Shown: one piece after another, positions 1 to 64,000 of the stretch
How the letters are laid out: every line of letters begins with the position of its first letter
Position numbering within the stretch: the stretch's first letter is position 1
Origin: Acidobacteriota bacterium
GTDB taxonomy: Bacteria > Acidobacteriota > Vicinamibacteria > Marinacidobacterales > Marinacidobacteraceae
NCBI GenBank assembly: GCA_009840635.1
Contig: VXNL01000074.1
Location: 28,156-92,155, forward strand
Length of the DNA stretch: 64,000 nucleotides
Reading direction: 5' to 3'
Made by a program: the position numbers and the translations under genes
The notes under the pieces: generated by a model
Databases searched by the model: none
Seen by the model: only the letters and a program-made list of their open reading frames with translations
Told to the model about the DNA's origin: nothing

Positions 1-555
1 GCCGCGGTCGCGCTCATCAACGACCTGCCGGCCATGCTGCTCGCCGTGTCCCGCATGATGTTCGCCTGGGCCGAGGACGGCATCTTCCCGAAGGGGGTGG
101 CCACCGTACACCGGAGCTTCCACACCCCTTGGGTGGCGATTCTGCTGAGCGGAACGATGGCGACGGTGGGGATTGTGGGAAGCCACCTCGCGGGCGACTT
201 CTTCCTCGGGATCGACATCCTGGTGACCTCGATGCTCGTCAATTTCGGGCTCATCTGCCTCTCGCTGGTGACCCTGCCCCGCCGCAATCCGGACCTCGCC
301 GCCGACGTGAAGGTCCTGGGGAGGCCCGCGCAGGTGGTGGTCGGTGGCGGGGGCGCCGCGTTGCTCGGACTGTTCCTGGTCCTGCACATCGTCAAGGACC
401 TCTCCACCGAGACCACCGCCTGGTACTTCCACTCGACCTGGGTGTGGCTGCTGGTGATGGGGATCGCTTCCCTCATCTATCTCCGTGAAATGGCGCGGCT
501 CCGTCAGCGCGGGGTGGACACCGACCGTTTGTTCAGCACGTTGCCGCCCGAGTGA
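1..555 (+). CDS. APC-family amino acid permease, C-terminal part (5' end outside window)
   Basis: Open frame from base 1; motif SRMMFAWAEDGIFPKGVATVHRSFHTPWVA is typical of APC permeases; several hydrophobic helices. Confidence 0.85.
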   Translation, partial: AAVALINDLPAMLLAVSRMMFAWAEDGIFPKGVATVHRSFHTPWVAILLSGTMATVGIVGSHLAGDFFLGIDILVTSMLVNFGLICLSLVTLPRRNPDLAADVKVLGRPAQVVVGGGGAALLGLFLVLHIVKDLSTETTAWYFHSTWVWLLVMGIASLIYLREMARLRQRGVDTDRLFSTLPPE

Positions 556-1964
556 GCGGGGTAGAACGGACCCGGCTGGCCGCCGGGTTGGAGGTGTCCC
601 GGGTCCTGACCGGGCTCTGGCAGGTTGCCGACCAGGAGCGCGGTGGCGCCGCCCTCGAAACCGAGCGGGCGGCCCGCGCGCTCGAACCGGCGGTGGACGC
701 CGGCTTCGTCACGGTAGACGTCGCGGATCACTACGGATCCGCCGAACTGATCGCCGGCGCGCTTCAGAAACGCCGCCCCGAGGTCCGGGTGCTGACCAAA
801 TGGGTTCCGGAACCCGGTGTTTCGTCCCGCAGGGACGTGGAAGCCGCGATACGGCGGTCACTGGACCGGATCGGGACCGATCGGCTCGCGGCGCTCCAGT
901 TCCACGCCTGGAGCTACCCCGATCCTGGCTGGCTGGACTGCCTGTTCCACCTGATGGAGTTCCAGGCCGAGGGGCGGATCGGCCACCTCGGGGTCACCAA
1001 CTTCGACGCGGTCCATCTCGATCTCGCGCTACGGAGCGGGATCCCCCTCGTCTCGAACCAGGTCTGCTACTCGCTCCTCGATCGCCGTCCGGCGGGACGG
1101 ATGACCGAGGTGTGCCGCAGGCACGGGGTCGGGCTCCTCGCCTACGGGACCCTCGCGGGGGGGCTGCTGAGCGATCGCTGGCTCAGGGCCGCGGAGCCTC
1201 CGATCGACGATTCGCTCACCTGGTCGCAGATGAAGTACCGCCGCTTCATCGACCAGGCCGGCGGGTGGGACCGCTTCCAGGCGGTGCTGCGCGCCGCGCG
1301 CCGGGTCGCGGACCGCTACGGGGTGTCCATCGCCAACGTCGCCGTCCGCTACGTGCTGGAACAGCCGGCCGTGGCCGGGGTGATCGTGGGAGCCCGTCCC
1401 GGGGAACGAACCCATCTCGAGGACAACCTGCGGCTTTTCGATTTCGCGCTCGACGAGCGGTCCCGGGCGGAGCTTGCCGAGGCGCAGGCCGGTCTCGACC
1501 CGATTCCCGGCGACTGCGGCGACGAATACCGTAGGCCGCCGTACCTGACCGCATCGGGAGACCTCCACCACCACGTCACCCACTTCCCGGCGCCCTACGC
1601 GGCGCGGGAAACCGCACGAGGAGCGGAACTGGATCCGCAGGCCGGCTTCCGCGAAGCAGTTCGCACCGGGCCTGACATCCGGGTTGCCGGGGTCACTCCG
1701 ACCCACCGTGGCCGCCTCCTCGGCGGCGACGACGTCCGGGCCCAGACTCACTTCGTGGTGGACCGGATCGAAGGCGCCCTCCAGTCGCTTGACGCCGAGA
1801 TGGCGGACGCCGTTCGGGTCGAGTCGCGCACCCGCGAGAACTATTGGCCGAATGTGCTGGCCGTCCTCCGTGACCGCCTCCCGTCAACAGCGAACGTCGC
1901 TCGCGTTCCGGGGCAGCCCTCGCACCCCCACCACATCGAAATCGACGTCGAAGCGCGGACCTGA
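552..1964 (+). CDS. Aldo/keto reductase with C-terminal RidA/YjgF-like domain
   Basis: AKR motifs GLWQVA, DVADHYGSAE, LGVTNFD, SNQVCYSLLDRR, LLAYGTLAGG. The C-terminal ~110 aa (GFREAVRTG...AQTHFVVDRIEGALQSL...IEIDVEA) resembles RidA. GTG start overlaps the upstream TGA. Confidence 0.8.
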   Translation: MSGVERTRLAAGLEVSRVLTGLWQVADQERGGAALETERAARALEPAVDAGFVTVDVADHYGSAELIAGALQKRRPEVRVLTKWVPEPGVSSRRDVEAAIRRSLDRIGTDRLAALQFHAWSYPDPGWLDCLFHLMEFQAEGRIGHLGVTNFDAVHLDLALRSGIPLVSNQVCYSLLDRRPAGRMTEVCRRHGVGLLAYGTLAGGLLSDRWLRAAEPPIDDSLTWSQMKYRRFIDQAGGWDRFQAVLRAARRVADRYGVSIANVAVRYVLEQPAVAGVIVGARPGERTHLEDNLRLFDFALDERSRAELAEAQAGLDPIPGDCGDEYRRPPYLTASGDLHHHVTHFPAPYAARETARGAELDPQAGFREAVRTGPDIRVAGVTPTHRGRLLGGDDVRAQTHFVVDRIEGALQSLDAEMADAVRVESRTRENYWPNVLAVLRDRLPSTANVARVPGQPSHPHHIEIDVEART

Positions 1965-1990
1965 ACAACCCCGGCGAGCGGGATGACACC

Positions 1991-2021
1991 GCCGGCTTGG
2001 AACGCCGGTTTCAGCCGGCAC
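1991..2021. repeat. REP-like palindrome (family 2, consensus GTGCCGGCTGAAGCCGGCGTTCCARGC), between convergent genes
   Basis: GCCGGCTTGGAACGCCGGTTTCAGCCGGCAC is the reverse-complement match to copies at 4585 and 42289. Confidence 0.7.
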
Positions 2022-2092
2022 AGCCCGCCGCAGGCGGGCGGAGGCACCGCCGCGATCCACCGACCTGGGCCATGGCCTGCGCCCCGTGGCTC

Positions 2093-2533
2093 TCAGGTAC
2101 AGCAGACCCCTTCGGCCCCCTCCGCCCCCACGTCGGCCGGGTCCGTTGCAATCACCACGTTCTGCAACTGCTCCGCGTCCCCCGACTTGACGTACCACTC
2201 CCAGCGCGCCCCGTCGGGATCGGTCACCCAGGTTTCGGTCTTCTCCGCGTAGCAGCACACGGTGTCATCCACTCCGGTCGTATCGAGCCCCGATTCCCGG
2301 AGCCGCCCCTCGGCCGCCCGCACCTGCCGCGCCGCCTCCACCTCCACGCCGAGGTGGTTGATCGTCGCCCCTTCCGAGCCTTCGAAGAGGACCAGTTTGA
2401 GCGGGGGATCGGCGATGGCGAAGTTCGCGTAACCGGGTTTCACCTTCGCGGGCGCGGTCGCGAACATCCGCGAGTAGAAGTCAATCGCCCTCTCGAGGTT
2501 CGTCACATTCAGGGCAAGTTGCAGTCGGGACAC
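2093..2533 (-). CDS. arsI: ArsI/CadI-family VOC metalloenzyme (probable organoarsenical C-As lyase)
   Basis: SRLQLALNV, KVKPGYANFAIADPPLKLVL, INHLGVEV and CCYAEKTETWVTDPDGARWEWY with the vicinal Cys pair; GTG at 2533 preceded by GGAGGA. Confidence 0.85.
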   Translation of the reverse strand: MSRLQLALNVTNLERAIDFYSRMFATAPAKVKPGYANFAIADPPLKLVLFEGSEGATINHLGVEVEAARQVRAAEGRLRESGLDTTGVDDTVCCYAEKTETWVTDPDGARWEWYVKSGDAEQLQNVVIATDPADVGAEGAEGVCCT

Positions 2534-2861
2534 AGTCCGTTTCCTCCATTGTTTGGGCCGAGGGCGCACCCGTGCAGCATTCGGCAGTCAGAAAGTCCAT
2601 GAGTTGGTTCATAACGGCAAAATCGGGACGCGAACGCACCTCGCGCCCGCGCTGCTCCTGTTCCACGAGACCGGCCCGGGTCAGGCAGGCCAAGTGGTGG
2701 GCGAGCGTGGAAGCGGGCGTGCCGAGTGTCCGGATGAGCGTCCCCACCGGGAGTCCGGCGGGGCCCGTCCGCACCAGCAGCCGGTAGAGCCGGAGGCGGG
2801 TCGGGTTCCCGAGCGCGCCCAGGCTCGCTGCCGCAAGTTCCTCGGTCAACAGAGTCGCCAT
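2481..2861 (-). CDS. arsR: ArsR/SmtB-family metalloregulator (C-terminal CC type)
   Basis: ALGNPTRLRLYRLLV, wHTH STLAHHLACLTRAGLV, C-terminal FLTAECCTG; directly upstream of arsI. Confidence 0.85.
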   Translation of the reverse strand: MATLLTEELAAASLGALGNPTRLRLYRLLVRTGPAGLPVGTLIRTLGTPASTLAHHLACLTRAGLVEQEQRGREVRSRPDFAVMNQLMDFLTAECCTGAPSAQTMEETDCVPTATCPECDEPREGD

Positions 2862-2863
2862 GA

Positions 2864-2900
2864 CCAAATAACTATAGATCTAGTTATTTGGGTATGTCAA
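2864..2900 (-). promoter_or_regulatory. Sigma70-type promoter overlapped by an 11-6-11 inverted repeat (ArsR operator)
   Basis: CCAAATAACTA-tagatc-TAGTTATTTGG at 2864-2891. On the minus strand TTGACA (2900-2895) is followed after 18 nt by TATAGT, 9 nt before the arsR ATG (near-leaderless mRNA). Confidence 0.8.
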
Positions 2901-2942
2901 GTGCGCATTGATTTCGTCCAGGCCTTGACAGCACCGAAGCCG

Positions 2943-3263
2943 CTATCTCTTCGGTTCTTCGGGACGACCGTCCTCGGAGAACGCCTCCCCGTCGGGGCTC
3001 TCCCGTACCAGCAGAACTCCCTCGATTCGCGAAACACGCTGTTCCAGGCTGATCAGCCTCTCCTCGAGACGATCCATACGAGTCTCGAGACGGTCCATGC
3101 GGGCCTCGAGGCGATCCATGCGAGCGTCGAGGCGGACCTCAAGGCGATCCATGCGCGTTTCCAGGCGGTCGATCCGCTCGAAACCAAATGCGGCGATGGT
3201 GAGGTTCATCACCGCCATGAAGACCCCGAGCGACACGAACGGAATCCACTCTTTCCTCTTCAC
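2943..3263 (-). CDS. Small membrane-anchored coiled-coil protein with heptad repeats (RMDRLE[T/A])
   Basis: GGAGG SD then GTG at 3263; one hydrophobic helix followed by RIDRLET-RMDRLEV-...-RMDRLEA-RMDRLET-RMDRLEE (21-nt tandem repeats). Confidence 0.7.
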   Translation of the reverse strand: MKRKEWIPFVSLGVFMAVMNLTIAAFGFERIDRLETRMDRLEVRLDARMDRLEARMDRLETRMDRLEERLISLEQRVSRIEGVLLVRESPDGEAFSEDGRPEEPKR

Positions 3264-3407
3264 ACTGCCTCCAGCCGGTTCCCGGCCGTCGAGCCCTTCG
3301 GGGCTCATCGAGTTGTCAAGCGTCAAGGTGTTCCGCCCGCGTTGCGGACGCGTCAAGATCCTCGTGACCCAGCGCAGGGAGGATATCGCCGCCAGGTGCC
3401 GGCGGGG

Positions 3408-4505
3408 CTACACAACCGCCGGTTCCAGGAGCCGGATCGTGCCGCGGTCCGCGTCCATCTCGGCACGGTCGCCGATCGGCAGCGTGAACTGCTCGGGGAT
3501 GTGCCCGATCATGCTCCCCCGGAACGCCGGGATGCCGAGCGGGGCGATGTGGTCTTCGAGCACCTGCTCCATCGTGAGCGACCCGAAGCCCGATCCCGGA
3601 TCGCAGTCGGTACAGCGGCCGAAGATGAAACCCACGATCCGGTCGAGGACCCCCGCGAGTTTCAGGGTGGTCATCATCCGGTCCACCCGATAGACCGCCT
3701 CGTCCACGTCCTCGAGGAACAGGATGGCGCCGGTGAAATCGGGCAGGTACTCCGAACCCATGATCGCCGTGAGCACCGTCAGGTTGCCGCCAAGGAGCGG
3801 CCCGGTCGCCCGCCCGCCCGTGATGGTGCGGATCCGATGATCCCGGGGCACGATGTGGTCCCCAGGGTCCGCGACCGGGTTCTCGAGCAGGTCCGCTTCG
3901 CCTTCCATCAGGGTGCGGCGGAAGTGTTCGGTCGAGAAGCGGTTCCCCGGGCCGGGACCGTGCATCACGATCAGCCCCGTCTTCGCGTGGACGCCGGTGA
4001 GGAGCGCGGTGGCGTCGCTGTAGCCGAGCAGGACCTTGGGATTCGCCCGGATCACGCCGTAGTCGAGGTGCGGCAGGACGCGCGCCGACCCCCAGCCGCC
4101 CCGGGCGAAGATGCCCTTCACCTCGGGATCGGCGAAGAACTCCATGATGTCCGCCGCCCGCTCGGCGTCGGTTCCGGCGAAGTAGCCGCGCCGCCGGTAG
4201 TAGTTGGATCCGAGCCGCGGTTCGAGCCCGACCGCCCGGAACGCGTCCGCGAAGATCTCGGTCGGGTCGGTCTCGAAGGCAGCGGTGGCGGGGCTTGCCA
4301 AGCCGAAGACGTCGCCGGGCTGGATGCGTGGCGGCCGGATCAGGGCCGGCTGCGCTGAGTGAGCCTTCGCAGCCGTCAGGAACGGGATCGTGGCCGCACT
4401 CCCCAGCAGCGAGAGAGCCGCCCGGCGAGGGATTGGATGTCCCAGTGTCTCGGGTGCAGAGCTCCGTCTCGTTGAGCTTGCGGTTGGACGGGTCCCCTCA
4501 CTCAT
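3408..4505 (-). CDS. LD-carboxypeptidase (peptidase S66, LdcA-like) with probable Tat signal
   Basis: ARGGWGS, LLGYSDATAL, GGNLTVL, LFLEDVDE, IGH; N-terminal PRRAALSLLG...AKA resembles a Tat signal. Start uncertain. Confidence 0.88.
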   Translation of the reverse strand: MSEGTRPTASSTRRSSAPETLGHPIPRRAALSLLGSAATIPFLTAAKAHSAQPALIRPPRIQPGDVFGLASPATAAFETDPTEIFADAFRAVGLEPRLGSNYYRRRGYFAGTDAERAADIMEFFADPEVKGIFARGGWGSARVLPHLDYGVIRANPKVLLGYSDATALLTGVHAKTGLIVMHGPGPGNRFSTEHFRRTLMEGEADLLENPVADPGDHIVPRDHRIRTITGGRATGPLLGGNLTVLTAIMGSEYLPDFTGAILFLEDVDEAVYRVDRMMTTLKLAGVLDRIVGFIFGRCTDCDPGSGFGSLTMEQVLEDHIAPLGIPAFRGSMIGHIPEQFTLPIGDRAEMDADRGTIRLLEPAVV

Positions 4506-4562
4506 TCCGCCTTTCCTCCCTGCATGGCGCGGCGCCGTCGCGCGGGTTTCGCGCTCCCGCGC

Positions 4563-4694
4563 GGCCCCACCGGGAGAACTGGCCGCCGGCTGAAGCCGGC
4601 GTTCCAGGCCGTCCTCGTCGCAAGGCCGAACGGCGAGGCGCAACACGGTCGCCCCGCTGGGCGGGGCGATGCCGGTCTGGAGACCGGCGGTCCC
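4563..4694. repeat. Cluster of palindromic repeats: family-1 sub-module (4563-4583) plus two REP-like family-2 copies (4585-4609, 4671-4694)
   Basis: GGCCCCACCGGGAGAACTGGCC, GCCGGCTGAAGCCGGCGTTCCAGGC and GCCGGTCTGGAGACCGGCGGTCCC in the intergenic region. Confidence 0.65.
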
Positions 4695-4718
4695 TTCCCT
4701 CTCCGCCACCGGTCCCGA

Positions 4719-7700
4719 TCAGTTCTCCTCCGAGGCGACGAGCACCGCCGGGACGCCCAGGCTCGCCACCCGCTCGTTGAACGGCGTCAGGTGCTCCGAC
4801 ATGGCGGCCTCGAGATCCGCGTGGATCGCGTCGAGCCCCGGCTTCAGGTCGTCGAAGCGCTCGTAGGCACCCGCGGTCGGTTCGTAGTCCCCCTGCACGA
4901 TGTAGCCGTAGAGCGTCACCAACTGGTTGTCGATCTGCGGCGGGAAGTTGATCGGGTCCTGCGACGACTTGCTATTCGTCTGCGTGATCGTCTCCTCGAT
5001 CTCGGTCAGACGATCCGTGAGCGCCTTGCTGAGTGTCCCGAGCTCCTCGTCGGCCTTTCCGGCCTTCCGGAGTCGCCCGACGATGTCGTCCGCCTGGGTC
5101 TTGACGTCACGGAGCTGGTTGAGCGCATCGAAGAGCTTCGTGATCTCACCGGCGACGGTCTCGCCCAGGTCGCGCTGTTCCGCGAGCTCCTCGGCGGTGG
5201 AGGACAGATTCGGATTCAGCGCCACCTCAAGCGGCTGGGTGTGGGTCTCCTCGCCGACCGTCAGGCGGACCTCGTAGGTCCCGGGGAGCACCGAGAGTCC
5301 GGGCGTGCCGCCCCAGTGGACCACCCCCGCGGGGCGCTGGATGCCCTCGCTGCGCAGGTTCCAGCGGAACGCATTGAGCCCCGCCGCGGCCGGGAGACGG
5401 GCGCCCGGGCCGCCCCCAAAGAAGATCGCAAACGGCGAGACCGGTCCGCTCGGCGCCGCCGCTCCGGGCTGCCCGGTGACCTTCCGCACCGAGTTCCCTT
5501 CGGAGTCCAGGATCTCGAGGGTGATGGCGGACTCGGGTTGCTCCTTGAGGTGATAGCGGATCTCGGCCGCACCCCCGAAGCCGCCCCGGTAGGCGGTCCG
5601 GGGGACGTAGAGGACGGAATCCGCCGCCATCGTCTCGTCGGTGATCTGCTGCAGCGGGCTCAGGTCGTCGAGCACCCAGAAGGACCGGCCTTGGGTCGCG
5701 ATCACCAGGTCCTTCCGGTGCACCTGCATATCCGTGATCGGGCTCACCGGGAGGTTGTTCTGGAAGCGCTGCCAGTGGGCGCCGTCGTCGAACGAGACGT
5801 AGAGCCCGAACTCGGTCCCCGCGTAGAGCAGTCCCTTGCGGTCGTGGTCCTCCCGGATCGCGCGGGTGAAGTGCGTCGGCGGGATGCCGTTCGTTCCGTC
5901 GGTCAGCAGGTCCCAGCTCTCCCCGGAGTTGTTGGTCCGGAAGATGTACGGCCGGAAGTCGTTCTCCCGGTAGCGGTACACCGCGATGAACACCCGGGCG
6001 GGGTCGTGGGAGGACATCTCGATGACGTTGACGGTGCCCCCCTCCGGCATGTCCTCGGGGGTGATCTCGGTCCACGTATCGCCACGGTCGCGGGAGATGT
6101 GGACGCGGCCGTCGTCGCTGCCCGCCCACAGCTCCGCCGGCGTGTGGGGTGACTCCTCGAACGAGAAGAGGGTGTTGTAGACCTCGACGCCGGTGCTGTC
6201 GCGGGTGATCGGTCCCCCGGCGTAGTCCTGATGCTCGGGGTTGTTGGTCGTCAGGTCGGGGCTGATCACCTGCCAGCTCTGTCCCTGGTCCCGGGACATG
6301 TGGACCACCTGCGAGGCGTGGTAGAGGATGTCCGGGTCATGGGGCGACAGCCGGATCGGCGCGTTCCACTGGAACCGGTAGTTGAGGTCCCGCGCGGCCT
6401 GTCCGAGCTGGAGCTGCGGGTAGTGGAGGATCTGCCGGAACTCGCCGGTCTTCCGGTTCACGCGCGTAATGGAGCCGCCGTAGCAGCCCGCGTAGATGAT
6501 GTCCGGGTCGCGCGGGTCCACCGCGATGTGGCCGCTCTCGCAGCCGCCGACCTGGTACCAGTCCGGCACGACGCTGAATCCGCCGCGGGACGGCACGGAG
6601 ATGGTGCTGTTGTCCTGCTGCGAACCGTAGATCCGGTAGGGCCACTGGTCGTCCACGTAGACCCGGTACATCTCGGAGGTTTCCTGACCCATCTGGTCGG
6701 TCCAGCTTTTCCCGCCGTCGAACGAGACGTTGGCGCCGCCGTCGTTGGCGTTGATCATGTTCAGCGGGTTGTCCGGGTTGATCCAGAGGTCGTGGTTGTC
6801 GCCGTGCGGCACCCGGATACGCTCGGGGAACGTCCGTCCCCCGTCAATGGACTTGTGGAAGGCCACGTTCAGCACGTAGACGGTGTTCTCGTCGTGGGTG
6901 TCGGCGTAGAGGTGGATGTAGTACCAGGGACGCTGCCGGAGGGCCGCGTCGCCATTGATCCGGGTAAACGATTCGCCGCCGTCATCCGAGCGGTACAACC
7001 CGCCGCGCTCCCCTTCGGCTTCGAGGAGGACCCAGATGCGGTCCGAGTTCGCCGCGGAAATGGCGATCGCGGTCTTCCCGATCATGCCGGTGGGAAGCCC
7101 GTTCTCGACCCGCTCCCAGGTGTCCCCGCCGTCGCGGCTGCGGAAGATCCCGCCGTCCTCGCTGCCCGAGATCATGGTCCACGGCTTCCGCTCGGCGCGC
7201 CACGCTCCCGCGTAGAGGATGCGCGGGTTGTTGGGATCCATCTGGATCTCCACGAAGCCGGTGCGGTCGGAGATGTGGAGCACCTGCTCCCAGGTCTGGC
7301 CGCCGTCCTTCGTGCGGTAGATGCCGCGCTCGTCGTTGGGGCCGAAGATGTACCCGAGCGCCGCCGCGTACACGAGGTCGGAATCCTCCGGGTGAATCGC
7401 GAGGGCGCCGATCTGGCCGGCATGCCGGAGTCCCACGTGCTCCCAGGTCTTGCCCGCGTCGTCGGAGCGGTACATGCCGTCCCCAACGGAGATGTTTCCC
7501 CGGGTGGAGGCGGAGCCGGTGCCCACATAGATGACGTTGGTGTCGGAGGGGGCCACCCGGACGGAGCCCACCGAGCCCACGCCGAAGAAGCCGTCGGTCA
7601 CGTTCTTCCAGCTGATCCCGGCGTCGATCGTCTTGAAGACACCCCCCCCGGTGCCGCCGAAGTAGTAGGTCAGCGGATCGCCCGGAACTCCCGTTGCCGC

Positions 7701-7901
7701 GGTGGAGCGCCCCCCACGGGTGAAACCGACGGAGCGGAACCGCATGTCCTCGTAGTACTCCGGCGGCACCGTGACGTTCGCTTCATCGAAGTGCTCGTCG
7801 TAGTCGCGATGGCTCCCCTGCCCCAACGCGAGCGGTGCGGCGAGCAGGACGGCCATGGCAAGCGCCGCCGGAATGCGAAGAAATCGTCCAATATGCATCA
7901 A
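4719..7901 (-). CDS. Secreted BNR/Asp-box (VPS10/sortilin-like) beta-propeller glycosyl hydrolase-like protein
   Basis: Signal peptide; many S/T-x-D-G-G-x-T/S-W Asp-box repeats; N-terminal FRSVGFTRGGRSTA; 1060 aa. Confidence 0.8.
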   Translation of the reverse strand: MMHIGRFLRIPAALAMAVLLAAPLALGQGSHRDYDEHFDEANVTVPPEYYEDMRFRSVGFTRGGRSTAATGVPGDPLTYYFGGTGGGVFKTIDAGISWKNVTDGFFGVGSVGSVRVAPSDTNVIYVGTGSASTRGNISVGDGMYRSDDAGKTWEHVGLRHAGQIGALAIHPEDSDLVYAAALGYIFGPNDERGIYRTKDGGQTWEQVLHISDRTGFVEIQMDPNNPRILYAGAWRAERKPWTMISGSEDGGIFRSRDGGDTWERVENGLPTGMIGKTAIAISAANSDRIWVLLEAEGERGGLYRSDDGGESFTRINGDAALRQRPWYYIHLYADTHDENTVYVLNVAFHKSIDGGRTFPERIRVPHGDNHDLWINPDNPLNMINANDGGANVSFDGGKSWTDQMGQETSEMYRVYVDDQWPYRIYGSQQDNSTISVPSRGGFSVVPDWYQVGGCESGHIAVDPRDPDIIYAGCYGGSITRVNRKTGEFRQILHYPQLQLGQAARDLNYRFQWNAPIRLSPHDPDILYHASQVVHMSRDQGQSWQVISPDLTTNNPEHQDYAGGPITRDSTGVEVYNTLFSFEESPHTPAELWAGSDDGRVHISRDRGDTWTEITPEDMPEGGTVNVIEMSSHDPARVFIAVYRYRENDFRPYIFRTNNSGESWDLLTDGTNGIPPTHFTRAIREDHDRKGLLYAGTEFGLYVSFDDGAHWQRFQNNLPVSPITDMQVHRKDLVIATQGRSFWVLDDLSPLQQITDETMAADSVLYVPRTAYRGGFGGAAEIRYHLKEQPESAITLEILDSEGNSVRKVTGQPGAAAPSGPVSPFAIFFGGGPGARLPAAAGLNAFRWNLRSEGIQRPAGVVHWGGTPGLSVLPGTYEVRLTVGEETHTQPLEVALNPNLSSTAEELAEQRDLGETVAGEITKLFDALNQLRDVKTQADDIVGRLRKAGKADEELGTLSKALTDRLTEIEETITQTNSKSSQDPINFPPQIDNQLVTLYGYIVQGDYEPTAGAYERFDDLKPGLDAIHADLEAAMSEHLTPFNERVASLGVPAVLVASEEN

Positions 7902-7962
7902 CAGGTCCCTCCGGGAACGAGCCGGTCAGTGTACCGGGGCGGGCGAGACGCGGGGTTTCGAA

Positions 7963-8910
7963 TTAGTCATCCGGTCTCTCACGAAACGCGACGACCTCGT
8001 CGAGACTCGAAGCCCCGAGCGCCGCCATGACCAGGCGATCCACCCCCAGGGCCACCCCCGAGCAGCGCGGGATACCCGGATCCTCGAGGGCCGCCAGGAA
8101 CCGCCCGTCGGGGTGGGCGGCCGGTTTGCCGGCCCGCTCGCGCGCCCGATTCTCGGCCGCGAAACGCCGGCGATGCTCGGCCGGGTCCTGGAGTTCGTCG
8201 TAGCCGTTCGCGAGTTCAAGTCCGGCCCAGAAGACCTCGAAACGCTCCGCTGTCCGGGGATCGTCGTCGCTCAGCCGGGCGAGCGCCGCCAAGGGGGCCG
8301 GAAACCGGGTCACGATCGTGGGGACCCGAGCCCCGAGACCGGGTTCGACGAGCCGTGAGAACAGGTAGTCGAGGGCCGCGGCCCGGTCGTCGGGACGACC
8401 CGGGTGGCCGTGCGCCTCGGCCAGCGTCTGAAGGCGTTCCTCCGCTGCCGACAACGGGTCCACCCCGACCGCGGCAAGAAAGAGCTCCCGGTAGGTGCGC
8501 CGCTCCGCGGGGCGCGTGCCGAGGAGATCTCCGAGCAGCAGGTCCATTTCCGTCAGCAATCCCTCGAGCGGACCCAGCCGGTACCACTCGGCGATGGTGA
8601 ACTCGACCGCGTGTTGCCGTCCGGACTCTCCCGCGCGAAACGCCTTGACGATCTGGAAGATGGGACCGCTTCTCGCCGCCAGCAGGCGCTTCATGGCGAA
8701 CTCCGGCGAGGTGTGCAGGAAGCCCCCGGCCGCGGACACCGACTCCAGATGGCGATCGGGCGTGGCGTGGGGTCCGAGGATCGGGGTCTCGACCTCCAGG
8801 TAGCCCCGGCCGGTGAGAAAGGCCCGCAACCGGGCGACGAGCCGGGAGCGCTCCCGCAGGTTCCCGAGGGGCGCCGCGGGGCCCCACTCGGGACTGCCCG
8901 TGCCGGTCAG
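7963..8910 (-). CDS. epmA: EF-P lysine aminoacylase EpmA (PoxA/GenX); probable CTG start
   Basis: [65 protein letters not shown]; directly downstream of efp. Confidence 0.9.
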
Positions 8911-9479
8911 TTCTTTACCCGGGAAACGTACTCGCCGGTGCGCGTATCCAGGCGGAGCGTCTCGTCCACCTCGATGAACAGCGGAACCCGCACGACCGCT
9001 CCGGTTTCGAGGGTCGCGTTCTTGGACCCCCCGGTCGCCGTGTCGCCACGGATTCCGGGTTCGGTCTCCACCACCTTCAGGTCCACGAAGTGCGGCGGGT
9101 GAATGAGCAGGATGGCGTCGTTGTAGAGCGTGACGCCGCAGGTCATCCCCTGGAGCAGCCACTTCTCGTGGCCGCCGAGCGCGGCTTTTGCCGCCGAGTA
9201 CTGCTCGTAGGTGTTGGGATCCATGAAGTGCCAGTCGCCGCCGTCGCTGTAGAGGAACTCCATGTCGGTGTCGATCACGTCGGCGGCTTCCACCTTCTCG
9301 CCCGACTTGAACGTCTTGTCGAGGACCCGGCCGGTCTTGAGGTTCCGGTAGCGGATCCGGGTGAACGCCTGTCCCTTTCCGGGCTTCACGAACTCGCAGT
9401 CCAGGAGGACGCACGGATCGGAATCGAGCAGGACCTTGAGCCCGCTGCGGAACTCGTTTGTCGCGTAGGTGTTGGCCAA
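8907..9479 (-). CDS. efp: Elongation factor P (Lys34 type)
   Basis: [39 protein letters not shown]; TTG start with GGGAG SD. Confidence 0.97.
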
Positions 9480-9570
9480 GGAATCGCTCCCTTCAGGGGT
9501 TGGGTGGCCGGAATCGTACCAATGGGGGCGCGACGCGGGGCCGGCAGCGCCGGGCCGGAGCGGACGCGGC

Positions 9571-9755
9571 CAGCAGCCGGTGGCAAAACCCACGCGGCGT
9601 TCGACGGGCAATGCATCCCGGTTGAACCGCGCCTCTACGAGGCGCTCTGCGTTGCGTTTCGGTCGAAATACACCCGGTATTCCTCCCTCACGCGCCTTGT
9701 CAGCCGGGCGCCTTCCCCGTCTCGGCGCTCACGTGGGTTTCACCACCGGCTGCTA
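9571..9755 (-). repeat. Structured intergenic repeat family 1, copy A
   Basis: Terminal inverted repeats AGCAGCCGGTGGCAAAACCCACG...CGTGGGTTTCACCACCGGCTGCT around the conserved core GTTGCGTTTCGGTCGAAATACACCCGGTATTCCTCCCTCACGCGCCTTGTCAGC, shared with copies at 17076, 37812 and 42341. Confidence 0.9.
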
Positions 9756-10988
9756 GACCTCGGTCAGGAGGTGGCCCATCCGCTCCTTCTTGGTGCGCAG
9801 GTAGTCGCGGGAGTACTTGTTCGCCGGCACCTCGATGGCGACCCGCTCCTCGATCACGAGACCGTGGGCTTCGAGGGCGACGAACTTTCGCGGGTTGTTG
9901 GTCAGCAGACGAATCCGTCCGACGCCGAGGTCCCGGAGAATCTGGGCGCCGACGCCGTACTCGCGCTGGTCGGCCCGGAATCCGAGGTGGGTGTTGGCGT
10001 CCACCGTGTCGAGGCCGTCGTCCTGGGCCGCGTACGCCCGCAGTTTGTTGACGAGTCCGATGCCCCGCCCCTCCTGGTTCAGGTAGAGCAGCACCCCGGC
10101 GCCCTCTTCCCCGATCCGGGCCAGCGCCGCCTCGAGCTGCGGGCCGCAGTCGCACCGAAGCGATCCGAAGACCTCGCCGGTCAGGCATTGGCTATGGACC
10201 CGCAGCAGTACCGGCGTGTCCGGCCGGGCTTCGCCGAGTTGCAGAACCAGGTGTTTGGTCCCGTCGAGGGTGTTCTCGTAGGCGACGGTGCGGAACTCGC
10301 CGAACCGGGTCGGGAGTACGGTGGATGCCAATCGCCGCACCAGGGACTCGGTGCGGAGCCGGTAGCGGATCAGGTCCGCGACGCTCACGATCGCCATCCC
10401 GTGTTTCCCGGCGAAGGCCAGGAGGTCCGGAAGGCGGGCCATCGTGCCGTCTTCCTTCATCACCTCGCAGATGACCGCGGCCGGATAGAGCCCCGCGATT
10501 CGCGCCAGATCCACTCCGGCCTCGGTCTGTCCCGCCCGCTGCAGCACGCCACCGGGGCGGGCGCGGAGCGGGAACACGTGGCCCGGCCGGACCAGGTCGG
10601 ACGGCCTCGTTTCCTCGTGGATCGCGACCTGGACGGTCCGGGCCCGGTCCGCGGCGGAGATGCCCGTCGTCACCCCGTCCTTTGCTTCGATGGAGACGCA
10701 GAACGCGGTCTCGTGCACCGAGGTGTTGTCCTGGACCATCAACGGAATGTCCAACCCGTCGAGGCGTTCCCCGGTCATGGGCATGCAGATGAGGCCGCGC
10801 CCGTGCGTGGCCATGAAGTTGATCGCTTCGGGGGTGACCTTTTCGGCGGCGATCGTCAGGTCGCCCTCGTTTTCGCGGTCCTCGTCATCCACGACGATGA
10901 CCATGCGGCCGGCGGCGATTTCGGAAACCGCCCGCTCTACCGGCCAAAACGCCGTGGATTCGCTCTTTCCCGTGTCAACCACGCGCAC
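9753..10988 (-). CDS. ribBA: Bifunctional DHBP synthase / GTP cyclohydrolase II
   Basis: VVDDEDRENEGD, RPGHVFPL, RVHSQCLTGEVFGSLRCDCG, QEGRGIGL, LTNNPRK. Confidence 0.96.
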   Translation of the reverse strand: MRVVDTGKSESTAFWPVERAVSEIAAGRMVIVVDDEDRENEGDLTIAAEKVTPEAINFMATHGRGLICMPMTGERLDGLDIPLMVQDNTSVHETAFCVSIEAKDGVTTGISAADRARTVQVAIHEETRPSDLVRPGHVFPLRARPGGVLQRAGQTEAGVDLARIAGLYPAAVICEVMKEDGTMARLPDLLAFAGKHGMAIVSVADLIRYRLRTESLVRRLASTVLPTRFGEFRTVAYENTLDGTKHLVLQLGEARPDTPVLLRVHSQCLTGEVFGSLRCDCGPQLEAALARIGEEGAGVLLYLNQEGRGIGLVNKLRAYAAQDDGLDTVDANTHLGFRADQREYGVGAQILRDLGVGRIRLLTNNPRKFVALEAHGLVIEERVAIEVPANKYSRDYLRTKKERMGHLLTEV

Positions 10989-11042
10989 AACACCTCGTCG
11001 GGCTCGAGGAGCCCTCGTCCGGAAACCGTCTCGAAAAGGAGT

Positions 11043-11672
11043 TTAGCCTTCGTCCGGGGTCCCTCGACCGGGACCCGGTGCGGAATCCTGGAGCAGCGCC
11101 CCCACGTACTTGGCCAGGATGTCGTACTCCACGTTGACGCGGTCTCCCTTGCGGAGAGCCCCGAGGGTGGTTGCGGCGCGCGTGTGGGGAATCAGCATGA
11201 CGTCGAAGCACGCCTCACCGGGCGAAGCGGCCGCCACCGTCAGGCTGACCCCGTCGATTGCCACCGAACCCTTGCGGACGATCCAGCGGGGCTCCCGGTG
11301 CCGGACGCTCAGCCGATAGTCGTCGTCGGAACCCCCCGCTTCGATCACCTCGCCGCAACCGTCCACGTGTCCCTGGACAAAATGCCCGCCCAGACGGTCC
11401 GACGCGCGCAGCGGCAGCTCCAGGTTGACCCGGTTCCCCGGCCGCAGGTCCCCGAGCGTCGTCAGCGAGAGCGTCTCGGCCGCGACTTCGAACGATGCGG
11501 ATGCGGGCTGGACCGACACCGCGGTCAGGCAGACACCGGACACCGCGACGCTGTCGCCGACCGAGAGCCCCGAGAACTCGCCGCCGCCATGCCCAACGGT
11601 GAGAAGCCGTCCGGCGGCGAGATCCCGCACCGCCTGCACGTCGCCGACTGCGATGACGAGTCCCGTGAACAT
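11043..11672 (-). CDS. ribE: Riboflavin synthase (alpha chain)
   Basis: MFTGLV start, GVCLT, VNLELPL, RLGGHFVQGHVD, KGSVAIDGVSLT, VNVEYDILAKY. Confidence 0.95.
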   Translation of the reverse strand: MFTGLVIAVGDVQAVRDLAAGRLLTVGHGGGEFSGLSVGDSVAVSGVCLTAVSVQPASASFEVAAETLSLTTLGDLRPGNRVNLELPLRASDRLGGHFVQGHVDGCGEVIEAGGSDDDYRLSVRHREPRWIVRKGSVAIDGVSLTVAAASPGEACFDVMLIPHTRAATTLGALRKGDRVNVEYDILAKYVGALLQDSAPGPGRGTPDEG

Positions 11673-11793
11673 CCGGCCGGGAGATTGCCCGATCCGCCCC
11701 GATCGCGCAAGGAGGCGGGCGCGCGGCGCGCCTCCCCGGAACGCGGCGCTCACGCGACCCGGTCCGCCGGCCGCTGCCCATACGATCCGCTCC

Positions 11794-12933
11794 GTGGACG
11801 ATCGCTTCATGCGGCGGGCCCTCGAACTCGCCCGGCTCGGCCAGTACACCGCGCCGCCCAATCCGGCCGTGGGCGCCGTACTGGTCCGCGACGGGCGAGT
11901 CCTGGCCGAGGGCTTCCATGCCCGCGCCGGACGTCCGCACGCGGAAGCGCAGGTGCTCAAGGTGGGGCGCGCGGCGCGGGGCGCCACGCTCTACGTCAAC
12001 CTGGAACCCTGCTGTCACGTCGGACGGACCCCGCCGTGCGCCGAACGGATCATCGCCTCGGGAGTGCGGCGGGTCGTGGCAGCGCATCCCGACCCCGACC
12101 CGCGAGTGCGCGGCGGCGGGTTCGACCGGCTTCGCTCCGCCGGCGTCGAGGTGACGACGGGCGTCCTCCGCGAGGAGGCGCAGGACCTGAATCCCTCGTT
12201 CTTCAAGTTCCTCCTGACCGGCACTCCCTGGGTGACGGTGAAGGCCGCGGTTTCCGTGGACGGGGTCATGGCCCCGCCCGGGACCCGCTGGATCACCCGC
12301 CCCTCGAGCCGCCGCCACGGAAGAGTGCTGCGCCGGGAAAACGACGCCATCCTCACCGGAATCGCGACCGTGACGGCCGACGATCCCCTGTTGACGCCCC
12401 GGCCCCGGCGGGGATCCCGTCCCCTGCTCCGGGTGGTCCTCGATCCCAGCCTCCGGATCTCCACCGAAGCGCGCGTGCTGCGCGGCCTCGACCAGGATCC
12501 GGTGCTCGTCGTTTGCGCGCCCGGCGCGCCCGTAGCGGCTCGCCGCCGCCTCGAGAACCTGGGCGTCGAAGTGATCGAGGCGGAGGTGGAGCGCGTGGCG
12601 GACCCCTCGCACGAGGGCGTCACCCAGCCGATCGCGCTGGAGGCGGTGCTGGCCGAAATCGGTGGCCGCGGCGCCCACACCCTGCTGGTGGAAGCGGGCC
12701 CCCGACTCACGTCCGCATTCCTGCAGCAGGGGCTGGCCGACCGCTTGGTGCTCTACCTGGCGCCGCGTTTTCTGGGCCGTGCGGAGGGAACCGGTCTCTT
12801 CGACGCCACCCGGGCTCCGGCCGGCGGCCGCCGTCAGTTGCCATCCGCCCAGCCCGAGCCTCGCTCGGCGCGCTACGCCTGCCTCGGCCCCGACCTTCTC
12901 GCCGACTTCCGGCTGGCCGGGCGGCGGGAGTGA
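11794..12933 (+). CDS. ribD: Bifunctional riboflavin biosynthesis deaminase/reductase
   Basis: PNPAVGAV, HAE, LEPCCHVGRTPPC, DAILTGIATVTADDPLLT, LLVEAG. Confidence 0.95.
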   Translation: MDDRFMRRALELARLGQYTAPPNPAVGAVLVRDGRVLAEGFHARAGRPHAEAQVLKVGRAARGATLYVNLEPCCHVGRTPPCAERIIASGVRRVVAAHPDPDPRVRGGGFDRLRSAGVEVTTGVLREEAQDLNPSFFKFLLTGTPWVTVKAAVSVDGVMAPPGTRWITRPSSRRHGRVLRRENDAILTGIATVTADDPLLTPRPRRGSRPLLRVVLDPSLRISTEARVLRGLDQDPVLVVCAPGAPVAARRRLENLGVEVIEAEVERVADPSHEGVTQPIALEAVLAEIGGRGAHTLLVEAGPRLTSAFLQQGLADRLVLYLAPRFLGRAEGTGLFDATRAPAGGRRQLPSAQPEPRSARYACLGPDLLADFRLAGRRE

Positions 12934-12953
12934 AGCGCTGCCCGGGTGTCCGG

Positions 12954-13610
12954 TCAGCGCTTCGCCAGAGGAAAACGGTCGAGCCGTTCGTAGACCGCTC
13001 CACCGGGGCCGAGGAAGCTGGCGAACAGGCCGAACTCCCTCACGGTGAACGCGCATGACCAGGCGGCGTCCGGCGCCGGAGGCCGGGCGGCATTCAGATC
13101 CCCTGCCGCAAGACGCGAAGGGACACGCAGCCGGCCGAGCGTCACGTGGGGAACGAAGGGCCGTGTCTCCGGCGCGAGGCCGAGGTCGCGGGCAACCGCC
13201 TCCACCTCCCGCTGCAGGGGCAGGAGCCGTCCGGGATCGGGCTCCGGAACCTCCTCTTCAGCGAGCCCCACCCAGACGATCCGGGCGCGGCGGAGCGAGC
13301 CGAATGCCGAGATCTCGGCGGCCTTGAGCGTCAGGGGCCCCGGGCAACACGCCTCGAGCCGCTCGCGAAGCAGCGCCGCAATGCGCCCGCGGTCAACCGG
13401 GCCGCCTTCCGGGCCGAAGAAGCGCAGGGTGAGATGGAGGTTCTCGGGAGGAACCCGGCGGAAGACGGAAGCGGGAAGCAGGCGGGCTACCGCTCCCGAG
13501 GCGGCGAAGAGTTCGCGGCGGAGCGCGCCGGGGAGCGGTAGCGCTGCGAAGAGCCGCGGCGCCTGGGCCGCTCCTCCGTGCTCTCTCGCGACCGTCCCGG
13601 ACCCTCGCAT
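12954..13610 (-). CDS. thpR: RNA 2',3'-cyclic phosphodiesterase (2H family)
   Basis: RLFAAL, two HxT motifs (NLHLTLRFFG, FVPHVTLGR); follows cinA. Confidence 0.9.
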   Translation of the reverse strand: MRGSGTVAREHGGAAQAPRLFAALPLPGALRRELFAASGAVARLLPASVFRRVPPENLHLTLRFFGPEGGPVDRGRIAALLRERLEACCPGPLTLKAAEISAFGSLRRARIVWVGLAEEEVPEPDPGRLLPLQREVEAVARDLGLAPETRPFVPHVTLGRLRVPSRLAAGDLNAARPPAPDAAWSCAFTVREFGLFASFLGPGGAVYERLDRFPLAKR

Positions 13611-13611
13611 G

Positions 13612-14886
13612 TCAGTGGCCGGCATCGCCGGCCGCCAGCATGCTCTGGCGCAGCAGGTCGAGCGCCGCCGTCGCGGTGAGTTGCCGCACGAGCGCCCGAT
13701 CCCCCGGAAGGCGGAACCGTCGGGCACGGGAGACCGGGCCGCTGACCGCGACCCAGACGAGGCCCACCGGTTTCTCGGCGCTCCCTCCCCCCGGACCGGC
13801 GATCCCGGTGACTGCAACGCCCCAGGTGTTGCGGGAACGGCGCCGCGCACCGTCGGCCATTGCCATCGCTACCGGTTCGCTGACCGCTCCGTGCGCAAGA
13901 AGCGCTTGTTCGGGAACGGCCAGCAGATCTCGCTTGACTTCGTTGGCGTAGGCAACCACTCCCAGATCGAACCAGGCGGAGGACCCCGGAACGCGGGTCA
14001 CCCGCTCGGTAATCAGCCCCCCGGTGAGTGATTCGGCAAACGCGGCGCGCTCTCCCCGCCGCTCGAGGAGTCGTCCCACCGCATGCTCGAGATGCTCTCC
14101 CGCCGTCCGGCTGAAGACTGCCGGGCCCAGCCGTTCCGCCATTCGATCCGCGAGCTCGCGGACTTCCGCGGCCCGTCCGTAGGGCCCGGTGACCCGGATC
14201 TCGATCTCGCCGCCGGAAGCGAGGATCGCGAGCTGGTGCGGCGCAGCCCGCGCCGGGGTGAGATCCAGGATCCTCTCCTGCAGGACCGATTCGGGCAGTC
14301 CGGCGACCATCAGCGTCTCGCGCACCCCGCCCCCGGTCCGTCCGGTTTCACGCTCGAGACGCGGCCGTACCTCCGCGTCGAACATCGCGGCCAGTTCCGA
14401 GGGCGGCCCCGGCAGAAGCACGAGCCACGCACCGGCGGCGGTGCGCGCCAGTACCCCCGGTGCGGTCCCCGCGGGATTGGGCAGCGCCGCCGCCCCTTCG
14501 GGAATGAGGGCCTGCCGCCGGTTCACCTGCGGCATTTCGATCCCACGGTTCCGGAAGCGCGCCTCGATGCTCGCCAGCGAGGTCGCATCCTCGACCAGCC
14601 GGACCCCCAGGACGCTCGCCGCCGCGAAACGCGTCAGGTCATCGCTCGTGGGACCGAGCCCGCCGCAGACCAGCACGTACCGGCAGCAGCCCAAGGCCAT
14701 TCGGAGGGTCTCCTCCAGGAGCGAGTGTTCATCGGGAGCGACCGCCGAAAAGCGAACGGCCGCCCCCAGGTCCGAGAGCCGCTCCTTGAGCAGCGGAGTG
14801 TTGCGGTCCGGGCGGCCGGAGGCGAGAAGTTCGGTGCCGACCGCGATGATGGCCGCACCGGGCTTCGGACCCTCTCCGCTCGTCAG
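13612..14886 (-). CDS. cinA: CinA-like competence/damage-inducible protein (MoCF domain + PncC NMN deamidase); probable CTG start
   Basis: In-frame AAIIAVGTELL...DRNT upstream of the listed ORF, then GGLGPTSDDLT, LLPGPPSEL, AESLTGG, GAVSE, VTGIAGPGGGSAEKPVGLVW. Confidence 0.92.
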   Translation of the reverse strand: MTSGEGPKPGAAIIAVGTELLASGRPDRNTPLLKERLSDLGAAVRFSAVAPDEHSLLEETLRMALGCCRYVLVCGGLGPTSDDLTRFAAASVLGVRLVEDATSLASIEARFRNRGIEMPQVNRRQALIPEGAAALPNPAGTAPGVLARTAAGAWLVLLPGPPSELAAMFDAEVRPRLERETGRTGGGVRETLMVAGLPESVLQERILDLTPARAAPHQLAILASGGEIEIRVTGPYGRAAEVRELADRMAERLGPAVFSRTAGEHLEHAVGRLLERRGERAAFAESLTGGLITERVTRVPGSSAWFDLGVVAYANEVKRDLLAVPEQALLAHGAVSEPVAMAMADGARRRSRNTWGVAVTGIAGPGGGSAEKPVGLVWVAVSGPVSRARRFRLPGDRALVRQLTATAALDLLRQSMLAAGDAGH

Positions 14887-14983
14887 AAGACCGGCTCCCG
14901 AAGGACCGCCTCACCCACACGCCGGACGAGCGGGGCACTCACGGCGAGAGAGCCGACCCGCGCCGCCCCCAGTTGCACCGGCT

Positions 14984-16018
14984 TCAGATGCCCAGGGCGA
15001 GCAGCAGGACGATGCGCACGACACCGCCCGCGACCAGGTCGTCGGCCATGATGCCGATGCCACCCGGAAGCCTCTCGGCCTGTCGCACGGGAGGCGGTTT
15101 CACGATGTCCAGGAAGCGGAAAGCCACGAAGGCGCCCGCCATCACGAGGACCGACGGGTTGGTGCCGACGAGTGCCAGCCACATCCCGCAGAACTCGTCC
15201 ACCACGACGGACCGCGGATCCGGCTGCCGTAGATCCTTCGCGTGGCGCGCCCCGGCCCAGAGGCCGACCGCCACGGCCACGACCAACAGGGTCACGGGAA
15301 GGCCGCCCGGCAGGTTCCGCGTCAGCAGGAAGGCGACCAGGCCGGCGGCCGCGCCGGCAGTTCCCGGCGCGACCGGAACCCGCCCGATGAACGCGCAGGT
15401 CGCAATGAAGGCGGCGAGCCGCGACGGAGCGCTGGCCGGAAGGGATTCCCCGGCAGGTCCCGGCGTCCCTGCGTCCTCGGTCCACGGCGCGTCCCAGTCG
15501 GACGTGTCTTCGGGCCGGAGGGGCAGATCCTCCTGCCCGGCATCCGCGGCGACGCCTGGCTGCGAACCCGCCGGAACTGGCTTCGGCGAAGCTTCTGGCG
15601 GACCGGCGCTCCGGCTCCGACGATCCTCGGCTTCCTGAAGGCGGCGCTCCACCCGTTCGCGGACTCCCGAGGCCTCCGCGGCGGGAGAGGATGCGCCCTC
15701 GTCCTCTGCATCCGACGTCCCGGCCTCGGCGCTCGTACGTCCTTCGGCCACGCGCCGCCGGATGGTCGAACTCCAGTGTTCCCCGGCCGAGGGCTCCCGA
15801 GAAGGATGGGGCTCGGAGAGCCGTTCCCGATCGCCGGGGGGATCGGATTCGTCCGCGCCGTGCGCGGCCCGGCGGCGGAGCGCCTCCTCCACCCGCTCGC
15901 GAGTGCCGGGCTCCCGAACTCCATCCGCCATCCCGGCGGGGCCTGCTGCCTGAGCTTCGCCCGGCTGCGGGTCGGGCTTCGCGACGCTGGCCCTTTCTTC
16001 CGGAACGGATCCGGTCAC
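14984..16018 (-). CDS. pgpA: Phosphatidylglycerophosphatase A with long disordered N-terminal extension
   Basis: C-terminal APGTAG, DPRSVVVDEFCG, FRFLDIVKP, GGIGIMADDLVAG. Start uncertain (GTG 16018 has a GGGGAGAGG SD; 16090 possible). Confidence 0.85.
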   Translation of the reverse strand: MTGSVPEERASVAKPDPQPGEAQAAGPAGMADGVREPGTRERVEEALRRRAAHGADESDPPGDRERLSEPHPSREPSAGEHWSSTIRRRVAEGRTSAEAGTSDAEDEGASSPAAEASGVRERVERRLQEAEDRRSRSAGPPEASPKPVPAGSQPGVAADAGQEDLPLRPEDTSDWDAPWTEDAGTPGPAGESLPASAPSRLAAFIATCAFIGRVPVAPGTAGAAAGLVAFLLTRNLPGGLPVTLLVVAVAVGLWAGARHAKDLRQPDPRSVVVDEFCGMWLALVGTNPSVLVMAGAFVAFRFLDIVKPPPVRQAERLPGGIGIMADDLVAGGVVRIVLLLALGI

Positions 16019-16182
16019 GCCCTCTCCCCGATCGTCCGGGCTCACGGAGCGGGACCGGGGAAAGCACGAATCATGGGTCGAACCCTGCACCGGAGTGGGT
16101 GAGGAACAGCGAAACTATACTGCCGGCTCCCGGGAACCAACGGCCGGATTTCCCCCCGAACAGGCCCGGCTAGGAGAGCTGG

Positions 16183-17103
16183 ATGGGCAACGACTCACCG
16201 GCGCCGAACAACCTGCTCGAGGCGGTCCCGAACTTCAGTGAGGGACGGTCCCAACCGACTCTCCGCCGCCTGGTGGAGGCGGCGGGACCGCCGCTTCTCG
16301 ACCTGCATGCGGACGCTTCCCACCATCGCTCCGTCCTGACCCTCGCCGGAAGCGCCTCGCAACTGCGTTCCTCCGCGCGTTCGCTCTTCGAGACCGCCGT
16401 CCGCCGCATCGACCTGCGGCGCCACCGGGGCGAGCACCCGCGCATCGGCGCGCTCGACGTCCTCCCGATCGTCCCGCTGGGAGGGACCACCATGGACCGC
16501 GCGGTGCGCCTGGCCGTCTCGCTGGCCGAAGAAATCGGCTCCGACCACTCGGTTCCCGTCTTCCTCTACGGGGAAGCCGAGCCCGGCCGGCGCACCCTCC
16601 CGCAGATTCGCCGAGGCGGACTTCGCGGCCTCGCGGAGCGCCTCGCCCGGGGGGAGATTCGTTCCGACTACGGCCCGCCCTCCCTGCACCCGTCGGCCGG
16701 GGGCATCGCCGTCGGTGCAAGGCGGCCACTCATCGCGTTCAACGTCAACCTCGAGACGTCCGACGCGGGAATCGCGCGGGCCATCGCCGGGCGGATCAGG
16801 ACGAGCGCGGGAGGTCTTCCCGCGCTCAGGGCTCTCGGAGTGCGACAGGCCGATCCCGCGAGCCGCCGGGTCCTCGCCCAGGTCTCGATGAACCTGCTGG
16901 ACTGGCACCGGACCTCCCTGGCTGACGCGTTCCGCCGCGTGCTGGCAGAGGCGGGGGCGGCCGGTACCGGAGTCGTCCATTCGGAAATCGTCGGACTCGT
17001 TCCCCGCGCCGCGACCTGGCCGGGGATGGAAATGGAAATCGCGCTCCGGGAGCCGGCCCGAACCATCGAGGGGGTCTACCAGTCTGTGGTGAGACCCACG
17101 TGA
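16183..17103 (+). CDS. Glutamate formimidoyltransferase (FTCD N-terminal-like)
   Basis: LLEAVPNFSEGR, DASHHRSVLT, IDLRRHRGEHPRIGALDV, GARRPLIAFNVNL, QVSMNL, SEIVGLVP. Confidence 0.9.
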   Translation: MGNDSPAPNNLLEAVPNFSEGRSQPTLRRLVEAAGPPLLDLHADASHHRSVLTLAGSASQLRSSARSLFETAVRRIDLRRHRGEHPRIGALDVLPIVPLGGTTMDRAVRLAVSLAEEIGSDHSVPVFLYGEAEPGRRTLPQIRRGGLRGLAERLARGEIRSDYGPPSLHPSAGGIAVGARRPLIAFNVNLETSDAGIARAIAGRIRTSAGGLPALRALGVRQADPASRRVLAQVSMNLLDWHRTSLADAFRRVLAEAGAAGTGVVHSEIVGLVPRAATWPGMEMEIALREPARTIEGVYQSVVRPT

Positions 17104-17298
17104 GCGCCGAGAGCGGCGAGGCCCAGTTCTCCCGGTGGGGCCAGTCCTCCCGGTGGGGGCCCGGCTGACAGGGCGCGTGAGGGAGGAATACCGGGCGTAT
17201 TCCGACCGAAACGCAACGATGAGGGCCGCGCAGCGGCCCGGTTCAGACGGGATGCATCGCCGTTCGAATGCCGCGTGGGTTTGGCCACACGCTGGTAG
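17076..17298 (+). repeat. Structured intergenic repeat family 1, copy B (overlaps the formiminotransferase 3' end)
   Basis: CTACCAGTCTGTGGTGAGACCCACG...CGTGGGTTTGGCCACACGCTGGTAG; core GCTGACAGGGCGCGTGAGGGAGGAATACCGGGCGTATTCCGACCGAAACGCAACG. Confidence 0.9.
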
Positions 17299-17324
17299 GC
17301 TGCCCACGCCGTGGAGCCGCCAAC

Positions 17325-17816
17325 GTGAAGTGCCCGTACTGCGGCAATCCCGAAGACCGGGTCGTGGATTCCCGCGAGAGCCGGGAAGGAGAGGTCATTC
17401 GCCGCCGGCGCGAGTGCATCCGATGCGGGAAGCGGTTCACCAGCTATGAAGCGGTGGAGGAAATCCCGTGCATGGTCGTCAAGAAGAACGGCGACCGGGA
17501 GGTCTTCGACCGGGACAAGGTGCTGTCGGGACTCAAGAAGGCGTGCGGAACGCGGGTCGCCGAGGAGAAGATCGGGGCCATCGCCGACCGTGTGGGTGCG
17601 CTCGTGGCCAAGAGCCCCGACCGGGAACTCAGCGCCGCCGAAATCGGGGAAGTCCTGATGGAGGAGCTGAAGCGGGAGGACCACGTGGCCTTCGTCCGCT
17701 TCGCGTCGGTGTACCGCGACTTCCAGGACACCCGCGATTTCGTGAAGGAGGTTCAGGACCTCCTGCGCAAACGGACGCCCTCGAAGCGCCGGAAGAAGGT
17801 TCGAACAGCTCGGTGA
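17325..17816 (+). CDS. nrdR: Transcriptional repressor NrdR
   Basis: KCPYCG, VVDSR, IRRRRECIRCGKRFTSYE, ATP cone, VAFVRFASVYRDF; GTG start after GGAG. Confidence 0.96.
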   Translation: MKCPYCGNPEDRVVDSRESREGEVIRRRRECIRCGKRFTSYEAVEEIPCMVVKKNGDREVFDRDKVLSGLKKACGTRVAEEKIGAIADRVGALVAKSPDRELSAAEIGEVLMEELKREDHVAFVRFASVYRDFQDTRDFVKEVQDLLRKRTPSKRRKKVRTAR

Positions 17817-17880
17817 ATCGGAAGTCCGGCGAAGTTCTCACCCCGGCAAGACTCGGAAATCCCAGGTTCCGAGGAGTCGA

Positions 17881-17906
17881 GAACCGGCGAAGGCCGGGTT
17901 TCGTTA
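17881..17906 (+). promoter_or_regulatory. Putative ECF-sigma promoter (GAAC-N17-CGTTA), likely autoregulatory
   Basis: GAACcggcgaaggccgggtttCGTTA ends ~37 nt before the ECF sigma start; fits the general AAC/CGT ECF promoter pattern. Confidence 0.5.
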
Positions 17907-17942
17907 TGTTCGGTTGACGGGGAGAAGACCGAAGCGCCGCCA

Positions 17943-18542
17943 TTGGATTCCCCCGTACAAATCTCCGATGCCCAACTCGTCACCCAGTGCCTGTCCGGCC
18001 ATGAGGACGGGTGGCGTACGTTCGTGGACCGATTCCGGACGCCCGTCTGGCACATCGCGTTTCGCTTCGCCGCAACGCCCGACGATGCTGATGAACTCAC
18101 CCAGGACGTCTTCGTGCGGCTCGTGAACGTGTTGCCCAGCTATCGCCCGAGCGGAGCTCTGGGCGCCTGGGTGCGGCAGGTGGCAACCAACGTGGCCATC
18201 GACGCCTACCGGCGGCGCCGCCGGACTCCGCTGCTCGTATCCGACGAGGAGATGCCGGAAGCTCCCGTACCGACCGCCTGGCAGCCGGACGCGATCGCCG
18301 AACGGCGTGAAGAGGCCGCGAGGATCAGGGCGCTCGTGGACCGCATGCCGCCCGAGTTGTCGGAGCCGCTCATCCTGCGCGATCTCATGGACTGCGACTA
18401 TCCCGAGATCGCGGAGCGGCTGGACATCCCGCTCGGTACCGTGAAGTCCCGCATCCACCGGGCCCGTCAGACTCTCGCGCGAGCCCGGCGCACCTTGGGC
18501 CGCGGCGGATCCGTCCGGATCGGCGGGGGAGGCGGCCGGTGA
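17943..18542 (+). CDS. ECF RNA polymerase sigma factor
   Basis: Region 2 (DADELTQDVF, AWVRQVATNVAID) and region 4 (YPEIAERLDIPLGTVKSRIHRAR). Confidence 0.92.
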   Translation: MDSPVQISDAQLVTQCLSGHEDGWRTFVDRFRTPVWHIAFRFAATPDDADELTQDVFVRLVNVLPSYRPSGALGAWVRQVATNVAIDAYRRRRRTPLLVSDEEMPEAPVPTAWQPDAIAERREEAARIRALVDRMPPELSEPLILRDLMDCDYPEIAERLDIPLGTVKSRIHRARQTLARARRTLGRGGSVRIGGGGGR

Positions 18543-19144
18543 CAGCCGCTCGTTCGGACGACCGCTTCCGGGACCTGGCGTCCGCCCTCGCCGCGGGGGA
18601 ACTGGACTCGTCCGAAGCCCAGCGGGTACGCGCCCGGCTGGCGGAGGATCCCGACCTCGCCCGTCTCTACGGCGAGATTCGGGCGGTGCGCCGGAGTCTC
18701 GACGACTTCGCCGCCGGGGCGGCAACGCCGCCGCCGGGCCTCGAGGGACGCATCCTGGCCGCGACGCTGCCGGCGTTCCGCTCGCTCTACGTGCGGAGGA
18801 CGCACTACTGGCCGACCTGGCTCGCGGCAGCCGCCGCGGCCGCCATGCTGCTGTTCTTCCAGCCGCCGCTGGTCCGGGGAGCGCTCGATTCGCTTCCCCG
18901 GGCATCGGACGGGGTCAGCAGTCTGCGGGCAGCCGCGAATCGTCACACCGATCGGGCGCTGGCCGAATTCGGCGTGCTCCGCGCCTCGGTTTCCTTCGCG
19001 CTGGAAGACCAGATGGACCGGCTGGAGGACCGGCTTCGGGACCTGGAACGGGCAACCCGTCACCGCGACGCACTGTTGGCCGCTCCCGAATCGGATCCCG
19101 GCCCGGCCTCCACCGACGACCCGCAAGGAGAAGTCGCCCCATGA
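18539..19144 (+). CDS. Probable transmembrane anti-sigma factor
   Basis: GTGA-coupled to the ECF gene; N-terminal anti-sigma-like domain (GELDSSEAQRVRARL; lacks the HxxxCxxC Zn motif) then one TM helix. Confidence 0.7.
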   Translation: MTAARSDDRFRDLASALAAGELDSSEAQRVRARLAEDPDLARLYGEIRAVRRSLDDFAAGAATPPPGLEGRILAATLPAFRSLYVRRTHYWPTWLAAAAAAAMLLFFQPPLVRGALDSLPRASDGVSSLRAAANRHTDRALAEFGVLRASVSFALEDQMDRLEDRLRDLERATRHRDALLAAPESDPGPASTDDPQGEVAP

Positions 19145-19674
19145 ACCGTTCACCGGGACTCGCTGGAGTCCTCTCCGTGCTGTTCCCCGGCCTCGGTCAT
19201 CTCTATGCCGGAGCCACGGCGCGCGGCCTGGCGCTCGCGGGGGCGTTCATCGCCCTCCTGCAGGAGGAACTCGTTCCCTTCGTGCTGGCCGTGTGGATCT
19301 TCGGGATCGTGAACGCAATCCGGACCGCGGAGGAGATCGTGCGAGCGCATGCCGAAGGCCGGCCCGCGGCCGTCTCGCTCGATCGGAACTGGGCCACCGG
19401 ACTGATGGCGGCCGGCGTGCTCGCGACGCTCGCTCTCATTCCCGACCTCGAGTGGGCCCTGAGGTTCTGGCCGCTCCTGCTGGTCTGGGTCGGATTCCGG
19501 CTCTACCAGGGACAGCCCGTGATCCCCGGATCCGCCGGTGCGCCGGCGGGGACTTCGGGGGCCGTCCCGCCGGCCGAAGCGGCGGATACGGCGCGGGCTG
19601 CGGGTCCGCCCCCCGCTCCACCCGCACCGGAGCACGGCCCGCCCCTGGCCCGGACGGACGAGGAGGCGGACTAG
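19141..19674 (+). CDS. Membrane protein (LiaF/DUF5668-like TM region)
   Basis: SPGLAGVLSVLFPGLGHLY, RFWPLLLVWVG; coupled to the anti-sigma gene. Confidence 0.65.
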   Translation: MNRSPGLAGVLSVLFPGLGHLYAGATARGLALAGAFIALLQEELVPFVLAVWIFGIVNAIRTAEEIVRAHAEGRPAAVSLDRNWATGLMAAGVLATLALIPDLEWALRFWPLLLVWVGFRLYQGQPVIPGSAGAPAGTSGAVPPAEAADTARAAGPPPAPPAPEHGPPLARTDEEAD

Positions 19675-19676
19675 AC

Positions 19677-19877
19677 GTGGCTCGCAACGACAACTGGTCA
19701 GGACCGATCCTGATCGTCATCGGAATCGTCTTCCTGCTGTCCAACCTCGACATCGTCGATCTGGGCGATCTCCTTCGCTTCTGGCCGCTCATCCTGATCG
19801 CGGTCGGCGCGCGGCTGGTGTTTCGCGACCGCGGCTCCGGTTCGGGATCGTCATCCGGCCCCCCGCCCCCTCCGTGA
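19677..19877 (+). CDS. Small LiaI/LiaF-like (DUF5668) two-helix membrane protein
   Basis: GPILIVIGIVFLLSNL...LRFWPLILIAVG; GGAGG SD upstream of GTG. Confidence 0.75.
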   Translation: MARNDNWSGPILIVIGIVFLLSNLDIVDLGDLLRFWPLILIAVGARLVFRDRGSGSGSSSGPPPPP

Positions 19878-21583
19878 CGGACCCGGGAGCGGCGGCAAAC
19901 CCGCCACGTTCCGGGAGCGGGTGCGGCATCGCGTTCGGAATCGGGCTGATCCTGGCGGGAGGCCTTTTCCTCTGGGTCAACCTCACGGACACGCCCCTCG
20001 CGCTGCTTCTCCTCGACGCCCTGCCGCTGGCTGCAGTCTGGTGGCCGCTCCTGCTGGTGGCGTGGGGCGCCTGGAAGGTCATCACCCGACTGCGGACCGG
20101 TCGGGCCGGACTGGGATTCGGGGAGGTCTTCCTCATGCTGTTGTTCATCCTCGGCGGCACCGTCTTCACGCTGGCCCAGCGCGCCATCGAGAGCCAGGGG
20201 TTGGAGCCCCGCCTGACGGAAGTACGGCGTCTGATCGAACAGCAGTCGGGATCGTTTCCCGTCCATGCCTTCGTCACGGAAGAGTCCGTTTCGCTTGCGG
20301 CCGAGGGAGAGGTGGAGATCCTGATTTCGCTGCCGGCCGGCAACATCCGGGTGGAAGCGGCTTCCGCCGCGGATACCGCCGCCCCCGTGACCCCCGTTCC
20401 GGAGTCGGACGGCCAGGAGGTGCCCGGCGCGGCGGGAATCGAGGGCCGGCTGCAGCTCGTGAAGCGCGTGTGGGCCACCGACGGCCAGGCGGCCGCCGCG
20501 CGGGCCGCTGCCGTACGGCTCCGCACCGGCCCCCTTGACCCCGCAACGCGGCAGTTTCCTGTCCGGGTCGAAGACTCCGGGACGTCCGAAGTGGCGCTCG
20601 AGCTGCTCGCGACGCTCCCTCCGGGGGTGCGGATCTCCGCCTTTACCGACGAAGGATGGGTGCGGGTGGACGGTCCGTTCGCCCGGGTGGAAGCCCGCAC
20701 CGATGACGGTCCCGTAGAGGTCCGGGGCGCGGGAGGCCCCGTCGCGCTCACGGTGCGCAACGGGACGGCCTGGGCCTCGGGGATCGCGGGTGCGCTCTCG
20801 ATCGAGGCGGAGCGCGCGCCTGTCGAAGTGGATGGAGTCGCGGGGAGCCTGGCGGTCGATGCGGAGGGCGCTCCGGTGTGGATCTCGGGAGCGGAGTCCT
20901 CCGTCACCGTTCGCGGGCGAAACGCGCCCGTTGCGGTTGAGGACTCGTTCGGACCGATCGAGGTCGTGACCCGCATCTCTCCCATCCGTCTGGACCGGAT
21001 CGGCGGTTCCGCGGTCCTGCGCTCCGAGTTCGGCGACGTCGTGGCCACCTCCATCGAAGGGCCGCTCGAGATCCGGACCGACTCCGCCGACCTCGAAGTA
21101 AGGAGGGCGCGTTCCGGAGTGGATGTTCAGGCGGCCGGTGGATCGCTGGTTCTCGACGAGGTCGCGGGCGCGCTCACGGTGGCCAGCGGCCGCGGCGACG
21201 TGCGGGCGTCGCGACTGTTCGGACCGGCGACCTTCACGGGCGACGCCGGGGGCATCACGGTGCGAGGATTCGCGGACGCCCTGTCGGTCCTGAGTGGAGA
21301 CGCCGAGGTGGACGTCGCCACGGACGCACTCGGTGGAGAGGTCGGCCTCGTGACGGAGCGCGGGGATGTCCGGTTGGCGCTGCCGTCCGCGGGATCCTTC
21401 TCCCTTGCCGCCGAGACCGGCGGCGGCGACGTCGATAGCGAGTTCACCCTGGAGCGGCGCGAGGCGGACGGGAGGTCACGATGGGAAGGCCGCGCGGGGG
21501 CCGGGGCCGAACGGGTGACGATTTCGACCGAGGGAGGCGACATCACGGTGCGGGCGCATCCCCCCGCAGGGGGAGACCGGTGA
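19874..21583 (+). CDS. DUF5668 + DUF4097 (beta-solenoid) membrane protein
   Basis: N-terminal TM helices with WWPLLL, then many xTxxGxVxV-type repeats ending TISTEGGDITVR. Confidence 0.75.
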   Translation: MTDPGAAANPPRSGSGCGIAFGIGLILAGGLFLWVNLTDTPLALLLLDALPLAAVWWPLLLVAWGAWKVITRLRTGRAGLGFGEVFLMLLFILGGTVFTLAQRAIESQGLEPRLTEVRRLIEQQSGSFPVHAFVTEESVSLAAEGEVEILISLPAGNIRVEAASAADTAAPVTPVPESDGQEVPGAAGIEGRLQLVKRVWATDGQAAAARAAAVRLRTGPLDPATRQFPVRVEDSGTSEVALELLATLPPGVRISAFTDEGWVRVDGPFARVEARTDDGPVEVRGAGGPVALTVRNGTAWASGIAGALSIEAERAPVEVDGVAGSLAVDAEGAPVWISGAESSVTVRGRNAPVAVEDSFGPIEVVTRISPIRLDRIGGSAVLRSEFGDVVATSIEGPLEIRTDSADLEVRRARSGVDVQAAGGSLVLDEVAGALTVASGRGDVRASRLFGPATFTGDAGGITVRGFADALSVLSGDAEVDVATDALGGEVGLVTERGDVRLALPSAGSFSLAAETGGGDVDSEFTLERREADGRSRWEGRAGAGAERVTISTEGGDITVRAHPPAGGDR

Positions 21584-22500
21584 GGCGTTCCGTTCCCGTT
21601 CTCGTCGCCGTCCTGGCGGTGCCGGGCGTTTTGTGGTGGGGCTGTCTTCCCGGCGTCGATCAGACATCGGTGGAGACGATCCGCCAGCCCGGAGCCCCCG
21701 AGCTCGCGATCCGCCTCGATCGCGGTTCGGTGATCGTCCGGGAACACCTCGGCGCCGAGTTCGAGATCGAGGTCTGGCGAACCGCCCAGGCGCCTTCCCG
21801 GGAAGCCGCCCGGGCGGCGCTCGAAGCCCTCGTCGTCGATTTCGAGCGCGACCCGGATTCGGGCGCCCTGACCGTCACCGGCCGCAGCGCCGCGGCCGGG
21901 ACCTTTCGGCCGTGGGAAGAACTCGCTCTCAGCCTGAGGATCGCCGTCCCGCCGGGCACGGCGGTGGATGCCCGGACCGGTTCCGGGAGGATCGAACTGG
22001 AGGGCCTCACCGGCCCCACGCGGGCGACCTCAGCCTCCGGCCGCATTGCCGCCAACGACCTCTGGTCGCCGGCGGGGCGGGCGGCGGAGCCGATCCGGCT
22101 ACGCACCGCGGACGGCCGGATCGCGGCGCAGGGCCTCGAGGGGCACGTCCGGGCCGAAAGCGGAGACGGGCGCATCGAGCTCGAGGGACGACTGCAAGAG
22201 GTCACCGCGGTGACGAGCGACGGACGTATCGAGATCGACGTCCGCGGGGGTGGTCCCCCGCCGACTGGCGAGTGGTATCTGCGGACGGGGAGCGGCCCGG
22301 TGCGGCTCACCCTGCCGCGAATCACGGACGCCGTGGTGACGGCCGTGGGAAGGCCGGACTCCGATGACCGCCGCGACGTTTCCGACTGGCAGCGGGAGGG
22401 GCCGTTGGCGCTCGCCACGCTGGGCGATGGGTCGGGACCGCGCATCCACCTGCGGACGGGTGACGGCTCGGTCCGGGTGAGGGTCGCCGACCGGAACTGA
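21580..22500 (+). CDS. DUF4097-family protein, probable lipoprotein
   Basis: Signal-like N-terminus ending LWWGC; repeats ARTGSGRIEL, RTADGRIA, ESGDGRIEL, RTGDGSVRV. Confidence 0.75.
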   Translation: MRRSVPVLVAVLAVPGVLWWGCLPGVDQTSVETIRQPGAPELAIRLDRGSVIVREHLGAEFEIEVWRTAQAPSREAARAALEALVVDFERDPDSGALTVTGRSAAAGTFRPWEELALSLRIAVPPGTAVDARTGSGRIELEGLTGPTRATSASGRIAANDLWSPAGRAAEPIRLRTADGRIAAQGLEGHVRAESGDGRIELEGRLQEVTAVTSDGRIEIDVRGGGPPPTGEWYLRTGSGPVRLTLPRITDAVVTAVGRPDSDDRRDVSDWQREGPLALATLGDGSGPRIHLRTGDGSVRVRVADRN

Positions 22501-22548
22501 TCCCGGGCAGCGGCCCGATTCCGGCCCGGACTGTCGCCGCGCGGCGGT

Positions 22549-23454
22549 TCAGTAGCGCGGAGCCGGCAAGGGAGAACCGGTGATCTGGCGGTAGGCGCTG
22601 AGGAAACGCTCGGTCGTCCCCCGCACGATGCTGTCGGGCAGGTGCGGCGCCGGCGGCTCCTTGTTCCAGTCGACCGTTTCCAGGTAGTCGCGGACGTACT
22701 GCTTGTCGAAGCTGGACTGGAGTTTCCCGGGGGCGTATTCGTCGGCGGGCCAGAACCGCGAAGAATCCGGAGTCAGGACCTCGTCGATCACGTAGAGCTT
22801 CCCGTCGTCGTCGTGTCCGAACTCGAACTTGGTGTCGGCAATGATGATGCCCCGCTCGGCGGCCCATTCCACCCCGCTCGCATAGATCTCCCGGGAGATC
22901 TCGTGGAGGCGGGTGGTCAGCTCCCGGCCCAGCGCGTTCGCCATGAAGTCCTCGCTCACGTTCTCGTCGTGACCGTCCTCGGCCTTCGTGGCCGGCGTGA
23001 AGAGCGGCTCGGGGAAACGCTCGGCCAGTTGCATCCCGCTCGGGAGCGAGATGCCGCACACGCTGCCTTCCCGTCCGTACTCCTTCCAGCCTGACCCGTA
23101 GAGGAACCCGCGCATCACGCACTCGAAGGGAATCGGGTTCAGCCGGCGCACCAGCATGGAACGTCCGTCCAGCATTCCCTTCGCCGGCGCCAGCACGTCG
23201 GGGTACTCGTCCACGTCGTCGGTCACCAGGTGATTGGGAACGATGTGCTCGGTCCGCCGCAGCCACCAGGCACTCAGGCTGTTCAGCACCCGGCCCTTCT
23301 CGGGGATCCCCTCCGGAAGCACGACGTCGAAGGCCGACACCCGGTCCGTCGTCACCAGCAGGAGTTGGTCGCCGACGGCGTAGATGTCGCGGACCTTGCC
23401 GCGGGAACGGAGGGCAACACCCTCCAGCGAGGTCGTCAGAACTGCTTCAGCCAT
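22549..23454 (-). CDS. purC: SAICAR synthetase
   Basis: RGKVRDIY, TDRVSAFD, FTPATKA, ADTKFEFG, DEVLTPDSSRFW, SFDKQYVRD. Confidence 0.97.
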   Translation of the reverse strand: MAEAVLTTSLEGVALRSRGKVRDIYAVGDQLLLVTTDRVSAFDVVLPEGIPEKGRVLNSLSAWWLRRTEHIVPNHLVTDDVDEYPDVLAPAKGMLDGRSMLVRRLNPIPFECVMRGFLYGSGWKEYGREGSVCGISLPSGMQLAERFPEPLFTPATKAEDGHDENVSEDFMANALGRELTTRLHEISREIYASGVEWAAERGIIIADTKFEFGHDDDGKLYVIDEVLTPDSSRFWPADEYAPGKLQSSFDKQYVRDYLETVDWNKEPPAPHLPDSIVRGTTERFLSAYRQITGSPLPAPRY

Positions 23455-23566
23455 CCGGGAATTCTACGGAGGAAGCGCGCGGAAAAATGACGAAAAACCG
23501 GCTGGATGGCGGTCCGCTCCCGGTCGCGATCCGCGGCGCGCGTTTCGCCTCCCTCCGGTCGGCGAT

Positions 23567-23588
23567 GCCGGCCGGAGGCCGGCGCTCC
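23567..23588. repeat. REP-like family-2 variant just downstream of pnp
   Basis: GCCGGCCGGAGGCCGGCGCTCC resembles GCCGGCTGAAGCCGGCGTTCC. Confidence 0.45.
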
Positions 23589-23597
23589 GAGTCCCTG

Positions 23598-25769
23598 CTA
23601 GCGGCGGCGGTCGCCGCGGTCGCGATCGCGATCGCGGCCGCCACGCCGGCGCGGCGGCCGGGGCGGCAGCGGCGGCAGGCCCGCCCGCTCGCGGATGATG
23701 TCCTTGCAGGAAAGGCGCGTCCGTCCGTTGCCATCCACCTCGATGACCCGGACTTCGACCTCGTCTCCCTCCTGGAGTTCGTCCCGCACGCTGTTGACGT
23801 GGCGGTCCGCGATCTCCGAGATGTGGAGCAGACCATCCGTTCCCGGAAGGATCTCCACGAAGGCGCCGAAGTCCACGATCGTCTTCACGACGCCGTGATA
23901 GTCGCGCCCGACTTCGGGAAGCTGGCTCACCGCGATGGACTCGATCCGCTCCTTCGCCCGCGCCGTGGACTTGGCGTCGAGGCCGGCGATGTGGATGGTG
24001 CCGTCGTCCGATACGTCGACCCGCGCTCCGGTTTCGTCGGTGATCGCCCGAATCGTCTTGCCGCCGGGCCCGATGACCTCCCGGATCTTCCGCACGGGAA
24101 TCTTCATGGTGAGGATCGCGGGGGCGTACTGGGAGGTTTCGCTCCGGGGAGCCGGAATCTCGGCCGCCATGGCCTTGAGGATCTCGACGCGGGCCCGACG
24201 CGCCTGCTCGAGGGCATCGGTCACGATGTCGAGACGCAGTCCGGAGATCTTGATGTCCATCTGCAGCGCGGTGATCCCATTGGCCGTGCCCGCGACCTTG
24301 AAGTCCATGTCTCCGTAGTGATCTTCAGCTCCCGCAATGTCGGTCAGCACCCGGTACTCGTCTCCCCGGGTGATGAGACCCATCGCAATGCCGGCGATGG
24401 GAGCCTTGAGCGGCACGCCGGCATCCATGAGCGAGAGGCAGCCCCCGGTCACCGCGGCCATGGAGCTCGATCCGTTGGACTCCAGGGTGTCGGAAACCAC
24501 CCGGATGGCGTAGTTGAACTGGTCCTCGCCAGGGATCGCGGGCAAGAGGGCGCGCTCGGCGAGCGCGCCGTGCCCGATTTCACGCCGGCCCGGACCACGC
24601 ATCATCCGGGCTTCTCCCACGGAGAAGGCCGGGAAGTTGTAGTGGAGGAGGAAGCGCTTTTCCCCGGAGCCGTGCACCCAGTCGAGGCGCTGACTCTCAC
24701 TGAGCGGAGCCAGGGTGGTGACCACGAGCGCCTGCGTCTCGCCACGCGTAAAGACGGCGGACCCGTGCGTCCTGGGCAGCACGCCCACGTCGCAGCTCAA
24801 CTGCCGAATCTCGTCGAACGCCCGCCCGTCCAGGCGCTTTCCTTCCTCGAGGATCGTGCAGCGGAGGATGTCCTCTTCCATCGCCTTGACGATGCCGGAG
24901 GCAGCGGAGCGCTCTTCGTCGCTCCGGTCTTCGAGAGTGGAAGCGATGGCCGTCTTGACCTCGTCGACGGCCCGGGAGGCCTCGAGCTTGCCCGGCGTCT
25001 GCAACGCATCCTTCAGCCGGTCGCGGAATCCGTCCGCGATTTCGGTGGCCAGGCCGGGGTCCGGTTCCTTGGCGACCACCACCTGTTTCTTCGGCTGGAG
25101 CCGGCTCACAAGTTCCTGCTGGATGCCGACGATGCGGCGGATTCCCTCGTGGGCGAAGCTGAGCGCCTCCACCATCCGGGCCTCGGGTACGTCTTCCGCC
25201 CCCGCCTCGACCATCACGATGGCGTCGTCGGAGCCGGCCACGACGAGATTCAGCGCCGACCGATCCAGATCGGAGAACGTCGGGCAGAGAACGAACTCAT
25301 CGTCCACGAGGCCGACGCGCACTGCGCCGATGGAAGTGTCGAAGGGGAGATCCGAGATTCCAAGCGCAGCCGCCGCCCCGGTAATCGCCAGAACGTCGGA
25401 GTCGTTCTCACGATCCGTGGACAGCAGGAGACAGGTGACCTGTGTCTCGCGCCGCCAGCCGCTCGGGAACAGCGGTCGCAGCGGACGGTCGATAAGCCGA
25501 CAGGTGAGGATCTCCTTCTCGTTGGGCCGCCCCTCCCGCTTGAAGAATCCCCCCGGGATTCGACCCGCCGCGTAGAAGCTCTCCCGATAGTCCACCGCCA
25601 GCGGCAGGAAATCGACGTCGGGCCGGTCGCTTCGGGAAGCCGTTACCGCGGCCAGCACGACCGTGTCACCCAATCGGACGGTCACCGCGCCCGCCGCTTG
25701 CCGGGCGAGCCGGCCTGTTTCAATGATCAGATCGTTGCTGCCGATCTGGGTCTGTACCGTTTCAATCAA
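23598..25769 (-). CDS. pnp: Polyribonucleotide nucleotidyltransferase (PNPase)
   Basis: GRIPGGFFKREGRP, RLIDRPLRP, RREIGHG, ESNGSSSMA, DMDFKVAG, KH and S1 domains. Confidence 0.98.
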   Translation of the reverse strand: MIETVQTQIGSNDLIIETGRLARQAAGAVTVRLGDTVVLAAVTASRSDRPDVDFLPLAVDYRESFYAAGRIPGGFFKREGRPNEKEILTCRLIDRPLRPLFPSGWRRETQVTCLLLSTDRENDSDVLAITGAAAALGISDLPFDTSIGAVRVGLVDDEFVLCPTFSDLDRSALNLVVAGSDDAIVMVEAGAEDVPEARMVEALSFAHEGIRRIVGIQQELVSRLQPKKQVVVAKEPDPGLATEIADGFRDRLKDALQTPGKLEASRAVDEVKTAIASTLEDRSDEERSAASGIVKAMEEDILRCTILEEGKRLDGRAFDEIRQLSCDVGVLPRTHGSAVFTRGETQALVVTTLAPLSESQRLDWVHGSGEKRFLLHYNFPAFSVGEARMMRGPGRREIGHGALAERALLPAIPGEDQFNYAIRVVSDTLESNGSSSMAAVTGGCLSLMDAGVPLKAPIAGIAMGLITRGDEYRVLTDIAGAEDHYGDMDFKVAGTANGITALQMDIKISGLRLDIVTDALEQARRARVEILKAMAAEIPAPRSETSQYAPAILTMKIPVRKIREVIGPGGKTIRAITDETGARVDVSDDGTIHIAGLDAKSTARAKERIESIAVSQLPEVGRDYHGVVKTIVDFGAFVEILPGTDGLLHISEIADRHVNSVRDELQEGDEVEVRVIEVDGNGRTRLSCKDIIRERAGLPPLPPRPPRRRGGRDRDRDRGDRRR

Positions 25770-25855
25770 CTTTCTTCTTCCTTCTCTGATGCCGGGAACC
25801 TGCCTGGGTTCGTGGCGTGCGTTTGCCTGAGCGGCCGGCCGGGTGCGCGCCGGAA

Positions 25856-26125
25856 CTACTTTCTGAGACCGAGGGAAGTGATCAGGGTTCGATACCGTTC
25901 GACGTCTTCCCGCCGCAGATAGTCCAGCAGCCGCCGGCGCCGGCTGACCATGCGGAGCAGGCCCCGCCGCGAGGCGTGGTCCTTCCGATGATCGTTGAAA
26001 TGGTCCGCCAGTCCGGTGATCCGCGCCGTCAGGAGCGCGACCTGGACTTCCGGTGAACCGGCGTCCGTATCGTGCCGCCGGTATTTCTCGACGATGGCGC
26101 GCCGTGATGTCTGTGTGAGTGCCAA
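25856..26125 (-). CDS. rpsO: 30S ribosomal protein S15
   Basis: [28 protein letters not shown]. Confidence 0.97.
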
Positions 26126-26352
26126 TTCCCTGTTTCCCTGATTGCCGCCAGCCGGGCCGGCGCTGCTTCAGTCTTTCCTATGCCGCCTGATGAATGGTTC
26201 GGTCTGCCGGGCTCGCTGCCCGCCGGCCAAGACGCTCGGTCTTCGTGATCACAATTCCCGGGTCGGCTGGTCGTTCGCGGCGCACCTTACCACACCGGGG
26301 GCGAACCCCGGCGCCCCGGCGGAGTCACCGAACGGCCCCCGGGTCGGGACTG

Positions 26353-27300
26353 TCATTCGGACGTCCGAGCCGCGTTCCAGACCACCAGCGGGCGCCAACC
26401 GTCCGGCGTGGCCGAAACCACGGCGATCAACGCGAGGCCGCTCTCGTCGGCCGAACCCGCGGGCGGATGGGGGGCTGCAACCGCAGAGCGGACCTCCCCG
26501 TCGGATGGCGGGCCCGTGGCCTGGTCCGCGTGCTCACCGGCAGCGCCGTAAGGAAGCACACGGCCGTGGCCCAGGAGTCCGGCCTCCGCCGGGGATACCA
26601 GCAGTCGCGGCATCCCGTTCAAGGCCGCGAGCGGGTCCAGGAGACGCGCAGCGATGGCGTCCCGATTCGGGAGCCCGTCGAGCCGCGTCGCGGCCGACAC
26701 CTCGAAGGGCCCCACGCCGGTGCGCCGCAGGGCGGCCAGGTGAGCCGCGCCGCCGAGTCGCTCGCCGAGGTCTCGGGCGAGGGCGCGGATGTACGTGCCC
26801 GGCCCCACCTGGCAGGCGAACTCCGCCACCTTCCCGTCGTAACCGATGAGCCGAAGTTCGTCCACCCGGACCCGGCTCGGGGCCAGACGCACGGGACGGC
26901 CCGCCCGCGCCAAACGATATGCCCGGCGGCCGCCAACCCGCTTCGCCGAGTAGCGAGGCGGAATCTGGTCAATCTCGCCGAGAAACTCCGGAAGCACCTG
27001 CAGGATCGCCGACGATTCCGGACAGGCCGCGGGAACGCCCAGCGGCTGCCCGGTAGCGTCGTCCGTATCGGTGGCCTGCCCGAAACACACCCGGGCGCGA
27101 TAGCGCTTGGCGCCCCCGGCCACAAACCGCACGAGCCGGGTAGCCCGGCCTACGCAGACGGGCAGCAGTCCGGTTGCGAAGGGATCGAGGGAACCGGCGT
27201 GACCGGTCCGGACGCCGCCAAGGGTTGCCCGGATACGCCGTACGACCGCGAAGGAACTGAGTCCCTCGTCCTTGTCCACGAGGAGGAGGCCCGAAATCAG
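26353..27300 (-). CDS. truB: tRNA pseudouridine(55) synthase; probable CTG start overlapping the rbfA stop
   Basis: (L)ISGLLLVDKDEG, GHAGSLDPFATGLL, QIPPRYSAK, GTYIRALARDLG. Confidence 0.93.
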   Translation of the reverse strand: MISGLLLVDKDEGLSSFAVVRRIRATLGGVRTGHAGSLDPFATGLLPVCVGRATRLVRFVAGGAKRYRARVCFGQATDTDDATGQPLGVPAACPESSAILQVLPEFLGEIDQIPPRYSAKRVGGRRAYRLARAGRPVRLAPSRVRVDELRLIGYDGKVAEFACQVGPGTYIRALARDLGERLGGAAHLAALRRTGVGPFEVSAATRLDGLPNRDAIAARLLDPLAALNGMPRLLVSPAEAGLLGHGRVLPYGAAGEHADQATGPPSDGEVRSAVAAPHPPAGSADESGLALIAVVSATPDGWRPLVVWNAARTSE

Positions 27301-27722
27301 TTCTTCTCCTCGCCCGGCCGGACGGGCGGCTCCCCGTCACCTCCCTCCGGGGACTCGTCCCCCGACGTCCCCTGGTGGGCGGCGCGCTCCTGGTCGAGGA
27401 TCTGCTCCAGACGGATCGAGAACTCGACCGACGGATCGAACACGAACCGAATCTCCGGAGTCGCGCGCAGCCGGATTCGGGTCCCCAGCAGGGTCCGCAC
27501 CCGGCCCCGGGCCCGGCCGAGGACGGCGAGCGTCTCCTTCTGGTCGGCGTCGCTGCCGTAGACCGAAACATAGACCCGGGCGAGGGTGAGATCGCCGGTC
27601 AGCTCGACGCGGGTCACCGTGGCGCGCCCGACCCGGGGATCCGCCAGTTCGAACCGCAGGATGCCGGCCACTTCCCGCCGGATCGCCTCGGCGACCCGCT
27701 CGCGCCTTCCCCCGGTTCTCAT
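27297..27722 (-). CDS. rbfA: Ribosome-binding factor A
   Basis: RRERVAEAIRREVA, DPRVG, DLTLARVYVS, LRATPEIRFVFD. Confidence 0.93.
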   Translation of the reverse strand: MRTGGRRERVAEAIRREVAGILRFELADPRVGRATVTRVELTGDLTLARVYVSVYGSDADQKETLAVLGRARGRVRTLLGTRIRLRATPEIRFVFDPSVEFSIRLEQILDQERAAHQGTSGDESPEGGDGEPPVRPGEEKN

Positions 27723-27726
27723 CGAG

Positions 27727-28035
27727 CTACTCCTGAACGGCCAACCACTCGATCGCGGTGTCCGCCACCTCCGAAGGGTAAGCGCGAATGGCGATGCTGC
27801 GCGCCGTGTCCAGCCGGGCGGCCACGACCTCCTCTCCGAGACCGACAGCGACCACCGAAATCTCCGCCTCCCTGAGCATCTCCGGATCTCCGGTTTCGGC
27901 AACCGCCACCAGACAGCGGGCGCGCAACCTGTCCGACAGCGACCGGACGACGCTGCGCCGATCCTTCCGCGACCGTGCGTACGGAAGTCGCAGGGTGATG
28001 CGGAGCAGCCCCACCCGCGTTCTGGGACCGGTCAC
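27727..28035 (-). CDS. DUF503 (YlxP-like) protein
   Basis: VGLLRITLRLPYARSRKDRRSVVRSL, VAVAETG; usual position between infB and rbfA. Confidence 0.82.
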   Translation of the reverse strand: MTGPRTRVGLLRITLRLPYARSRKDRRSVVRSLSDRLRARCLVAVAETGDPEMLREAEISVVAVGLGEEVVAARLDTARSIAIRAYPSEVADTAIEWLAVQE

Positions 28036-28082
28036 GCGATGAAATGCCTACCGGGAGAACCGGGCTCGTCCGCGCGCCAGGT

Positions 28083-30803
28083 TCAGTCGGCGACCGGACT
28101 GACCTGCTCCTCGCGGAACGCCTCGATGATGTCGCCGATCTTCACGTCGTTGTAGCCCGCGATTCCGACGCCGCACTCGAAGCCCTCCCGGACCTGGGCC
28201 ACGTCCTCCTTGAACCGGCGCAGGCTGCCGATGCGCCCGGTGTGGACCAGCCGGCCATCGCGGACCAGACGCACCCGGGAGTTCCTCGGGACCGTACCCG
28301 CGAGGACGTAGGAACCGGCGACGACCCCCACTCTCGGCACCTGGAACGTGCGCCGCACCTCGATCTTCCCGAGTTCGACGATCTCCGTTTCCGGTTCCAG
28401 GAGACCGGCGAGCGCCTTCTCCATCTCCTCGACGAGGTGATAGATGACCGTGTGGCCGCGAATCTCGACCTTCTCCTGCTCGGCAAGCCGCTGCCCCTGA
28501 GGATCCGGACGCACACCGAAGGCGACGATGATCGACTCGGTCGCCGACGCCAGGTTCACGTCGCTCTCCGAAACGGCGCCCGCGCCGGCGTGAATCACCC
28601 GGACCTTGACGTCCTCCGTCGACAGCCGTTCCAGCGCGTCCCGGACGGCCTCCACCGTTCCCCCGACATCCGCCTTCACCACGATCGAAAGTTCCTTCAG
28701 ACCGCCGCTCATCTGGGCGTGCAGGTTCTGGAGGTTCAGCCGCTGGCGGCCCTCGATCAACTGCAGCCGGGTTTCTTCCTTCTTCTCCTCCGCCGCGCGC
28801 CGCGCCTCCGCCGGCTTCTGGCTGGCCGAGAAGGAGTCGCCGACCACCGGCACCTCGGTGAGTCCGAGCACCTCGCAGGGCGTGGACGGCGGCGCTTTCT
28901 TCATCCGCCGCCCCGATTCGTCAAGGAGCGCCCGCACCTTGCCCCAGGCCGCGCCGGCGCTCACCGTGTCGCCGACGGACAGGGTGCCCTCCTGCACCAG
29001 GAACTGGGCCACCGGGCCGCGGCCCTTGTCCTTCCGGGCCTCGAGGACGACGCCCTGGGCGGGCCCCCGCGGATTCGCCGTGGGTTCCTCGAGTTCCGCC
29101 ACGTCGAGCACCGACTGCAGCAGCTCCGGGAGCCCGTCGTGGGTCTTCGCAGATACCTGACAGAAGATGGAGTCGCCGCCCCAGTCCTCCGGGGTTACCT
29201 CACGCTCCGCCAGCTGGCGCATCACGAGATCGGGATCGGCCGCCGGCTTGTCCATCTTGTTCACCGCCACCACGATCGGCACCCCGGCCGCGCGAGCGTG
29301 GTTCAGCGCCTCGATCGTCTGCTCCTTGACGCCGTCATCGGCAGCCACCACCAGGATCACCACGTCGGTGACGCCCGCGCCGCGAGCCCGCATCTTGGTG
29401 AAGGCCTCGTGCCCCGGCGTGTCCAGGAAGACGAGCCGGTGGCCGTTCGTTTCCACGGTGTACGCGCTCATGTGCTGGGTGATGCCGCCCGCCTCGGTGT
29501 CGACCACCCGCGCACTGCGGATGGCATCGAGGAGGCTCGTCTTGCCGTGGTCCACGTGACCCATCACGGTGACCACCGGAGCCCGCTCGACCAGATCTTC
29601 CTTCTTCGAGTCCTCCTTCGCCTCGCTGGCCGCGAGCGCTTCGCCAGCGGGCGTCCCGGCCGCCCCGGTCCCGGCCTCGACGATGGTTCCCCCGTAATGC
29701 TGGACCAGCTTGGTGGCGATCTCCGTATCGAGCGGCTGGTTGATCGACGCCGCCACTCCGTGTTGCAGGAGCAACGCCTTGATCACCTCCACGGTCGGGA
29801 TGCTCATGGCTTCCGCGAGACCCTTCACGGTGATTCCGTCACTCAGCGCGACCGATGCATTGGTCCGGTATTCCCGGGTCACCGCCTGGCGCAAACCCGG
29901 CGGCAGCGGACTATCGAATCCCTCGAGAGACTCGGGGGTCTCGGCCGGCGCCTGACGCCTTCGTCCCTTGGACCGCCGGCCGGGAGCGGGGCGCTGGGCC
30001 TTGGGCGGAGCCGCCGGCGACCTCCTGAGTGGCGGCGGAGTAGCCCGGATCCGCGGCGGCGTGGCTCTCCGGACCGGCCGGGTGACGGCAGGCACGATCT
30101 TGCGATCCGTAGCTCCGGGCCGGAATTCGGCGGGGCCCGAGGGTGACGTGATGATCCTGGTCTCAATGCGGCGCGGAGCAGCGGGCGCCGGGGTTTCGGC
30201 GGGTTTTGCGGAAACCGCCGCCATTCGCTCGGGCCGGGCGGGCGCTTCGGTCGGTCCGGTGCGGACATCGATCGCTCCGTCGCCGGCCTGCGGGGCAGCC
30301 GTGGGCGCGGGCCGCTTCTCCTGCGCCGGCTCGGTGGGCTCCGGTGCTGTTTCGGCTTCGGGCTCCTGGGCTGCCGCCTCGGCGGCCTGCCGCGCTGCTT
30401 CCGCGCGCTGCTCGGCCTCGGCCGCTTCGGCCGACCGCCGCGCGGCCTCTTCTTCCTCGGCCCGCGCCTTCGCTTCGGCTTCTTCCTGGGCCTTCTTCTC
30501 GGCCTCCTCCCGCGCCTTGCGCTCGGCTTCGCCGCGCGCCTTTGCCTCCGCCGCCTCCCGCAAGCGGCGCTGTTCCGCGGCGCGCCGGATGTTCTCTTCA
30601 GCCTGCAGGCGGCGGTCGGGGCGCGACGCTCGCCGCTGCTGCAAGCGGAGGCGGTTCCTGACCTTGCGGGCATCGGCGTCCCGGATGGATGACGAGACGG
30701 TCCGGACACGCAGACTGAAGTCCGCCTGAAGAACCCGGAGGAGTTCCCCCGGCTCCATCCCGACCTCTTTGGCGAGGTCGCTGACCCGGACAGTGGAAGG
30801 CAT
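28083..30803 (-). CDS. infB: Translation initiation factor IF-2
   Basis: [47 protein letters not shown]. Confidence 0.98.
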
Positions 30804-30806
30804 GAA

Positions 30807-32078
30807 TTAACGGCCCCGTGCCTCCGGCGCGGGTTTTCTCACCTGCCCCGACCGATTGCTCCGCGCGGGACGAGACCGGGGGCGCCGCGGTCCATCGTGC
30901 CGCGGGGGACCACCGCGCCTTCTCTTGTCCGGACCCCGCCAGGGCGACGCCCCATCACGGGGCCCCCGCCGGGGAGAACGGGAATCGCGCGGGCCGCGGC
31001 CCGGGGAAGGCCCGGTCCGGGGACCCCGCCGCTCCCTCCGGTCGTCTCCTCGCGGAGACGCTCCCTCGGCCACCACTTCGATCGGCACGCCGACCAGTTC
31101 GGAGGCGAGGCGGACGTTCTGACCACGCTTTCCCAGGGTGCGGGGCAGCTCGGTTTCGGAAACCGTGACCAGCAGCCCGCCGCTCTGACGCAGCCTTCGT
31201 GAGCCTCCATCGCCGGACTCCCCGTCCACTCTGCGGATATCGAGCACTTCCGCCGGACGCAGCGCGTTCCGCGCGAACTTCTCCACCCTTTCGTTCCACA
31301 GAACCACGTCCACCCGTTCTCCCCGGAGTTCGCGGCTCACCGCCCGAATCCGGGAGCCTCCCGGCCCGAGACAGGCGGCCACCGGGTCCACATCGGGCGC
31401 CGCGCTGGATACCGCGACCTTCGCCCGGAGTCCCGGATGACGCGCTACCGCCCGGACTCGGACGACACCACGGCGGACCTCCGGTGTCTCGCGTTCGATC
31501 AATCCCGCCAGGACGGCCGGAGCAATCCGGGAGAGGATGACGGGAGGATCGTGGGGTTCGATGGAGTGGACGGCCACCCGGATGGTGTCCTCGGGGTTGA
31601 AGACCTCGTGGCGGCTCTGCTCCTCCGCGGGCAGCCGACCCTCGACCGGCCCGAGATTGACGATGAGGTCCTGTCCCTCGCGGCGAGCGACGATGGCCGT
31701 TTCCAGCTTTCCGACGCGATCGCGGTAGCGTTCGGCCCGGGCGAGCATCCGGGCGGCTCTCAGCCGGGCTTCGAGCACGGCGCGGGCCGCCCTCGCCGCG
31801 CTGCGGGCGGCGGTCCCGAAGGGAACGGGCATTTCCACCAGCTCGCCGGGAGACGACCCCTCGGGCGCGGCCGCGACCGCGACCTGCGTCTCCGGATCCC
31901 GAACCTCCGTGGCCACCCGCTTTCGGGCGTAGCAGACCAGGCGTCCCTTGCCCGTGTCGAGGCGGGCGCTCAGGGCACGGCCACTGCTCTGCGACGCGGC
32001 AAGGCCCGCCGCCTGCTCCACACCGGCGATGATCTCGGCCCGATCCACCTCCACGGCGAGTTCCTCGATGGCGGCCAT
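30807..32078 (-). CDS. nusA: Transcription termination/antitermination factor NusA (Arg/Pro-rich tail)
   Basis: S1 and KH domains: VILSR, ETPEV, ARHPGLRAKVAV, DPVAACLG, ELRGERVDVV, GKRGQNVRLASEL; ATG overlaps the rimP TGA. Confidence 0.92.
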   Translation of the reverse strand: MAAIEELAVEVDRAEIIAGVEQAAGLAASQSSGRALSARLDTGKGRLVCYARKRVATEVRDPETQVAVAAAPEGSSPGELVEMPVPFGTAARSAARAARAVLEARLRAARMLARAERYRDRVGKLETAIVARREGQDLIVNLGPVEGRLPAEEQSRHEVFNPEDTIRVAVHSIEPHDPPVILSRIAPAVLAGLIERETPEVRRGVVRVRAVARHPGLRAKVAVSSAAPDVDPVAACLGPGGSRIRAVSRELRGERVDVVLWNERVEKFARNALRPAEVLDIRRVDGESGDGGSRRLRQSGGLLVTVSETELPRTLGKRGQNVRLASELVGVPIEVVAEGASPRGDDRRERRGPRTGPSPGRGPRDSRSPRRGPRDGASPWRGPDKRRRGGPPRHDGPRRPRSRPARSNRSGQVRKPAPEARGR

Positions 32079-32626
32079 CAGGTCGACGGGCGCCTCCGAC
32101 CGCCGGGACGCCTTCCGAGCAGAGCCGCGTAATCCGGAGCGAGACGGGCGGCGACCACCGCGCTCCAGGCGATTCGCCGCTCGCCGCCGGGCCCACTCAG
32201 GCAGAGGACGGCGTCCCCGTTGACCGCCCGGAGGGTTCCGGTCACCGTGTCCGGCAGACTCTCCGTCCGGTGGCGGATCCGGACCCGATGCCCGAGGAAC
32301 CGCCGGCATTGCTCGACCGATTGCAGCGGCCGGTCGAGCCCCGGAGTGCTCACTTCCAACGTATAGGAACCGGGAATCGGATCCTCCAGATCGAGGAGCG
32401 CCGAGAGCTTCTCGTTCACCCGCTCGCAATCGCCCAGCCCGACCGCGTCGTCGGGCCGCTCGATGAAGACGCGTACCCGCCGGCCGCTGCGGGGTCCCTT
32501 GATCTCGATCCATGCCAACTCGACCTGAGCACTCGCCGCCGCCCTTCGGGCCAGTCTTTCGATGTTTGCGGTGAGATCGTCGCCCGCCTGAAGAAGGAGC
32601 GGCGGGTCGGTTTCTTCTTGCGAAAT
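32078..32626 (-). CDS. rimP: Ribosome maturation factor RimP; probable ATT start
   Basis: VRVFIE, DCERVN, LDLEDPIPGSYTLEVSTPGLDRPL; in-frame IERLARRAAASAQVEL lies upstream of the first TTG (32518). Start tentative. Confidence 0.88.
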   Translation of the reverse strand: MSQEETDPPLLLQAGDDLTANIERLARRAAASAQVELAWIEIKGPRSGRRVRVFIERPDDAVGLGDCERVNEKLSALLDLEDPIPGSYTLEVSTPGLDRPLQSVEQCRRFLGHRVRIRHRTESLPDTVTGTLRAVNGDAVLCLSGPGGERRIAWSAVVAARLAPDYAALLGRRPGGRRRPST

Positions 32627-32841
32627 GCGTAGAGCCTCTTGAGATTGGGGAATCGGAGAAAACCCGCCGCACCGAAGCGCGACGGGTCATGAAAGAAAAA
32701 CGGGAACGACCCCACCCCGGCCGAACCCGAACGATTGAGTATACCCCACGCCGAAACGGCCGGAGAACGGGCGATTTTCCCGCCGCGGGAGCCGGCCGGA
32801 ACCCGCGTCAGCGGCCGGTGGGAGACGTTATGCGGTCCGGT

Positions 32842-34242
32842 TCAGGCCGTCGCGGCCTCGCTCCTTCCGGCGGCTCGCACCGTCCCCGCGACACCAACCG
32901 GAAGCGCGTGACCCACCAGGTCCTCGGGATGCGCTTCGGTGATCTCCACGTCCACGAATTGGCCGGCCGGCGCGTCCCCATCCACGATCAGGACCCGGGC
33001 ATCCACGTCCGGCGCCTGCCCCTCGGTGCGGCCGGCCGTGAGCAGCTCGCTTTCCTCGGCGGCGCCATCCACCAGCACCGGCACGACGCTCCCGACCATT
33101 TCGCGGTGCCGGGCCAGGGCGATACCGCGCTGCAGCTCCATGAGGCGGGCCCGGCGGTCTTCCTTCTCCGCCTCCGAGACCACTTCTTCCTCCACGTGAG
33201 AAGCTGCGGATTCCTCATTCGAATAGACGAAAGCCCCCATCGCATCGAATCGGGCGGTCTCCACGAAATCGAAGAGCTCCCGGAACTCGTCCTCGGTCTC
33301 CCCCGGAAACCCGACGATGAAGGTGCTGCGAATGGCGACGCCGGGAACCGCGTCGCGGATCCTCGCCAGCAGGCATTCGTTGCTCTGCCGGTTTCCCGGA
33401 CGGCGCATCTCCCGGAGCACCCGCCGGCTCGCGTGCTGCAACGGGATGTCCACGTAGCGGCAGACCTCGGGGACGTCCGCCATCGCCGACAGCACTTCAT
33501 CATCGAGGGTCGTCGGATAGGCGTAGAGGAATCGCACCCAGGCGATGCCCTCGACCGCGGCCAGTCCGCGCAGCAGCCCCGCGAGGCCGTGCCGGATTCC
33601 GAGATCCTTGCCGTAGGCCGTCGTGTCCTGCGCCACCAGGACGAGTTCCCGGGTCCCCGTCGCGGCCAGCGAGGCCGCCTCGGCGAGCACCGAATCCGGA
33701 TCGCGGCTGCGGAAGTGCCCGCGGATCTGCGGGATCACGCAGAAGGAACAGGGATAGTCGCATCCCTCCGCCACCTTGATGTAGGCGGTGTGGGCCGCCG
33801 TGGAGCGGATGCGGGGCGTGGTGTGGTCGTAGAGCCAGGTGACGGACTGGTCGGCCCGGAGCGGCGGGGTGCGGCGCCCGGAGGCGGTCAGCACGTCCGC
33901 AATGCGCTCGACCTCGTCGAGCCCGATGACCGCATCGATTTCGGGGATCTCCCGGGCGAGCTCCCCCGCGTACCGCTGCGCCAGACATCCGGCGACCACC
34001 AGCCGGCGGCACCGGCCCTCGTTCTTCAGGCGGGCCAGATCCAGAATCGTGTTGATCCCCTCTTCCTTGGCCGGGCCGATGAACCCGCAGGTGTTCACGA
34101 CCAGGGCGTCGGCGTTCGCCGGATCGGCGGTCATCTCGAAACCGCGCTTCGTGAGGACGCCGGCCATGACTTCGCTGTCGAGCAGGTTCTTTGCGCATCC
34201 GAGGCTCACGAGCCCCACGCGAGGAGTCCTGACGGGTGTCAT
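32842..34242 (-). CDS. rimO: Ribosomal protein S12 methylthiotransferase
   Basis: SLGCAKNLLDSE, NTCGFI, AYIKVAEGCDYPCSFC, FIVGFPGET, GQAPDVD (TRAM). Confidence 0.95.
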   Translation of the reverse strand: MTPVRTPRVGLVSLGCAKNLLDSEVMAGVLTKRGFEMTADPANADALVVNTCGFIGPAKEEGINTILDLARLKNEGRCRRLVVAGCLAQRYAGELAREIPEIDAVIGLDEVERIADVLTASGRRTPPLRADQSVTWLYDHTTPRIRSTAAHTAYIKVAEGCDYPCSFCVIPQIRGHFRSRDPDSVLAEAASLAATGTRELVLVAQDTTAYGKDLGIRHGLAGLLRGLAAVEGIAWVRFLYAYPTTLDDEVLSAMADVPEVCRYVDIPLQHASRRVLREMRRPGNRQSNECLLARIRDAVPGVAIRSTFIVGFPGETEDEFRELFDFVETARFDAMGAFVYSNEESAASHVEEEVVSEAEKEDRRARLMELQRGIALARHREMVGSVVPVLVDGAAEESELLTAGRTEGQAPDVDARVLIVDGDAPAGQFVDVEITEAHPEDLVGHALPVGVAGTVRAAGRSEAATA

Positions 34243-35600
34243 GGCGCGAGGCGGTAGAGCGTGCGCGGGAACGGGATCGCTTCCCGGAGGTGCGAGAGGC
34301 CGGACATCCAGGCGACGAACCGCTCGATGCCAAGCCCGAACCCGGAGTGGGGCGTCGTTCCGTAGCGGCGGAGGTCGAGATACCACTCGAAGGCATCCTC
34401 CGGCAGGCCGTGTTCCCTGACCCGCCGGCGCAGGAGTTCCTGGTCATGGATGCGCTGGCCGCCGCCAACCACCTCGCCGTAACCCTCGGGGGCGATGATG
34501 TCGAGGCAGAGGACCCGGTCGGGACGCTCCGGGTCGGGCTCCATGTAGAACGCCTTGATGGCGGCGGGGAAGTGCGTTACGCAGAGTGGCCGGTCCAGGT
34601 CCTCGGTGAGCGCCGTCTCATCCTGCGCCCCGAAGTCCTCTCCCGGCGTGAAGCTGGTCCCCTTGCGGGCCAGAATCCCGGCTGCCTCGTCGTAGGTAAC
34701 CCGGGGGAACGGCGCCTGGATCCGGCGCAGCGGCCCCGGGTCGCGCTCCAGGATCTCGAGTTCCGCCGCGCGGTTGTCGAGCACCCGGGAGACCGCGTGG
34801 CAGATCAACCCCTCGGCAAGGTCGATGATGTCCGGTAGTTCCGCAAAGGCGACCTCCGGCTCCAGCATCCAGAACTCGATGAGATGCCGGCGGGTCTTCG
34901 ACTTCTCAGCCCGGAACGTGGGCCCCAGGCAGTAGGTGCGCCCCACCGACATGGCCACCGCCTCGTTGTAGAGCTGGCCGCTCTGGCTCAGGTAGGCCTG
35001 GCGGTCGAAGTACCGGGTCTCGAAGAGCGTCGTCGTCCCCTCGCAGGCGTTCGGGGTGAAGATCGGCGTATCGGCGTTCACGAACTCCTGTTCCCGCAGG
35101 TACTCGCGGAACGAGTACAGGACCTCGTCGCGAATCCGCAGGAGTGCGTGCTGCTTTCTGGAACGGAGCCACAGGTGCCGGTGGTCCAGAAGGAACGATG
35201 CCCCGTGTTCCTTGGGCGTGATCGGATAGGGATCGGCGGCGTGGAGGACCCGAAAGCCTGACGCGCGGATCTCCATCCCTCCCGGGGCACGGGGCTCCGG
35301 GAACGCGGCCCCGGCCACCTCGACGGCGCTCTCGAGCGGACAGTGCCGGGCGCTCTCGAAGGCCTCGGCGGAAACCGCCGCCTTCGCAACGACCACCTGT
35401 GCGAAGCCCGAGCCGTCCCGGAAACTCAGGAACAGCAGCTTCCCGCTCGACCGCCGTCCGGCAAGCCATCCCCGAAGAGTGGCGGGCACTCCCTCGTCCG
35501 GCGCGTCCGGGGCCAGCTTCCGGTGCAGGGACGCGATCGTCGGGAGGCGCCGATCCTTCCAGGATCCCGCGGACACGGGGGGAGTGGGTTGCTCGGTCAT
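34239..35600 (-). CDS. asnS: Asparagine--tRNA ligase
   Basis: YPITPKEHG, RHLWLRS, YLSQSGQLY, FRAEKSKTRRHLIEFWM, GEVVGGGQR, PHSGFGLGIER. Confidence 0.96.
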   Translation of the reverse strand: MTEQPTPPVSAGSWKDRRLPTIASLHRKLAPDAPDEGVPATLRGWLAGRRSSGKLLFLSFRDGSGFAQVVVAKAAVSAEAFESARHCPLESAVEVAGAAFPEPRAPGGMEIRASGFRVLHAADPYPITPKEHGASFLLDHRHLWLRSRKQHALLRIRDEVLYSFREYLREQEFVNADTPIFTPNACEGTTTLFETRYFDRQAYLSQSGQLYNEAVAMSVGRTYCLGPTFRAEKSKTRRHLIEFWMLEPEVAFAELPDIIDLAEGLICHAVSRVLDNRAAELEILERDPGPLRRIQAPFPRVTYDEAAGILARKGTSFTPGEDFGAQDETALTEDLDRPLCVTHFPAAIKAFYMEPDPERPDRVLCLDIIAPEGYGEVVGGGQRIHDQELLRRRVREHGLPEDAFEWYLDLRRYGTTPHSGFGLGIERFVAWMSGLSHLREAIPFPRTLYRLAP

Positions 35601-35628
35601 GGGATCCGCCGGGGCGGGAGTTTACGTT

Positions 35629-36756
35629 TCAGCCGGTCGGGACGTCGGCGAGCAGAAGCCCCAGGCGCCGCCGGTCGGAGCGCCCGGAGTGGCGCTCCAG
35701 GTTCTCGCGAACCATTCGCAGGGTTGGGGCAACGTAGCGGCGGTAGACGTCGTTGCCCCGGCGGGAAACCTGGAAGCCGTAGGTGCCGAGCGCCTTCAGG
35801 TTGCGCTGGAGCGCGACCGCGTCGAACTCGGCGATCAGTTCGGAGGGGTCTCCGCGGACACCCGCCGCGTTCCGAAAGCGGGCGACCAGCTCCGGTTCCC
35901 GAAACGGCGGGCGGGCTGCGTCACCGGTGGCCACGTACGGGTCGCGGACCAGCGACATCAAATCGTAGGAGCGTGGTCCGAGGCGGGAGTCCTGGTGATC
36001 GATCACCCAGAGAACGCGGCGCGCGCCGGACGCGACGGGGCTGTCACCGGCGATCAGGTTGCGCGAGTGGAAGTCCCGATGGGCGAGCGCCGCCGGGCCA
36101 CCGGCTGCCTCCTCCGCGAGGGCCTCGAACAGTGACTCGAGTTCGCCGCGTGCCGGCCCGTTCAGCCGCAGACCGGCGTACCCGCTCAGGAAGTGCTCGG
36201 TGAAGAACCGCAGCTCCCGCAGGAAGAGCCCCGCGTCGAGCCGGGCGGAAAAGGCCCGGAAGCCGCTCGCCGCCGGCGTTTCGGCGAGGCGGGCTCCTTC
36301 GTGCTGGATCCGGGCGATGATGTCCACGGCTTCGTCGTAGAGCATCGAAACGTGGGCGCCTCCTTCGGCCCACACCGCTTGCAGGAGTTCGTCCCCCAGA
36401 TCCTCGAGCGCCGTCACGCCAAGTTCCGGGGCCTCTTCCACAATCCGGGGCGTCCGGACGCCCAGTTCCCGGTACAGCAGGGTGGAGTTGGCAAACGGCA
36501 GGGAACCCGGCGCGTACGGCTCGGCCATGACCGAGAGCACGACGGTCGCCATCCCCTGCTCCCGGACCGCTTCGCGGGTCCGGCTCACGGGACGAATCCG
36601 GAAATAGACCCGCTCGCCGGCCTCCTTCACGAGTGGCTCGACAGCCACCCCGGTGCGGAGGTGCGGGGGGAGGCTTCGCGATCGCCGCAAAAAGACGTTC
36701 AGCCGCGTCCGTGCGTCCGAGCCCGGCGCCTTCGGAGCGATCGCGCCTACCGACAC
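35629..36756 (-). CDS. Aminoglycoside-phosphotransferase-family sugar kinase (AmgK-like)
   Basis: EAGERVYFRI, LEDLGD, HRDFHSRNL, IDHQDSRLGP, QRNLKALGTYG; next to a MurU-like gene. Start uncertain. Confidence 0.82.
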   Translation of the reverse strand: MSVGAIAPKAPGSDARTRLNVFLRRSRSLPPHLRTGVAVEPLVKEAGERVYFRIRPVSRTREAVREQGMATVVLSVMAEPYAPGSLPFANSTLLYRELGVRTPRIVEEAPELGVTALEDLGDELLQAVWAEGGAHVSMLYDEAVDIIARIQHEGARLAETPAASGFRAFSARLDAGLFLRELRFFTEHFLSGYAGLRLNGPARGELESLFEALAEEAAGGPAALAHRDFHSRNLIAGDSPVASGARRVLWVIDHQDSRLGPRSYDLMSLVRDPYVATGDAARPPFREPELVARFRNAAGVRGDPSELIAEFDAVALQRNLKALGTYGFQVSRRGNDVYRRYVAPTLRMVRENLERHSGRSDRRRLGLLLADVPTG

Positions 36757-36784
36757 GGGGCAACCCCGGGGGACCGAACGGTCG

Positions 36785-37771
36785 TCATAGCGGCATCGCG
36801 GCGCCACCCGTGAAGAGCGCGGCCTCGATCCGGGCGCCGGCCGGAACCGTTTCCGAGGCGGCCACGACCGACTCGCGGACGACCGCCCGCGACCCGATCC
36901 GCACGTCTTCGAGAAGCAGGGACCCCTCGACGCGCGCGTCCTCCGCCACCACACTCCCCTCGCCGATCAGCTCCGGCCACTGCCCCCCGGCGACGCCCCG
37001 GAAACGCGCCTTGGCGGCGCCCGCCGGCCGGGCCCGTTTCTCGGGAAGCGCTCCGGCTTCCAGCGCGCGCCGGGAGGCGCCGAGATAGCGCCGCGGAGTC
37101 CCGATTTCGAACCATGGAGCCCGGCTCGGAAAGGCTCGGGCGGTCCCCGCGGCGATCAGGCCGGGAAGAAGGTCCTGCGAGAGACCTCCCGGCCCGCCGT
37201 GCAGGTGACCGAGCGCCGCGGGTTCCAGGAGCCACACTCCCGAAAAGCCGAATCCGGGTCCTCCCGGTCCGCTCAGTCCCGTAATGACGCCATCCTCGCG
37301 GGTCTCCAGACGGCGTTCACCGGAAAACTCCGGACCGGGTTCCGGATCGGCGAGCAGAGTGGCTTCGGCGCCCGCCGCCCCGTGGAAGCCGGCCATCGCC
37401 CCGAGATCGAAGGTGGGGAGCGTGTCGCCGTTCAGGACCAGCAGCGGTCCGCCGGCGTCGCTTCCGAGTCCAAAGCGCGCCGCGGCACGCGAGAGCCCGC
37501 CCGAAGTGCCGAGCAGTTCCGGCTCGGGTGACCGCCCGATGGTCAGCCCGGGCATGGCGCGCTCGGCGGAAGCCAGAAGCGGTTCCAGCGTCTCGGGATG
37601 GTGGTGGAGATTGACGACCACGTCGCTTACCCCGCCGCCGGTGAGCCAGCGGAGCAGCCGGGTCAGCAGGGGCACCCCGCAGAAGGGGAGCGCCGGCTTG
37701 GCGCGGTCCCTGGTCAAGGGACCCATCCGCTCGCCCCGTCCGGCGGCGAACACCATCGCCCGGCGGGGCAA
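36785..37771 (-). CDS. Sugar-phosphate nucleotidyltransferase (MurU / mannose-1-P guanylyltransferase-like)
   Basis: AMVFAAGRGERMGPLTRDRAKP, VVNLHH, LLGTSGG, LNGD, WFEIGTP, short hexapeptide tail. Confidence 0.85.
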   Translation of the reverse strand: MPRRAMVFAAGRGERMGPLTRDRAKPALPFCGVPLLTRLLRWLTGGGVSDVVVNLHHHPETLEPLLASAERAMPGLTIGRSPEPELLGTSGGLSRAAARFGLGSDAGGPLLVLNGDTLPTFDLGAMAGFHGAAGAEATLLADPEPGPEFSGERRLETREDGVITGLSGPGGPGFGFSGVWLLEPAALGHLHGGPGGLSQDLLPGLIAAGTARAFPSRAPWFEIGTPRRYLGASRRALEAGALPEKRARPAGAAKARFRGVAGGQWPELIGEGSVVAEDARVEGSLLLEDVRIGSRAVVRESVVAASETVPAGARIEAALFTGGAAMPL

Positions 37772-37811
37772 CCGGGCCGACCGTCCCCCGCGCCCGCCGC
37801 CAGTCACCGGT

Positions 37812-38034
37812 TTAACAGCCTGTAGCAAAACCCACGCGGCCCAGTTCTCCCGGTGGGGGCTCGAGCGGCGATGCATCCCACCTGAACCGCCCCGCTTTGC
37901 GGGGCTCGTCGTTGCGTTTCGGTCGGAATACACCCGGTATTCCTCCCTCACGCGCCTTGTCAGCGGGACCCCCACCGGGAGAACTGGGCCTCGCCACTCT
38001 CGGCGCGCGCGTGGGTTTCACCACAGGCTGTTAA
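37812..38034 (-). repeat. Structured intergenic repeat family 1, copy C
   Basis: TTAACAGCCTGTAGCAAAACCCACGCG...CGCGTGGGTTTCACCACAGGCTGTTAA; perfect internal 22-bp inverted repeat 37838-37859/37969-37990; same core as copy A. Confidence 0.9.
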
Positions 38035-41000
38035 GCCGGGAGGGAAGCGGCGGCGCCCGCGGTGTCCGGTTCCGTTGCCGCGGCGATCCAGTCCTCCACC
38101 TCGGCGCCGATCTGCATCGAGATCAGCCGGGAAACACCGGGTTCCTCCATCGTGACTCCGAACAGATGCTCGCACGCCTCCATCGTCAGCCGGTTGTGGG
38201 TGATGACGACGAGCTGGGTATCCCGCTTGAGCTCGTCCAGCATGGATGCGAACCGCCGCACGTTCGCGTCGTCGAGAGGAGCGTCCACCTCGTCCAGGAG
38301 GCAGAAGGGCGCCGGACGATAGCGGAAGAGGGCGATGAGGAACGCAATGGCCGTCATGGCCTTTTCCCCACCCGAGAGGAGGCGGACGCTCTGCAGCTTC
38401 TTGCCGGGCGGCTGGGCCGCAATCTCCACCCCGAGCTGGGCATCCTCCGGCATTTCCGGGGCGAGCGATCCCGGTTCGGGGTTCCAGGCCTCGAACTCTT
38501 CACCGGTCCCCGCGGCCGCCGATTCGCCGACCCCGTTTTCCGAACTTCCGGACGCCGCCCGGTCCGGATTCCCGCCAGCGGGGTCGGCGCCCCGGCCCGT
38601 TCCCTTGGCCGTATCCGCCGACTCGCGGGAACCGGGAGGAGGCGTCGCGACCAGCCGCAGTTCGGCGCGGCCGCCCCCGAAGAGTTGCCGGAAGGCCTCG
38701 TCGAACCCGGCGCTGACCGCCTCGAAACCCTCGCGGAAGATGCGGCGGGCCTCGCGGTCCTGGCGGCGGATTGCGGCGAGGCCGTCGGCGATGCCGTGTT
38801 CCACGTCCCGGAGGTGTGATTCGGGTTCGCGGCGTTCCGCCTGCAACTCGCGGAGCCGCGCTTCGGCAATCTCGTTCACCGGACCCAGGTTCCGGATGCG
38901 GTCCTGCACCTCGGCAATCTCCTCCGCAAGATCCTCGCGGGACCGGCCGCGGAGCGGCGCCGGAAGGGACGCGGCCGCGTCAGCGAGCGAACGTCCGCCC
39001 GAGCGCTGGAACTCGCCCTCCAACTCCCGCAGGAGACCCTGCGCTTCCTGGGTTCCCGACCGGACCTTGTGCAGGTTCTCTTCGAGGTCGCGGATTTCCG
39101 CCGTCCGGATGCGCGCGGCCTCGACGGCGCCTTCGAGCCGGGTTCGCAGGTCGCCGGCCACGCCGGCCAAGGTTCCTTCCCGGGCTTCCCAATCCCTGAT
39201 GGCGGTTTCGGCCGACTCCCGCTCGCGAAGCGCGGCCGCGCGCCGCGTCCGCCATTCCTCTTCTTCCCGCCCAGCCGCGGCGTGCTCGGCGCGGATTCGG
39301 TCCAGCCGCTGACGGTCGTCCCGGACCTGCCCCTCGAGAGCCCGCGCCCGGCCCGCGACTTCTTCGGCCACCGCGTTGTGGCGCGCCAGTTCACGGTCGG
39401 CGTCGCGCCACTGCCCCTCGCGGGCCTCGAGCTCGCGCCGAAGGGCCGCGTGGGCTCGGTCCCGCTCGCCGAGTTCGCGGGACGCTTCCTGGAGCCGCGC
39501 CTCGTCGCGAGCCAGCTGCGCCGCCGCGCGGGCATCGGCCTTCTCGTTGCCCTCCGCTTCCTCGGTGTGCCGGGAGACCTCCGCTTCCAGCTCTTCGATT
39601 CGCGTCGAGACGTCGTCGAAGGTCTCCCCGCGCCGGTCCGCCTCGAGCAGGAGCCGGTGGGCGAGGTTCTCCGCCCGCGCCAGCGTCTGCCGCAGATCCT
39701 CGACCGCTGATCGAGCTTTTTCCGCCGCCTCCCGGGCGCCGGTCGAGGCGCGGGCCAGCCGGGCCAACTGCCGGGTTCCCTCACGCTTCCGGGTTTCGAG
39801 TTCGGTCACTTCGCGCCGCGTGCTCAGGAAGCCCTCACCCGGCCCGCCCCGGCCGAACCGCACGACTCCGGGAGGCGTCACGCTGGCCCCGTCCCGAGTC
39901 ACGTAGGCGCCGGGCTTCCTCAGGAAAGCTCGAAGCGCCTCCGTCAGGTCCGCGGTGACCACCGCATCCGGAATGGCAGGCTGGAGTCCCGGATCCTTCG
40001 GTCTCAGGTGGTCGCCCAACCGATCGTCTTCATCCTTCACGACCCGCTCCCGAGACGCGCAGGCTTCGAGCAGCTCGGATACCAGGACCTCCGAGGGACC
40101 GGCCTGCTGGCCGCCAAGTTCCTCGACAAGACCCGAGACATCGGCCACGCGGTCGATCCGGATGCGATGAACGCCGAGGAGCCGCTCCGCCGCCCGCTCG
40201 TATCCCGGGTCCACCTCCACCAGCTCGCCGAGCGCGCCGCCGGGCGCGAGTCCGCGGCGGCGAGCCGCCTCAACGACTTTCGAGGCACTTTCGCCCAGTT
40301 GGTTGCGCGACGCGAGCAGCGCCTCGAGGGCCCGGTGGCGGTCCGAAAGGGCGGCCTGTTCCTCCGCGGCCCTCGCCTCTTCGTCACGCGCCGCCTGCGC
40401 CCTGGAGGTCGCCGAACGCCACCCCGCTTCGGCCGTCTCGAGCCGGCCGCGCAGACCGGTGATTTCGTCCTCCTGCGCCCGGACCCGCAAACGCGCTCCG
40501 GCGAGGCCCCGGGTCGCGTGATCCAGGCGGGCGGCGAGCTCCCGGCGACTCCCCGAAAGTCCCAGTCCGGCCGCCGACAGGCGCTCGCGCCGGGTCGCGT
40601 ACTGGTCCCGTGACATCCGGAACGATCGGACGCTCGCCCGCAGGCGATCCACCTCCCGCCCCAGTTCCCACAGCCGGGAGTGGGCCTCGCGTTCCTCGGC
40701 CAGCGCCCGGTCCCGGGCCGCCACCCGCTCGGTGGCCGCCTCGGTCAACTCGGCCAGCCGGTCGGGGAACTCCCCGGCGCGGCGCTCACTCTCCTGCCGC
40801 TCGATCTCGAGATCGTCAAGCCGGGCTTCGAGGGCCGTGGCCTCCGCGTCGAGACGGGATACCTGCGAGGCGCGGATCCCGGCGGCTCGGGCGCCTTCGT
40901 CGAGGAGTGCGGCCGCGCGAGCCCGACGCGCTCCCAGATCGCCGATTTCCCGGGTCGCTTCGCGAAGTTCGAACTCGGTGCCGGTGGCCTGCTCCCGAAG

Positions 41001-41951
41001 AGCCTCCACGAACCGTTCGAAGGCTCCGAGGCTCCGGGACCGGCGGGCGCGCTCCGCGCCAAGGGCATCTTCCGGAGCGGAGTTTTCGCGGATGCGGGAG
41101 AAGAGTTCCTCGCGTCGCGCCGCCTTCTCGGCAACACCGAGCATCTGCGCCTGTTCCGAGGCCTCACGAACCCGGCTCGCGGTTCGCGAGTCGCGCCGCG
41201 CCACCCGGATGTACCGGTCCAGTTCACGAAGCCGCTCGCGCACGCGCTCGAGCGCCTTCTCGGCCGCCCGCAGGTTCGCCTCGCTCTCCCGTCGATTCAG
41301 GCGATAGGCGCCGAGTCCGACCGCCTCGTCGACCAGCAGCCGTAGATCGGCGGGTTTGCGGCTGAGAACGTCGTTGGCGCGCCCCTGCTCGATCAGCGCG
41401 TAGGACCCCGGGCCGAGTCCGGTTCCGGCGAACAGCCGCCGGATCTCTCGCCGGGTGCACCGCCGGCCGTCCATTTCGTAAACGGACTGTCCGCTGGCGT
41501 CCACGCGGCGGCTGACGACCACGTTCCGCCGGAAACCACCGGCCGCCCCGCCGTCTTCCGGGATCGGTCCGGCGGCGCCGTTGCCGGGGATCCTGGGCGG
41601 CGCGCCCGACTCGGGCGGAACACCGTTTCCGGCAACCGCGTCCGCTCCGTTCCTCGGGACGCCGTTTTCGGACTCTCCCGGTTCCGAACCCCGGGCCCCG
41701 CTGACGTGGAGCCGCACCTCGGCGACCCCGAGGGGCTCGCGCAGAGCGCTCCCACTGAAGATGAGCTCCTTTCCCCGCGCCCGGATCGTGCCGGCGCCCA
41801 GCTCACCGAGCACCCAGAAGACCGCGTCGGCGATGTTGCTCTTGCCGCAGCCGTTCGGCCCCACCACCGCCGTGGCGCCCTCCCCGAACTCCAGCGTCAC
41901 CGGCTCGGCGAAACTCTTGAATCCGGCGATCTCGAGCCGCTCGATCCTCAC
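38031..41951 (-). CDS. smc: Chromosome partition protein SMC
   Basis: GFKSFA, Walker A GPNGCGKSN, long coiled coils, hinge, LGPVN, LLSGGEKA, LLDEVDAPLD, VITHN. Confidence 0.95.
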   Translation of the reverse strand: MRIERLEIAGFKSFAEPVTLEFGEGATAVVGPNGCGKSNIADAVFWVLGELGAGTIRARGKELIFSGSALREPLGVAEVRLHVSGARGSEPGESENGVPRNGADAVAGNGVPPESGAPPRIPGNGAAGPIPEDGGAAGGFRRNVVVSRRVDASGQSVYEMDGRRCTRREIRRLFAGTGLGPGSYALIEQGRANDVLSRKPADLRLLVDEAVGLGAYRLNRRESEANLRAAEKALERVRERLRELDRYIRVARRDSRTASRVREASEQAQMLGVAEKAARREELFSRIRENSAPEDALGAERARRSRSLGAFERFVEALREQATGTEFELREATREIGDLGARRARAAALLDEGARAAGIRASQVSRLDAEATALEARLDDLEIERQESERRAGEFPDRLAELTEAATERVAARDRALAEEREAHSRLWELGREVDRLRASVRSFRMSRDQYATRRERLSAAGLGLSGSRRELAARLDHATRGLAGARLRVRAQEDEITGLRGRLETAEAGWRSATSRAQAARDEEARAAEEQAALSDRHRALEALLASRNQLGESASKVVEAARRRGLAPGGALGELVEVDPGYERAAERLLGVHRIRIDRVADVSGLVEELGGQQAGPSEVLVSELLEACASRERVVKDEDDRLGDHLRPKDPGLQPAIPDAVVTADLTEALRAFLRKPGAYVTRDGASVTPPGVVRFGRGGPGEGFLSTRREVTELETRKREGTRQLARLARASTGAREAAEKARSAVEDLRQTLARAENLAHRLLLEADRRGETFDDVSTRIEELEAEVSRHTEEAEGNEKADARAAAQLARDEARLQEASRELGERDRAHAALRRELEAREGQWRDADRELARHNAVAEEVAGRARALEGQVRDDRQRLDRIRAEHAAAGREEEEWRTRRAAALRERESAETAIRDWEAREGTLAGVAGDLRTRLEGAVEAARIRTAEIRDLEENLHKVRSGTQEAQGLLRELEGEFQRSGGRSLADAAASLPAPLRGRSREDLAEEIAEVQDRIRNLGPVNEIAEARLRELQAERREPESHLRDVEHGIADGLAAIRRQDREARRIFREGFEAVSAGFDEAFRQLFGGGRAELRLVATPPPGSRESADTAKGTGRGADPAGGNPDRAASGSSENGVGESAAAGTGEEFEAWNPEPGSLAPEMPEDAQLGVEIAAQPPGKKLQSVRLLSGGEKAMTAIAFLIALFRYRPAPFCLLDEVDAPLDDANVRRFASMLDELKRDTQLVVITHNRLTMEACEHLFGVTMEEPGVSRLISMQIGAEVEDWIAAATEPDTAGAAASLPA

Positions 41952-42024
41952 TCGCTGATCACCTGAAGATTGTGGCTGCGGCGCTGCCGAACCCGAGCGT
42001 ATTCTACGCCGTCAGCGGGCTCGC

Positions 42025-42072
42025 CCACAACATGTTGTGTTTCGAGGGCGGTGTACCCCCAAGATACGGTGG
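42025..42072. promoter_or_regulatory. Tandem NrdR-box-like sites upstream of smc
   Basis: CCACAACATGTTGTGT (42025-42040) and CCCCAAGATACGGTGG (42057-42072), starts 32 bp apart, the same arrangement as upstream of nrdJ. Confidence 0.65.
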
Positions 42073-42152
42073 GTCTGCGATCCAGGACGCAGAGGGAGCA
42101 CTCCCACCGAATGCAGTCCCATAGGTCTGCCAACCTCCGTGACGGGCCGCCA

Positions 42153-42315
42153 GCCTGGAGCGCCGGCTTCACCGGCACTGCCCGCCGCCGGCGGGCGGAG
42201 GGACGGACCTCGTCCGTGGAGGACGAGCCTCCGCCCGGAACATCCGGCAACACGGCGATTCGCCGTTCCGCTGCGCTCCGCGCAGCGGGTGCCGGCTGAA
42301 GCCGGCGTTCCAAGC
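42153..42315. repeat. Inverted REP-like doublet (family 2; REPIN/BIME-like)
   Basis: GCCTGGAGCGCCGGCTTCACCGGCAC (42153-42178) and GTGCCGGCTGAAGCCGGCGTTCCAAGC (42289-42315) in opposite orientation with hairpins between them. Confidence 0.7.
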
Positions 42316-42340
42316 CGCCCCACCTCCTTCACCGGCTCCG

Positions 42341-42522
42341 AGGGGCCGGTGGGCGGGGTGGGGTGAGCGCCGAGAGTGGGGAGGCGCCTGGCTGACAAGG
42401 CGCGCGAGGGAGGAATACCGGGTGTATTTCGACCGAAGCGCAACGACGAGCGAGCCGAAGGCGAGCGGTCAGCCGGGATGCATCGCCACTCGAACGCCGC
42501 CCCACCCCGTCCACCGGCTCCT
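42341..42522 (+). repeat. Structured intergenic repeat family 1, copy D
   Basis: Same core (GCTGACAAGGCGCGCGAGGGAGGAATACCGGGTGTATTTCGACCGAAGCGCAACG); outer stem GGGGCCGGTGGGCGGGGTGGGG...CCCCACCCCGTCCACCGGCTCC. Confidence 0.88.
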
Positions 42523-42541
42523 ACAATCCGGCAAGTCCGCC

Positions 42542-44812
42542 GTGGGTCTCCTCAGCCGCTACATCGTCCGGCTCATCGCCCCCGGCGTCTTCCTCGGGAC
42601 CGCCGTCTTCCTGTTCGCGCTGCTGCTGAACGAACTGATCGTCAACATCGAGCTGATCGTCACCCAGGGAGCGAACCCGGGAACGGTGGGGATGGCCTTT
42701 GCTCAGTTGATCCCGGCGCTCCTGGCCGTAGCCGTCCCGAGCGCCCTGCTGCTCGGGATCCTGCTCGCGCTGAACCGGCTGTCCAGCGGACACGAACTCA
42801 TCGCCATGCGAGCCGGCGGAATCTCTCCCTGGCGTCTTCTGGTTCCGATCGGGACCGCGGCGGGAGTCACGTTCGGTCTGTGCCTGTGGTTGATGCTGGA
42901 CGTAGTACCGCCGGCGAACCAGCGGTTCGTCGAGCTGAGAGACGACCTCCTGAGTTCCCGGCTGCGCACCGAGATCGAGCCGCGCATGTTCTATGACGAG
43001 CTCCTCGACGGCCGGGTCCTGCTCGTGGGCGCCGTGCCTCCGGGCGAGGACGGCTGGAGGCGTGTCTTTCTCGCCGATACCGCGCGCGTCGACGAGCCGA
43101 CCATCTTCGTCGCGGACCGCGGACGGCTGGTGACGGTCGCCGAAGAGCGGCTGGCGTTTCTCGAACTCACCGACGTGGAAGTCCACAATGCCGGGCTCGA
43201 CGATCCGGGGCAGTACCGCATTCAGCGCGCGGAGCGGATCCGCCTGCCGCTAGATGCCGAGGAGGTGTTCGGCCCGGAAACCCCGAGTGTCAGCCACAGC
43301 GCCCGGGCCATGATGCTGCCCGATCTCGTAGCCGCCTACGAAGGCACCGACCACCCGATCTACCTGGTCGAGATTCACAAGAAGTTCGCGTTTCCCTTCG
43401 CCTGCCTCGCCTTCGGACTGCTCGGGCTGGGCATCGGGATCCGGCCGTCGGCGGGACCGACGCGCGCTGGATCGTTCGCCGTGGCCATCCTCGTGATCCT
43501 CGCCTGGTACGCACCGAACGCGTTTGGCGAACAACTCGCCGGGGCGGGAGAGCTGTCCCCCTGGATCGCCATGTGGGGAGCCAACATCGCGACGGTGGCC
43601 GCCGGCATCGCCCTGCTGGCCCTGGCTTCGAGGGAATTGCACCCGCTGGAGGCGGCCGGTCGCCTCCTCGGCCGGCTGTGGCGCCTGGTCCCCCGCCGCC
43701 GTTCGGCGGTGCGCCGGTGGCGTCCGCCGGGACTGCCCACGATCCTGGACCGCTACGTGGTTGCCCGCTACCTCACGTTCCTGTTGATAGCGCTGGCCGC
43801 GCTGCTCTCCTGGGAACTGATCGGCCTGCTCAACGCGGTGATCGGCGACGCCTTCGAGCGGGACATCCCGACTTCCACCGTGCTTCGCTACCTCGGCCTC
43901 TCCGTTCCGGGGTTCACGGCCCAGATGTTTCCGCTCGCGACCCTCACGGCGACGCTCGTGACTTTCGGCCTCCTGAGCCGTCACAACGAGGTGACGGCGT
44001 TTCTCGCCGGGGGGATCAGTCGCGCGCGCCTCGTGGTCCCGGCGCTCGCCACCGGACTGCTCGTGAGCGGCGCCGGCTTCGGGCTGCAGGAACGGCTGAT
44101 ACCCCAAACGGCGCCCCAGGCCGAAGACACCGGCGCCCGCATCCGGGGCGAGGCGCGGCGGACGGTCAATCCGCTGGAACGGCACTGGGGATTGGGGCCC
44201 CAGGGACAGATCTACCACTACGACGAGTTCGACGCGGACAACGTGGTCCTGAGCGGGCTGTCCGTATTCCGGCTCAGTCCGGAAGGCGCCTCGCTCGCCG
44301 CGCGCAGCTACGCGGCTTCCGCCCACTGGTCGGCGGCGGAAGCGACCTGGACCGGGATCGGAGGCTGGGAGCGCGACCTCCATGGCGGCCGCGCCGCCGA
44401 GCCGTTCGCCGTGCGGGAGATTCCGGACGTTTCGGTACCGGATGCACTTCTCAAGGTGGACCTGGCCACCGACCACCTTCCCTATCGCGACCTGGAGCAA
44501 CGTATCGAAACGATCGAGGCGGCGGGTCACCGCGATCCGGTGCTTCACGTAGCCCTCGAGACCAAGACCTCCCTGCCCTTCGCATCGCTGGTCACGGTGC
44601 TCATCGGGCTTCCGTTCGCATTCCGGAGGACGAATCAGAGCGCCTGGGCGAGCGCCGCCATCGCCTTCGCGATCGCGATCGTCTATCTGGTGGCCACCCA
44701 GTTCTTCCGTTCCATCGGGAACGCGGAACTGCTCGACCCGGTGCTGGCGGCGTGGTCCCCGAACCTCTTCTTCGGGCTCGCTTCGGTCTTCCTGCTGCTG
44801 CAGCGTCGTTAG
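42542..44812 (+). CDS. Fused LptF-LptG LPS export ABC permease
   Basis: Two tandem YjgP/YjgQ domains: LSRYI...ELIAMRAGGIS...EIHKKFAFPFAC and ILDRYV...NEVTAFLAGGIS...LAAWSPN. Confidence 0.88.
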   Translation: MGLLSRYIVRLIAPGVFLGTAVFLFALLLNELIVNIELIVTQGANPGTVGMAFAQLIPALLAVAVPSALLLGILLALNRLSSGHELIAMRAGGISPWRLLVPIGTAAGVTFGLCLWLMLDVVPPANQRFVELRDDLLSSRLRTEIEPRMFYDELLDGRVLLVGAVPPGEDGWRRVFLADTARVDEPTIFVADRGRLVTVAEERLAFLELTDVEVHNAGLDDPGQYRIQRAERIRLPLDAEEVFGPETPSVSHSARAMMLPDLVAAYEGTDHPIYLVEIHKKFAFPFACLAFGLLGLGIGIRPSAGPTRAGSFAVAILVILAWYAPNAFGEQLAGAGELSPWIAMWGANIATVAAGIALLALASRELHPLEAAGRLLGRLWRLVPRRRSAVRRWRPPGLPTILDRYVVARYLTFLLIALAALLSWELIGLLNAVIGDAFERDIPTSTVLRYLGLSVPGFTAQMFPLATLTATLVTFGLLSRHNEVTAFLAGGISRARLVVPALATGLLVSGAGFGLQERLIPQTAPQAEDTGARIRGEARRTVNPLERHWGLGPQGQIYHYDEFDADNVVLSGLSVFRLSPEGASLAARSYAASAHWSAAEATWTGIGGWERDLHGGRAAEPFAVREIPDVSVPDALLKVDLATDHLPYRDLEQRIETIEAAGHRDPVLHVALETKTSLPFASLVTVLIGLPFAFRRTNQSAWASAAIAFAIAIVYLVATQFFRSIGNAELLDPVLAAWSPNLFFGLASVFLLLQRR

Positions 44813-44827
44813 CGCGCTGAAACGTCG

Positions 44828-45961
44828 TTAGCCGAAGAGCTCCCCCGGGCCCAGCAGGGTGCCCGGAGGCGTCTCGGCGCCGGCGGCGACGCTGGCGCCC
44901 GCTCCCAGACAGGCCCCGACGACCGGAACTCCCACGCGCGCCGTGTGTTCGAGCACCTGGATCCGCTCGACCGGACCCGAGCGGAGGCGTGCGCCTTCTC
45001 CGATCGAGGCGCCACGACCGAGCACGCTGTCCCGGACGATCGCTCCGGCGCCCACGCTCGCCCCTTCCATCAGCACCGCCCGTTCCACCTCGGCGCCGGC
45101 GCCGATTCGCGCCCCGGCGCCGAGTTCCACCGGTCCCACCAGACGGGCTTCGGAGTGAACGGATGCGCCCTCGCCGACGAAGACGGCCCCTTCTCCCATT
45201 TCCCCGGTGCTGGTCTCGAATCCGAGCGCCCGGGCCCCCTCCCCCGCAGGGTCTCCGCCAAACAGCGGCACGATCCGTCCGATGACGTCCCACGGGTAGG
45301 TCAGCGGGATCCAGGGACGCCGGGCGCGCACCGCGCGCACGCCGGGAGAGCGCGCCAGGATTCGAATGAGGTCCGGGAGTTCAAGTTCGCCGCGCACGCT
45401 CTCGCGGACCTCCCCGAGGTGGTCCAGGTCTTCCCGCCTCAGCGAATAGGCGCCCACGCTGCTCAGCTCCCAGGGCCGGGCCGCCGGGGGCTTTTCCTGG
45501 ACATCCACCAGCCAGTCATCTTCGGTGACCGTGACTGTCGCCCGGTTCCAGGGGTCGCTCGCCTCCTTGCAGAGAATCGCCGTCGGGTGCGCGCTCACCC
45601 GCGCCAGGTCGTCGTGGTGGTAGAAGTCGTCGCCGTTGAGAACGAGGACCGGTCCGCGGACGGCGGCGGCCGCGACCCGCAGCGCGTCGGCGGTCCCGCG
45701 GGCGCTCTTCTGTTCCACGGGCACGAGGCGGATTCCCGCGTAGCGCGTTCCGAAGTGATCGAGGATGCGTTCCTTCTGGTACCCGACCACCAGTACCGCG
45801 GTGTCCACGACGCCGCGCAACTGGTCGAGTACCCGCTCGGTGAGCGGGCGGCCCCACAGCGGCAGGAGCGGCTTCGGAAAGTCCGCGGTCAGCGGCCAGG
45901 TCCGCTGTGACCTGCCGGCCAGGAGGATGACGGCGGTGGGCCGGGGGGAACCTGCCGTCAC
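44828..45961 (-). CDS. Sugar-1-phosphate nucleotidyltransferase with left-handed beta-helix C-terminus (archaeal GlmU-like)
   Basis: AVILLAGRSQRTWPLTADFPKPLLP, GTADAL, LNGDD, SVRGELELPD, LTYPWD, hexapeptide repeats. Confidence 0.8.
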   Translation of the reverse strand: MTAGSPRPTAVILLAGRSQRTWPLTADFPKPLLPLWGRPLTERVLDQLRGVVDTAVLVVGYQKERILDHFGTRYAGIRLVPVEQKSARGTADALRVAAAAVRGPVLVLNGDDFYHHDDLARVSAHPTAILCKEASDPWNRATVTVTEDDWLVDVQEKPPAARPWELSSVGAYSLRREDLDHLGEVRESVRGELELPDLIRILARSPGVRAVRARRPWIPLTYPWDVIGRIVPLFGGDPAGEGARALGFETSTGEMGEGAVFVGEGASVHSEARLVGPVELGAGARIGAGAEVERAVLMEGASVGAGAIVRDSVLGRGASIGEGARLRSGPVERIQVLEHTARVGVPVVGACLGAGASVAAGAETPPGTLLGPGELFG

Positions 45962-46149
45962 CGATTCTCCCCGGTTCGCACGATGACGAGGCAACCGCGA
46001 GCCCCGGATCCTGATTGGAATTCGGCTGCTATCATCGCGCGCTCTCCCGAGCATCGAATCCCGAGGCGAACGGCGAAGATCGCCTCTCACTACCGGTCAA
46101 GACCCCAGAGCGAGGAAGGCGTCCCGTAAGCGTGCAACAACACCGCGAC

Positions 46150-47295
46150 ATGCGGCTCTTCACCTCGGAGTCGGTGACCGAAGGCCATCCGGACAAGGTC
46201 GCGGACCAGATTTCGGACGCCATTCTCGACACGTTCCTGACTCGGGACCCCCTGGCCCGGGTCGCCTGCGAAACGCTCGTCACCGCCGGCCGGGCGGTGA
46301 TCGCCGGGGAAGCGACGGCGCGGAGCGGGCCCTCGCCGGAAGAGCTCGAAACCGTGGTGCGCCGGACGATCCGGCGCATCGGATACACCGGGAGGAACGA
46401 CGACTTCGACGCCGACGCGGTGGACGTCCAGATCCACATGGGCCGGCAGACCGCGGACATCGCGATGGGCGTGGACTCGGGGGGCGCGGGGGACCAGGGA
46501 ATGATGTTCGGCTTCGCCTGCGACGAGACGCCGGAGCTGATGCCGCTGCCCATCATGCTGGCTCACCGGATCACGAGGCGCCTGACCGAGGCGCGCACCA
46601 GTGGCGACATCCCGTATCTGGGCCCGGACGGAAAGGCGCAGGTCACCGTGGCCTACAACGGAGCCGGGAATCCCGTTTCGGTCCCTACGGTCGTCGCATC
46701 CTCGCAACACGCGGAAGAAGCTACCGGTCGCGTCGTGCGCGACATCGAAGAAATGGTGGTGCTCCCGGTGCTGCCGGAGGGATTCCGCGCCGGCTCGCCG
46801 GCGGTCCTCGTCAATCCGACCGGCAAGTTCGTGGAGGGCGGCCCGGCGGCCGACTGCGGACTCACGGGCCGGAAGATTATCGTTGACACCTACGGCGGGA
46901 TGGCCCGCCACGGAGGCGGCGCCTTTTCCGGCAAGGACCCGACGAAGGTGGATCGCTCGGCGGCCTACATGGCCCGCTGCATCGCCAAGAACATCGTCGC
47001 CGCGAAACTCGCGCGCCGGGCCGAGGTGCAGATCGCGTACGCGATCGGCCGCGCGGAGCCGGTCTCGGTTCGGGTGGATACCTTTGGTACCGGGAAGGTG
47101 GACGACGCGGCCATCGAACGTGCCGTCCGGGAGGTCTTCGGGTTGACTCCCGGCGAGATCATCGCGTACTTCGACCTGCGCCGGCCCATCTACGAAAACA
47201 CCGCCAAGGGCGGCCACTTCGGGCACGAAGACCCGGGGTTCCCCTGGGAGAGTACCGAGCGCGCGCAGGCGTTGGCCGCCGCCGTCGGCCGTTAG
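46150..47295 (+). CDS. metK: S-adenosylmethionine synthetase
   Basis: [52 protein letters not shown] at 46132 is an alternative start. Confidence 0.98.
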
Positions 47296-47314
47296 GCACC
47301 AATTCGCGGCGGGA

Positions 47315-50215
47315 ATGAGCACCGGCCCGGCGGACGCCCTCGCAACCCGCCTCGACCCGGCGGCCGTCGAGGCCGAGGGTTGGGACCGGTGGGAAAAGGC
47401 GGGGGCCTTCGAGACGGAAGTGGATGCCGGCGGACGGATGCGGCCGGGCGGTGATCCGGAGCGGGAGCCGTTCACCATCGTCATCCCGCCTCCCAACATC
47501 ACGGGCCGGCTCCACATGGGGCACGCGCTCAACAACACGATCCAGGATGTGCTCATCCGGTACCGGCGGATGGAGGGGCGGGACGCTCTGTGGGTGCCGG
47601 GAACCGACCACGCGGGCATCTCCACCCAGACCGTGGTCCGCAAGCACCTAGACGCCCAGGGCGTGGACTACCGGGAGCTGGGACGCGACGCCTTCATCGA
47701 TCGGGTGTGGGAATGGCGGGAAGAGTTCGGGGGAGTCATCCTGGAACAACTGCGCAAGCTCGGGTGTTCATGCGACTTCCGCCGCATCCGCTTCACGATG
47801 GACGAGGGGCTTTCGCGCGCAGTGCGGACGGTCTTCAAGGCGCTCTTCGACCGTGGACTGATCTATCGGGGCAAGCGGGTCGTCAACTGGTGCCCGGTGG
47901 ACCGGACCGCGCTCTCCGACGACGAGGTCGAGACGGCGCCCGAGGGCGAACCGGGGCATCTGTGGAGCATCCACTATCCGCTCGCCGACGATCCGCGCCA
48001 CCGCCTCACCGTAGCCACCACCCGGCCGGAAACGCTCTTCGGGGACGTTGCGGTAGCGGTGCACCCCGAGGACCCCCGCTACCGCGAGTTCATTGGCCGC
48101 AAGGTCCAGCTTCCGCTTACCGGCCGCGTGATTCCGGTCATCGCCGACTCCGGAGTGGAACGGGAGTTCGGAACCGGCTGCCTGAAGATCACCCCCGCCC
48201 ACGATCCGCACGACTTCGAGATCGGCGAGCGTCACGGCCTCGAACCTCTGAACGTGATGAACGAGGACGCGACCCTGAACGATCAGGCGCCGGAGGCGTT
48301 CCGCGGGCTCGACCGGTACGAGGCGCGCCGCGAGGCCGTCGCCGCACTGGAAGCCGTGGGCCTGCTCGAGGCCGTGATCCCCCACCAGGTGCCGCTGGGC
48401 CGCGCGCAGCGTTCCGGGGCTCCGATCGAGTACCGCCTCTCCGACCAGTGGTTCGTCCGCATGCGGCCGCTCGCGGACCGGGCGCTCCGCCGCAGCGGCT
48501 TCGAGAAGGGAGAAGCCGGATGGGAGAAAGTGCGCGAGGGCGAGCTCCGGTTCCACCCGGCCCGCTGGGAGCAGGTCTACGCGCGCTGGCTCATCGAGAT
48601 CCGGGACTGGACCATCAGCCGGCAGATCTGGTGGGGACATCGCATCCCGGCCTGGCATCACCGGGAAACCGGGGAAGTGGCGGTAGGGGTCGAGACACCC
48701 GCCGAAGTGCTCGCCGACCCGGGCGCCTGGCGGCAGGACGAAGACGTGCTCGACACCTGGTTCAGTTCCTGGCTCTGGCCGATGAGCACGCTGGGGTGGC
48801 CGGATGAGACACCCGACCTCGCCCGCTACTTCCCGACCTCGGTGCTCTCCACCGACAAGGGGATCCTCTTCTTCTGGGTCGCGCGGATGAACTTCGCCGG
48901 GATCGAGATGACGGACCGGCTTCCCTACCGCGACGTCTACATCCATCCCACAGTGCTCGACGAACGCGGCGCCGTCATGAGCAAGAGCAAGGGAAACGGC
49001 GTCGATCCGCTGGCGGTGATCGACGGGGCGACCCTGGCGGAACTCAAGCGGCCGGTGGAGGAAGCGCGCCCCACCAACATGAAGGAACTGCTCCGCCGGG
49101 TGGAACGGAACTTCCCCGACGGTTTCGAGGGAGTGGGCGCCGACGCCCTGCGTTTCACCCTGGTCCGACTCTGTTCCGAAGGACAGGAGATGCGTCTCTC
49201 GCTGTCGAAGTTCCACGAAATCGGCCGCCGATTCCTCACCAAGCTCTGGAACGCGTCCCGCTTCGCACTCATTGCGCTGGACGAAGTCGAGGACGAAGGC
49301 CCGATGGGAGAGCCACAGGCCGAAGACCGCTGGATCGTCTCCCGGGCGAACGCCTGCGCCAGCGAGGTCTCGAGAGCTCTGGACAGCTTCGATTTCGCGG
49401 CAGTGGGCGCCGTCCTCTACCGGTTCGTCTGGAATGACTTCTGCGACTGGTACGTCGAGTTGGCCAAGGTGCGGCTCCGCTCCGGACCGGAGGCGGCGCG
49501 GCGGACGGCGGCCACCCTGGGGAGTGTCCTGAGCGACACCCTGCATCTGCTGCATCCCGTGACCCCCTTCGTGACGGAACACCTCTTTGCCCGGCTCCGG
49601 CTGGCCATGGACCGGAAGGACCTGTGGAATGGGGGACGGCCGGAAGCGGATCTCCTGACCCGCTCGGCATTCCCCCACGGGACCGGTAGGCGCGACCGGA
49701 AGCTCGAAGAGCGCTTCGAGGCTCTGCAGCGGCTGGTGAGCGGCGTCCGCAAACTCCGCGCCGACGCAGGGCTGCCGCCCGATCTGCGACTTCGGGTCCA
49801 GGTCGAGGAATCGCGCCGTCTGGCCGGGTTCGGCGCCCTCCTGGCGGAGTGCCGGGAACCCGTCGCGTCGCTGGCCCGGCTCGCGTCCGTCTCCGTCGCA
49901 TCCCCCGGTAACGCGCCGCTCCCGACCGGTCCGGAACCCGACGCCGGCCGGGTTTCCATCGTGGACCCGGCCTTCGAAGCGCACACCACCCTGGGGGAAG
50001 CCGTCGATCTGGAAGCCCTGCGCCAACGCGTCGAGCGACAACTCGGGCGTTTGGGCAAGGAGCGCGAAAGCACCCGGAAACGGTTGTCGAACCCCGGTTT
50101 TCTGGCTGGCGCGGATCCCGCCGTAGTGGACCAGGCGCGCGGAAGGCTCGCCTCGCTGGAAGATCAGACCGAGCGGCTTCGGGAGCTTGCCGGGCAGCTC
50201 GGCGGCGGGCGCTGA
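47315..50215 (+). CDS. valS: Valine--tRNA ligase
   Basis: PPPNITGRLHMGHA, GTDHAGISTQ, ATTRPET, SRQIWWGHRIP, DVLDTWFSS, VMSKS, C-terminal coiled coil. Confidence 0.97.
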   Translation: MSTGPADALATRLDPAAVEAEGWDRWEKAGAFETEVDAGGRMRPGGDPEREPFTIVIPPPNITGRLHMGHALNNTIQDVLIRYRRMEGRDALWVPGTDHAGISTQTVVRKHLDAQGVDYRELGRDAFIDRVWEWREEFGGVILEQLRKLGCSCDFRRIRFTMDEGLSRAVRTVFKALFDRGLIYRGKRVVNWCPVDRTALSDDEVETAPEGEPGHLWSIHYPLADDPRHRLTVATTRPETLFGDVAVAVHPEDPRYREFIGRKVQLPLTGRVIPVIADSGVEREFGTGCLKITPAHDPHDFEIGERHGLEPLNVMNEDATLNDQAPEAFRGLDRYEARREAVAALEAVGLLEAVIPHQVPLGRAQRSGAPIEYRLSDQWFVRMRPLADRALRRSGFEKGEAGWEKVREGELRFHPARWEQVYARWLIEIRDWTISRQIWWGHRIPAWHHRETGEVAVGVETPAEVLADPGAWRQDEDVLDTWFSSWLWPMSTLGWPDETPDLARYFPTSVLSTDKGILFFWVARMNFAGIEMTDRLPYRDVYIHPTVLDERGAVMSKSKGNGVDPLAVIDGATLAELKRPVEEARPTNMKELLRRVERNFPDGFEGVGADALRFTLVRLCSEGQEMRLSLSKFHEIGRRFLTKLWNASRFALIALDEVEDEGPMGEPQAEDRWIVSRANACASEVSRALDSFDFAAVGAVLYRFVWNDFCDWYVELAKVRLRSGPEAARRTAATLGSVLSDTLHLLHPVTPFVTEHLFARLRLAMDRKDLWNGGRPEADLLTRSAFPHGTGRRDRKLEERFEALQRLVSGVRKLRADAGLPPDLRLRVQVEESRRLAGFGALLAECREPVASLARLASVSVASPGNAPLPTGPEPDAGRVSIVDPAFEAHTTLGEAVDLEALRQRVERQLGRLGKERESTRKRLSNPGFLAGADPAVVDQARGRLASLEDQTERLRELAGQLGGGR

Positions 50216-50294
50216 GCGGGGACGGATACCGGCGCAACCGCAGTTCCACATACAATTCAGGTCCAGCAGCCTGTGGAGAATCCCTGCTGGATCC

Positions 50295-50708
50295 ATGAAG
50301 TCCTCTCTTGAGGCGGTCGCTTCCGTCCTGGGGAGCCTGCGCCGGAGGTTCGGCAGCCTCGGGGGACGAGCCCTTCGGAAGGGCGCCGAATGGGGGCGCG
50401 TCCTCGCCGCACTCACCGAGCGCGCGGCACCGGTCGTGGTGATCGTGCTGATCGGGGTCGCCGCCGCTGCCGTCGGGGTGAGCGGTCTCGAATCACTGGA
50501 CGAGCAGGGACGGCGACGGGCCGAATTGGCGGCCGAAGTCGAGCGGCTCGGCCGGGAGGCCGCGGCGCTCGAGGACTCCATCGCAGCGCTACGGCAGGAT
50601 CCCGCCGCCTTCGAAGTCCACGCGAAGACCTACCACCACCTGGTCGAGCCGGGTGAGGTCGTCGTGTTGCTGCAGCCGCCCGGCCCCGGGGCTCTCACCC
50701 GGCGCTGA
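50295..50708 (+). CDS. Septum formation initiator (FtsB/DivIC-like)
   Basis: One TM helix, then a coiled coil, then LRQDPAAFEVHAKTYHHLVEPGEVV. Confidence 0.7.
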   Translation: MKSSLEAVASVLGSLRRRFGSLGGRALRKGAEWGRVLAALTERAAPVVVIVLIGVAAAAVGVSGLESLDEQGRRRAELAAEVERLGREAAALEDSIAALRQDPAAFEVHAKTYHHLVEPGEVVVLLQPPGPGALTRR

Positions 50709-50782
50709 AGCAGCTCCGCGCCGGCGGATCGCCCGCACCGCTTCCGGCGGAAGCTCCGTGGAGCGATCCCGGAGGGGTCCGG

Positions 50783-51550
50783 CTATTCGATCCGATACCG
50801 GAGCGGAAAGACCTCTCCGTCGCGATCTACCGTGAGCTCAACCTGGCTTGCGGTCTGAAACCGCTGCACGAGCACCGCCAGCGATTCGGCCCCCCGCACC
50901 TCCCTGCCGTTGACGGCCAGGAGCACGTCTCCGGGGACCAGCCCGGTTTCCCCGAGCACGGTGTCCGTCGGAAAGGCGACGAGTTCCAGCCCGACGACCT
51001 CGTTACCGAGCACCCGTGGGGCGACGACCGCGCTCGACAGGATTCGCGGGAGCTCCGACAGTAGCCGCAGCCGCACGTCATCCCGGGAGAACGTTCGGTC
51101 TCCCGTGTCCCGCGGAGGCCGAGAGGCCTGGGCATCGACCGCCGGGCGCTCCGGCGCTCCAGCTTCGGGACCTGCCGGAATCTCCGTGGGAGCCCGAGTC
51201 TGGACCGGGGTCTCCGGTATCGCGGGAGGCTCACCGCTCCCGGTCAGAACCGCCACCTCCGGAAGGCTCACTTCGAGCGACCGCCCGTCGGGCGCCTCGA
51301 GTTCCACGCCGTCGGCGAGTACCCGCACCACCGTGAATCCACGATGGGCCTCCCCGACCTGGAGCGCCAGCGGTCTTCCCTCGGCAAACCGGAGGAGCGC
51401 GACGCCTGCGTCCCGCTGCTGCACGACTCCGTAGAGCCGGATGGCAGGGCGTTCCGGGTTCCCGGCCTGCTGGCCGGGGGCCGGCTCACTGCCTGCCACA
51501 CCGGCCGCCAGGACGAATACGGCGCCGAGACGGCGATCCAGGAGGCGCAT
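50783..51550 (-). CDS. GspC-like protein (HR-like domain + C-terminal PDZ)
   Basis: IRLYGVV...ALL...QVGE...VLADGVEL (GspC HR-like) and GLVPGDVLLAVNG...LTVDRDGEVFPLRYRIE (PDZ). Confidence 0.7.
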   Translation of the reverse strand: MRLLDRRLGAVFVLAAGVAGSEPAPGQQAGNPERPAIRLYGVVQQRDAGVALLRFAEGRPLALQVGEAHRGFTVVRVLADGVELEAPDGRSLEVSLPEVAVLTGSGEPPAIPETPVQTRAPTEIPAGPEAGAPERPAVDAQASRPPRDTGDRTFSRDDVRLRLLSELPRILSSAVVAPRVLGNEVVGLELVAFPTDTVLGETGLVPGDVLLAVNGREVRGAESLAVLVQRFQTASQVELTVDRDGEVFPLRYRIE

Positions 51551-51614
51551 GGAGGCGGGCCTGGAGTGTACGGTGCGCCAGACAAGGACGCGGGGGGGTG
51601 GAGGAGGCCCCTGC

Positions 51615-51822
51615 CAGCAGCCGGTGGAAAAAGTCACGCGGCATTCCCGAGCTACGAAACATGCCGGCCGACGGTTGTCGCCGGCCGCCATGCTTCGTGC
51701 TCAAGGGGTCTCCGCGGGGCTCGAACTCTCGCCCCGCTTCGGAAGCGAACGGGACGGTGCATCCCGGCTGAACTGGGCCTCGCCGCTCTCGGTGCTCACG
51801 TCACTTTCTCCACCGGCTGCTA
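51615..51822 (-). repeat. Structured intergenic repeat family 1, variant copy E (core deleted, other hairpins inserted)
   Basis: AGCAGCCGGTGGAAAAAGTCACG...CGTCACTTTCTCCACCGGCTGCT; keeps TGCATCCCGGCTGAAC and GAACTGGGCCTCGCCGCTCTCGG of the other copies. Confidence 0.8.
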
Positions 51823-52061
51823 GACTTTTGTTGAGCACTCGGGTGTCGGCCCGTCCCTCTGGCGGACCGGCGCTCGCCGGCGCTTCCGATACGCGTTGCG
51901 ATAACCGGGCCATTTCCAGGCGGGGCCTTGCCTGGCGGAACTGGCCGGCCGCATCTCTCGCATCAGACCGTCGCCAGGCCCGGTGTCTCGGCGCCGTACC
52001 ACGCGTCGGCGGATCGTCCGCCCCGCGAGCGGCGCCGGGCCCTCGGGTCTCGAGTGCGAGC

Positions 52062-54251
52062 GTGCGCAACCCCGGAGACGCCGGACCGGACCTCACGGGG
52101 AGCGCCCCGGATTCGGCAATCCGGCCAACTGCCGTCCCCAAGACACCCGCACTCCAGCACATCTCCAACCAAGACCCATCAAAGCCCGCGGGGCGACCCG
52201 CCGGACCGGCCTCTTCCGTTCCGCCTCCGGCGGCGCCCGCCTATCCCAGGTCCCTCGCGAAGGGCCTGGAACGCGCGGCGAAGGCGCTCACCCTCTCGTG
52301 GCCCGGTCGATTCCTGCTCGGCGTGGGAGCCATCGCTTCCCTTTCCTCGGCGGGCGCGCTGCCCCGCTCGTGGACGGCGGATGCGTGGATGGTCTTCGCC
52401 ATCACCCTGGGCGCGGTACTCGTCTACTTCGGCCGCGACCTTCTCGGATGGCTCCTCTACCCCGTCCGGCGGAAGTTGGCAGTCTCCTATCTGTTCGTGG
52501 GGCTCTTGCCGGTTCTCCTGCTGACGTCCTTCTTTCTGCTCGCCTTCTATGTGGTTCTGGGGCTTTTCGGCTCCTATGCCTTCCAGGCGAACCTCGCGGC
52601 CCGGGGCACCGCCTTCGCTTCCGCGGCGCAGCAGGCGCTGCTCGAGATCGCACCGGATTCAGACGGGGCGGAGATCTCCCGCGGACTCCAGGGGGCCGTG
52701 GCCCGAGTCGCCCCCTTCGCGCCAGGAGCGGCAGCGTGGTACCTCGAGATCGAGGGCGGGCGCATCGTCCGGCTGACCGGATCGGACGCCGGAGGGCCGA
52801 TTCGCGAGTCCGATCCGGTGCCCGAATGGGCTCTCACCCCGTACGAGGGTGTGGTCCAGATGGAGGACACCGAGTGGTTCGGCGCCGTCTTTCCCGGACT
52901 CCGGGGGGACCGCCTGGCTGTCGTTCTGGCGCCGCTCGCTCCGCTCCTCGAAGCGAGCGCGCGGGAGGAGGACCTGATCGTGCGGACGGTCTGGGCGCTC
53001 TACCTCGGAGACCAGAACGAGGAGCCGCCGGCCCCGGCCCCCCTATCGGGGACGGACAACGATCGCTTCACGATCGACTGGGATGAGCCGCTGCTGCTGG
53101 AGGCCCTTCCCTGGGGTCCCGCGATGGAGGGAGGCACGGTCGTGGTGGCCATCGCATTCGCCCCGATTCACCTGATCCAGGGAACGACGAGCGGGCTCGC
53201 CGAGTCGGTGGCGATCAGCAATCCGGACTGGCGGAGCGGCCTGCTCCTGGTGCTCGGCGGACTGGGAATCGTCTTCGTGCTCATCGAGTGCGTCGCTTTC
53301 TCCGCCGGGCTCCGGCTCGCGCGGTCGATCACGCGGTCCGTCGAAGCCCTGAGCCAGGGGACCGAGCTGGTGCGGGGAGGCAATTTCGGCCATCAGGTAC
53401 GAGCCGCGTCCCCGGACCAGCTCGGCGAGCTCGCCAGCTCGTTCAACATCATGACGGCGAAGATCGCCGACGACATGGGACGCCTCCGGCGCGCGGCGGT
53501 CCTGGAGCAGGAGATGGAAACCGCGCGGCAGTCCCAGGCGCGCCTGCTCCCTCCCGAGGGATCCGTGTCCGTGCCGGGATTCGCGGTTTCCGCCGTCTGC
53601 CGCCCCGCAACCGAGGTCGGGGGCGACTACTACGACCTGATCCCGCTCGGGCCGAACCGGCTGGGGGTGGTGATTGCCGACGTCTCCGGCACTGGCACGC
53701 GGGCGGCGTTCATCATGGCCGAACTCAAGGGGCTGATGCTCGCCCTGAGCCGTATTCACGCGTCCCCCCGGCGGGTGCTGGTCGAAGCGAACCGGGTCCT
53801 GCACAACGCACTCGATTCACGAACCTTCATCACCATCACCTACGCGGTGTTCGACTCCGAGGCGGGGCGCGTGACGTTCGCGCGGGCGGGTCACAGTCCG
53901 CTCCTGCATCTGGTGCAGCAGGACGGACACTGGCCCCGCTCGGAAGCGCTCGCTCCGCCCGGGCTCGGGTTGGCCCTCGACCCGGGACCGGTCTTCGACG
54001 AAATCCTGGAAGAGCGCTCGGAACGCCTCCACGGCGGGGAAACCTGGCTCTTCTTCACGGACGGCGTCTCGGAAGCCATGAACGCCGAATCCGACATGTT
54101 CGGGGAGGAACGGCTGATGCGCCTTCTGGAGGAGGGGGCGGCCCTCACGCCGGCGGACCTGCAGCGCTCGGTCGAGGACGCCGTCCTGGAGTTCACCGGC
54201 GCCGAGACCCACACGGACGACCTGACGATGGTCCTGGTTCGGGTGAACTGA
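52062..54251 (+). CDS. Membrane HAMP + SpoIIE/PP2C (RsbU-like) serine phosphatase
   Basis: VRRKLAVSYLFVG TM segment, HAMP (SITRSVEAL...DQLGELASSFNIM), VGGDYYD, IADVSGTG, ARAGH, FTDGVSEA, DDLT. Start uncertain. Confidence 0.88.
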   Translation: MRNPGDAGPDLTGSAPDSAIRPTAVPKTPALQHISNQDPSKPAGRPAGPASSVPPPAAPAYPRSLAKGLERAAKALTLSWPGRFLLGVGAIASLSSAGALPRSWTADAWMVFAITLGAVLVYFGRDLLGWLLYPVRRKLAVSYLFVGLLPVLLLTSFFLLAFYVVLGLFGSYAFQANLAARGTAFASAAQQALLEIAPDSDGAEISRGLQGAVARVAPFAPGAAAWYLEIEGGRIVRLTGSDAGGPIRESDPVPEWALTPYEGVVQMEDTEWFGAVFPGLRGDRLAVVLAPLAPLLEASAREEDLIVRTVWALYLGDQNEEPPAPAPLSGTDNDRFTIDWDEPLLLEALPWGPAMEGGTVVVAIAFAPIHLIQGTTSGLAESVAISNPDWRSGLLLVLGGLGIVFVLIECVAFSAGLRLARSITRSVEALSQGTELVRGGNFGHQVRAASPDQLGELASSFNIMTAKIADDMGRLRRAAVLEQEMETARQSQARLLPPEGSVSVPGFAVSAVCRPATEVGGDYYDLIPLGPNRLGVVIADVSGTGTRAAFIMAELKGLMLALSRIHASPRRVLVEANRVLHNALDSRTFITITYAVFDSEAGRVTFARAGHSPLLHLVQQDGHWPRSEALAPPGLGLALDPGPVFDEILEERSERLHGGETWLFFTDGVSEAMNAESDMFGEERLMRLLEEGAALTPADLQRSVEDAVLEFTGAETHTDDLTMVLVRVN

Positions 54252-54252
54252 G

Positions 54253-55863
54253 ATGGGGCGCAGGCGACGCCGGCGCGCACCGGCGTCCAACCACCGGCCG
54301 GTGCTCGAGTTTGCCCGAGGGCTCGGATACCGCTTCCAGGACCTCGGGCTCCTCGAAGAAGCCCTGACCCACGGCTCGTATCGAAACGACCACGCGGTCG
54401 CGGACTACGAGAGGCTGGAATTCGTCGGCGACGCGGCGCTCGGACTTGTGGTGACCGAGTCCATGCACTTTCAGCGGCCGCAATGGGACGGGCAACGGCG
54501 ACAGGAGACCAAGTCGGAACTGGTGAGCAACCAGTCGCTGGCGGCGGCGGCCCGCGCTCTCGCGCTGGATGAGGGCATTCGCGTCGGCCGCGGCCGGAAC
54601 GCGGGGGAAGAGGTCCGATCCTCCGACCGTATCCTCGCCAACGTCTTCGAAGCCGTGCTCGGGGCGGCCTATCTCGACGGTGGGATGCCGGCGGCGCGCG
54701 GCGTCCTGGGCGCCGCATTCAGGAAGAAACTGCAGCGGCTCCGGCTGAAACCGCCGGAAGGTGCTCCGGGATGGGTCCGTCGAGCCGGCAGCGGACTGCG
54801 TTCCATCGGCCCGCTCGGGATCCGGTTCGCCCGCCGCCTTCTCCTGTTGCGCAAGAGAGTCGAACGGGCCCTCGGGTACACCTTCGCCAATCCCGGAATC
54901 CTGGCTGCGGCGCTGGACGCGGGCGACGCGGGACGGGAACGCACCCCGGGCGGCCGCCGGGGCAGAAAGCGGAGAACGAGGGGTCGCCGGGCCCCGGCGC
55001 CGGGGTCCACGGGGAGTGCCGAGCCCGCGAACCGGCCCGCACTGCGCTTCCTCGGGCGGGACGTCATGCATCTGGTGCTGGCGGAGGCGCTTCACGACCA
55101 TTTCCCCGAGTGGGACGAGGGGAGGATGACGCTCGCCCGGATGAGGCTGCAGAGCCGGGACTTCACGCGCACGCTGAACGAACACTGGTCACTCGGGGAC
55201 GGGGACGACGCCGCGGCCACCGCGGAGGCGGTGATGGGGGCGCTCTATCTGGACGGCAGCCTGGGGGCGGCGCGCCGCGCCCTGGGCCGGCCGTTCGCAA
55301 CCGCCCTCGAGGAGCTTCGGGATCCCGACCTGGAACTCCTCGACCCCAAGACGCTGCTCCAGAACCGCCTCGCCCAGGCCGGCAAGGACGCTCCCAAGTA
55401 CGAACCAAGACGCGCACCGCGGAACTCCCGGAGCAACGGCACGGTCTCCGTGACTCTGCGGCTGGCCGATGGACTCACCGAAACCGGTGTTGGCCGAGGC
55501 CTCAAGGAGGCCGAGAAGGACGCCGCGCGGCGGGCCCTCGAACGGCTCGAACGCCGGTCCGGCCGCAGGCGGAGCCGACCGGGACGAGGAACGGCCGCGG
55601 ATCCGCCCGCCGAAGCCGCCGGGCAGAGCCCAACCATCGTCCCCGCAACCGAGAACCCGAAGGGAGCCCTGCAGGAGGCGCTCGTGAAGAAAGAGGGTCG
55701 ACTCCCCGTGTATCGACTCATCTCCGAAAGCGGCCCGGAGCACGAAAAGACCTTCGTCATGGAAGTGCTGGCGGGCCGGCGCGCCCTCGGAAGAGGGATC
55801 GGTCCCAGCAAACGCAAGGCCGAGGCCGAGGCAGCGGCCGCCGCACTGGCCAGCGGGATCTGA
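54253..55863 (+). CDS. rnc: Ribonuclease III with two tandem RNase III domains and two dsRBDs
   Basis: Domain 1: LGYRF, ALTHGS, YERLEFVGD, FEAVLGAAYLDGG. Domain 2: LGYTF, ALRFLGRD, DEGRMT, AEAVMGALYLDG. dsRBDs DPKTLLQ...AEKDAA and NPKGALQE...KRKAEAEAA. Confidence 0.88.
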   Translation: MGRRRRRRAPASNHRPVLEFARGLGYRFQDLGLLEEALTHGSYRNDHAVADYERLEFVGDAALGLVVTESMHFQRPQWDGQRRQETKSELVSNQSLAAAARALALDEGIRVGRGRNAGEEVRSSDRILANVFEAVLGAAYLDGGMPAARGVLGAAFRKKLQRLRLKPPEGAPGWVRRAGSGLRSIGPLGIRFARRLLLLRKRVERALGYTFANPGILAAALDAGDAGRERTPGGRRGRKRRTRGRRAPAPGSTGSAEPANRPALRFLGRDVMHLVLAEALHDHFPEWDEGRMTLARMRLQSRDFTRTLNEHWSLGDGDDAAATAEAVMGALYLDGSLGAARRALGRPFATALEELRDPDLELLDPKTLLQNRLAQAGKDAPKYEPRRAPRNSRSNGTVSVTLRLADGLTETGVGRGLKEAEKDAARRALERLERRSGRRRSRPGRGTAADPPAEAAGQSPTIVPATENPKGALQEALVKKEGRLPVYRLISESGPEHEKTFVMEVLAGRRALGRGIGPSKRKAEAEAAAAALASGI

Positions 55864-55869
55864 TCCGGT

Positions 55870-55960
55870 GGCCTCCCGGCTGAAACAGGCCGCGACGCGA
55901 CCGCCATCCGTGCGCTTCAGTTGGCGGACAAGGGGTATTCCTCTCTCACGCGCCATGCCG
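55870..55960 (-). repeat. Degenerate relic of repeat family 1 (copy F), directly after rnc
   Basis: GCCTCCCGGCTGAAAC and GGTATTCCTCTCTCACGCGCCATGCC align to GCATCCCGGTTGAACC and GGTATTCCTCCCTCACGCGCCTTGTC of copy A; outer stem missing. Confidence 0.6.
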
Positions 55961-56063
55961 GGCAATGGCCCGGAGCCGCGCCGTATACTCCGCGCTCCGC
56001 GCCGGCGGGACGGAGGCGGCAGGGAAGGAGCCGGCGAGAACGACCGGAAAGGCGAGGGGAGAT

Positions 56064-57278
56064 TTGGCTGAGCGTCTGAACTTCGATCTGAATGAGGAAC
56101 ACCGCGCGACGGAGTCGCTGGTTCGCGAGTTCGCTGCCCGCGAGGTGGCGCCGCATATCCGCGAAAACGACGCCGCCAAGGTGTTCGATCGCGCGATCCT
56201 GACGGGACTCGGAGAACTCGGCATCCTCGGGATATCGGTTCCCGAGCGCTATGGCGGCGCGGGGCTGGACTACATCTCGCTCGGGCTCGCCTGCGAAGAG
56301 CTCGAGTACGTGGACACTTCGCTGCGGGTCATCATGTCGGTCCATGCCGGCCTGAACTCCTTCTCGCTCCTCGCCTGGGGCAGCGAGGCGCAGAAGGACC
56401 GCTACCTGCGGCCGCAGGCGGAAGGGAAGCAGATCGCCACCTACGGACTCACCGAACCCGACGCCGGAAGCGACGCCGTGGGGATCCGGGCCACGGCCCG
56501 GCGCGACGGGCCGGACTACGTGCTGACCGGCGAAAAACACTGGATCTCCCTGGCCGAGATCGCCGACAACTTCCTGGTGATCGCGTGGACCGATCCCGAC
56601 AAGCGGGCTCGGCGGGACCATTCGGGACTCTCGGCGTTCATCGTGGAGCGCTCCTTCCCGGGCTTCGAGTCCGGGAACATGACCCACAAGTGGGGGATTC
56701 GCGCGGGCAATACCGGCTGGTTCCGCATGCATGACGTCCGCGTCCCGGCGGAGAACCGGCTCGGGGACGAGGGCGAGGGCTTCAAGATCGCCATGTTCGC
56801 CCTGGACCAGGGCCGCTATACGGTGGCCGCCGGGGCCACCGGACTGATCCGCGCCTGCCGGGACGAGAGCGTGCGTTGGGCGCGGTCCCGCACCACCTTC
56901 GGTCAGGAGATCGGGCGGCACCAGCTGGTGAAGCAGATGATCGCGAACATGGAGCGTGACTACGAGGTGAGCCGGCTGCTGTGGCTGCGTGCCGGAGAAC
57001 TGAAGAATCGGGGACGACGCAACACCCGCGAGACGTCGCTGGCGAAGTGGGTCTCCACCGTCGCCTCCGAGAGAGCCGCCTCGGACGCCATCCAGATCCA
57101 CGGGTCGTACGGGTATTCGGACGAATACCCGGTGGGGCGCTTCTGGCGGAACTCGAAGGGCGCCGTGATCTACGAGGGAACCCGGGAGATCCACACCCTG
57201 ATGCAGGCGGACTACGCCCTGGGCTACCGGCGGGACCGGCCCACCCGGGTCAGCCTCCCGGCGCCGGAGGAACACTGA
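56064..57278 (+). CDS. Acyl-CoA dehydrogenase
   Basis: ERYGGAGLD, YGLTEPDAGSD, GEKHWIS, RTTFGQEIGRHQLV, AIQIHGSYGYSDEYPV, IYEGTREI; TTG start after GAGGGGAG. Confidence 0.93.
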   Translation: MAERLNFDLNEEHRATESLVREFAAREVAPHIRENDAAKVFDRAILTGLGELGILGISVPERYGGAGLDYISLGLACEELEYVDTSLRVIMSVHAGLNSFSLLAWGSEAQKDRYLRPQAEGKQIATYGLTEPDAGSDAVGIRATARRDGPDYVLTGEKHWISLAEIADNFLVIAWTDPDKRARRDHSGLSAFIVERSFPGFESGNMTHKWGIRAGNTGWFRMHDVRVPAENRLGDEGEGFKIAMFALDQGRYTVAAGATGLIRACRDESVRWARSRTTFGQEIGRHQLVKQMIANMERDYEVSRLLWLRAGELKNRGRRNTRETSLAKWVSTVASERAASDAIQIHGSYGYSDEYPVGRFWRNSKGAVIYEGTREIHTLMQADYALGYRRDRPTRVSLPAPEEH

Positions 57279-57289
57279 GCAGCGGGACG

Positions 57290-58258
57290 ATGGCGGGCAG
57301 CCCGATGGCCGTCGCGGCTTCCCACCTGGTCCGCACGGTGGAGGAAGCCGCCGTCGCGTGCGCCGCGACCATCGGCCAGGGCGACCGCCACCATTCGGAT
57401 CAGGTCGCGGTTGCCGCCATGCGCCGGGTCCTCGACACCGTGCCCGTCCGGGGACGGGTCGTGATCGGCGAGGGAGAACGCGACAAGGCCCCCATGCTGT
57501 GGAGTGGAGAACGGTTCGGCAGCGGCGGGGAAGGAGTCCCCGAGCTGGACATCGCGGTGGATCCCCTGGAAGGAACGAACCTCTGCGCGACCGGCGGACC
57601 GGGAGCGATTGCGGTGCTCGCCGGTTCGGAGCGCGGGGGACTGCTCACCGCGCCCGACGTCTACATGGAGAAGATCATGGTGGGTGCGGCCAGCCGGGAC
57701 CTCCTCGGGGACGCCATCCGGCTCGAGCACTCCCCCGAGCGGAACGTGCGCGCGATCGCCGAGGCCGAGGGTGTCCCCACGAGCGAGATCACCGTGGTCG
57801 TGCTCGAACGGCCCCGCCACGAGGAGTTGATTGCCGGGCTGCGGCGCGCCGGCGCCCGGGTGCGGCTGATCGGCGACGGGGACCTCTCCGCCGGGATTCT
57901 GAGCGCGATGCCGGGCTCGGGGATCCACGCGGCGATGGGATCGGGCGGCGCGCCGGAAGGCGTGATTGCGGCTGCCGCCCTGCGGTGCCTCGGCGGCGGA
58001 ATGCTGGGGCAACTCCTCGTGCGAAACGAAGCGGAGCAGCGTCGCCTCCTGGAGACCGGGGTAGTGGACGCGGGGCGGGTGCTCAAAACGGAGGATCTGG
58101 CCCCCGGCCGGCACCTGATCTTCTGCGCCGCCGGCGTGACCGACGGCGCCCTGGTCGCGGGAGTCCGGTTGGACGGGGGCGTCATCGAAACGCACACCCT
58201 CCAGATCACGAACGACCCTCCCGAGTTGACCCGCATCACCCGGCGCCGCCAATCGTGA
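57290..58258 (+). CDS. glpX: Class II fructose-1,6-bisphosphatase
   Basis: VVIGEGERDKAPML, DIAVDPLEGTN, APDVYMEKI, LERPRHEELI, DGD, GGAPEGV. Confidence 0.95.
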   Translation: MAGSPMAVAASHLVRTVEEAAVACAATIGQGDRHHSDQVAVAAMRRVLDTVPVRGRVVIGEGERDKAPMLWSGERFGSGGEGVPELDIAVDPLEGTNLCATGGPGAIAVLAGSERGGLLTAPDVYMEKIMVGAASRDLLGDAIRLEHSPERNVRAIAEAEGVPTSEITVVVLERPRHEELIAGLRRAGARVRLIGDGDLSAGILSAMPGSGIHAAMGSGGAPEGVIAAAALRCLGGGMLGQLLVRNEAEQRRLLETGVVDAGRVLKTEDLAPGRHLIFCAAGVTDGALVAGVRLDGGVIETHTLQITNDPPELTRITRRRQS

Positions 58259-58382
58259 AGTCCCCCCGAATCCGGATAGTTGCGGCGGAGTGGGAATTGG
58301 CGCGGTCGGGGTCTGTCGTTTAGTCTCTCTCCATTGGAGGGGGCGTCCCTCCGGTAGTTCCTGTTGCAACGGTTCTGAGTCC

Positions 58383-58799
58383 GTGGAGACCGACCCTTCT
58401 CTGCTTGAGGCGCTGGTCGCGGCGTTTGTCGACGACGGCCCGGAACGGACCTACTACTACGATCGGGACACCTCACGCATGGTCAGCGTCGCGGAAGACC
58501 ATGAGGACCCCTCGACCCAGGAAATCGTCTGGCAGTTGGAGTCCGACATCCGGGGCCGTTTCGTCCCCGTGCCGAAGCCCCGGTTGGAAGACACCCTGAG
58601 CGAGCAGGACGCGTTTGTCGAGTCCCTCCCGGAAGGAGACATGCGCCGGCGGCTGGAAGCCCTGGTCGAGGACGATCCCGACGGCAGCAAGCTGGCGCGG
58701 CTGGTGAATCGCGACCGCGACGTCCGGCCCGCCTGGCGCAGGTTCCGCGCGGCGCGCGCCCGGCTCCAGGCGTCGGAATTCCTCGACCAGCTTGGGTGA
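58383..58799 (+). CDS. UPF0158-like hypothetical protein
   Basis: TYYYDRDT, RFVPVP, FVESL...LEAL...WRRFR pattern resembles UPF0158. Confidence 0.55.
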   Translation: METDPSLLEALVAAFVDDGPERTYYYDRDTSRMVSVAEDHEDPSTQEIVWQLESDIRGRFVPVPKPRLEDTLSEQDAFVESLPEGDMRRRLEALVEDDPDGSKLARLVNRDRDVRPAWRRFRAARARLQASEFLDQLG

Positions 58800-58891
58800 G
58801 GCCGGGGTCGGGAATCCCGGAATGCTGCCGCCGCTTGCCCCGCTCTCAGCGATGTCCAACTCCGCCGGATCAGCAGACAATCGGACGGTAT

Positions 58892-58908
58892 CTGGCATAG
58901 GGATTGCG
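58892..58908 (+). promoter_or_regulatory. Sigma54 (RpoN) -24/-12 promoter
   Basis: CTGGCATAGGGATTGC gives exact GG-N10-GC spacing, ~35 nt upstream of a GGAGG-preceded ATG. Confidence 0.75.
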
Positions 58909-58941
58909 GCAACACGGGTGGCAGCCTCAGGGAGGTGGCCC

Positions 58942-61137
58942 ATGCACGAAAGAGCGAACAGGCGAAACAAGGTTCTCCGGCATGCAGGCGTCCTGGGCCT
59001 GCTGCTTGCCCTGGGCACCTCCTCGGCGGCGCTCGCGCAGTCCGACGAGGAGACCGGGCGGTCGTACGCCTACGGGAACCTCAGCATCGTCGACGGCGAC
59101 GTCTGGCACCAGCGGGCGGACGACTTCGGCGCGCACGAGGCAGAACGGGGAAGCCCCTTCCTGCCCGGAGACCGCATCTGGACCCGGGAACCCGGCCAGG
59201 TCGAACTGCGCTTTGCGGGCCGGGTCACCGCGTGGATGGACGAAGGAACCAAGCTGGACTACGTGGAAGGGGACAGTCCGCACCGGCTCGGTTTCTGGAC
59301 CGGGAGCCTCATCGTGTGGCTCGGCGGCGATGCGGACGTGGTCGTGGAGACCCCCGGCGGCACCTTCTCCCCGCAGGGCGAAGGTGAGTACCGGACGGAT
59401 CTCCTGGAAGACGGCCGCACCGTGCAGTTCGTCGTCTACTCGGGTATCGCGACGGTGTCCACCGAGTCGGGCTCGGTGCTGGTGGGGTCCGGTCAACGGA
59501 CCGTCGCCTCCGAAGGCGCCGCGCCGGCTGCACCCGAGGAGTACCTGGGCAACGACCACTTCTACGCCTGGGCCGAAGACCGGCAGCGGCGCGTCGTGAC
59601 CACGGCGGAAACGCACTACGACGAGCTTCCCGAGGAAGTCAGGGAGCACGCCCCCGATCTCGAGGGACATGGCCGCTGGCACCACGACGTCCACCTGGGG
59701 TGGGTCTGGTATCCGACGGTGACCGCCGGCTGGGCGCCCTACCGGCTCGGACGATGGGCGCACACCCCGTTCGGAATCACCTGGATCTCCTACGACCCCT
59801 GGGGATGGGCTCCGTATCACTACGGCAGGTGGGGACACGGCCCCCTTGGCTGGTACTGGCTGCCGGGTTCCGTCTGGGGTCCGGGTTGGGTCTCCTGGAG
59901 CTACGGATACGACTGGGTCGGTTGGTCTCCCCTCGGCTACTACGGCTCTGCGGTGTATCCGTTCCGCGGGTGGTACGGCAACTACGGCTGGCATGACGGC
60001 TACTACTCGAATCGTCCTCGAGTCCGTCGGGGACAGGTCCTCGGCAAGGCGGTGCCGCGCGGTTCCGTGAACCGCCAGGCCTGGAGTTTCACCAGCCGGG
60101 ACGCCATCGGACGCCCTGCCTCGCGCAACCGGTTGGCGGCCTCCACCCTGCGCAACGTCGACAACGCCCACATCCTCTCCGGAGGCGCGGTCCTGGATCG
60201 CGGTCTGCGCCAACGCGCGATCGGAGAAACCGCCATGACCCGGTCGGCGAAGGCGACCACCCGCCGGCTCTCCAACTCACGGGCGCCAACGGTCGCGCGC
60301 CGGGCCGCTGCCGGCTCCGCCCGCACCACTTCCCGGGCGCAGCGCGTGGCCGTTCCTCGAAGCGCCGCGCAGGCTCGCAGTGCGCGGTCGGCCTGGGCGG
60401 CGGAACGGGACCGCGCCACCTTGTCCCGCGGTGCGGCCGGACGGGACGGGAGCGCGGGCAGCCCGCCGGCGAGCCGGTCCCGGGCAACGAACAGGGGCCG
60501 AGCGACGAGCGGTCCCGCGGCCGCCGGACGCGGAACCGGACGGCCGTCGGCCGCTCGCGGCGGCCGCGCCACCACCGGGAACCGTCCCACTGCCGCTCCC
60601 CGGCCACGCGCCTCCGGGCGGTCGGGCGACAGCGGAGCCAGACGGCCCTCGGCGGTGCGGCCGGCCTCTCCCCGGGGCGGCGCCACCTCCGCCGGACGTG
60701 CGGGGACTTCCCGCGCCCGGCCAAGCGGAGCGAGCCGGAGCCGGCCCAGCGGAGCCTCGCGGCGGCCCAGCGGGGTTTCGCGGAGTCGGCCGAGCGGCGC
60801 TTCGCGCAGCCGGCCCAGCACGGGCTCCCGTAGCCGCCCGAGCGCAGGCTCACGCAGCCGCCCGAGCGCAGGCTCACGCAGCCGCCCCAGCGCGGGCTCC
60901 CGTAGTCGCCCCAGCGCGAGTTCCCGAAGCCGACCAAGCGGTTTCTCCCGTTTCAGCGGCGGTAGCGGAGCCTCGGCCAGCCGGGGTGGCGGATCGAGTA
61001 GCAGCGGCGGTGGCGGCGGCAGCGCCGTCAGCCGTGGTGGCGGCGGTGGCGGCGGCGCCGCGGCAAGTCGTGGCAGCGGCAGCAGCGGAGGGAGCCGCGG
61101 CAGTAGCAGCGGCAGCCGGCGCCCGAACAACAACTGA
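58942..61137 (+). CDS. Exported FecR-like + DUF6600 protein with Ser/Arg/Gly-rich tail
   Basis: Signal peptide; FecR-like FLPGDRIWT...VELRF; DUF6600-like W-rich block GWAPYRLGRWA...PWGWAPYHYGRW...WGPGWVSW; low-complexity C-terminus. Confidence 0.75.
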   Translation: MHERANRRNKVLRHAGVLGLLLALGTSSAALAQSDEETGRSYAYGNLSIVDGDVWHQRADDFGAHEAERGSPFLPGDRIWTREPGQVELRFAGRVTAWMDEGTKLDYVEGDSPHRLGFWTGSLIVWLGGDADVVVETPGGTFSPQGEGEYRTDLLEDGRTVQFVVYSGIATVSTESGSVLVGSGQRTVASEGAAPAAPEEYLGNDHFYAWAEDRQRRVVTTAETHYDELPEEVREHAPDLEGHGRWHHDVHLGWVWYPTVTAGWAPYRLGRWAHTPFGITWISYDPWGWAPYHYGRWGHGPLGWYWLPGSVWGPGWVSWSYGYDWVGWSPLGYYGSAVYPFRGWYGNYGWHDGYYSNRPRVRRGQVLGKAVPRGSVNRQAWSFTSRDAIGRPASRNRLAASTLRNVDNAHILSGGAVLDRGLRQRAIGETAMTRSAKATTRRLSNSRAPTVARRAAAGSARTTSRAQRVAVPRSAAQARSARSAWAAERDRATLSRGAAGRDGSAGSPPASRSRATNRGRATSGPAAAGRGTGRPSAARGGRATTGNRPTAAPRPRASGRSGDSGARRPSAVRPASPRGGATSAGRAGTSRARPSGASRSRPSGASRRPSGVSRSRPSGASRSRPSTGSRSRPSAGSRSRPSAGSRSRPSAGSRSRPSASSRSRPSGFSRFSGGSGASASRGGGSSSSGGGGGSAVSRGGGGGGGAAASRGSGSSGGSRGSSSGSRRPNNN
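60706..60942 (+). repeat. Coding tandem repeat (mostly 24-nt units, SRSRPS[G/A/T]x)
   Basis: About 10 imperfect SRSRPSAG-type units, e.g. AGCCGCCCGAGCGCAGGCTCACGC twice in a row. Confidence 0.8.
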
Positions 61138-61159
61138 GGCCTTTCGGTCGTAGCGGCGG

Positions 61160-61194
61160 ACCCCCGGCGGCGAGGCCGCCGGGGGTTTTGCTTT
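61160..61194 (+). terminator. Rho-independent terminator
   Basis: ACCCCCGGCGGC-GAG-GCCGCCGGGGGT followed by TTTGCTTT, ~22 nt after the stop. Confidence 0.8.
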
Positions 61195-61341
61195 CCCGGC
61201 GCGGAGAACGCCGGCGAGGGGGCTCGAAGAGCCGTCAGGCCGGGGCCGCGGGCGGCGTCCCGTCACCGCAAGACCCGCGGCAACCCCGAAAAACCGTTGG
61301 AATCCGCGGGATGCCACCCGGGGCTTCGTTCGCACCCCCAC

Positions 61342-61389
61342 CCACAACCCATTGTGGTCTTGCCGGTTGCATACCGCAAGATGTTGTGT
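61342..61389. promoter_or_regulatory. Tandem NrdR boxes
   Basis: CCACAACCCATTGTGG (61342-61357) and CCGCAAGATGTTGTGT (61374-61389), starts 32 bp apart, upstream of nrdJ; nrdR is in the window. Confidence 0.8.
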
Positions 61390-61483
61390 TTTAGTTCAGA
61401 ACCCAATGCCCTTCATTGCATTCTTGGAGGGGTGCCCTCGCGCCAACTTCCAGTTTTCTTCAACCAGGGGATAGTTGTTCGAT

Positions 61484-64000
61484 ATGCAGGTAGCCGTAGA
61501 GCCCACCACCGTGGGACCCCGTTCCGAAACAGAGAAGACCCGCAGGGAGCAAAAGAACGGTCGTGGCGGCGGACTCGAGTTCCGGCGCCGGTTTACCGAA
61601 CGCGGCGTCTCACCCTACGACCAGGTGGAGTGGGAAAAGCGCGACGCCGTCATCACCGACGAACACGGCGAGACGATCTTTGCGCAGCACGGCGTGGAGT
61701 TCCCGAAGTCGTGGTCCATGATGGCGACCACGATCGTGGCGTCGAAGTACTTCCATGGATCGCTCGACAAGGGAGAGCGTGAATCGAGCGTCCGGCAGCT
61801 CGTCGGACGCGTCGCCGACCAGATCGCGGACTGGGGCGTGAAGGATGGCTACTTCGCGGACCAGGAGGCCGCGGACACGTTCCGCGACGAGCTCACCTTC
61901 CTGTTGCTGAACCAGTTCGCCGCGTTCAACTCGCCGGTCTGGTTCAACTGCGGGGTCGAGGAGCACCCGCAGTGTTCAGCGTGCTTCATCAACTCGGTCG
62001 AGGACACCATGGACTCCATCCTGACGCTCGCCAAGACCGAGGGGATGCTCTTCAAATGGGGGTCCGGCACCGGCACCAACCTCTCCACGATCCGCAGTTC
62101 ACGGGAGCAGTTGTCCAGCGGCGGCAGGGCCTCCGGGCCGGTTTCCTTCATGAAGGGATACGACTCCTTCGCCGGCGTGATCCGGAGTGGAGGCAAGACC
62201 CGGCGAGCCGCGAAGATGGTGATTCTCAACGTGGATCATCCGGACATCCTCGACTTCGTCGACTGCAAGTCCCGCGAGGAACAAAAAGCCCACGCCCTGA
62301 TTGAAGCGGGGTACGACGGCTCCCTGAACGGTGAGGCGTACGCGTCGATTCAGTATCAGAACGCGAACCACAGTGTACGGGTCAGCGACGCCTTCATGCG
62401 GGCGGTCGAGAACGACGAGGACTGGTCCACCCGCGCGATTACCAGCGGTGAACCCATGGACACCATGGGGGCCCGCGAGCTGTTCCGCCAGATCGCCGAA
62501 TCGGCGCACCGCTGCGGCGATCCGGGGATGCAGTTCGACGACACCGTCAACCGCTGGCACACCTCGAAGAACAGCGGGCGGATCAACGCATCGAACCCGT
62601 GTTCCGAGTACATGTATCTCGACGACAGCGCCTGCAACCTCGCGTCCCTGAACCTCATGAAGTTCGTGGACGAGGAGGGCAGTTTCGACACCGACGGCTT
62701 CGAGCACGCGGTCGATGTGGTGCTGACCGGGATGGAGATTATCGTCGGGAACGCGAGCTATCCGACGCCGCGCATCGAGAAGAACTCGCACGAGTACCGG
62801 CCCCTCGGTCTCGGCTACGCGAACCTCGGGGCGCTGCTGATGCATCGCGGCGTCCCCTACGACAGCGACGTCGGCCGGTCGATCGCGGCCGCCCTCACTT
62901 CGCTGATGACGGGCCGGGCATATCACCAGTCGGCCCGGATCGCCGGGGTCACCGGACCCTTCCAGGGTTACCCGGCGAACGAGCAGCCGTTCCTGGAGGT
63001 GATGCGCATGCATCGGGACGCGGCAACCGAGATCGATGCCGAGGGTGTCCCGGACGAGGTCCTTTCCCGAGCGCAGCAGGTCTGGGACGAGGCCATCGTG
63101 CTCGGTGAGGAACACGGCTTCCGGAACGGGCAGGCCTCGGTGTTGGCCCCGACGGGCACCATCGGCCTCATGATGGATTGCGACACGACCGGCGTGGAGC
63201 CCGACCTGTCACTCATCAAGCACAAGAAGCTCAGCGGCGGCGGGATCATCCGCATCGTCAACCAGACGGTGCGCTCGGCGCTGGAGCGGCTCGGCTACGA
63301 GGGCGAAGCGCTCCAGCGGATCTGGGACTACGTGGACGAGCACGGCCACGTCGAGGGGGCGCCGGATCTCCGGGAGCAACACCTTCCGGTCTTCGATTGC
63401 GCCCTCGAACCGTTCGGCGGGAAACGCTCCATCCATTACATGGGCCACGTCAAGATGATGCATGCGGTCCAGCCCTTCCTGTCAGGCGCCATCTCGAAGA
63501 CGGTCAACATGCCGGAGGAGAGCACCATCGAGGACATCGAGAAGACGTATCTCGCCTCCTGGAAGCTTGGCCTGAAGGCGGTTGCCATCTACCGGGACGG
63601 CAGCAAGCGGTCGCAGCCGCTGAACCGCGGCGAGTCGGCCACCGAAACGGTGGACGCCGGCGATTCCGCCGAGAAGGAGCACCTGCCGCCGGAGCGCGAC
63701 GCCATCATCCACAAGTTCGACATCGGCGGACACAAGGGCTATCTCACCGTCGGACTGCGCGACGACGGCTCTCCCTGCGAGATCTTCCTGCGGATGGCCA
63801 AGGAAGGCTCCTTCGTGTCCGGACTGATGGACGCCTTCGCGCGGGCGGTGTCCTACAACCTCCAGTACGGGGTTCCGCTCAAGGTCCTGGTGGACAAGTT
63901 CTCGCACACGCGCTTCGAACCCTCGGGCTACACCGGCAACCCGGACATTCCCCACGCGGACTCGATCACCGACTACATCTTCCGCTGGCTGGGACACCGC
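61484..64000 (+). CDS. nrdJ: Class II (adenosylcobalamin-dependent) ribonucleotide reductase, cut by the window end
   Basis: Translated by hand (absent from ORF track): FNSPVWFNCG, PQCSACFI, SGGKTRRAAKM, SNPCSEY, ACNLASLN, LAPTGTIG, SGAISKTVN, DSITDYIFRWL. Confidence 0.95.
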   Translation, partial: MQVAVEPTTVGPRSETEKTRREQKNGRGGGLEFRRRFTERGVSPYDQVEWEKRDAVITDEHGETIFAQHGVEFPKSWSMMATTIVASKYFHGSLDKGERESSVRQLVGRVADQIADWGVKDGYFADQEAADTFRDELTFLLLNQFAAFNSPVWFNCGVEEHPQCSACFINSVEDTMDSILTLAKTEGMLFKWGSGTGTNLSTIRSSREQLSSGGRASGPVSFMKGYDSFAGVIRSGGKTRRAAKMVILNVDHPDILDFVDCKSREEQKAHALIEAGYDGSLNGEAYASIQYQNANHSVRVSDAFMRAVENDEDWSTRAITSGEPMDTMGARELFRQIAESAHRCGDPGMQFDDTVNRWHTSKNSGRINASNPCSEYMYLDDSACNLASLNLMKFVDEEGSFDTDGFEHAVDVVLTGMEIIVGNASYPTPRIEKNSHEYRPLGLGYANLGALLMHRGVPYDSDVGRSIAAALTSLMTGRAYHQSARIAGVTGPFQGYPANEQPFLEVMRMHRDAATEIDAEGVPDEVLSRAQQVWDEAIVLGEEHGFRNGQASVLAPTGTIGLMMDCDTTGVEPDLSLIKHKKLSGGGIIRIVNQTVRSALERLGYEGEALQRIWDYVDEHGHVEGAPDLREQHLPVFDCALEPFGGKRSIHYMGHVKMMHAVQPFLSGAISKTVNMPEESTIEDIEKTYLASWKLGLKAVAIYRDGSKRSQPLNRGESATETVDAGDSAEKEHLPPERDAIIHKFDIGGHKGYLTVGLRDDGSPCEIFLRMAKEGSFVSGLMDAFARAVSYNLQYGVPLKVLVDKFSHTRFEPSGYTGNPDIPHADSITDYIFRWLGHR

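Follow-up and report, generated by a model that had tools for sequence, protein, structure and literature searches.

Mobile TA-inserted MITEs of Vicinamibacteria with a fold selected on one strand

What kind of repeat is scattered between the genes of a 64-kb stretch of an Acidobacteriota genome (the window), and why does one strand of it fold so well? We propose that the repeats form a MITE family, non-autonomous transposons of the IS630/Tc1-mariner type, that the fold of one strand is under selection, and that the folded molecule is probably RNA. The probability of this reading taken as a whole is put at about 0.6.

Five copies, a decayed relic and a wider family

Five copies were located in the window, with boundaries within 1 nt of those given by a first-pass annotation. 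Copy A (9571..9755, minus strand) has the canonical form of 185 nt and a covariance model score of 205 bits; it is flanked by TA and TG, and the upstream gene (9753-10988, minus strand) has its stop codon in the 5' TAG of the copy. Copy B (17077..17297, plus strand; 221 nt) consists of the canonical form plus two nested mini-repeats at 17122-17158, and the upstream ORF enters it for nine codons before ending at a conserved GTGAG. Copy C (37813..38033, minus strand; 221 nt; 112.5 bits) carries one mini-repeat per arm (37840-37858 and 37970-37988), and the TAA at its 5' end serves the gene at 38031-41951 (minus strand) as stop codon. The extra length of both B and C is due to a 19-22-nt mini-repeat nested inside. 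Copy D (42340..42523, plus strand; 184 nt; 185.5 bits) has a closing-stem type of its own, and an lptF-like gene (42542-44812, plus strand) starts 18 nt downstream of it. Copy E (51615..51822, minus strand; 208 nt; 58.5 bits) is a chimeric variant, in which the ends and helices P1 and P2 are as in the other copies and the P3-P6 core is swapped for another structured insert. The GG-GA-GGAAUAC hairpin, which had been described as fixed, is absent from E, where the different insert stands. In addition, a decayed core relic without the closing stem (55871..55969, minus strand; nhmmer E-value 6.6e-5; 33.8 bits over model positions 45-143) occupies the gap between the genes at 54301-55863 and 55965-57278.

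The element is built of a TA, a terminal inverted repeat of ~25 bp (the closing stem P1), a conserved core, the inverted repeat again and a second TA; the outer ~25 positions pair end to end in every copy. Helices P2 and P3 form a long rod, at the tip of which lies a GA-rich hairpin arm (P4-P5), joined in the genus by a second hairpin (P6). This branched tip carries two or three tandem G.A loops, and 76% of the unpaired columns are purines.

The 3.58-Mb genome contains 47 nhmmer hits to the repeat and, by the covariance model, 38 loci plus 13 reverse-strand echoes. Core motifs number 28 to 293 per congeneric genome (five genomes). Across the class, covariance model R1 matches 65 of 121 genomes, with matches in 38 of the 65 genera, and outside it 8 of ~130 genomes of the phylum Acidobacteriota. 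A 164-nt form without P6 gave 124 to 150 matches per 150 scored candidates in each of three distant genomes. Loop sequences are conserved across the class. Moreover, one genome has this core with eight or more end types, and distant families have it with further ones. No match to Rfam 15 was obtained in the window at gathering scores; with relaxed thresholds, the best match of the five copies was MIR918 (28.9 bits against a threshold of 268).

Mobility, target sites and terminal repeats

Comparison with congeneric genomes shows that the repeat is a mobile MITE. Among nine copies of this genome that were compared, five occur in this genome only and four are common to one to three congeners. Copy C is missing at the orthologous site of G009, G015, G016, G011 and G017, and an orthologue of copy D is present in G016 and G011. 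The search for empty sites suggested in the first-pass annotation yielded clean pairs of empty and filled sites with duplication of TA at four sites: L013 against C28 of this genome, L001 against C64 of this genome, L012 against L103, and site E, which is empty in G009 and G017 (CTGC-TA-GACT). At site A, empty in G016 (..GGACGC-TA-GACC..), the filled copy has TG and three extra bases on one side. One of the two flanking TAs is often mutated, mainly to TG at the 3' side, and some 'empty' sites retain 7-12 nt of the element end. Neighbouring copies form arrays with one TA in common, copies are also nested in one another, and one site is occupied by two different subfamilies, which indicates that copies recombine. 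Members of the family are about 164-221 nt long and have no coding content, as befits a MITE, and they lie mostly between genes (overlap of more than 40 nt with a called gene in 4 of 179 copies).

The strong fold and the absence of an Rfam family match might also be expected of ordinary, non-mobile genes for a multi-copy small RNA. This explanation is hardly credible in view of the TA duplications, nesting, arrays, identity with IS ends and the number of core-motif matches in each congeneric genome, and the empty sites already rule it out.

A link to IS630-family elements comes from the ends. A 1146-bp IS630-family (DDE_3) IS, present in 12 copies in G006 and also found in G008 and G018, ends in TAGTGTGG(T/C)GTCCCGCAAAT, and the ends of one MITE subfamily (L136/L141/L142) are identical to its terminal repeats over 20 of 20 nt. 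Because the ends of this subfamily match those of an IS, the variable closing stem represents, at least in part, exchangeable terminal repeats. Much of the 'covariation' of the closing stem is thus the swapping of end types, and a transposase likewise requires both arms to change together. The contrast drawn earlier with a typical MITE is not supported, given the ordinary TA duplications at empty sites and the IS630-family ends of this subfamily. The first-pass annotation had stated that ends shared with a known IS of this genome, together with ordinary target duplications, would count against its proposal; about half of this now applies, and the strand bias and covariation that it had also named persist (see below).

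The matching IS is absent from this metagenome-assembled genome and present in congeners, and in G006 no MITE carries that end, even when one mismatch is allowed. Searches of this genome with PF13358 and PF01609, and by tblastn with five IS630 transposases of congeners, gave no match. The main end type, GCAGCC(T/G)GTGGTGAAACCCACG, is not among the ends of four DDE_3 and two DDE_Tnp_1 IS types and has no IS partner yet. A hand tally of 121 genomes gave 29 with both the MITE and DDE_3, 36 with the MITE only, 18 with DDE_3 only and 38 with neither; the 36 of 65 MITE-bearing genomes without a DDE_3 match include one- or two-contig genomes.

As a separate observation, IS copies sit at MITE ends, and the element marks hot spots for IS landing.

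By the proposed mechanism, an IS630-family DDE transposase supplied in trans would bind the terminal repeats and excise the element, which would then be pasted at TA, often within CTAG, with duplication of the TA. Because its first base is G or A, the element would restore a TAG or TAA stop codon into which it inserts; in 51 of 179 copies, the neighbouring gene takes its stop codon from an element end. End types would be swapped between transposase lineages, and stem variation would then reflect more than base-by-base compensation.

Selection on the fold of one strand

Selection keeps the entire element folding as a single strand, always with the same polarity. For copy B, the folding energy is -130.2 kcal/mol (z -6.0) on the named strand and -104.3 kcal/mol (z -2.8) on the other. 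The strand specificity recognized at the outset extends well beyond the window, since it is the named strand that gives the better fold in 26 of 27 own copies, in 121 of 128 from relatives and in 30 of 31 distant ones. The closing stem of ~25 bp, as had been noticed, varies between copies and stays paired within each, and the named stem variants are present. In its outer 26 positions, the five window copies contain 17 G-U pairs, no A-C pairs and four other mismatches; two exceptions in B and one in E had been listed, and the fourth lies in D, at the flanking dinucleotide. The core change of copy D from GCGU..ACGC to GCGC..GCGC was likewise found; of 20 own copies, 12 have UA at this pair and 7 have CG.

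Compensation is seen at 41 of 66 pairs in the own genome. Among 148 distinct copies, 95.7% of cells are paired (86.3% in shuffles) and 46 of the 66 pairs have changed on both sides. The covariation score of 0.249 is well above both controls (0.105 shuffled and ~0.04 slid), so that the covariation suspected earlier stands, with the proviso that these counts come from an alignment fitted to the model and, where a tree was used, from a tree built on that same alignment. The loci behind them had been collected with a motif that fixes the P5 hairpin, the genomes are interrelated, and copies recombine. At the level of single sites, a C-G pair in G000 corresponds to A-T in an orthologous copy of G009, and one stem pair of the copy D orthologues is G-C, G.A and T-A in three species.

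Mismatches are strongly one-sided: 785 cells hold G-U and 59 A-C, and G-U occurs somewhere in 53 of 66 pairs and A-C in 31. By parsimony, 202 changes lead to G-U and 48 to A-C (p 1e-23). The unpaired columns hold 75 changes of the types C>T and A>G and 77 of the types G>A and T>C; with no comparable asymmetry in the loops, the G-U excess has no matching mutational bias. The bias is found in the terminal repeat and in the inner helices, in the latter at 78:21 on terminal and 35:2 on internal branches, and five distant genomes add 23 events to G-U against 10 to A-C.

Could such a pattern arise with no function of the single strand, the terminal repeats being kept alike, palindromes being homogenised by template switching, and the wobble excess descending from a few master copies? 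Some G-U positions are indeed common to most copies (143 of 146 and 103 of 125 cells), the ends fall into discrete subfamilies, and subfamilies swap at a single site. However, the excess remains when events rather than cells are counted and holds within the inner helices on both kinds of branch, G-U is spread over many more pairs than A-C, and a constraint on double-stranded DNA or on a cruciform, being symmetric, cannot prefer one strand. We regard this explanation as very unlikely.

The folded molecule and related elements

Which single-stranded molecule is selected? Since G.T is also the mildest mismatch in DNA, the bias cannot separate RNA from single-stranded DNA. Gene context bears on the matter. 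With our own codon-statistics gene caller, each of the five window copies has its folding strand in the sense orientation to the downstream gene, as had been stated; this fails elsewhere, because in 145 intergenic regions the copies in tandem gene contexts comprise 28 sense and 62 antisense, the antisense orientation being the commoner one in the genus. If the RNA came from read-through of a neighbouring gene, sense copies should dominate, and they do not. The G-U bias is alike in antisense (53:16) and sense (23:3) copies and hence independent of the direction of the neighbouring gene, so that an RNA would need its own promoter, or selection would have to act before insertion. Neither a sigma-70-like promoter nor an intrinsic terminator was found in the five window copies.

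Independence from neighbouring genes would also suit a fold of single-stranded DNA, in which one strand would fold while the element is excised, inserted or replicated, and the element would be moved by a structure-specific enzyme, HUH/RAYT-like or of another kind, as REPINs and IS200/IS605 relatives are. Many copy-rich genomes lack an IS630 transposase, 13 of the 16 genomes of the genus have a Y1_Tnp gene, single or in two copies, and the TA.TA pairs place the two junctions opposite each other in the hairpin. On the other hand, TA duplication and symmetric ends differ from the traces of HUH elements, and the ends of one subfamily are exactly those of a DDE-type IS. The suggested linkage to a HUH/RAYT gene was not borne out: the only Y1_Tnp gene of this genome (C26:14491-14721) is flanked on both sides by a different REP of 28 nt, and no copy of the element adjoins it. 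Nor does orientation follow replication, as hand counts with the origin taken at dnaA and the terminus opposite put 47 copies in the direction of the fork and 48 against it for G003, the figures for G005 being 29 and 45. A single-stranded DNA fold is thus considered unlikely.

Two specific candidates of this kind were rejected: a REP/REPIN with a RAYT, because the Y1_Tnp gene is flanked by the other REP and the element duplicates TA, and a PATE-like single-strand element derived from IS200/IS605, because the ends are symmetric, TA is duplicated and orientation is untied to replication.

The fold of the proposed MITE family is probably selected at the RNA level, in a predicted transcript that would arise by transcription of the element. 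By analogy with ERIC, Correia and bcr1 elements, the host might tolerate or profit from insertions of such a tight, purine-looped RNA module, for example as a structure for transcript ends or processing.

A bolder idea is that the core, far from being a passive passenger, yields an RNA that works for the mobile element, predicted to act in cis or trans with the transposase or a host protein and to control or promote IS630-type transposition, much as RNAs of other mobile elements serve the enzymes of those elements. The core would then persist across the class while acquiring the terminal repeats of one IS630 lineage after another, which would account for one core with many ends, and both the conserved loops and a bias intrinsic to the element strand would be consistent with it. 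However, the core is absent from the IS bodies examined, the presence of the element and of DDE_3 is at most weakly tied, and no variable 'guide-like' unpaired segment was seen, the variable part being the paired terminal repeat. We think this decidedly improbable.

As a structured bacterial MITE, the family joins known ones such as RUP, ERIC and bcr1. RUP, the repeat unit of pneumococcus and a MITE tied to IS630-Spn1, is described as a small non-coding element with IS630-like terminal inverted repeats, inserted at TA, often in or beside IS (PMC2229807). The likeness lies in the TA duplication, the end identity in one subfamily and the IS copies at MITE ends; RUP differs in its 107 bp and restriction to one species, whereas the present family spans a bacterial class and combines one conserved core with many end types, the main one still lacking its IS partner. 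The ERIC/IRU elements of enterobacteria are presented as imperfect palindromes flanked by 5'-TA-3', co-transcribed and folded as RNA, with orientation-dependent effects on the transcripts of neighbours (PMC2229807, PMC3184786); the likeness is one of description, the branched tip with its tandem G.A loops and the prevailing antisense orientation being features of the present family. For bcr1, a repeat of the Bacillus cereus group, the account in PMC3184786 gives ~155 bp, direct-repeat flanks, strain-variable sites, transcription and compensatory changes that keep the RNA structure. It differs in having 5-bp duplications and two independent stem-loops, whereas here TA is duplicated and one long rod closes the element. 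Correia elements duplicate TA and are cut by RNase III. Also named NEMIS or CREE, they are characterized as MITEs of Neisseria with inverted repeats, whose transcript hairpins affect mRNA (PMC2229807, PMC3184786). Their end types are few and fixed, and they carry an IHF site and promoters, in contrast to the many end types here and to the five window copies, in which no promoter-like site was found.

The element makes up a visible share of these genomes and occurs in over half of the sampled genomes of the class, sponge symbionts included. For annotation, it accounts for many 'intergenic hairpins' and for stop codons that are restored or supplied. Hundreds of diverged copies of one fold provide a large natural experiment, in which covariation is clean and the preference of one strand for G-U over A-C can be measured. 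If true, a functional RNA borne by a transposon would be of a new kind in DDE cut-and-paste elements. The identity of the selected molecule, be it the element's own transcript, single-stranded DNA or a transposition intermediate, would bear on why bacterial MITEs keep their structure.

Window copies and duplication of TA

Full-length mutual alignment supported all five stretches that the first-pass annotation had described as copies of one dispersed repeat, with bounds trimmed slightly: copy A at window positions 9571-9755 on the minus strand, copy B at 17077-17297 on the plus strand, copy C at 37813-38033 (minus), copy D at 42340-42523 (plus), and copy E at 51615-51822 (minus). The extra length of copies B and C comes from a nested mini-repeat of 19-22 nt (CCCAGTTCTCCCGGTGGGG type). 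This mini-repeat was detected at window positions 17122-17158, 37840-37858, 37970-37988, 4565-4583, and 28046-28064, and thus also outside the MITEs, with 65 copies in the genome at up to two mismatches; in copy C it occupies mirror positions of both arms, and pairing is therefore kept. Copy E has only its ends and the first inner helix in common with the others, its core being swapped for another insert. A module related to 'module 2' lies where the core of copy E would be; 'module 2' itself is a structured sequence of ~90 nt, inserted in two MITE copies of our genome at one and the same inner junction (C62:33355-33445 and C58:61256-61343, contig:positions) and missing from the orthologous MITE copy in genome G009. 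In addition, a decayed core without terminal repeats (window 55871-55969, minus strand) occupies the 101-nt interval separating two genes on the same strand and represents an ancient remnant of the family.

The boundaries of nearly every copy consist of TA followed by G or A at one end, and C or T followed by TA at the other. Orthologous element-free sites, which the annotation had proposed to look for, carry a single TA, as in the empty versus filled pairs of collected loci L013 versus our contig C28, L001 versus our contig C64, and L012 versus L103. Site E is empty in G009 and G017, reading CTGC-TA-GACT versus CTGC-CA[...]TA-GACT when filled, and site A is empty in G016, again with a single TA, the filled copy having diverged on one side. 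In element arrays, adjoining copies have one TA in common, and copies are also inserted into one another. The MITE family is mobile and generates a TA duplication on insertion. Nine copies of our genome (G000) were compared with congeners, the flanks being ~85-96% identical. Among these congeners, copies A, C, and E and two copies on contig C4 are present in our genome only, and copy D and those at C62:33185, C62:36262, and C62:39670 are common to it and one to three congeners. Just five distinct orthologous filled pairs, mostly nested copies, were found among the first 118 loci. Some 'empty' sites retain 7-12 nt of an element end, a pattern that suggests loss through internal deletion.

Since TA is scarce in a genome of 69% G+C, stop codons are often hit as targets, and in 51 of 179 copies the TAG or TAA stop of the adjacent gene is formed by an element end. 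Copy B starts with TA-C (window 17077-17103), so that no stop codon is restored; the ORF upstream extends into the element by 9 codons, where the TGA of the conserved GTGAG serves as a back-up stop in that frame. One orthologous TA site is occupied by the main subfamily in G000 (C62:36262-36446) and G016 (C49:36110-36294), and by a different subfamily in G017 (C34, locus L241). The inner stems and core variants of the two subfamilies differ, the outer 13 nt are identical, and the swap would reflect gene conversion between copies or, alternatively, more than one insertion at the site.

Host range, end types, and the link to IS630

An nhmmer profile gave 47 matches in our genome (3.58 Mb in 110 contigs, 92% complete), of which the window spans C40:28156-92155. 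R1, a covariance model trained on 20 canonical copies of this genome, identified 38 loci along with 13 reverse-strand echoes; full copies scored 156-218 bits on the forward strand and the echoes 33-57 bits. An exact scan of public genomes for the core hairpin matched at least 118 stretches, and the 80 matches listed all come from Acidobacteriota MAGs labelled Vicinamibacteria or 'Ca. Marinacidobacterium', with isolate names of the sponge type in several cases. Allowing up to two mismatches, the core motif matched 265, 221, 95, 28, and 293 times in five such genomes. Within the class sample, R1 matches were present in 65 of 121 genomes and 38 of 65 genera. Other families carry a 164-nt element that lacks the second tip hairpin (P6), is again TA-flanked, and has further end types; for this form, G043, G046, and G120 each gave 124-150 matches out of 150 scored candidates. 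Outside the class, the element was found in 8 of ~130 sampled genomes of the phylum, and plasmid and phage collections contained no match to it. An ancestral single-copy gene was considered and rejected: six copies read out from five genomes with one to three matches were all TA-flanked, with their own terminal repeats and unrelated contexts. In our genome, at least eight types of closing stem (P1) surround one core that is ~85-100% conserved. The closing stem thus acts like a terminal repeat that can be exchanged, one core with many ends occurring class-wide.

Our MAG contains no match to DDE_3 (PF13358, the IS630-family transposase domain) or DDE_Tnp_1, and tblastn with five congeneric IS630 transposases gave no matches in it. 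DDE_3 genes are present in 6 of 15 congeners. One IS type of 1146 bp, found 12 times in G006 and also present in G008 and G018, ends on both sides in C-TA-GTGTGG(T/C)GTCCCGCAAAT, identical to the ends of a MITE subfamily of our genome (L136, L141, and L142). No MITE bearing that end type was found in G006, and the core is absent from the IS bodies. The main end type occurs in none of the four DDE_3 and two DDE_Tnp_1 IS types from congeners. A hand tally of the class sample, with the unpublished G032 counted as DDE_3-only, gave 29 genomes with MITE and DDE_3, 36 with MITE only, 18 with DDE_3 only, and 38 with neither; that is, 36 of 65 MITE-bearing genomes lack a DDE_3 match. The element passes as an IS630-type MITE, save for the main end type, which is without a partner. 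The IS630 mechanism would hold by analogy for one subfamily, and we infer it for the remaining ones.

Six of ten IS630 loci examined lie directly at a MITE end or within a MITE loop. At L165, L176, L177, L178, L181, and L182 in congeners, an IS630-family IS is inserted precisely at the TA adjoining a MITE end, between two arrayed MITEs, or in a CTAG within a MITE hairpin loop, and DDE_Tnp_1 IS copies are likewise flanked by CTAG. In a genome poor in TA, the ends of MITEs appear to supply sites at which IS elements land.

Selection on a single strand

The closing-stem wobble bias claimed by the annotation held across the outer 26 positions of the five window copies, with 17 G-U, no A-C, and four other mismatches; its exceptions in B (two) and E (one) were confirmed, and the flanking dinucleotide of D supplied a fourth. 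The folding energy of copy B was -130.2 kcal/mol on the named strand (z -6.0; no shuffle out of 200 did as well), compared with -104.3 kcal/mol on the opposite strand (z -2.8). This strand preference recurs in 26 of 27 copies of our genome, 121 of 128 copies of relatives, and 30 of 31 distant copies.

A covariance model, as called for by the annotation, was built, and covariation was compared with shuffled and slid controls. RNAalifold predicted 66 pairs from 20 copies of our genome, with both sides changed in 41 of them. For 148 distinct copies from relatives, in an alignment fitted to the model, 95.7% of cells were paired (86.3% when shuffled, 30-43% with partners slid), double changes affected 46 of the 66 pairs, and the covariation score was 0.249 versus 0.105 shuffled and ~0.04 slid; none of 500 shuffles matched any observed measure. 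These loci were gathered by a motif that fixes P5, and their source genomes are related to one another. Covariation extends to inner helices that are not terminal repeats (7 of 9 pairs in P2, 5 of 7 in P3, and 4 of 5 in P6). In the GA-rich P4-P5 arm, the helix is interrupted by tandem G.A/A.G loops, two in the 185-nt form and three in the 164-nt form, and the GG/CC pairs between these loops in one form are flipped to CC/GG in the other. Orthologous copies also display compensation in place: a C-G pair in G000 is A-T in G009, and one pair among orthologues of copy D is G-C, G.A, and T-A in three species.

The alignment contains 785 G-U cells versus 59 A-C cells. On a tree drawn from the same data, changes from Watson-Crick pairs led 202 times to G-U versus 48 times to A-C (p 1e-23), with 158 double changes; the copies recombine, as different subfamilies at one TA site in G000/G016 versus G017 indicate. 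In the terminal repeat, G-U:A-C ratios were 64:19 (terminal branches) and 25:6 (internal branches), and in the inner helices 78:21 and 35:2, respectively. Unpaired columns of the same alignment, 76% purine, have no matching mutational asymmetry (75 C>T plus A>G, 77 G>A plus T>C). Five distant genomes showed the same excess in weaker form (23:10, p 0.035). Neither a constraint on double-stranded or cruciform DNA nor mere binding by a transposase distinguishes the strands, and neither can yield a four-fold excess of G-U over A-C; therefore, selection acts on a single strand of fixed polarity. The annotation's claim of a selected single-strand fold is supported by the covariation, the one-strand G-U excess, and the consistently better-folding strand; closing-stem covariation taken alone is no argument for it, the ends being exchangeable.

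Orientation and the nature of the selected strand

The annotation had also stated that the folding strand is the sense strand of the downstream gene. With a codon log-odds gene caller covering 90.7% of contig C40, this is true of all five window copies but does not extend beyond the window: with one copy taken per intergenic region (145), tandem contexts comprise 28 sense versus 62 antisense cases (p 4e-4), along with 27 convergent and 28 divergent ones. Our genome alone has 9 sense and 12 antisense cases; its copies at C64:68420-68604 and C4:3477-3660 are examples that run antisense to the genes on both sides. The antisense bias was not reproduced among 32 copies from five distant genomes (8 sense, 8 antisense, 9 convergent, 2 divergent, and 5 unclassified), where the caller covered 80% of loci. 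G-U:A-C ratios were 23:3 in sense, 53:16 in antisense, 21:10 in convergent, and 31:8 in divergent contexts; the G-U excess is independent of neighbouring-gene context.

The selected strand may act as RNA, to which the purine-rich loops and tandem G.A motifs point, as does the precedent of ERIC, Correia, and bcr1 elements; passages in earlier reports (PMC2229807, PMC3184786) describe these as transcribed, with RNA structure that affects neighbouring transcripts or is kept via compensatory changes. However, a simple read-through RNA is at odds with the antisense excess in tandem contexts, with a G-U bias that ignores gene context, and with the lack of any sigma-70-like promoter found in the copies. 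In the two stretches scanned, no promoter-like sites were detected, and no terminator-like site lay inside a copy. One RNA-library run, as assembled contigs over part of the region, yielded one contig from a relative without copy D; library depth over repeats sums all copies and may include DNA, and is neutral on transcription.

The same independence from gene context, together with the many genomes that lack an IS630 gene, would also fit a strand that acts as single-stranded DNA. Against such a role are the TA duplication and an orientation that follows no replichore rule: the comparison with replication suggested by the annotation, counted by hand with the origin set at dnaA, gave 47 fork-co-oriented versus 48 opposed copies in G003 and 29 versus 45 in G005. 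The linked HUH/RAYT gene that it had proposed to seek is also missing, as the sole HUH (Y1_Tnp) gene carries its own REP, which differs from this element. This RAYT-like gene, single-copy at about C26:14440-15100 (minus strand), has a 28-nt REP (GTGCCGGCTGAAGCCGGCGTTCCAAGCC type) on both sides, with three tandem units on one. The REP is also found in the window at 1994-2021 (minus), 4583-4610 (plus), and 42289-42316 (plus), one of these copies lying upstream of MITE copy D at a distance of 23 nt. Of 16 genomes of the genus, 13 have a Y1_Tnp match.

A search of Rfam, as recommended by the annotation, returned nothing in the window at gathering scores and nothing meaningful for the five copies at relaxed thresholds; the window contains no tRNA or tmRNA genes, and no description of the MITE family was found in the main texts of the full-text literature. 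The element works like known structured bacterial MITEs, and what is unusual in this family is one core with many end types, class-wide spread, and a clean strand-specific signal.

Follow-up and report, generated by a model that had tools for sequence, protein, structure and literature searches.

Bacterial RNase III is a symmetric homodimer of ~230-aa chains, each with one nuclease domain and one dsRBD. When one subunit of E. coli RNase III is inactivated in engineered heterodimers (by Meng & Nicholson in 2008 and by Conrad et al. in 2002), the enzyme reportedly nicks dsRNA, and the protein described here would be a natural, fixed counterpart of these artificial enzymes. According to passages of PMC3867540, E117 is essential, and dsRNA is nicked by RNase III heterodimers in which a single site is functional. 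Tandem nuclease domains forming an intramolecular dimer are assigned, in parts of PMC7827160, to the Drosha and Dicer subfamilies, with Dicer given a eukaryote-only origin, and in both Drosha and Dicer the two domains cut, one per strand (excerpts of PMC7827160 and PMC7049713). Trypanosome KREN1-3, as outlined in sections of PMC3867540 and PMC9508840, pair an active RNase III domain with a degenerate KREPB partner, and this single site cuts one strand of the duplex. Searches of open-access PMC and bioRxiv found no description of a bacterial tandem RNase III or of its family.

The window analysed here (the whole stretch of DNA, 64,000 nucleotides) holds a single-chain RNase III gene directly preceded by a phosphatase gene, with the following features (nucleotide positions within the window, aa positions within the respective protein):

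51441..54251, + strand, upstream gene for a HAMP and SpoIIE/PP2C phosphatase (Pfam: HAMP aa 625-675, SpoIIE aa 738-935)
54253..55863, + strand, single-chain RNase III gene, 536 aa and stop codon (open reading frame; TIGR02191)
54253..54294, + strand, Arg-rich N-terminal tail MGRRRRRRAPASNH, aa 1-14, found in most of the 33 aligned members (pLDDT <50 for aa 1-11)
54295..54732, + strand, RNase III domain 1, aa 15-160, a nuclease predicted to be active (Pfam)
54409..54432, + strand, signature ERLEFVGD, aa 53-60, E53/E56/D60 corresponding to E. coli E38/E41/D45 (sequence)
54640..54651, + strand, N130-V-F-E133, at the E. coli D114 and E117 positions
54733..54843, + strand, inter-domain linker, aa 161-197, with predicted helices at 174-183 and 185-196 (dN/dS 0.30)
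54844..55320, + strand, RNase III domain 2, aa 198-356, a putative pseudo-nuclease (hhalign; alignment to E. coli and T. maritima RNase III)
54919..55026, + strand, disordered Arg/Gly-rich insert, aa 223-258 (pLDDT <50 for aa 224-257; dN/dS 0.53)
55039..55062, + strand, degenerate signature ALRFLGRD, aa 263-270, R265 at the E41 and R269 at the D45 position (7r97)
55210..55227, + strand, AATAEA, aa 320-325, A322 at the D114 and E325 at the E117 position
55336..55563, + strand, dsRBD1, aa 362-437, partly degenerate and lacking the GPxH loop (dsrm; TIGR02191 collinearity; motif comparison)
55564..55647, + strand, disordered linker, aa 438-465 (pLDDT <50 throughout; dN/dS 0.69)
55648..55860, + strand, dsRBD2, aa 466-536, with canonical GPEHEKT and KRKAEAEAA (dsrm)

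We think it rather likely that this tandem gene is the host family's own housekeeping rnc, rebuilt by internal duplications into a one-site single-chain enzyme of which each binding event breaks one strand. The domain order RNase III - RNase III - dsRBD - dsRBD, which a preliminary description had proposed for the 536-aa protein, is confirmed by the open reading frame and by the Pfam and TIGR02191 scans. On the whole protein, Pfam matched Ribonucleas_3_3 (E 3.8e-33), Ribonuclease_3 (E 4.6e-27) and dsrm (E 6.9e-23) in two stretches each, with PF14622 (114.8 bits, cut-off 35) and PF00636 (95.2 bits, cut-off 27) above their curated cut-offs. TIGR02191 (236.9 bits, cut-off 166.25) was matched in three collinear stretches of one frame (model positions 3-143, 36-219 and 149-217), which indicates that domain 2 and dsRBD1 form one nearly complete rnc unit. 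When the Pfam scan was repeated on the protein cut into four pieces, two RNase III and two dsrm stretches were recovered, as anticipated: domain 1 matched RNase III over aa 32-153 (E 3.4e-27), domain 2 fitted the N-terminal half only of PF00636 (aa 263-314, i.e., residues 93-144 of piece 2; E 1.6e-7, 32.5 bits, cut-off 27), dsRBD1 was matched near aa 373-433 (E 4.3e-5, 24.4 bits, cut-off 23) and dsRBD2 over aa 469-533 (E 7.5e-16).

With class 1 RNase III (E. coli Rnc, Aquifex aeolicus), the protein shares nuclease fold, signature motif, dsRBD and genomic role, but its 536-aa chain with two nuclease domains and two dsRBDs falls outside that class, in which a chain has one of each, and with one of the two sites apparently dead the symmetry of the canonical enzyme would be broken. 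As in Drosha and Dicer, including the minimal Giardia Dicer, tandem RIIIa-RIIIb domains precede a dsRBD, and the intramolecular dimer of those enzymes is found here in prediction only (Z 25-28 over 355-378 residues). Unlike in Drosha and Dicer, however, the second domain lacks three of the four metal ligands in every aligned member, a second dsRBD is present, the origin appears bacterial, and PAZ, helicase, platform and Pro-rich/RS domains are absent from the whole protein at a Pfam E-value of up to 1. The sequence pattern of a competent and a degenerate domain, predicted to pair, also recalls KREN-KREPB; these are separate polypeptides and belong to a large complex of eukaryotes that contains Zn-finger and PUF modules, whereas the tandem protein is a fused bacterial chain with dsRBDs.

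Domain 1 has 55 invariant columns out of 146, with a pairwise identity of 0.74 on average. E53, R54, L55, E56, F57, G59 and D60 are the same in all 33 aligned members, the most distant of which is 52% identical to the window protein. N130 and E133, within ANVFEA (aa 129-134), are likewise invariant. The preliminary description was right to place an Asn at the D114 position, but this residue is no sign of a weakened domain 1, since the aligned motif of human Drosha RIIIa carries it too, as do 13/13 canonical single-domain RNase III genes from two sister families. The Asn is thus older than the duplication, and is compatible with an active enzyme.

Domain 2 is related to domain 1 by profile comparison (hhalign probability 98.8% over 126 columns) and has high model confidence (block means of pLDDT 85-95 for aa 261-350). 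Alignment to E. coli RNase III (7r97) bears out the loss of three of four metal ligands: E41 is replaced by R265, D45 by R269 and D114 by A322, while E117 is kept as E325 and E65 corresponds to E289. Equivalents of E41, D45 and D114 are missing in 33/33 members, in all of which A263, R265, F266, L267, G268, R269, D270 and E325 are invariant, position 322 being variable. Given E325, E289 and D270 beside R269, domain 2 might conceivably still hold a non-canonical metal site. The basic insert claimed for this domain is present (GGRRGRKRRTRGRR, aa 233-246), and the ERLEFVGD, ANVFEA, ALRFLGRD and AATAEA motifs also lie where they had been placed. The Arg/Gly-rich insert is highly variable in length across the alignment, and a metatranscriptome contig has a 9-nt in-frame insertion within it.

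To place these domains in space, we used two independent AlphaFold (AF2) models, one of the window protein (model 1, pLDDT 77.8, pTM 0.62) and one of a 52%-identical member (model 2, pLDDT 80.7, pTM 0.67), in both of which the two nuclease domains and dsRBD1 superpose on Drosha and Dicer cores. Model 1 matched Drosha 5b16 (Z 27.8, 363 residues aligned, 9.5 A), Dicer 7zpi (Z 27.1, 355 aligned, 4.7 A, residues ~4-436), DCL3 7vg2 (Z 26.7, 361 aligned, 4.2 A) and Giardia Dicer 2ffl (Z 21.3, 287 aligned, 4.1 A), and model 2 matched Drosha 6v5b (Z 25.7, 378 aligned, 4.1 A, residues 14-422). Single bacterial nuclease domains aligned to the models over no more than ~143 residues and with lower scores (Z 15-21), and the domain 2-dsRBD1 unit of model 2 superposed on the full E. 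coli protomer 7r97 (Z 14.7, 203 aligned, 3.3 A). An intramolecular pseudo-dimer of the two nuclease domains, put forward earlier as a pseudo-heterodimer, is thus well supported by these models, through superposition on single-chain structures of Drosha and Dicer, proteins on which AlphaFold was trained. Complex prediction with two copies of aa 1-362 gave 0.00 and 0.01 (mark 0.42), which speaks neither for nor against binding.

The tandem gene is the sole RNase III (PF00636) match in its 92%-complete genome, and the separate canonical rnc that had been considered was not found there. The tandem form is also the sole match in 25/25 genomes of the host's Vicinamibacteria family, several of them single-contig. 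Across 17 other families of the class, 94 of 96 genomes have an RNase III match, none of them tandem. A homologue search returned 76 matches, 73 of them family members, and the asymmetry between the domains is fixed across at least six genera (seven in one sample): E56, D60, N130, E133, R265, R269, D270 and E325 are invariant in 33/33 aligned members. Evolutionarily, purifying selection acts on each of the four domains, with dN/dS ratios (15 genes) of 0.057 for dsRBD2, 0.068 for domain 1, 0.136 for domain 2 (aa 259-356) and 0.198 for dsRBD1, against 0.30-0.69 for the linkers. This pattern would fit a division of labour in which domain 1 and dsRBD2 are strongly constrained, and domain 2 and dsRBD1 more relaxed.

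Orthology with the rnc of related bacteria is shown by synteny, as in three sister-family genomes a canonical rnc lies directly downstream of the SpoIIE phosphatase gene, at the same locus as the tandem gene. In the window, 1 base separates the TGA of the upstream gene (the real start of which is probably downstream of 51441) from the ATG of the RNase III gene. Domain 1 and dsRBD2 share the order-specific motifs AN.[LF]EA and GPEH(R/E)KT with sister-family canonical rnc genes. A domain tree built by a quick method from 73 rows (15 copies each of domains 1 and 2 from 15 of the 33 members, with 13 sister-family, 7 same-class and 23 broad canonical sequences, 2 of 25 sampled broad sequences being dropped for a missing motif) recovered domains 1 and 2 each as monophyletic (support 100) on long stems (0.94 and 1.1); it leaves their placement relative to sister-family rnc unsettled, and therefore dates nothing and names no donor. 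The suggestion that the order does not reflect a simple head-to-tail duplication gains support from the linker at aa 158-201, which showed no likeness to dsRBD1 or dsRBD2 (hhalign probability 0.1% or less). A head-to-tail origin with nuclease domain and dsRBD alternating, in which the first dsRBD decayed, was considered and is unsupported by this comparison.

Functionally, one chain would hold the full content of a bacterial RNase III homodimer, with two nuclease domains packed against each other as in Drosha and Dicer to form one dsRNA-binding valley. A complete metal site (E56, D60, N130, E133) is predicted in domain 1 only, so that the protein probably cuts at a single site, compared with two in ordinary bacterial RNase III. 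In domain 2, the invariant R265 and R269 and a variable small residue occupy the positions of the metal ligands; we infer that both arginines bind phosphate, and the second strand would then be held rather than hydrolysed. With one working site, each binding event would break one strand only, a mode of cutting that we infer from the single intact site and the published heterodimer work. Such an enzyme could act as a strand-selective nickase where its substrates are asymmetric, e.g., on stems of pre-rRNA or hairpins of mRNA. It is tempting to speculate that this whole family has exchanged its housekeeping RNase III for a natural strand-selective dsRNA nickase, in which the second site became a non-cleaving strand holder lined with arginines. 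Such a nickase would have evolved separately from Drosha and Dicer, yet along the path suggested for those two (internal duplication, intramolecular dimer and divergence of the halves). We advance this larger proposal tentatively and with more doubt than confidence.

Among the other explanations of the gene itself, we give practically no credence to an artefact, be it a chimera made in assembly or a duplicated gene decaying as a pseudogene. The same open frame recurs in all 25 family genomes including the single-contig ones, a 9,271-nt contig from another study covers positions 54000-56000 with 16 differences and 0 gaps, and dN/dS is well under 1 in all four domains; chance and assembly error, the latter flagged for checking in the preliminary description, are excluded by these genomes and by independent metagenome contigs spanning the gene. 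Horizontal transfer of the tandem core from a eukaryote, e.g., from a Drosha-like gene of a sponge host, could be argued from the life of the host organisms in sponges, from the whole-model structure matches to Drosha and Dicer and from the domain 1 Asn shared with Drosha RIIIa, yet we hold it to be very improbable. The locus is that of canonical rnc in the sister families, and the Asn and the GPEH(R/E)KT motif are common to the genes of these families. In best-domain phmmer comparisons, domain 1 scored 62-79 bits with sister-family rnc against 43-55 bits with PAZ-bearing Dicer-like proteins, and domain 2 up to 40.7 bits with bacterial enzymes against 8-12 bits with Dicer-like proteins. A PDB search with domain 2-dsRBD1 likewise ranked E. 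coli (49.6 bits) and T. maritima (45.5 bits) above Drosha (34.6 bits), and PAZ, helicase and Pro-rich domains are lacking (Pfam). A bacterial and recent (family-level) origin in turn implies that the likeness to Drosha and Dicer is convergent.

The remaining alternatives concern how the protein cuts. Because dsRNA is close to two-fold symmetric, a one-site enzyme can cut both strands through two bindings, and its end products may be ordinary; a one-site intramolecular core devoid of strand selectivity would make both cuts in turn, as an ordinary, perhaps slower RNase III with the dead domain as a structural partner. That the tandem protein is the sole RNase III of its genome is in keeping with such sequential cutting, as is the statement, in portions of PMC3867540, that strand choice is often set by substrate structure. 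Long, near-perfect helices flanking 16S and 23S rRNA are also kept in two closed family genomes and one sister genome, which suggests that classical double-cut substrates are still there, these stems being compatible with a nick as well as with a double cut. However, R265 and R269 are invariant, the asymmetry is fixed across genera, and purifying selection on domain 2 and dsRBD1 (dN/dS 0.14-0.20) exceeds what a passive scaffold would seem to need, so that we regard sequential double cutting as rather unlikely. Less likely still, and in our view quite improbable, is a pairing of two chains in trans through their first domains, which would rebuild a canonical two-site centre making ordinary double-strand cuts and leave domain 2-dsRBD1 as an RNA-binding or regulatory module. 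Domain 1 does retain the full signature helix that is the dimer interface of canonical enzymes, and monomer predictions are compatible with pairing in trans, but in both models domain 1 is packed against domain 2 in a Drosha- and Dicer-like manner. Domain 2, moreover, keeps the interface residues F266-L267-G268 invariant despite the loss of its catalytic residues, as would fit a dimer partner, and for the classes reviewed in parts of PMC7827160, chains with two RNase III domains form the cleavage centre intramolecularly.

The one-strand, single-chain enzyme that we favour would mean that a bacterial lineage's own essential-type rnc took on the tandem plan and then silenced one site, and that the Drosha/Dicer ground plan can be reached in bacteria through few internal duplications. 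It would also offer a natural test of the effects of a one-site RNase III on rRNA and mRNA processing in vivo, and a possible source of a small single-chain dsRNA nickase. Should strand selectivity prove true, the family would provide a living bacterial model of class 2/3 RNase III evolution and a compact enzyme cutting one chosen strand of a duplex. More immediately, database records of the tandem proteins are labelled "hypothetical protein", a warning for annotation given that each is the sole RNase III of its genome.

The Rfam scan of the whole window returned nothing at the gathering score. One RNA-library contig covers the gene (run X19, from a strain ~92% identical, the library possibly containing DNA), which hints at expression. 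The host family is marine and sponge-associated, sponges being the habitat of the organisms. Beyond this family, metagenome catalogues contain other putative two-domain RNase III proteins (P0078, P0110, P0079, P0085, P0113, P0086 and P0090), which are distant from the tandem protein, have an R-D-R-D order or an R-R-D order with one dsRBD, and are mostly singletons on short contigs. The species-genome collection held no tandem relatives of P0113, and a scan of species genomes with P0086 found ordinary single-domain rnc genes and no tandem relative. By motif, three of these proteins (P0079, P0085 and P0113; R-R-D, 437-439 aa) have an intact first and a degenerate second signature, and P0086 has the reverse order.

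The preliminary description had proposed two RNase III domains (R1, R2) followed by two dsRBDs, an order borne out by Pfam, by NCBIfam and by profile comparison. On the whole protein (P0001), Ribonucleas_3_3, Ribonuclease_3 and dsrm each match two stretches, and a repeat of the Pfam calls on the protein cut into four pieces, each scanned alone, delimited the following features:

54253-55863, forward strand: tandem RNase III ORF, 536 aa
aa 32-153, forward strand: R1, strong match (E 3.4e-27)
near aa 263-314, forward strand: R2, weak match to the N-terminal half of PF00636 only (E 1.6e-7)
near aa 373-433, forward strand: dsRBD1, weak match (E 4.3e-5)
aa 469-533, forward strand: dsRBD2, strong match (E 7.5e-16)

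The NCBIfam RNase III equivalog is matched by three stretches in collinear order, covering model positions 3-143, 36-219 and 149-217, so that R2 plus dsRBD1 read as an almost complete rnc unit lying between R1 and dsRBD2. Profile comparison identified R1 and R2 as homologous (probability 98.8%, 126 columns), as well as the two dsRBDs (95.8%), and rejected the 40-residue R1-R2 linker as a decayed dsRBD. Motif coordinates reported earlier held in a direct check of the sequence.

Contigs from other studies cross the gene and confirm its assembly: one of 9,271 nt spans window 54000-56000 with 16 differences and zero gaps, a second, independent contig covers 54123-56000 with 6 differences, and a third, from a metatranscriptomic library and a ~92%-identical strain, covers 54000-55865. 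The latter has 9 extra nucleotides, in frame, in the Arg-rich basic insert of R2 (window 54998-55002), which would fit the family-wide length variation of this insert; since an RNA library may hold DNA, this contig gives a mere hint of expression. Searching 5.8 billion proteins gave 76 matches, 73 of them tandem-type proteins from Acidobacteria MAGs (E <= 1e-80; 344-674 aa, some partial), labelled "hypothetical protein" where named at all, and the remaining three, lowest in the list, ordinary RNase III. The tandem RNase III is a confirmed observation. We aligned P0001 with 32 of these matches (after removal of near-identical entries, of four fragments and of the three ordinary RNase III), with identities to the window protein down to 52%. 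Invariant across the 33 sequences are E53, R54, L55, E56, F57, G59, D60, N130 and E133 in R1, and A263, R265, F266, L267, G268, R269, D270 and E325 in R2.

Named records place the family in the class Vicinamibacteria (some labelled Candidatus Marinacidobacterium), and the runs containing the tandem sequence are sponge metagenomes. The window genome (92% complete), searched for a separate canonical rnc, yielded no other RNase III domain, leaving the tandem gene as its sole RNase III. Among 41 relatives (including G033, a genome flagged as unpublished, on which none of the conclusions rests), the three-stretch form was the sole match in 25/25 genomes of the window genome's own family (seven genera, window genome included; one genome has four stretches), and 15 of the 16 genomes from two sister families had one full-length canonical match, the sixteenth being 73% complete. 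Across a class-wide sample of 121 genomes (completeness at least 85%, G033 left out), an architecture search recovered the tandem form in all 25 genomes of the family and in none of the 96 genomes from 17 other families, 94 of which had an RNase III match (two of these split, one over contig ends and one over frames).

The ATG of the tandem gene lies one base past the TGA of the upstream gene (TGA G ATG, window 54249-54255). A HAMP-SpoIIE phosphatase gene sits directly upstream of the tandem rnc, as it does of canonical rnc in three genomes from the sister families, one of which also has acyl-CoA dehydrogenase and GlpX genes nearby. R1 and dsRBD2 carry the order-specific AN.[LF]EA and GPEH(R/E)KT motifs common to sister-family rnc. 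Together, the rnc locus and these shared motifs identify the tandem gene as a rebuilt rnc ortholog that became fixed at the root of a single family. A domain tree recovers R1 and R2 as two monophyletic groups, each on a long stem, with no firm placement for either. A eukaryotic origin of the tandem core found no support, as domain scores favour bacterial enzymes: R1 best-domain scores were 62-79 bits against sister-family rnc vs. 43-55 bits against PAZ-bearing Dicer-like proteins, R2 reached 40.7 bits against bacterial enzymes vs. 8-12 bits against Dicer-like proteins, and in a PDB search R2-dsRBD1 had its best scores with the enzymes of E. coli and T. maritima. Separately, relatives of the 936-aa phosphatase ORF upstream of rnc align only from about aa 238-340 on, and its first Pfam domain, HAMP, begins at aa 625; this ORF is probably called too long at its start (window 51441-52400), where the first ~700 bases may not code for protein or may contain some other feature.

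The loss of three of the four metal-binding carboxylates in R2, as initially described, is upheld by HMMER alignment to E. coli RNase III (7r97), which places R265, R269 and A322 at the E41, D45 and D114 positions (i.e., arginine in place of two ligands), and E325 and E289 at the E117 and E65 positions. In R1, mapped through the same alignment and the R1-R2 profile comparison, E53, E56, D60 and E133 are all there, with N130 at the D114 position. Human Drosha RIIIa likewise has Asn at this position of the aligned motif, and all 13 single-domain, canonical RNase III genes retrieved from the two sister families read L[SRA]AN.[LF]EA, so that Asn is no defect. Since the residue is Asp in 6/7 genes from other families of the class (the seventh without a valid motif match), Asn is a trait of the order, older than the duplication. 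A half-dead tandem RNase III is fixed in a whole bacterial family.

An AlphaFold2 model based on the family alignment (model 1; pLDDT 77.8, pTM 0.62) is confident for R1, R2 and both dsRBDs, with disorder at aa 224-257 (the basic insert) and at aa 438-465 (the linker between the dsRBDs). Foldseek ranked Drosha and Dicer chains at the top, and re-alignment superposed residues ~4-436 on these chains: Drosha 5b16 (Z 27.8, 363 aligned, 9.5 Å), dicing-state Dicer 7zpi (Z 27.1, 355 aligned, 4.7 Å), DCL3 7vg2 (Z 26.7, 361 aligned, 4.2 Å) and Giardia Dicer 2ffl (Z 21.3, 287 aligned, 4.1 Å), compared with Z 17-21 over ~143 residues for single bacterial nuclease domains. Modelling the member at 52% identity (model 2; pLDDT 80.7, pTM 0.67) led to the same outcome (Drosha 6v5b, Z 25.7, 378 aligned, 4.1 Å), and its R2-dsRBD1 part matched the whole E. 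coli protomer of the post-cleavage complex (Z 14.7, 203 aligned, 3.3 Å). Because R1 and R2 align together to single-chain enzymes, the models pack R1 against R2, and the intramolecular pseudo-heterodimer put forward in the preliminary description is well supported as a prediction from superposition without coordinates or error maps, from a monomer run that is blind to pairing in trans and with Drosha and Dicer within the training data.

The bacterial RNase III homodimer comprises two nuclease domains and two dsRBDs, and the tandem chain contains the same set of four. The most economical reading of the tandem chain would be a "dimer" made covalent, whose two halves could afterwards evolve apart, R1 being the half with the full metal site. 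In R2, two invariant arginines take the place of Mg-binding carboxylates, R265 and R269 presumably touching the backbone of the uncut strand, and the signature's interface portion (F266-L267-G268) is kept along with the bridging Glu. Passages of PMC3867540 describe the E117-type Glu as essential and single-functional-site RNase III heterodimers as nicking dsRNA, a logic also proposed, in parts of the same source and of PMC9508840, for trypanosome editosome nucleases. With one functional site, and by analogy with these heterodimers, one strand cut per binding event would be the expected chemistry, and predicted one-strand nicking is a plausible function. Strand-selective nicking in the cell would depend on substrate asymmetry, the alternative being ordinary double-strand cleavage achieved by two successive cuts. 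Two closed genomes of the family keep the classical substrates, long helices flanking 16S and 23S rRNA, and so does a sister genome; their presence fits nick and double cut alike and does not decide between them. As a separate observation, the 23S rRNA gene of one sister-family genome (G036) holds two group I introns (locus L160, 4893-5147 and 5230-5527; Rfam 69.3 and 56.3 bits), and Rfam found none in 23S of the two closed genomes.

Evolutionarily, dN/dS (Nei-Gojobori, 103-105 pairs) was estimated for 15 genes, i.e., the window gene and 14 others (L029-L042):

R1: 0.068
dsRBD2: 0.057
R2 core: 0.136
dsRBD1: 0.198
inter-domain linker: 0.30
basic insert: 0.53
dsRBD linker: 0.69

Amino-acid identities in the wider alignment pair the domains in the same way (R1 0.74, dsRBD2 0.73, R2 0.65, dsRBD1 0.62). 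These ratios show that dead R2 is under maintenance rather than decay, and that the protein consists of a tightly constrained half (R1 and dsRBD2) and a looser one (R2 and dsRBD1). The GPxH loop, kept in dsRBD2 and in sister-family enzymes, has been lost from dsRBD1.

A single whole-gene tandem duplication is incompatible with the R-R-D-D order and is excluded as its source, in keeping with the initial remark that this is not a simple head-to-tail arrangement. The order could have arisen through two partial tandem duplications, one copying the nuclease domain and a later one the dsRBD, or through insertion of a whole copy in the inter-domain linker, two routes that sequence does not distinguish because the copies were identical at birth. 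A third, dsRBD2-like dsRBD in three proteins (P0055, P0061, P0062) and one genome (G022:C1:2471188-2473122), forming R-R-D-D-D chains of 657-674 aa, indicates that dsRBD duplication occurs in this lineage, and we thus favour the stepwise route.

The tandem protein would resemble Drosha and Dicer in its modelled fold and plan, and trypanosome editosome active/pseudo pairs in catalytic logic, while its line of descent is bacterial rnc. It differs both from class 1 RNase III, defined by one domain per chain, and from classes 2 and 3, in which both domains are active and eukaryotic accessory domains occur. Neither a tandem RNase III from bacteria nor this family turned up in the open-access literature, to which our search extended, and part of PMC7827160 attributes intramolecular dimers to Drosha and Dicer and has Dicer arising only in eukaryotes. 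The protein should be relevant to specialists in RNase III and RNA processing. Metagenome catalogues contain further RNase III proteins with two domains, mostly as singletons on short contigs. One 2391-aa protein (P0080) combines a ResIII helicase with two RNase III domains, a pair of dsRBDs and a match to sigma-70 region 3, and may be a mis-assembly; the helicase and RNase III combination is called a eukaryotic signature in a passage of PMC7827160. Four metagenomic chains (P0079, P0085, P0113 and P0086), the last two traced to no genome in species-genome scans, each hold one intact and one degenerate signature, in either order, and the live-plus-dead RNase III pairing may have arisen several times.
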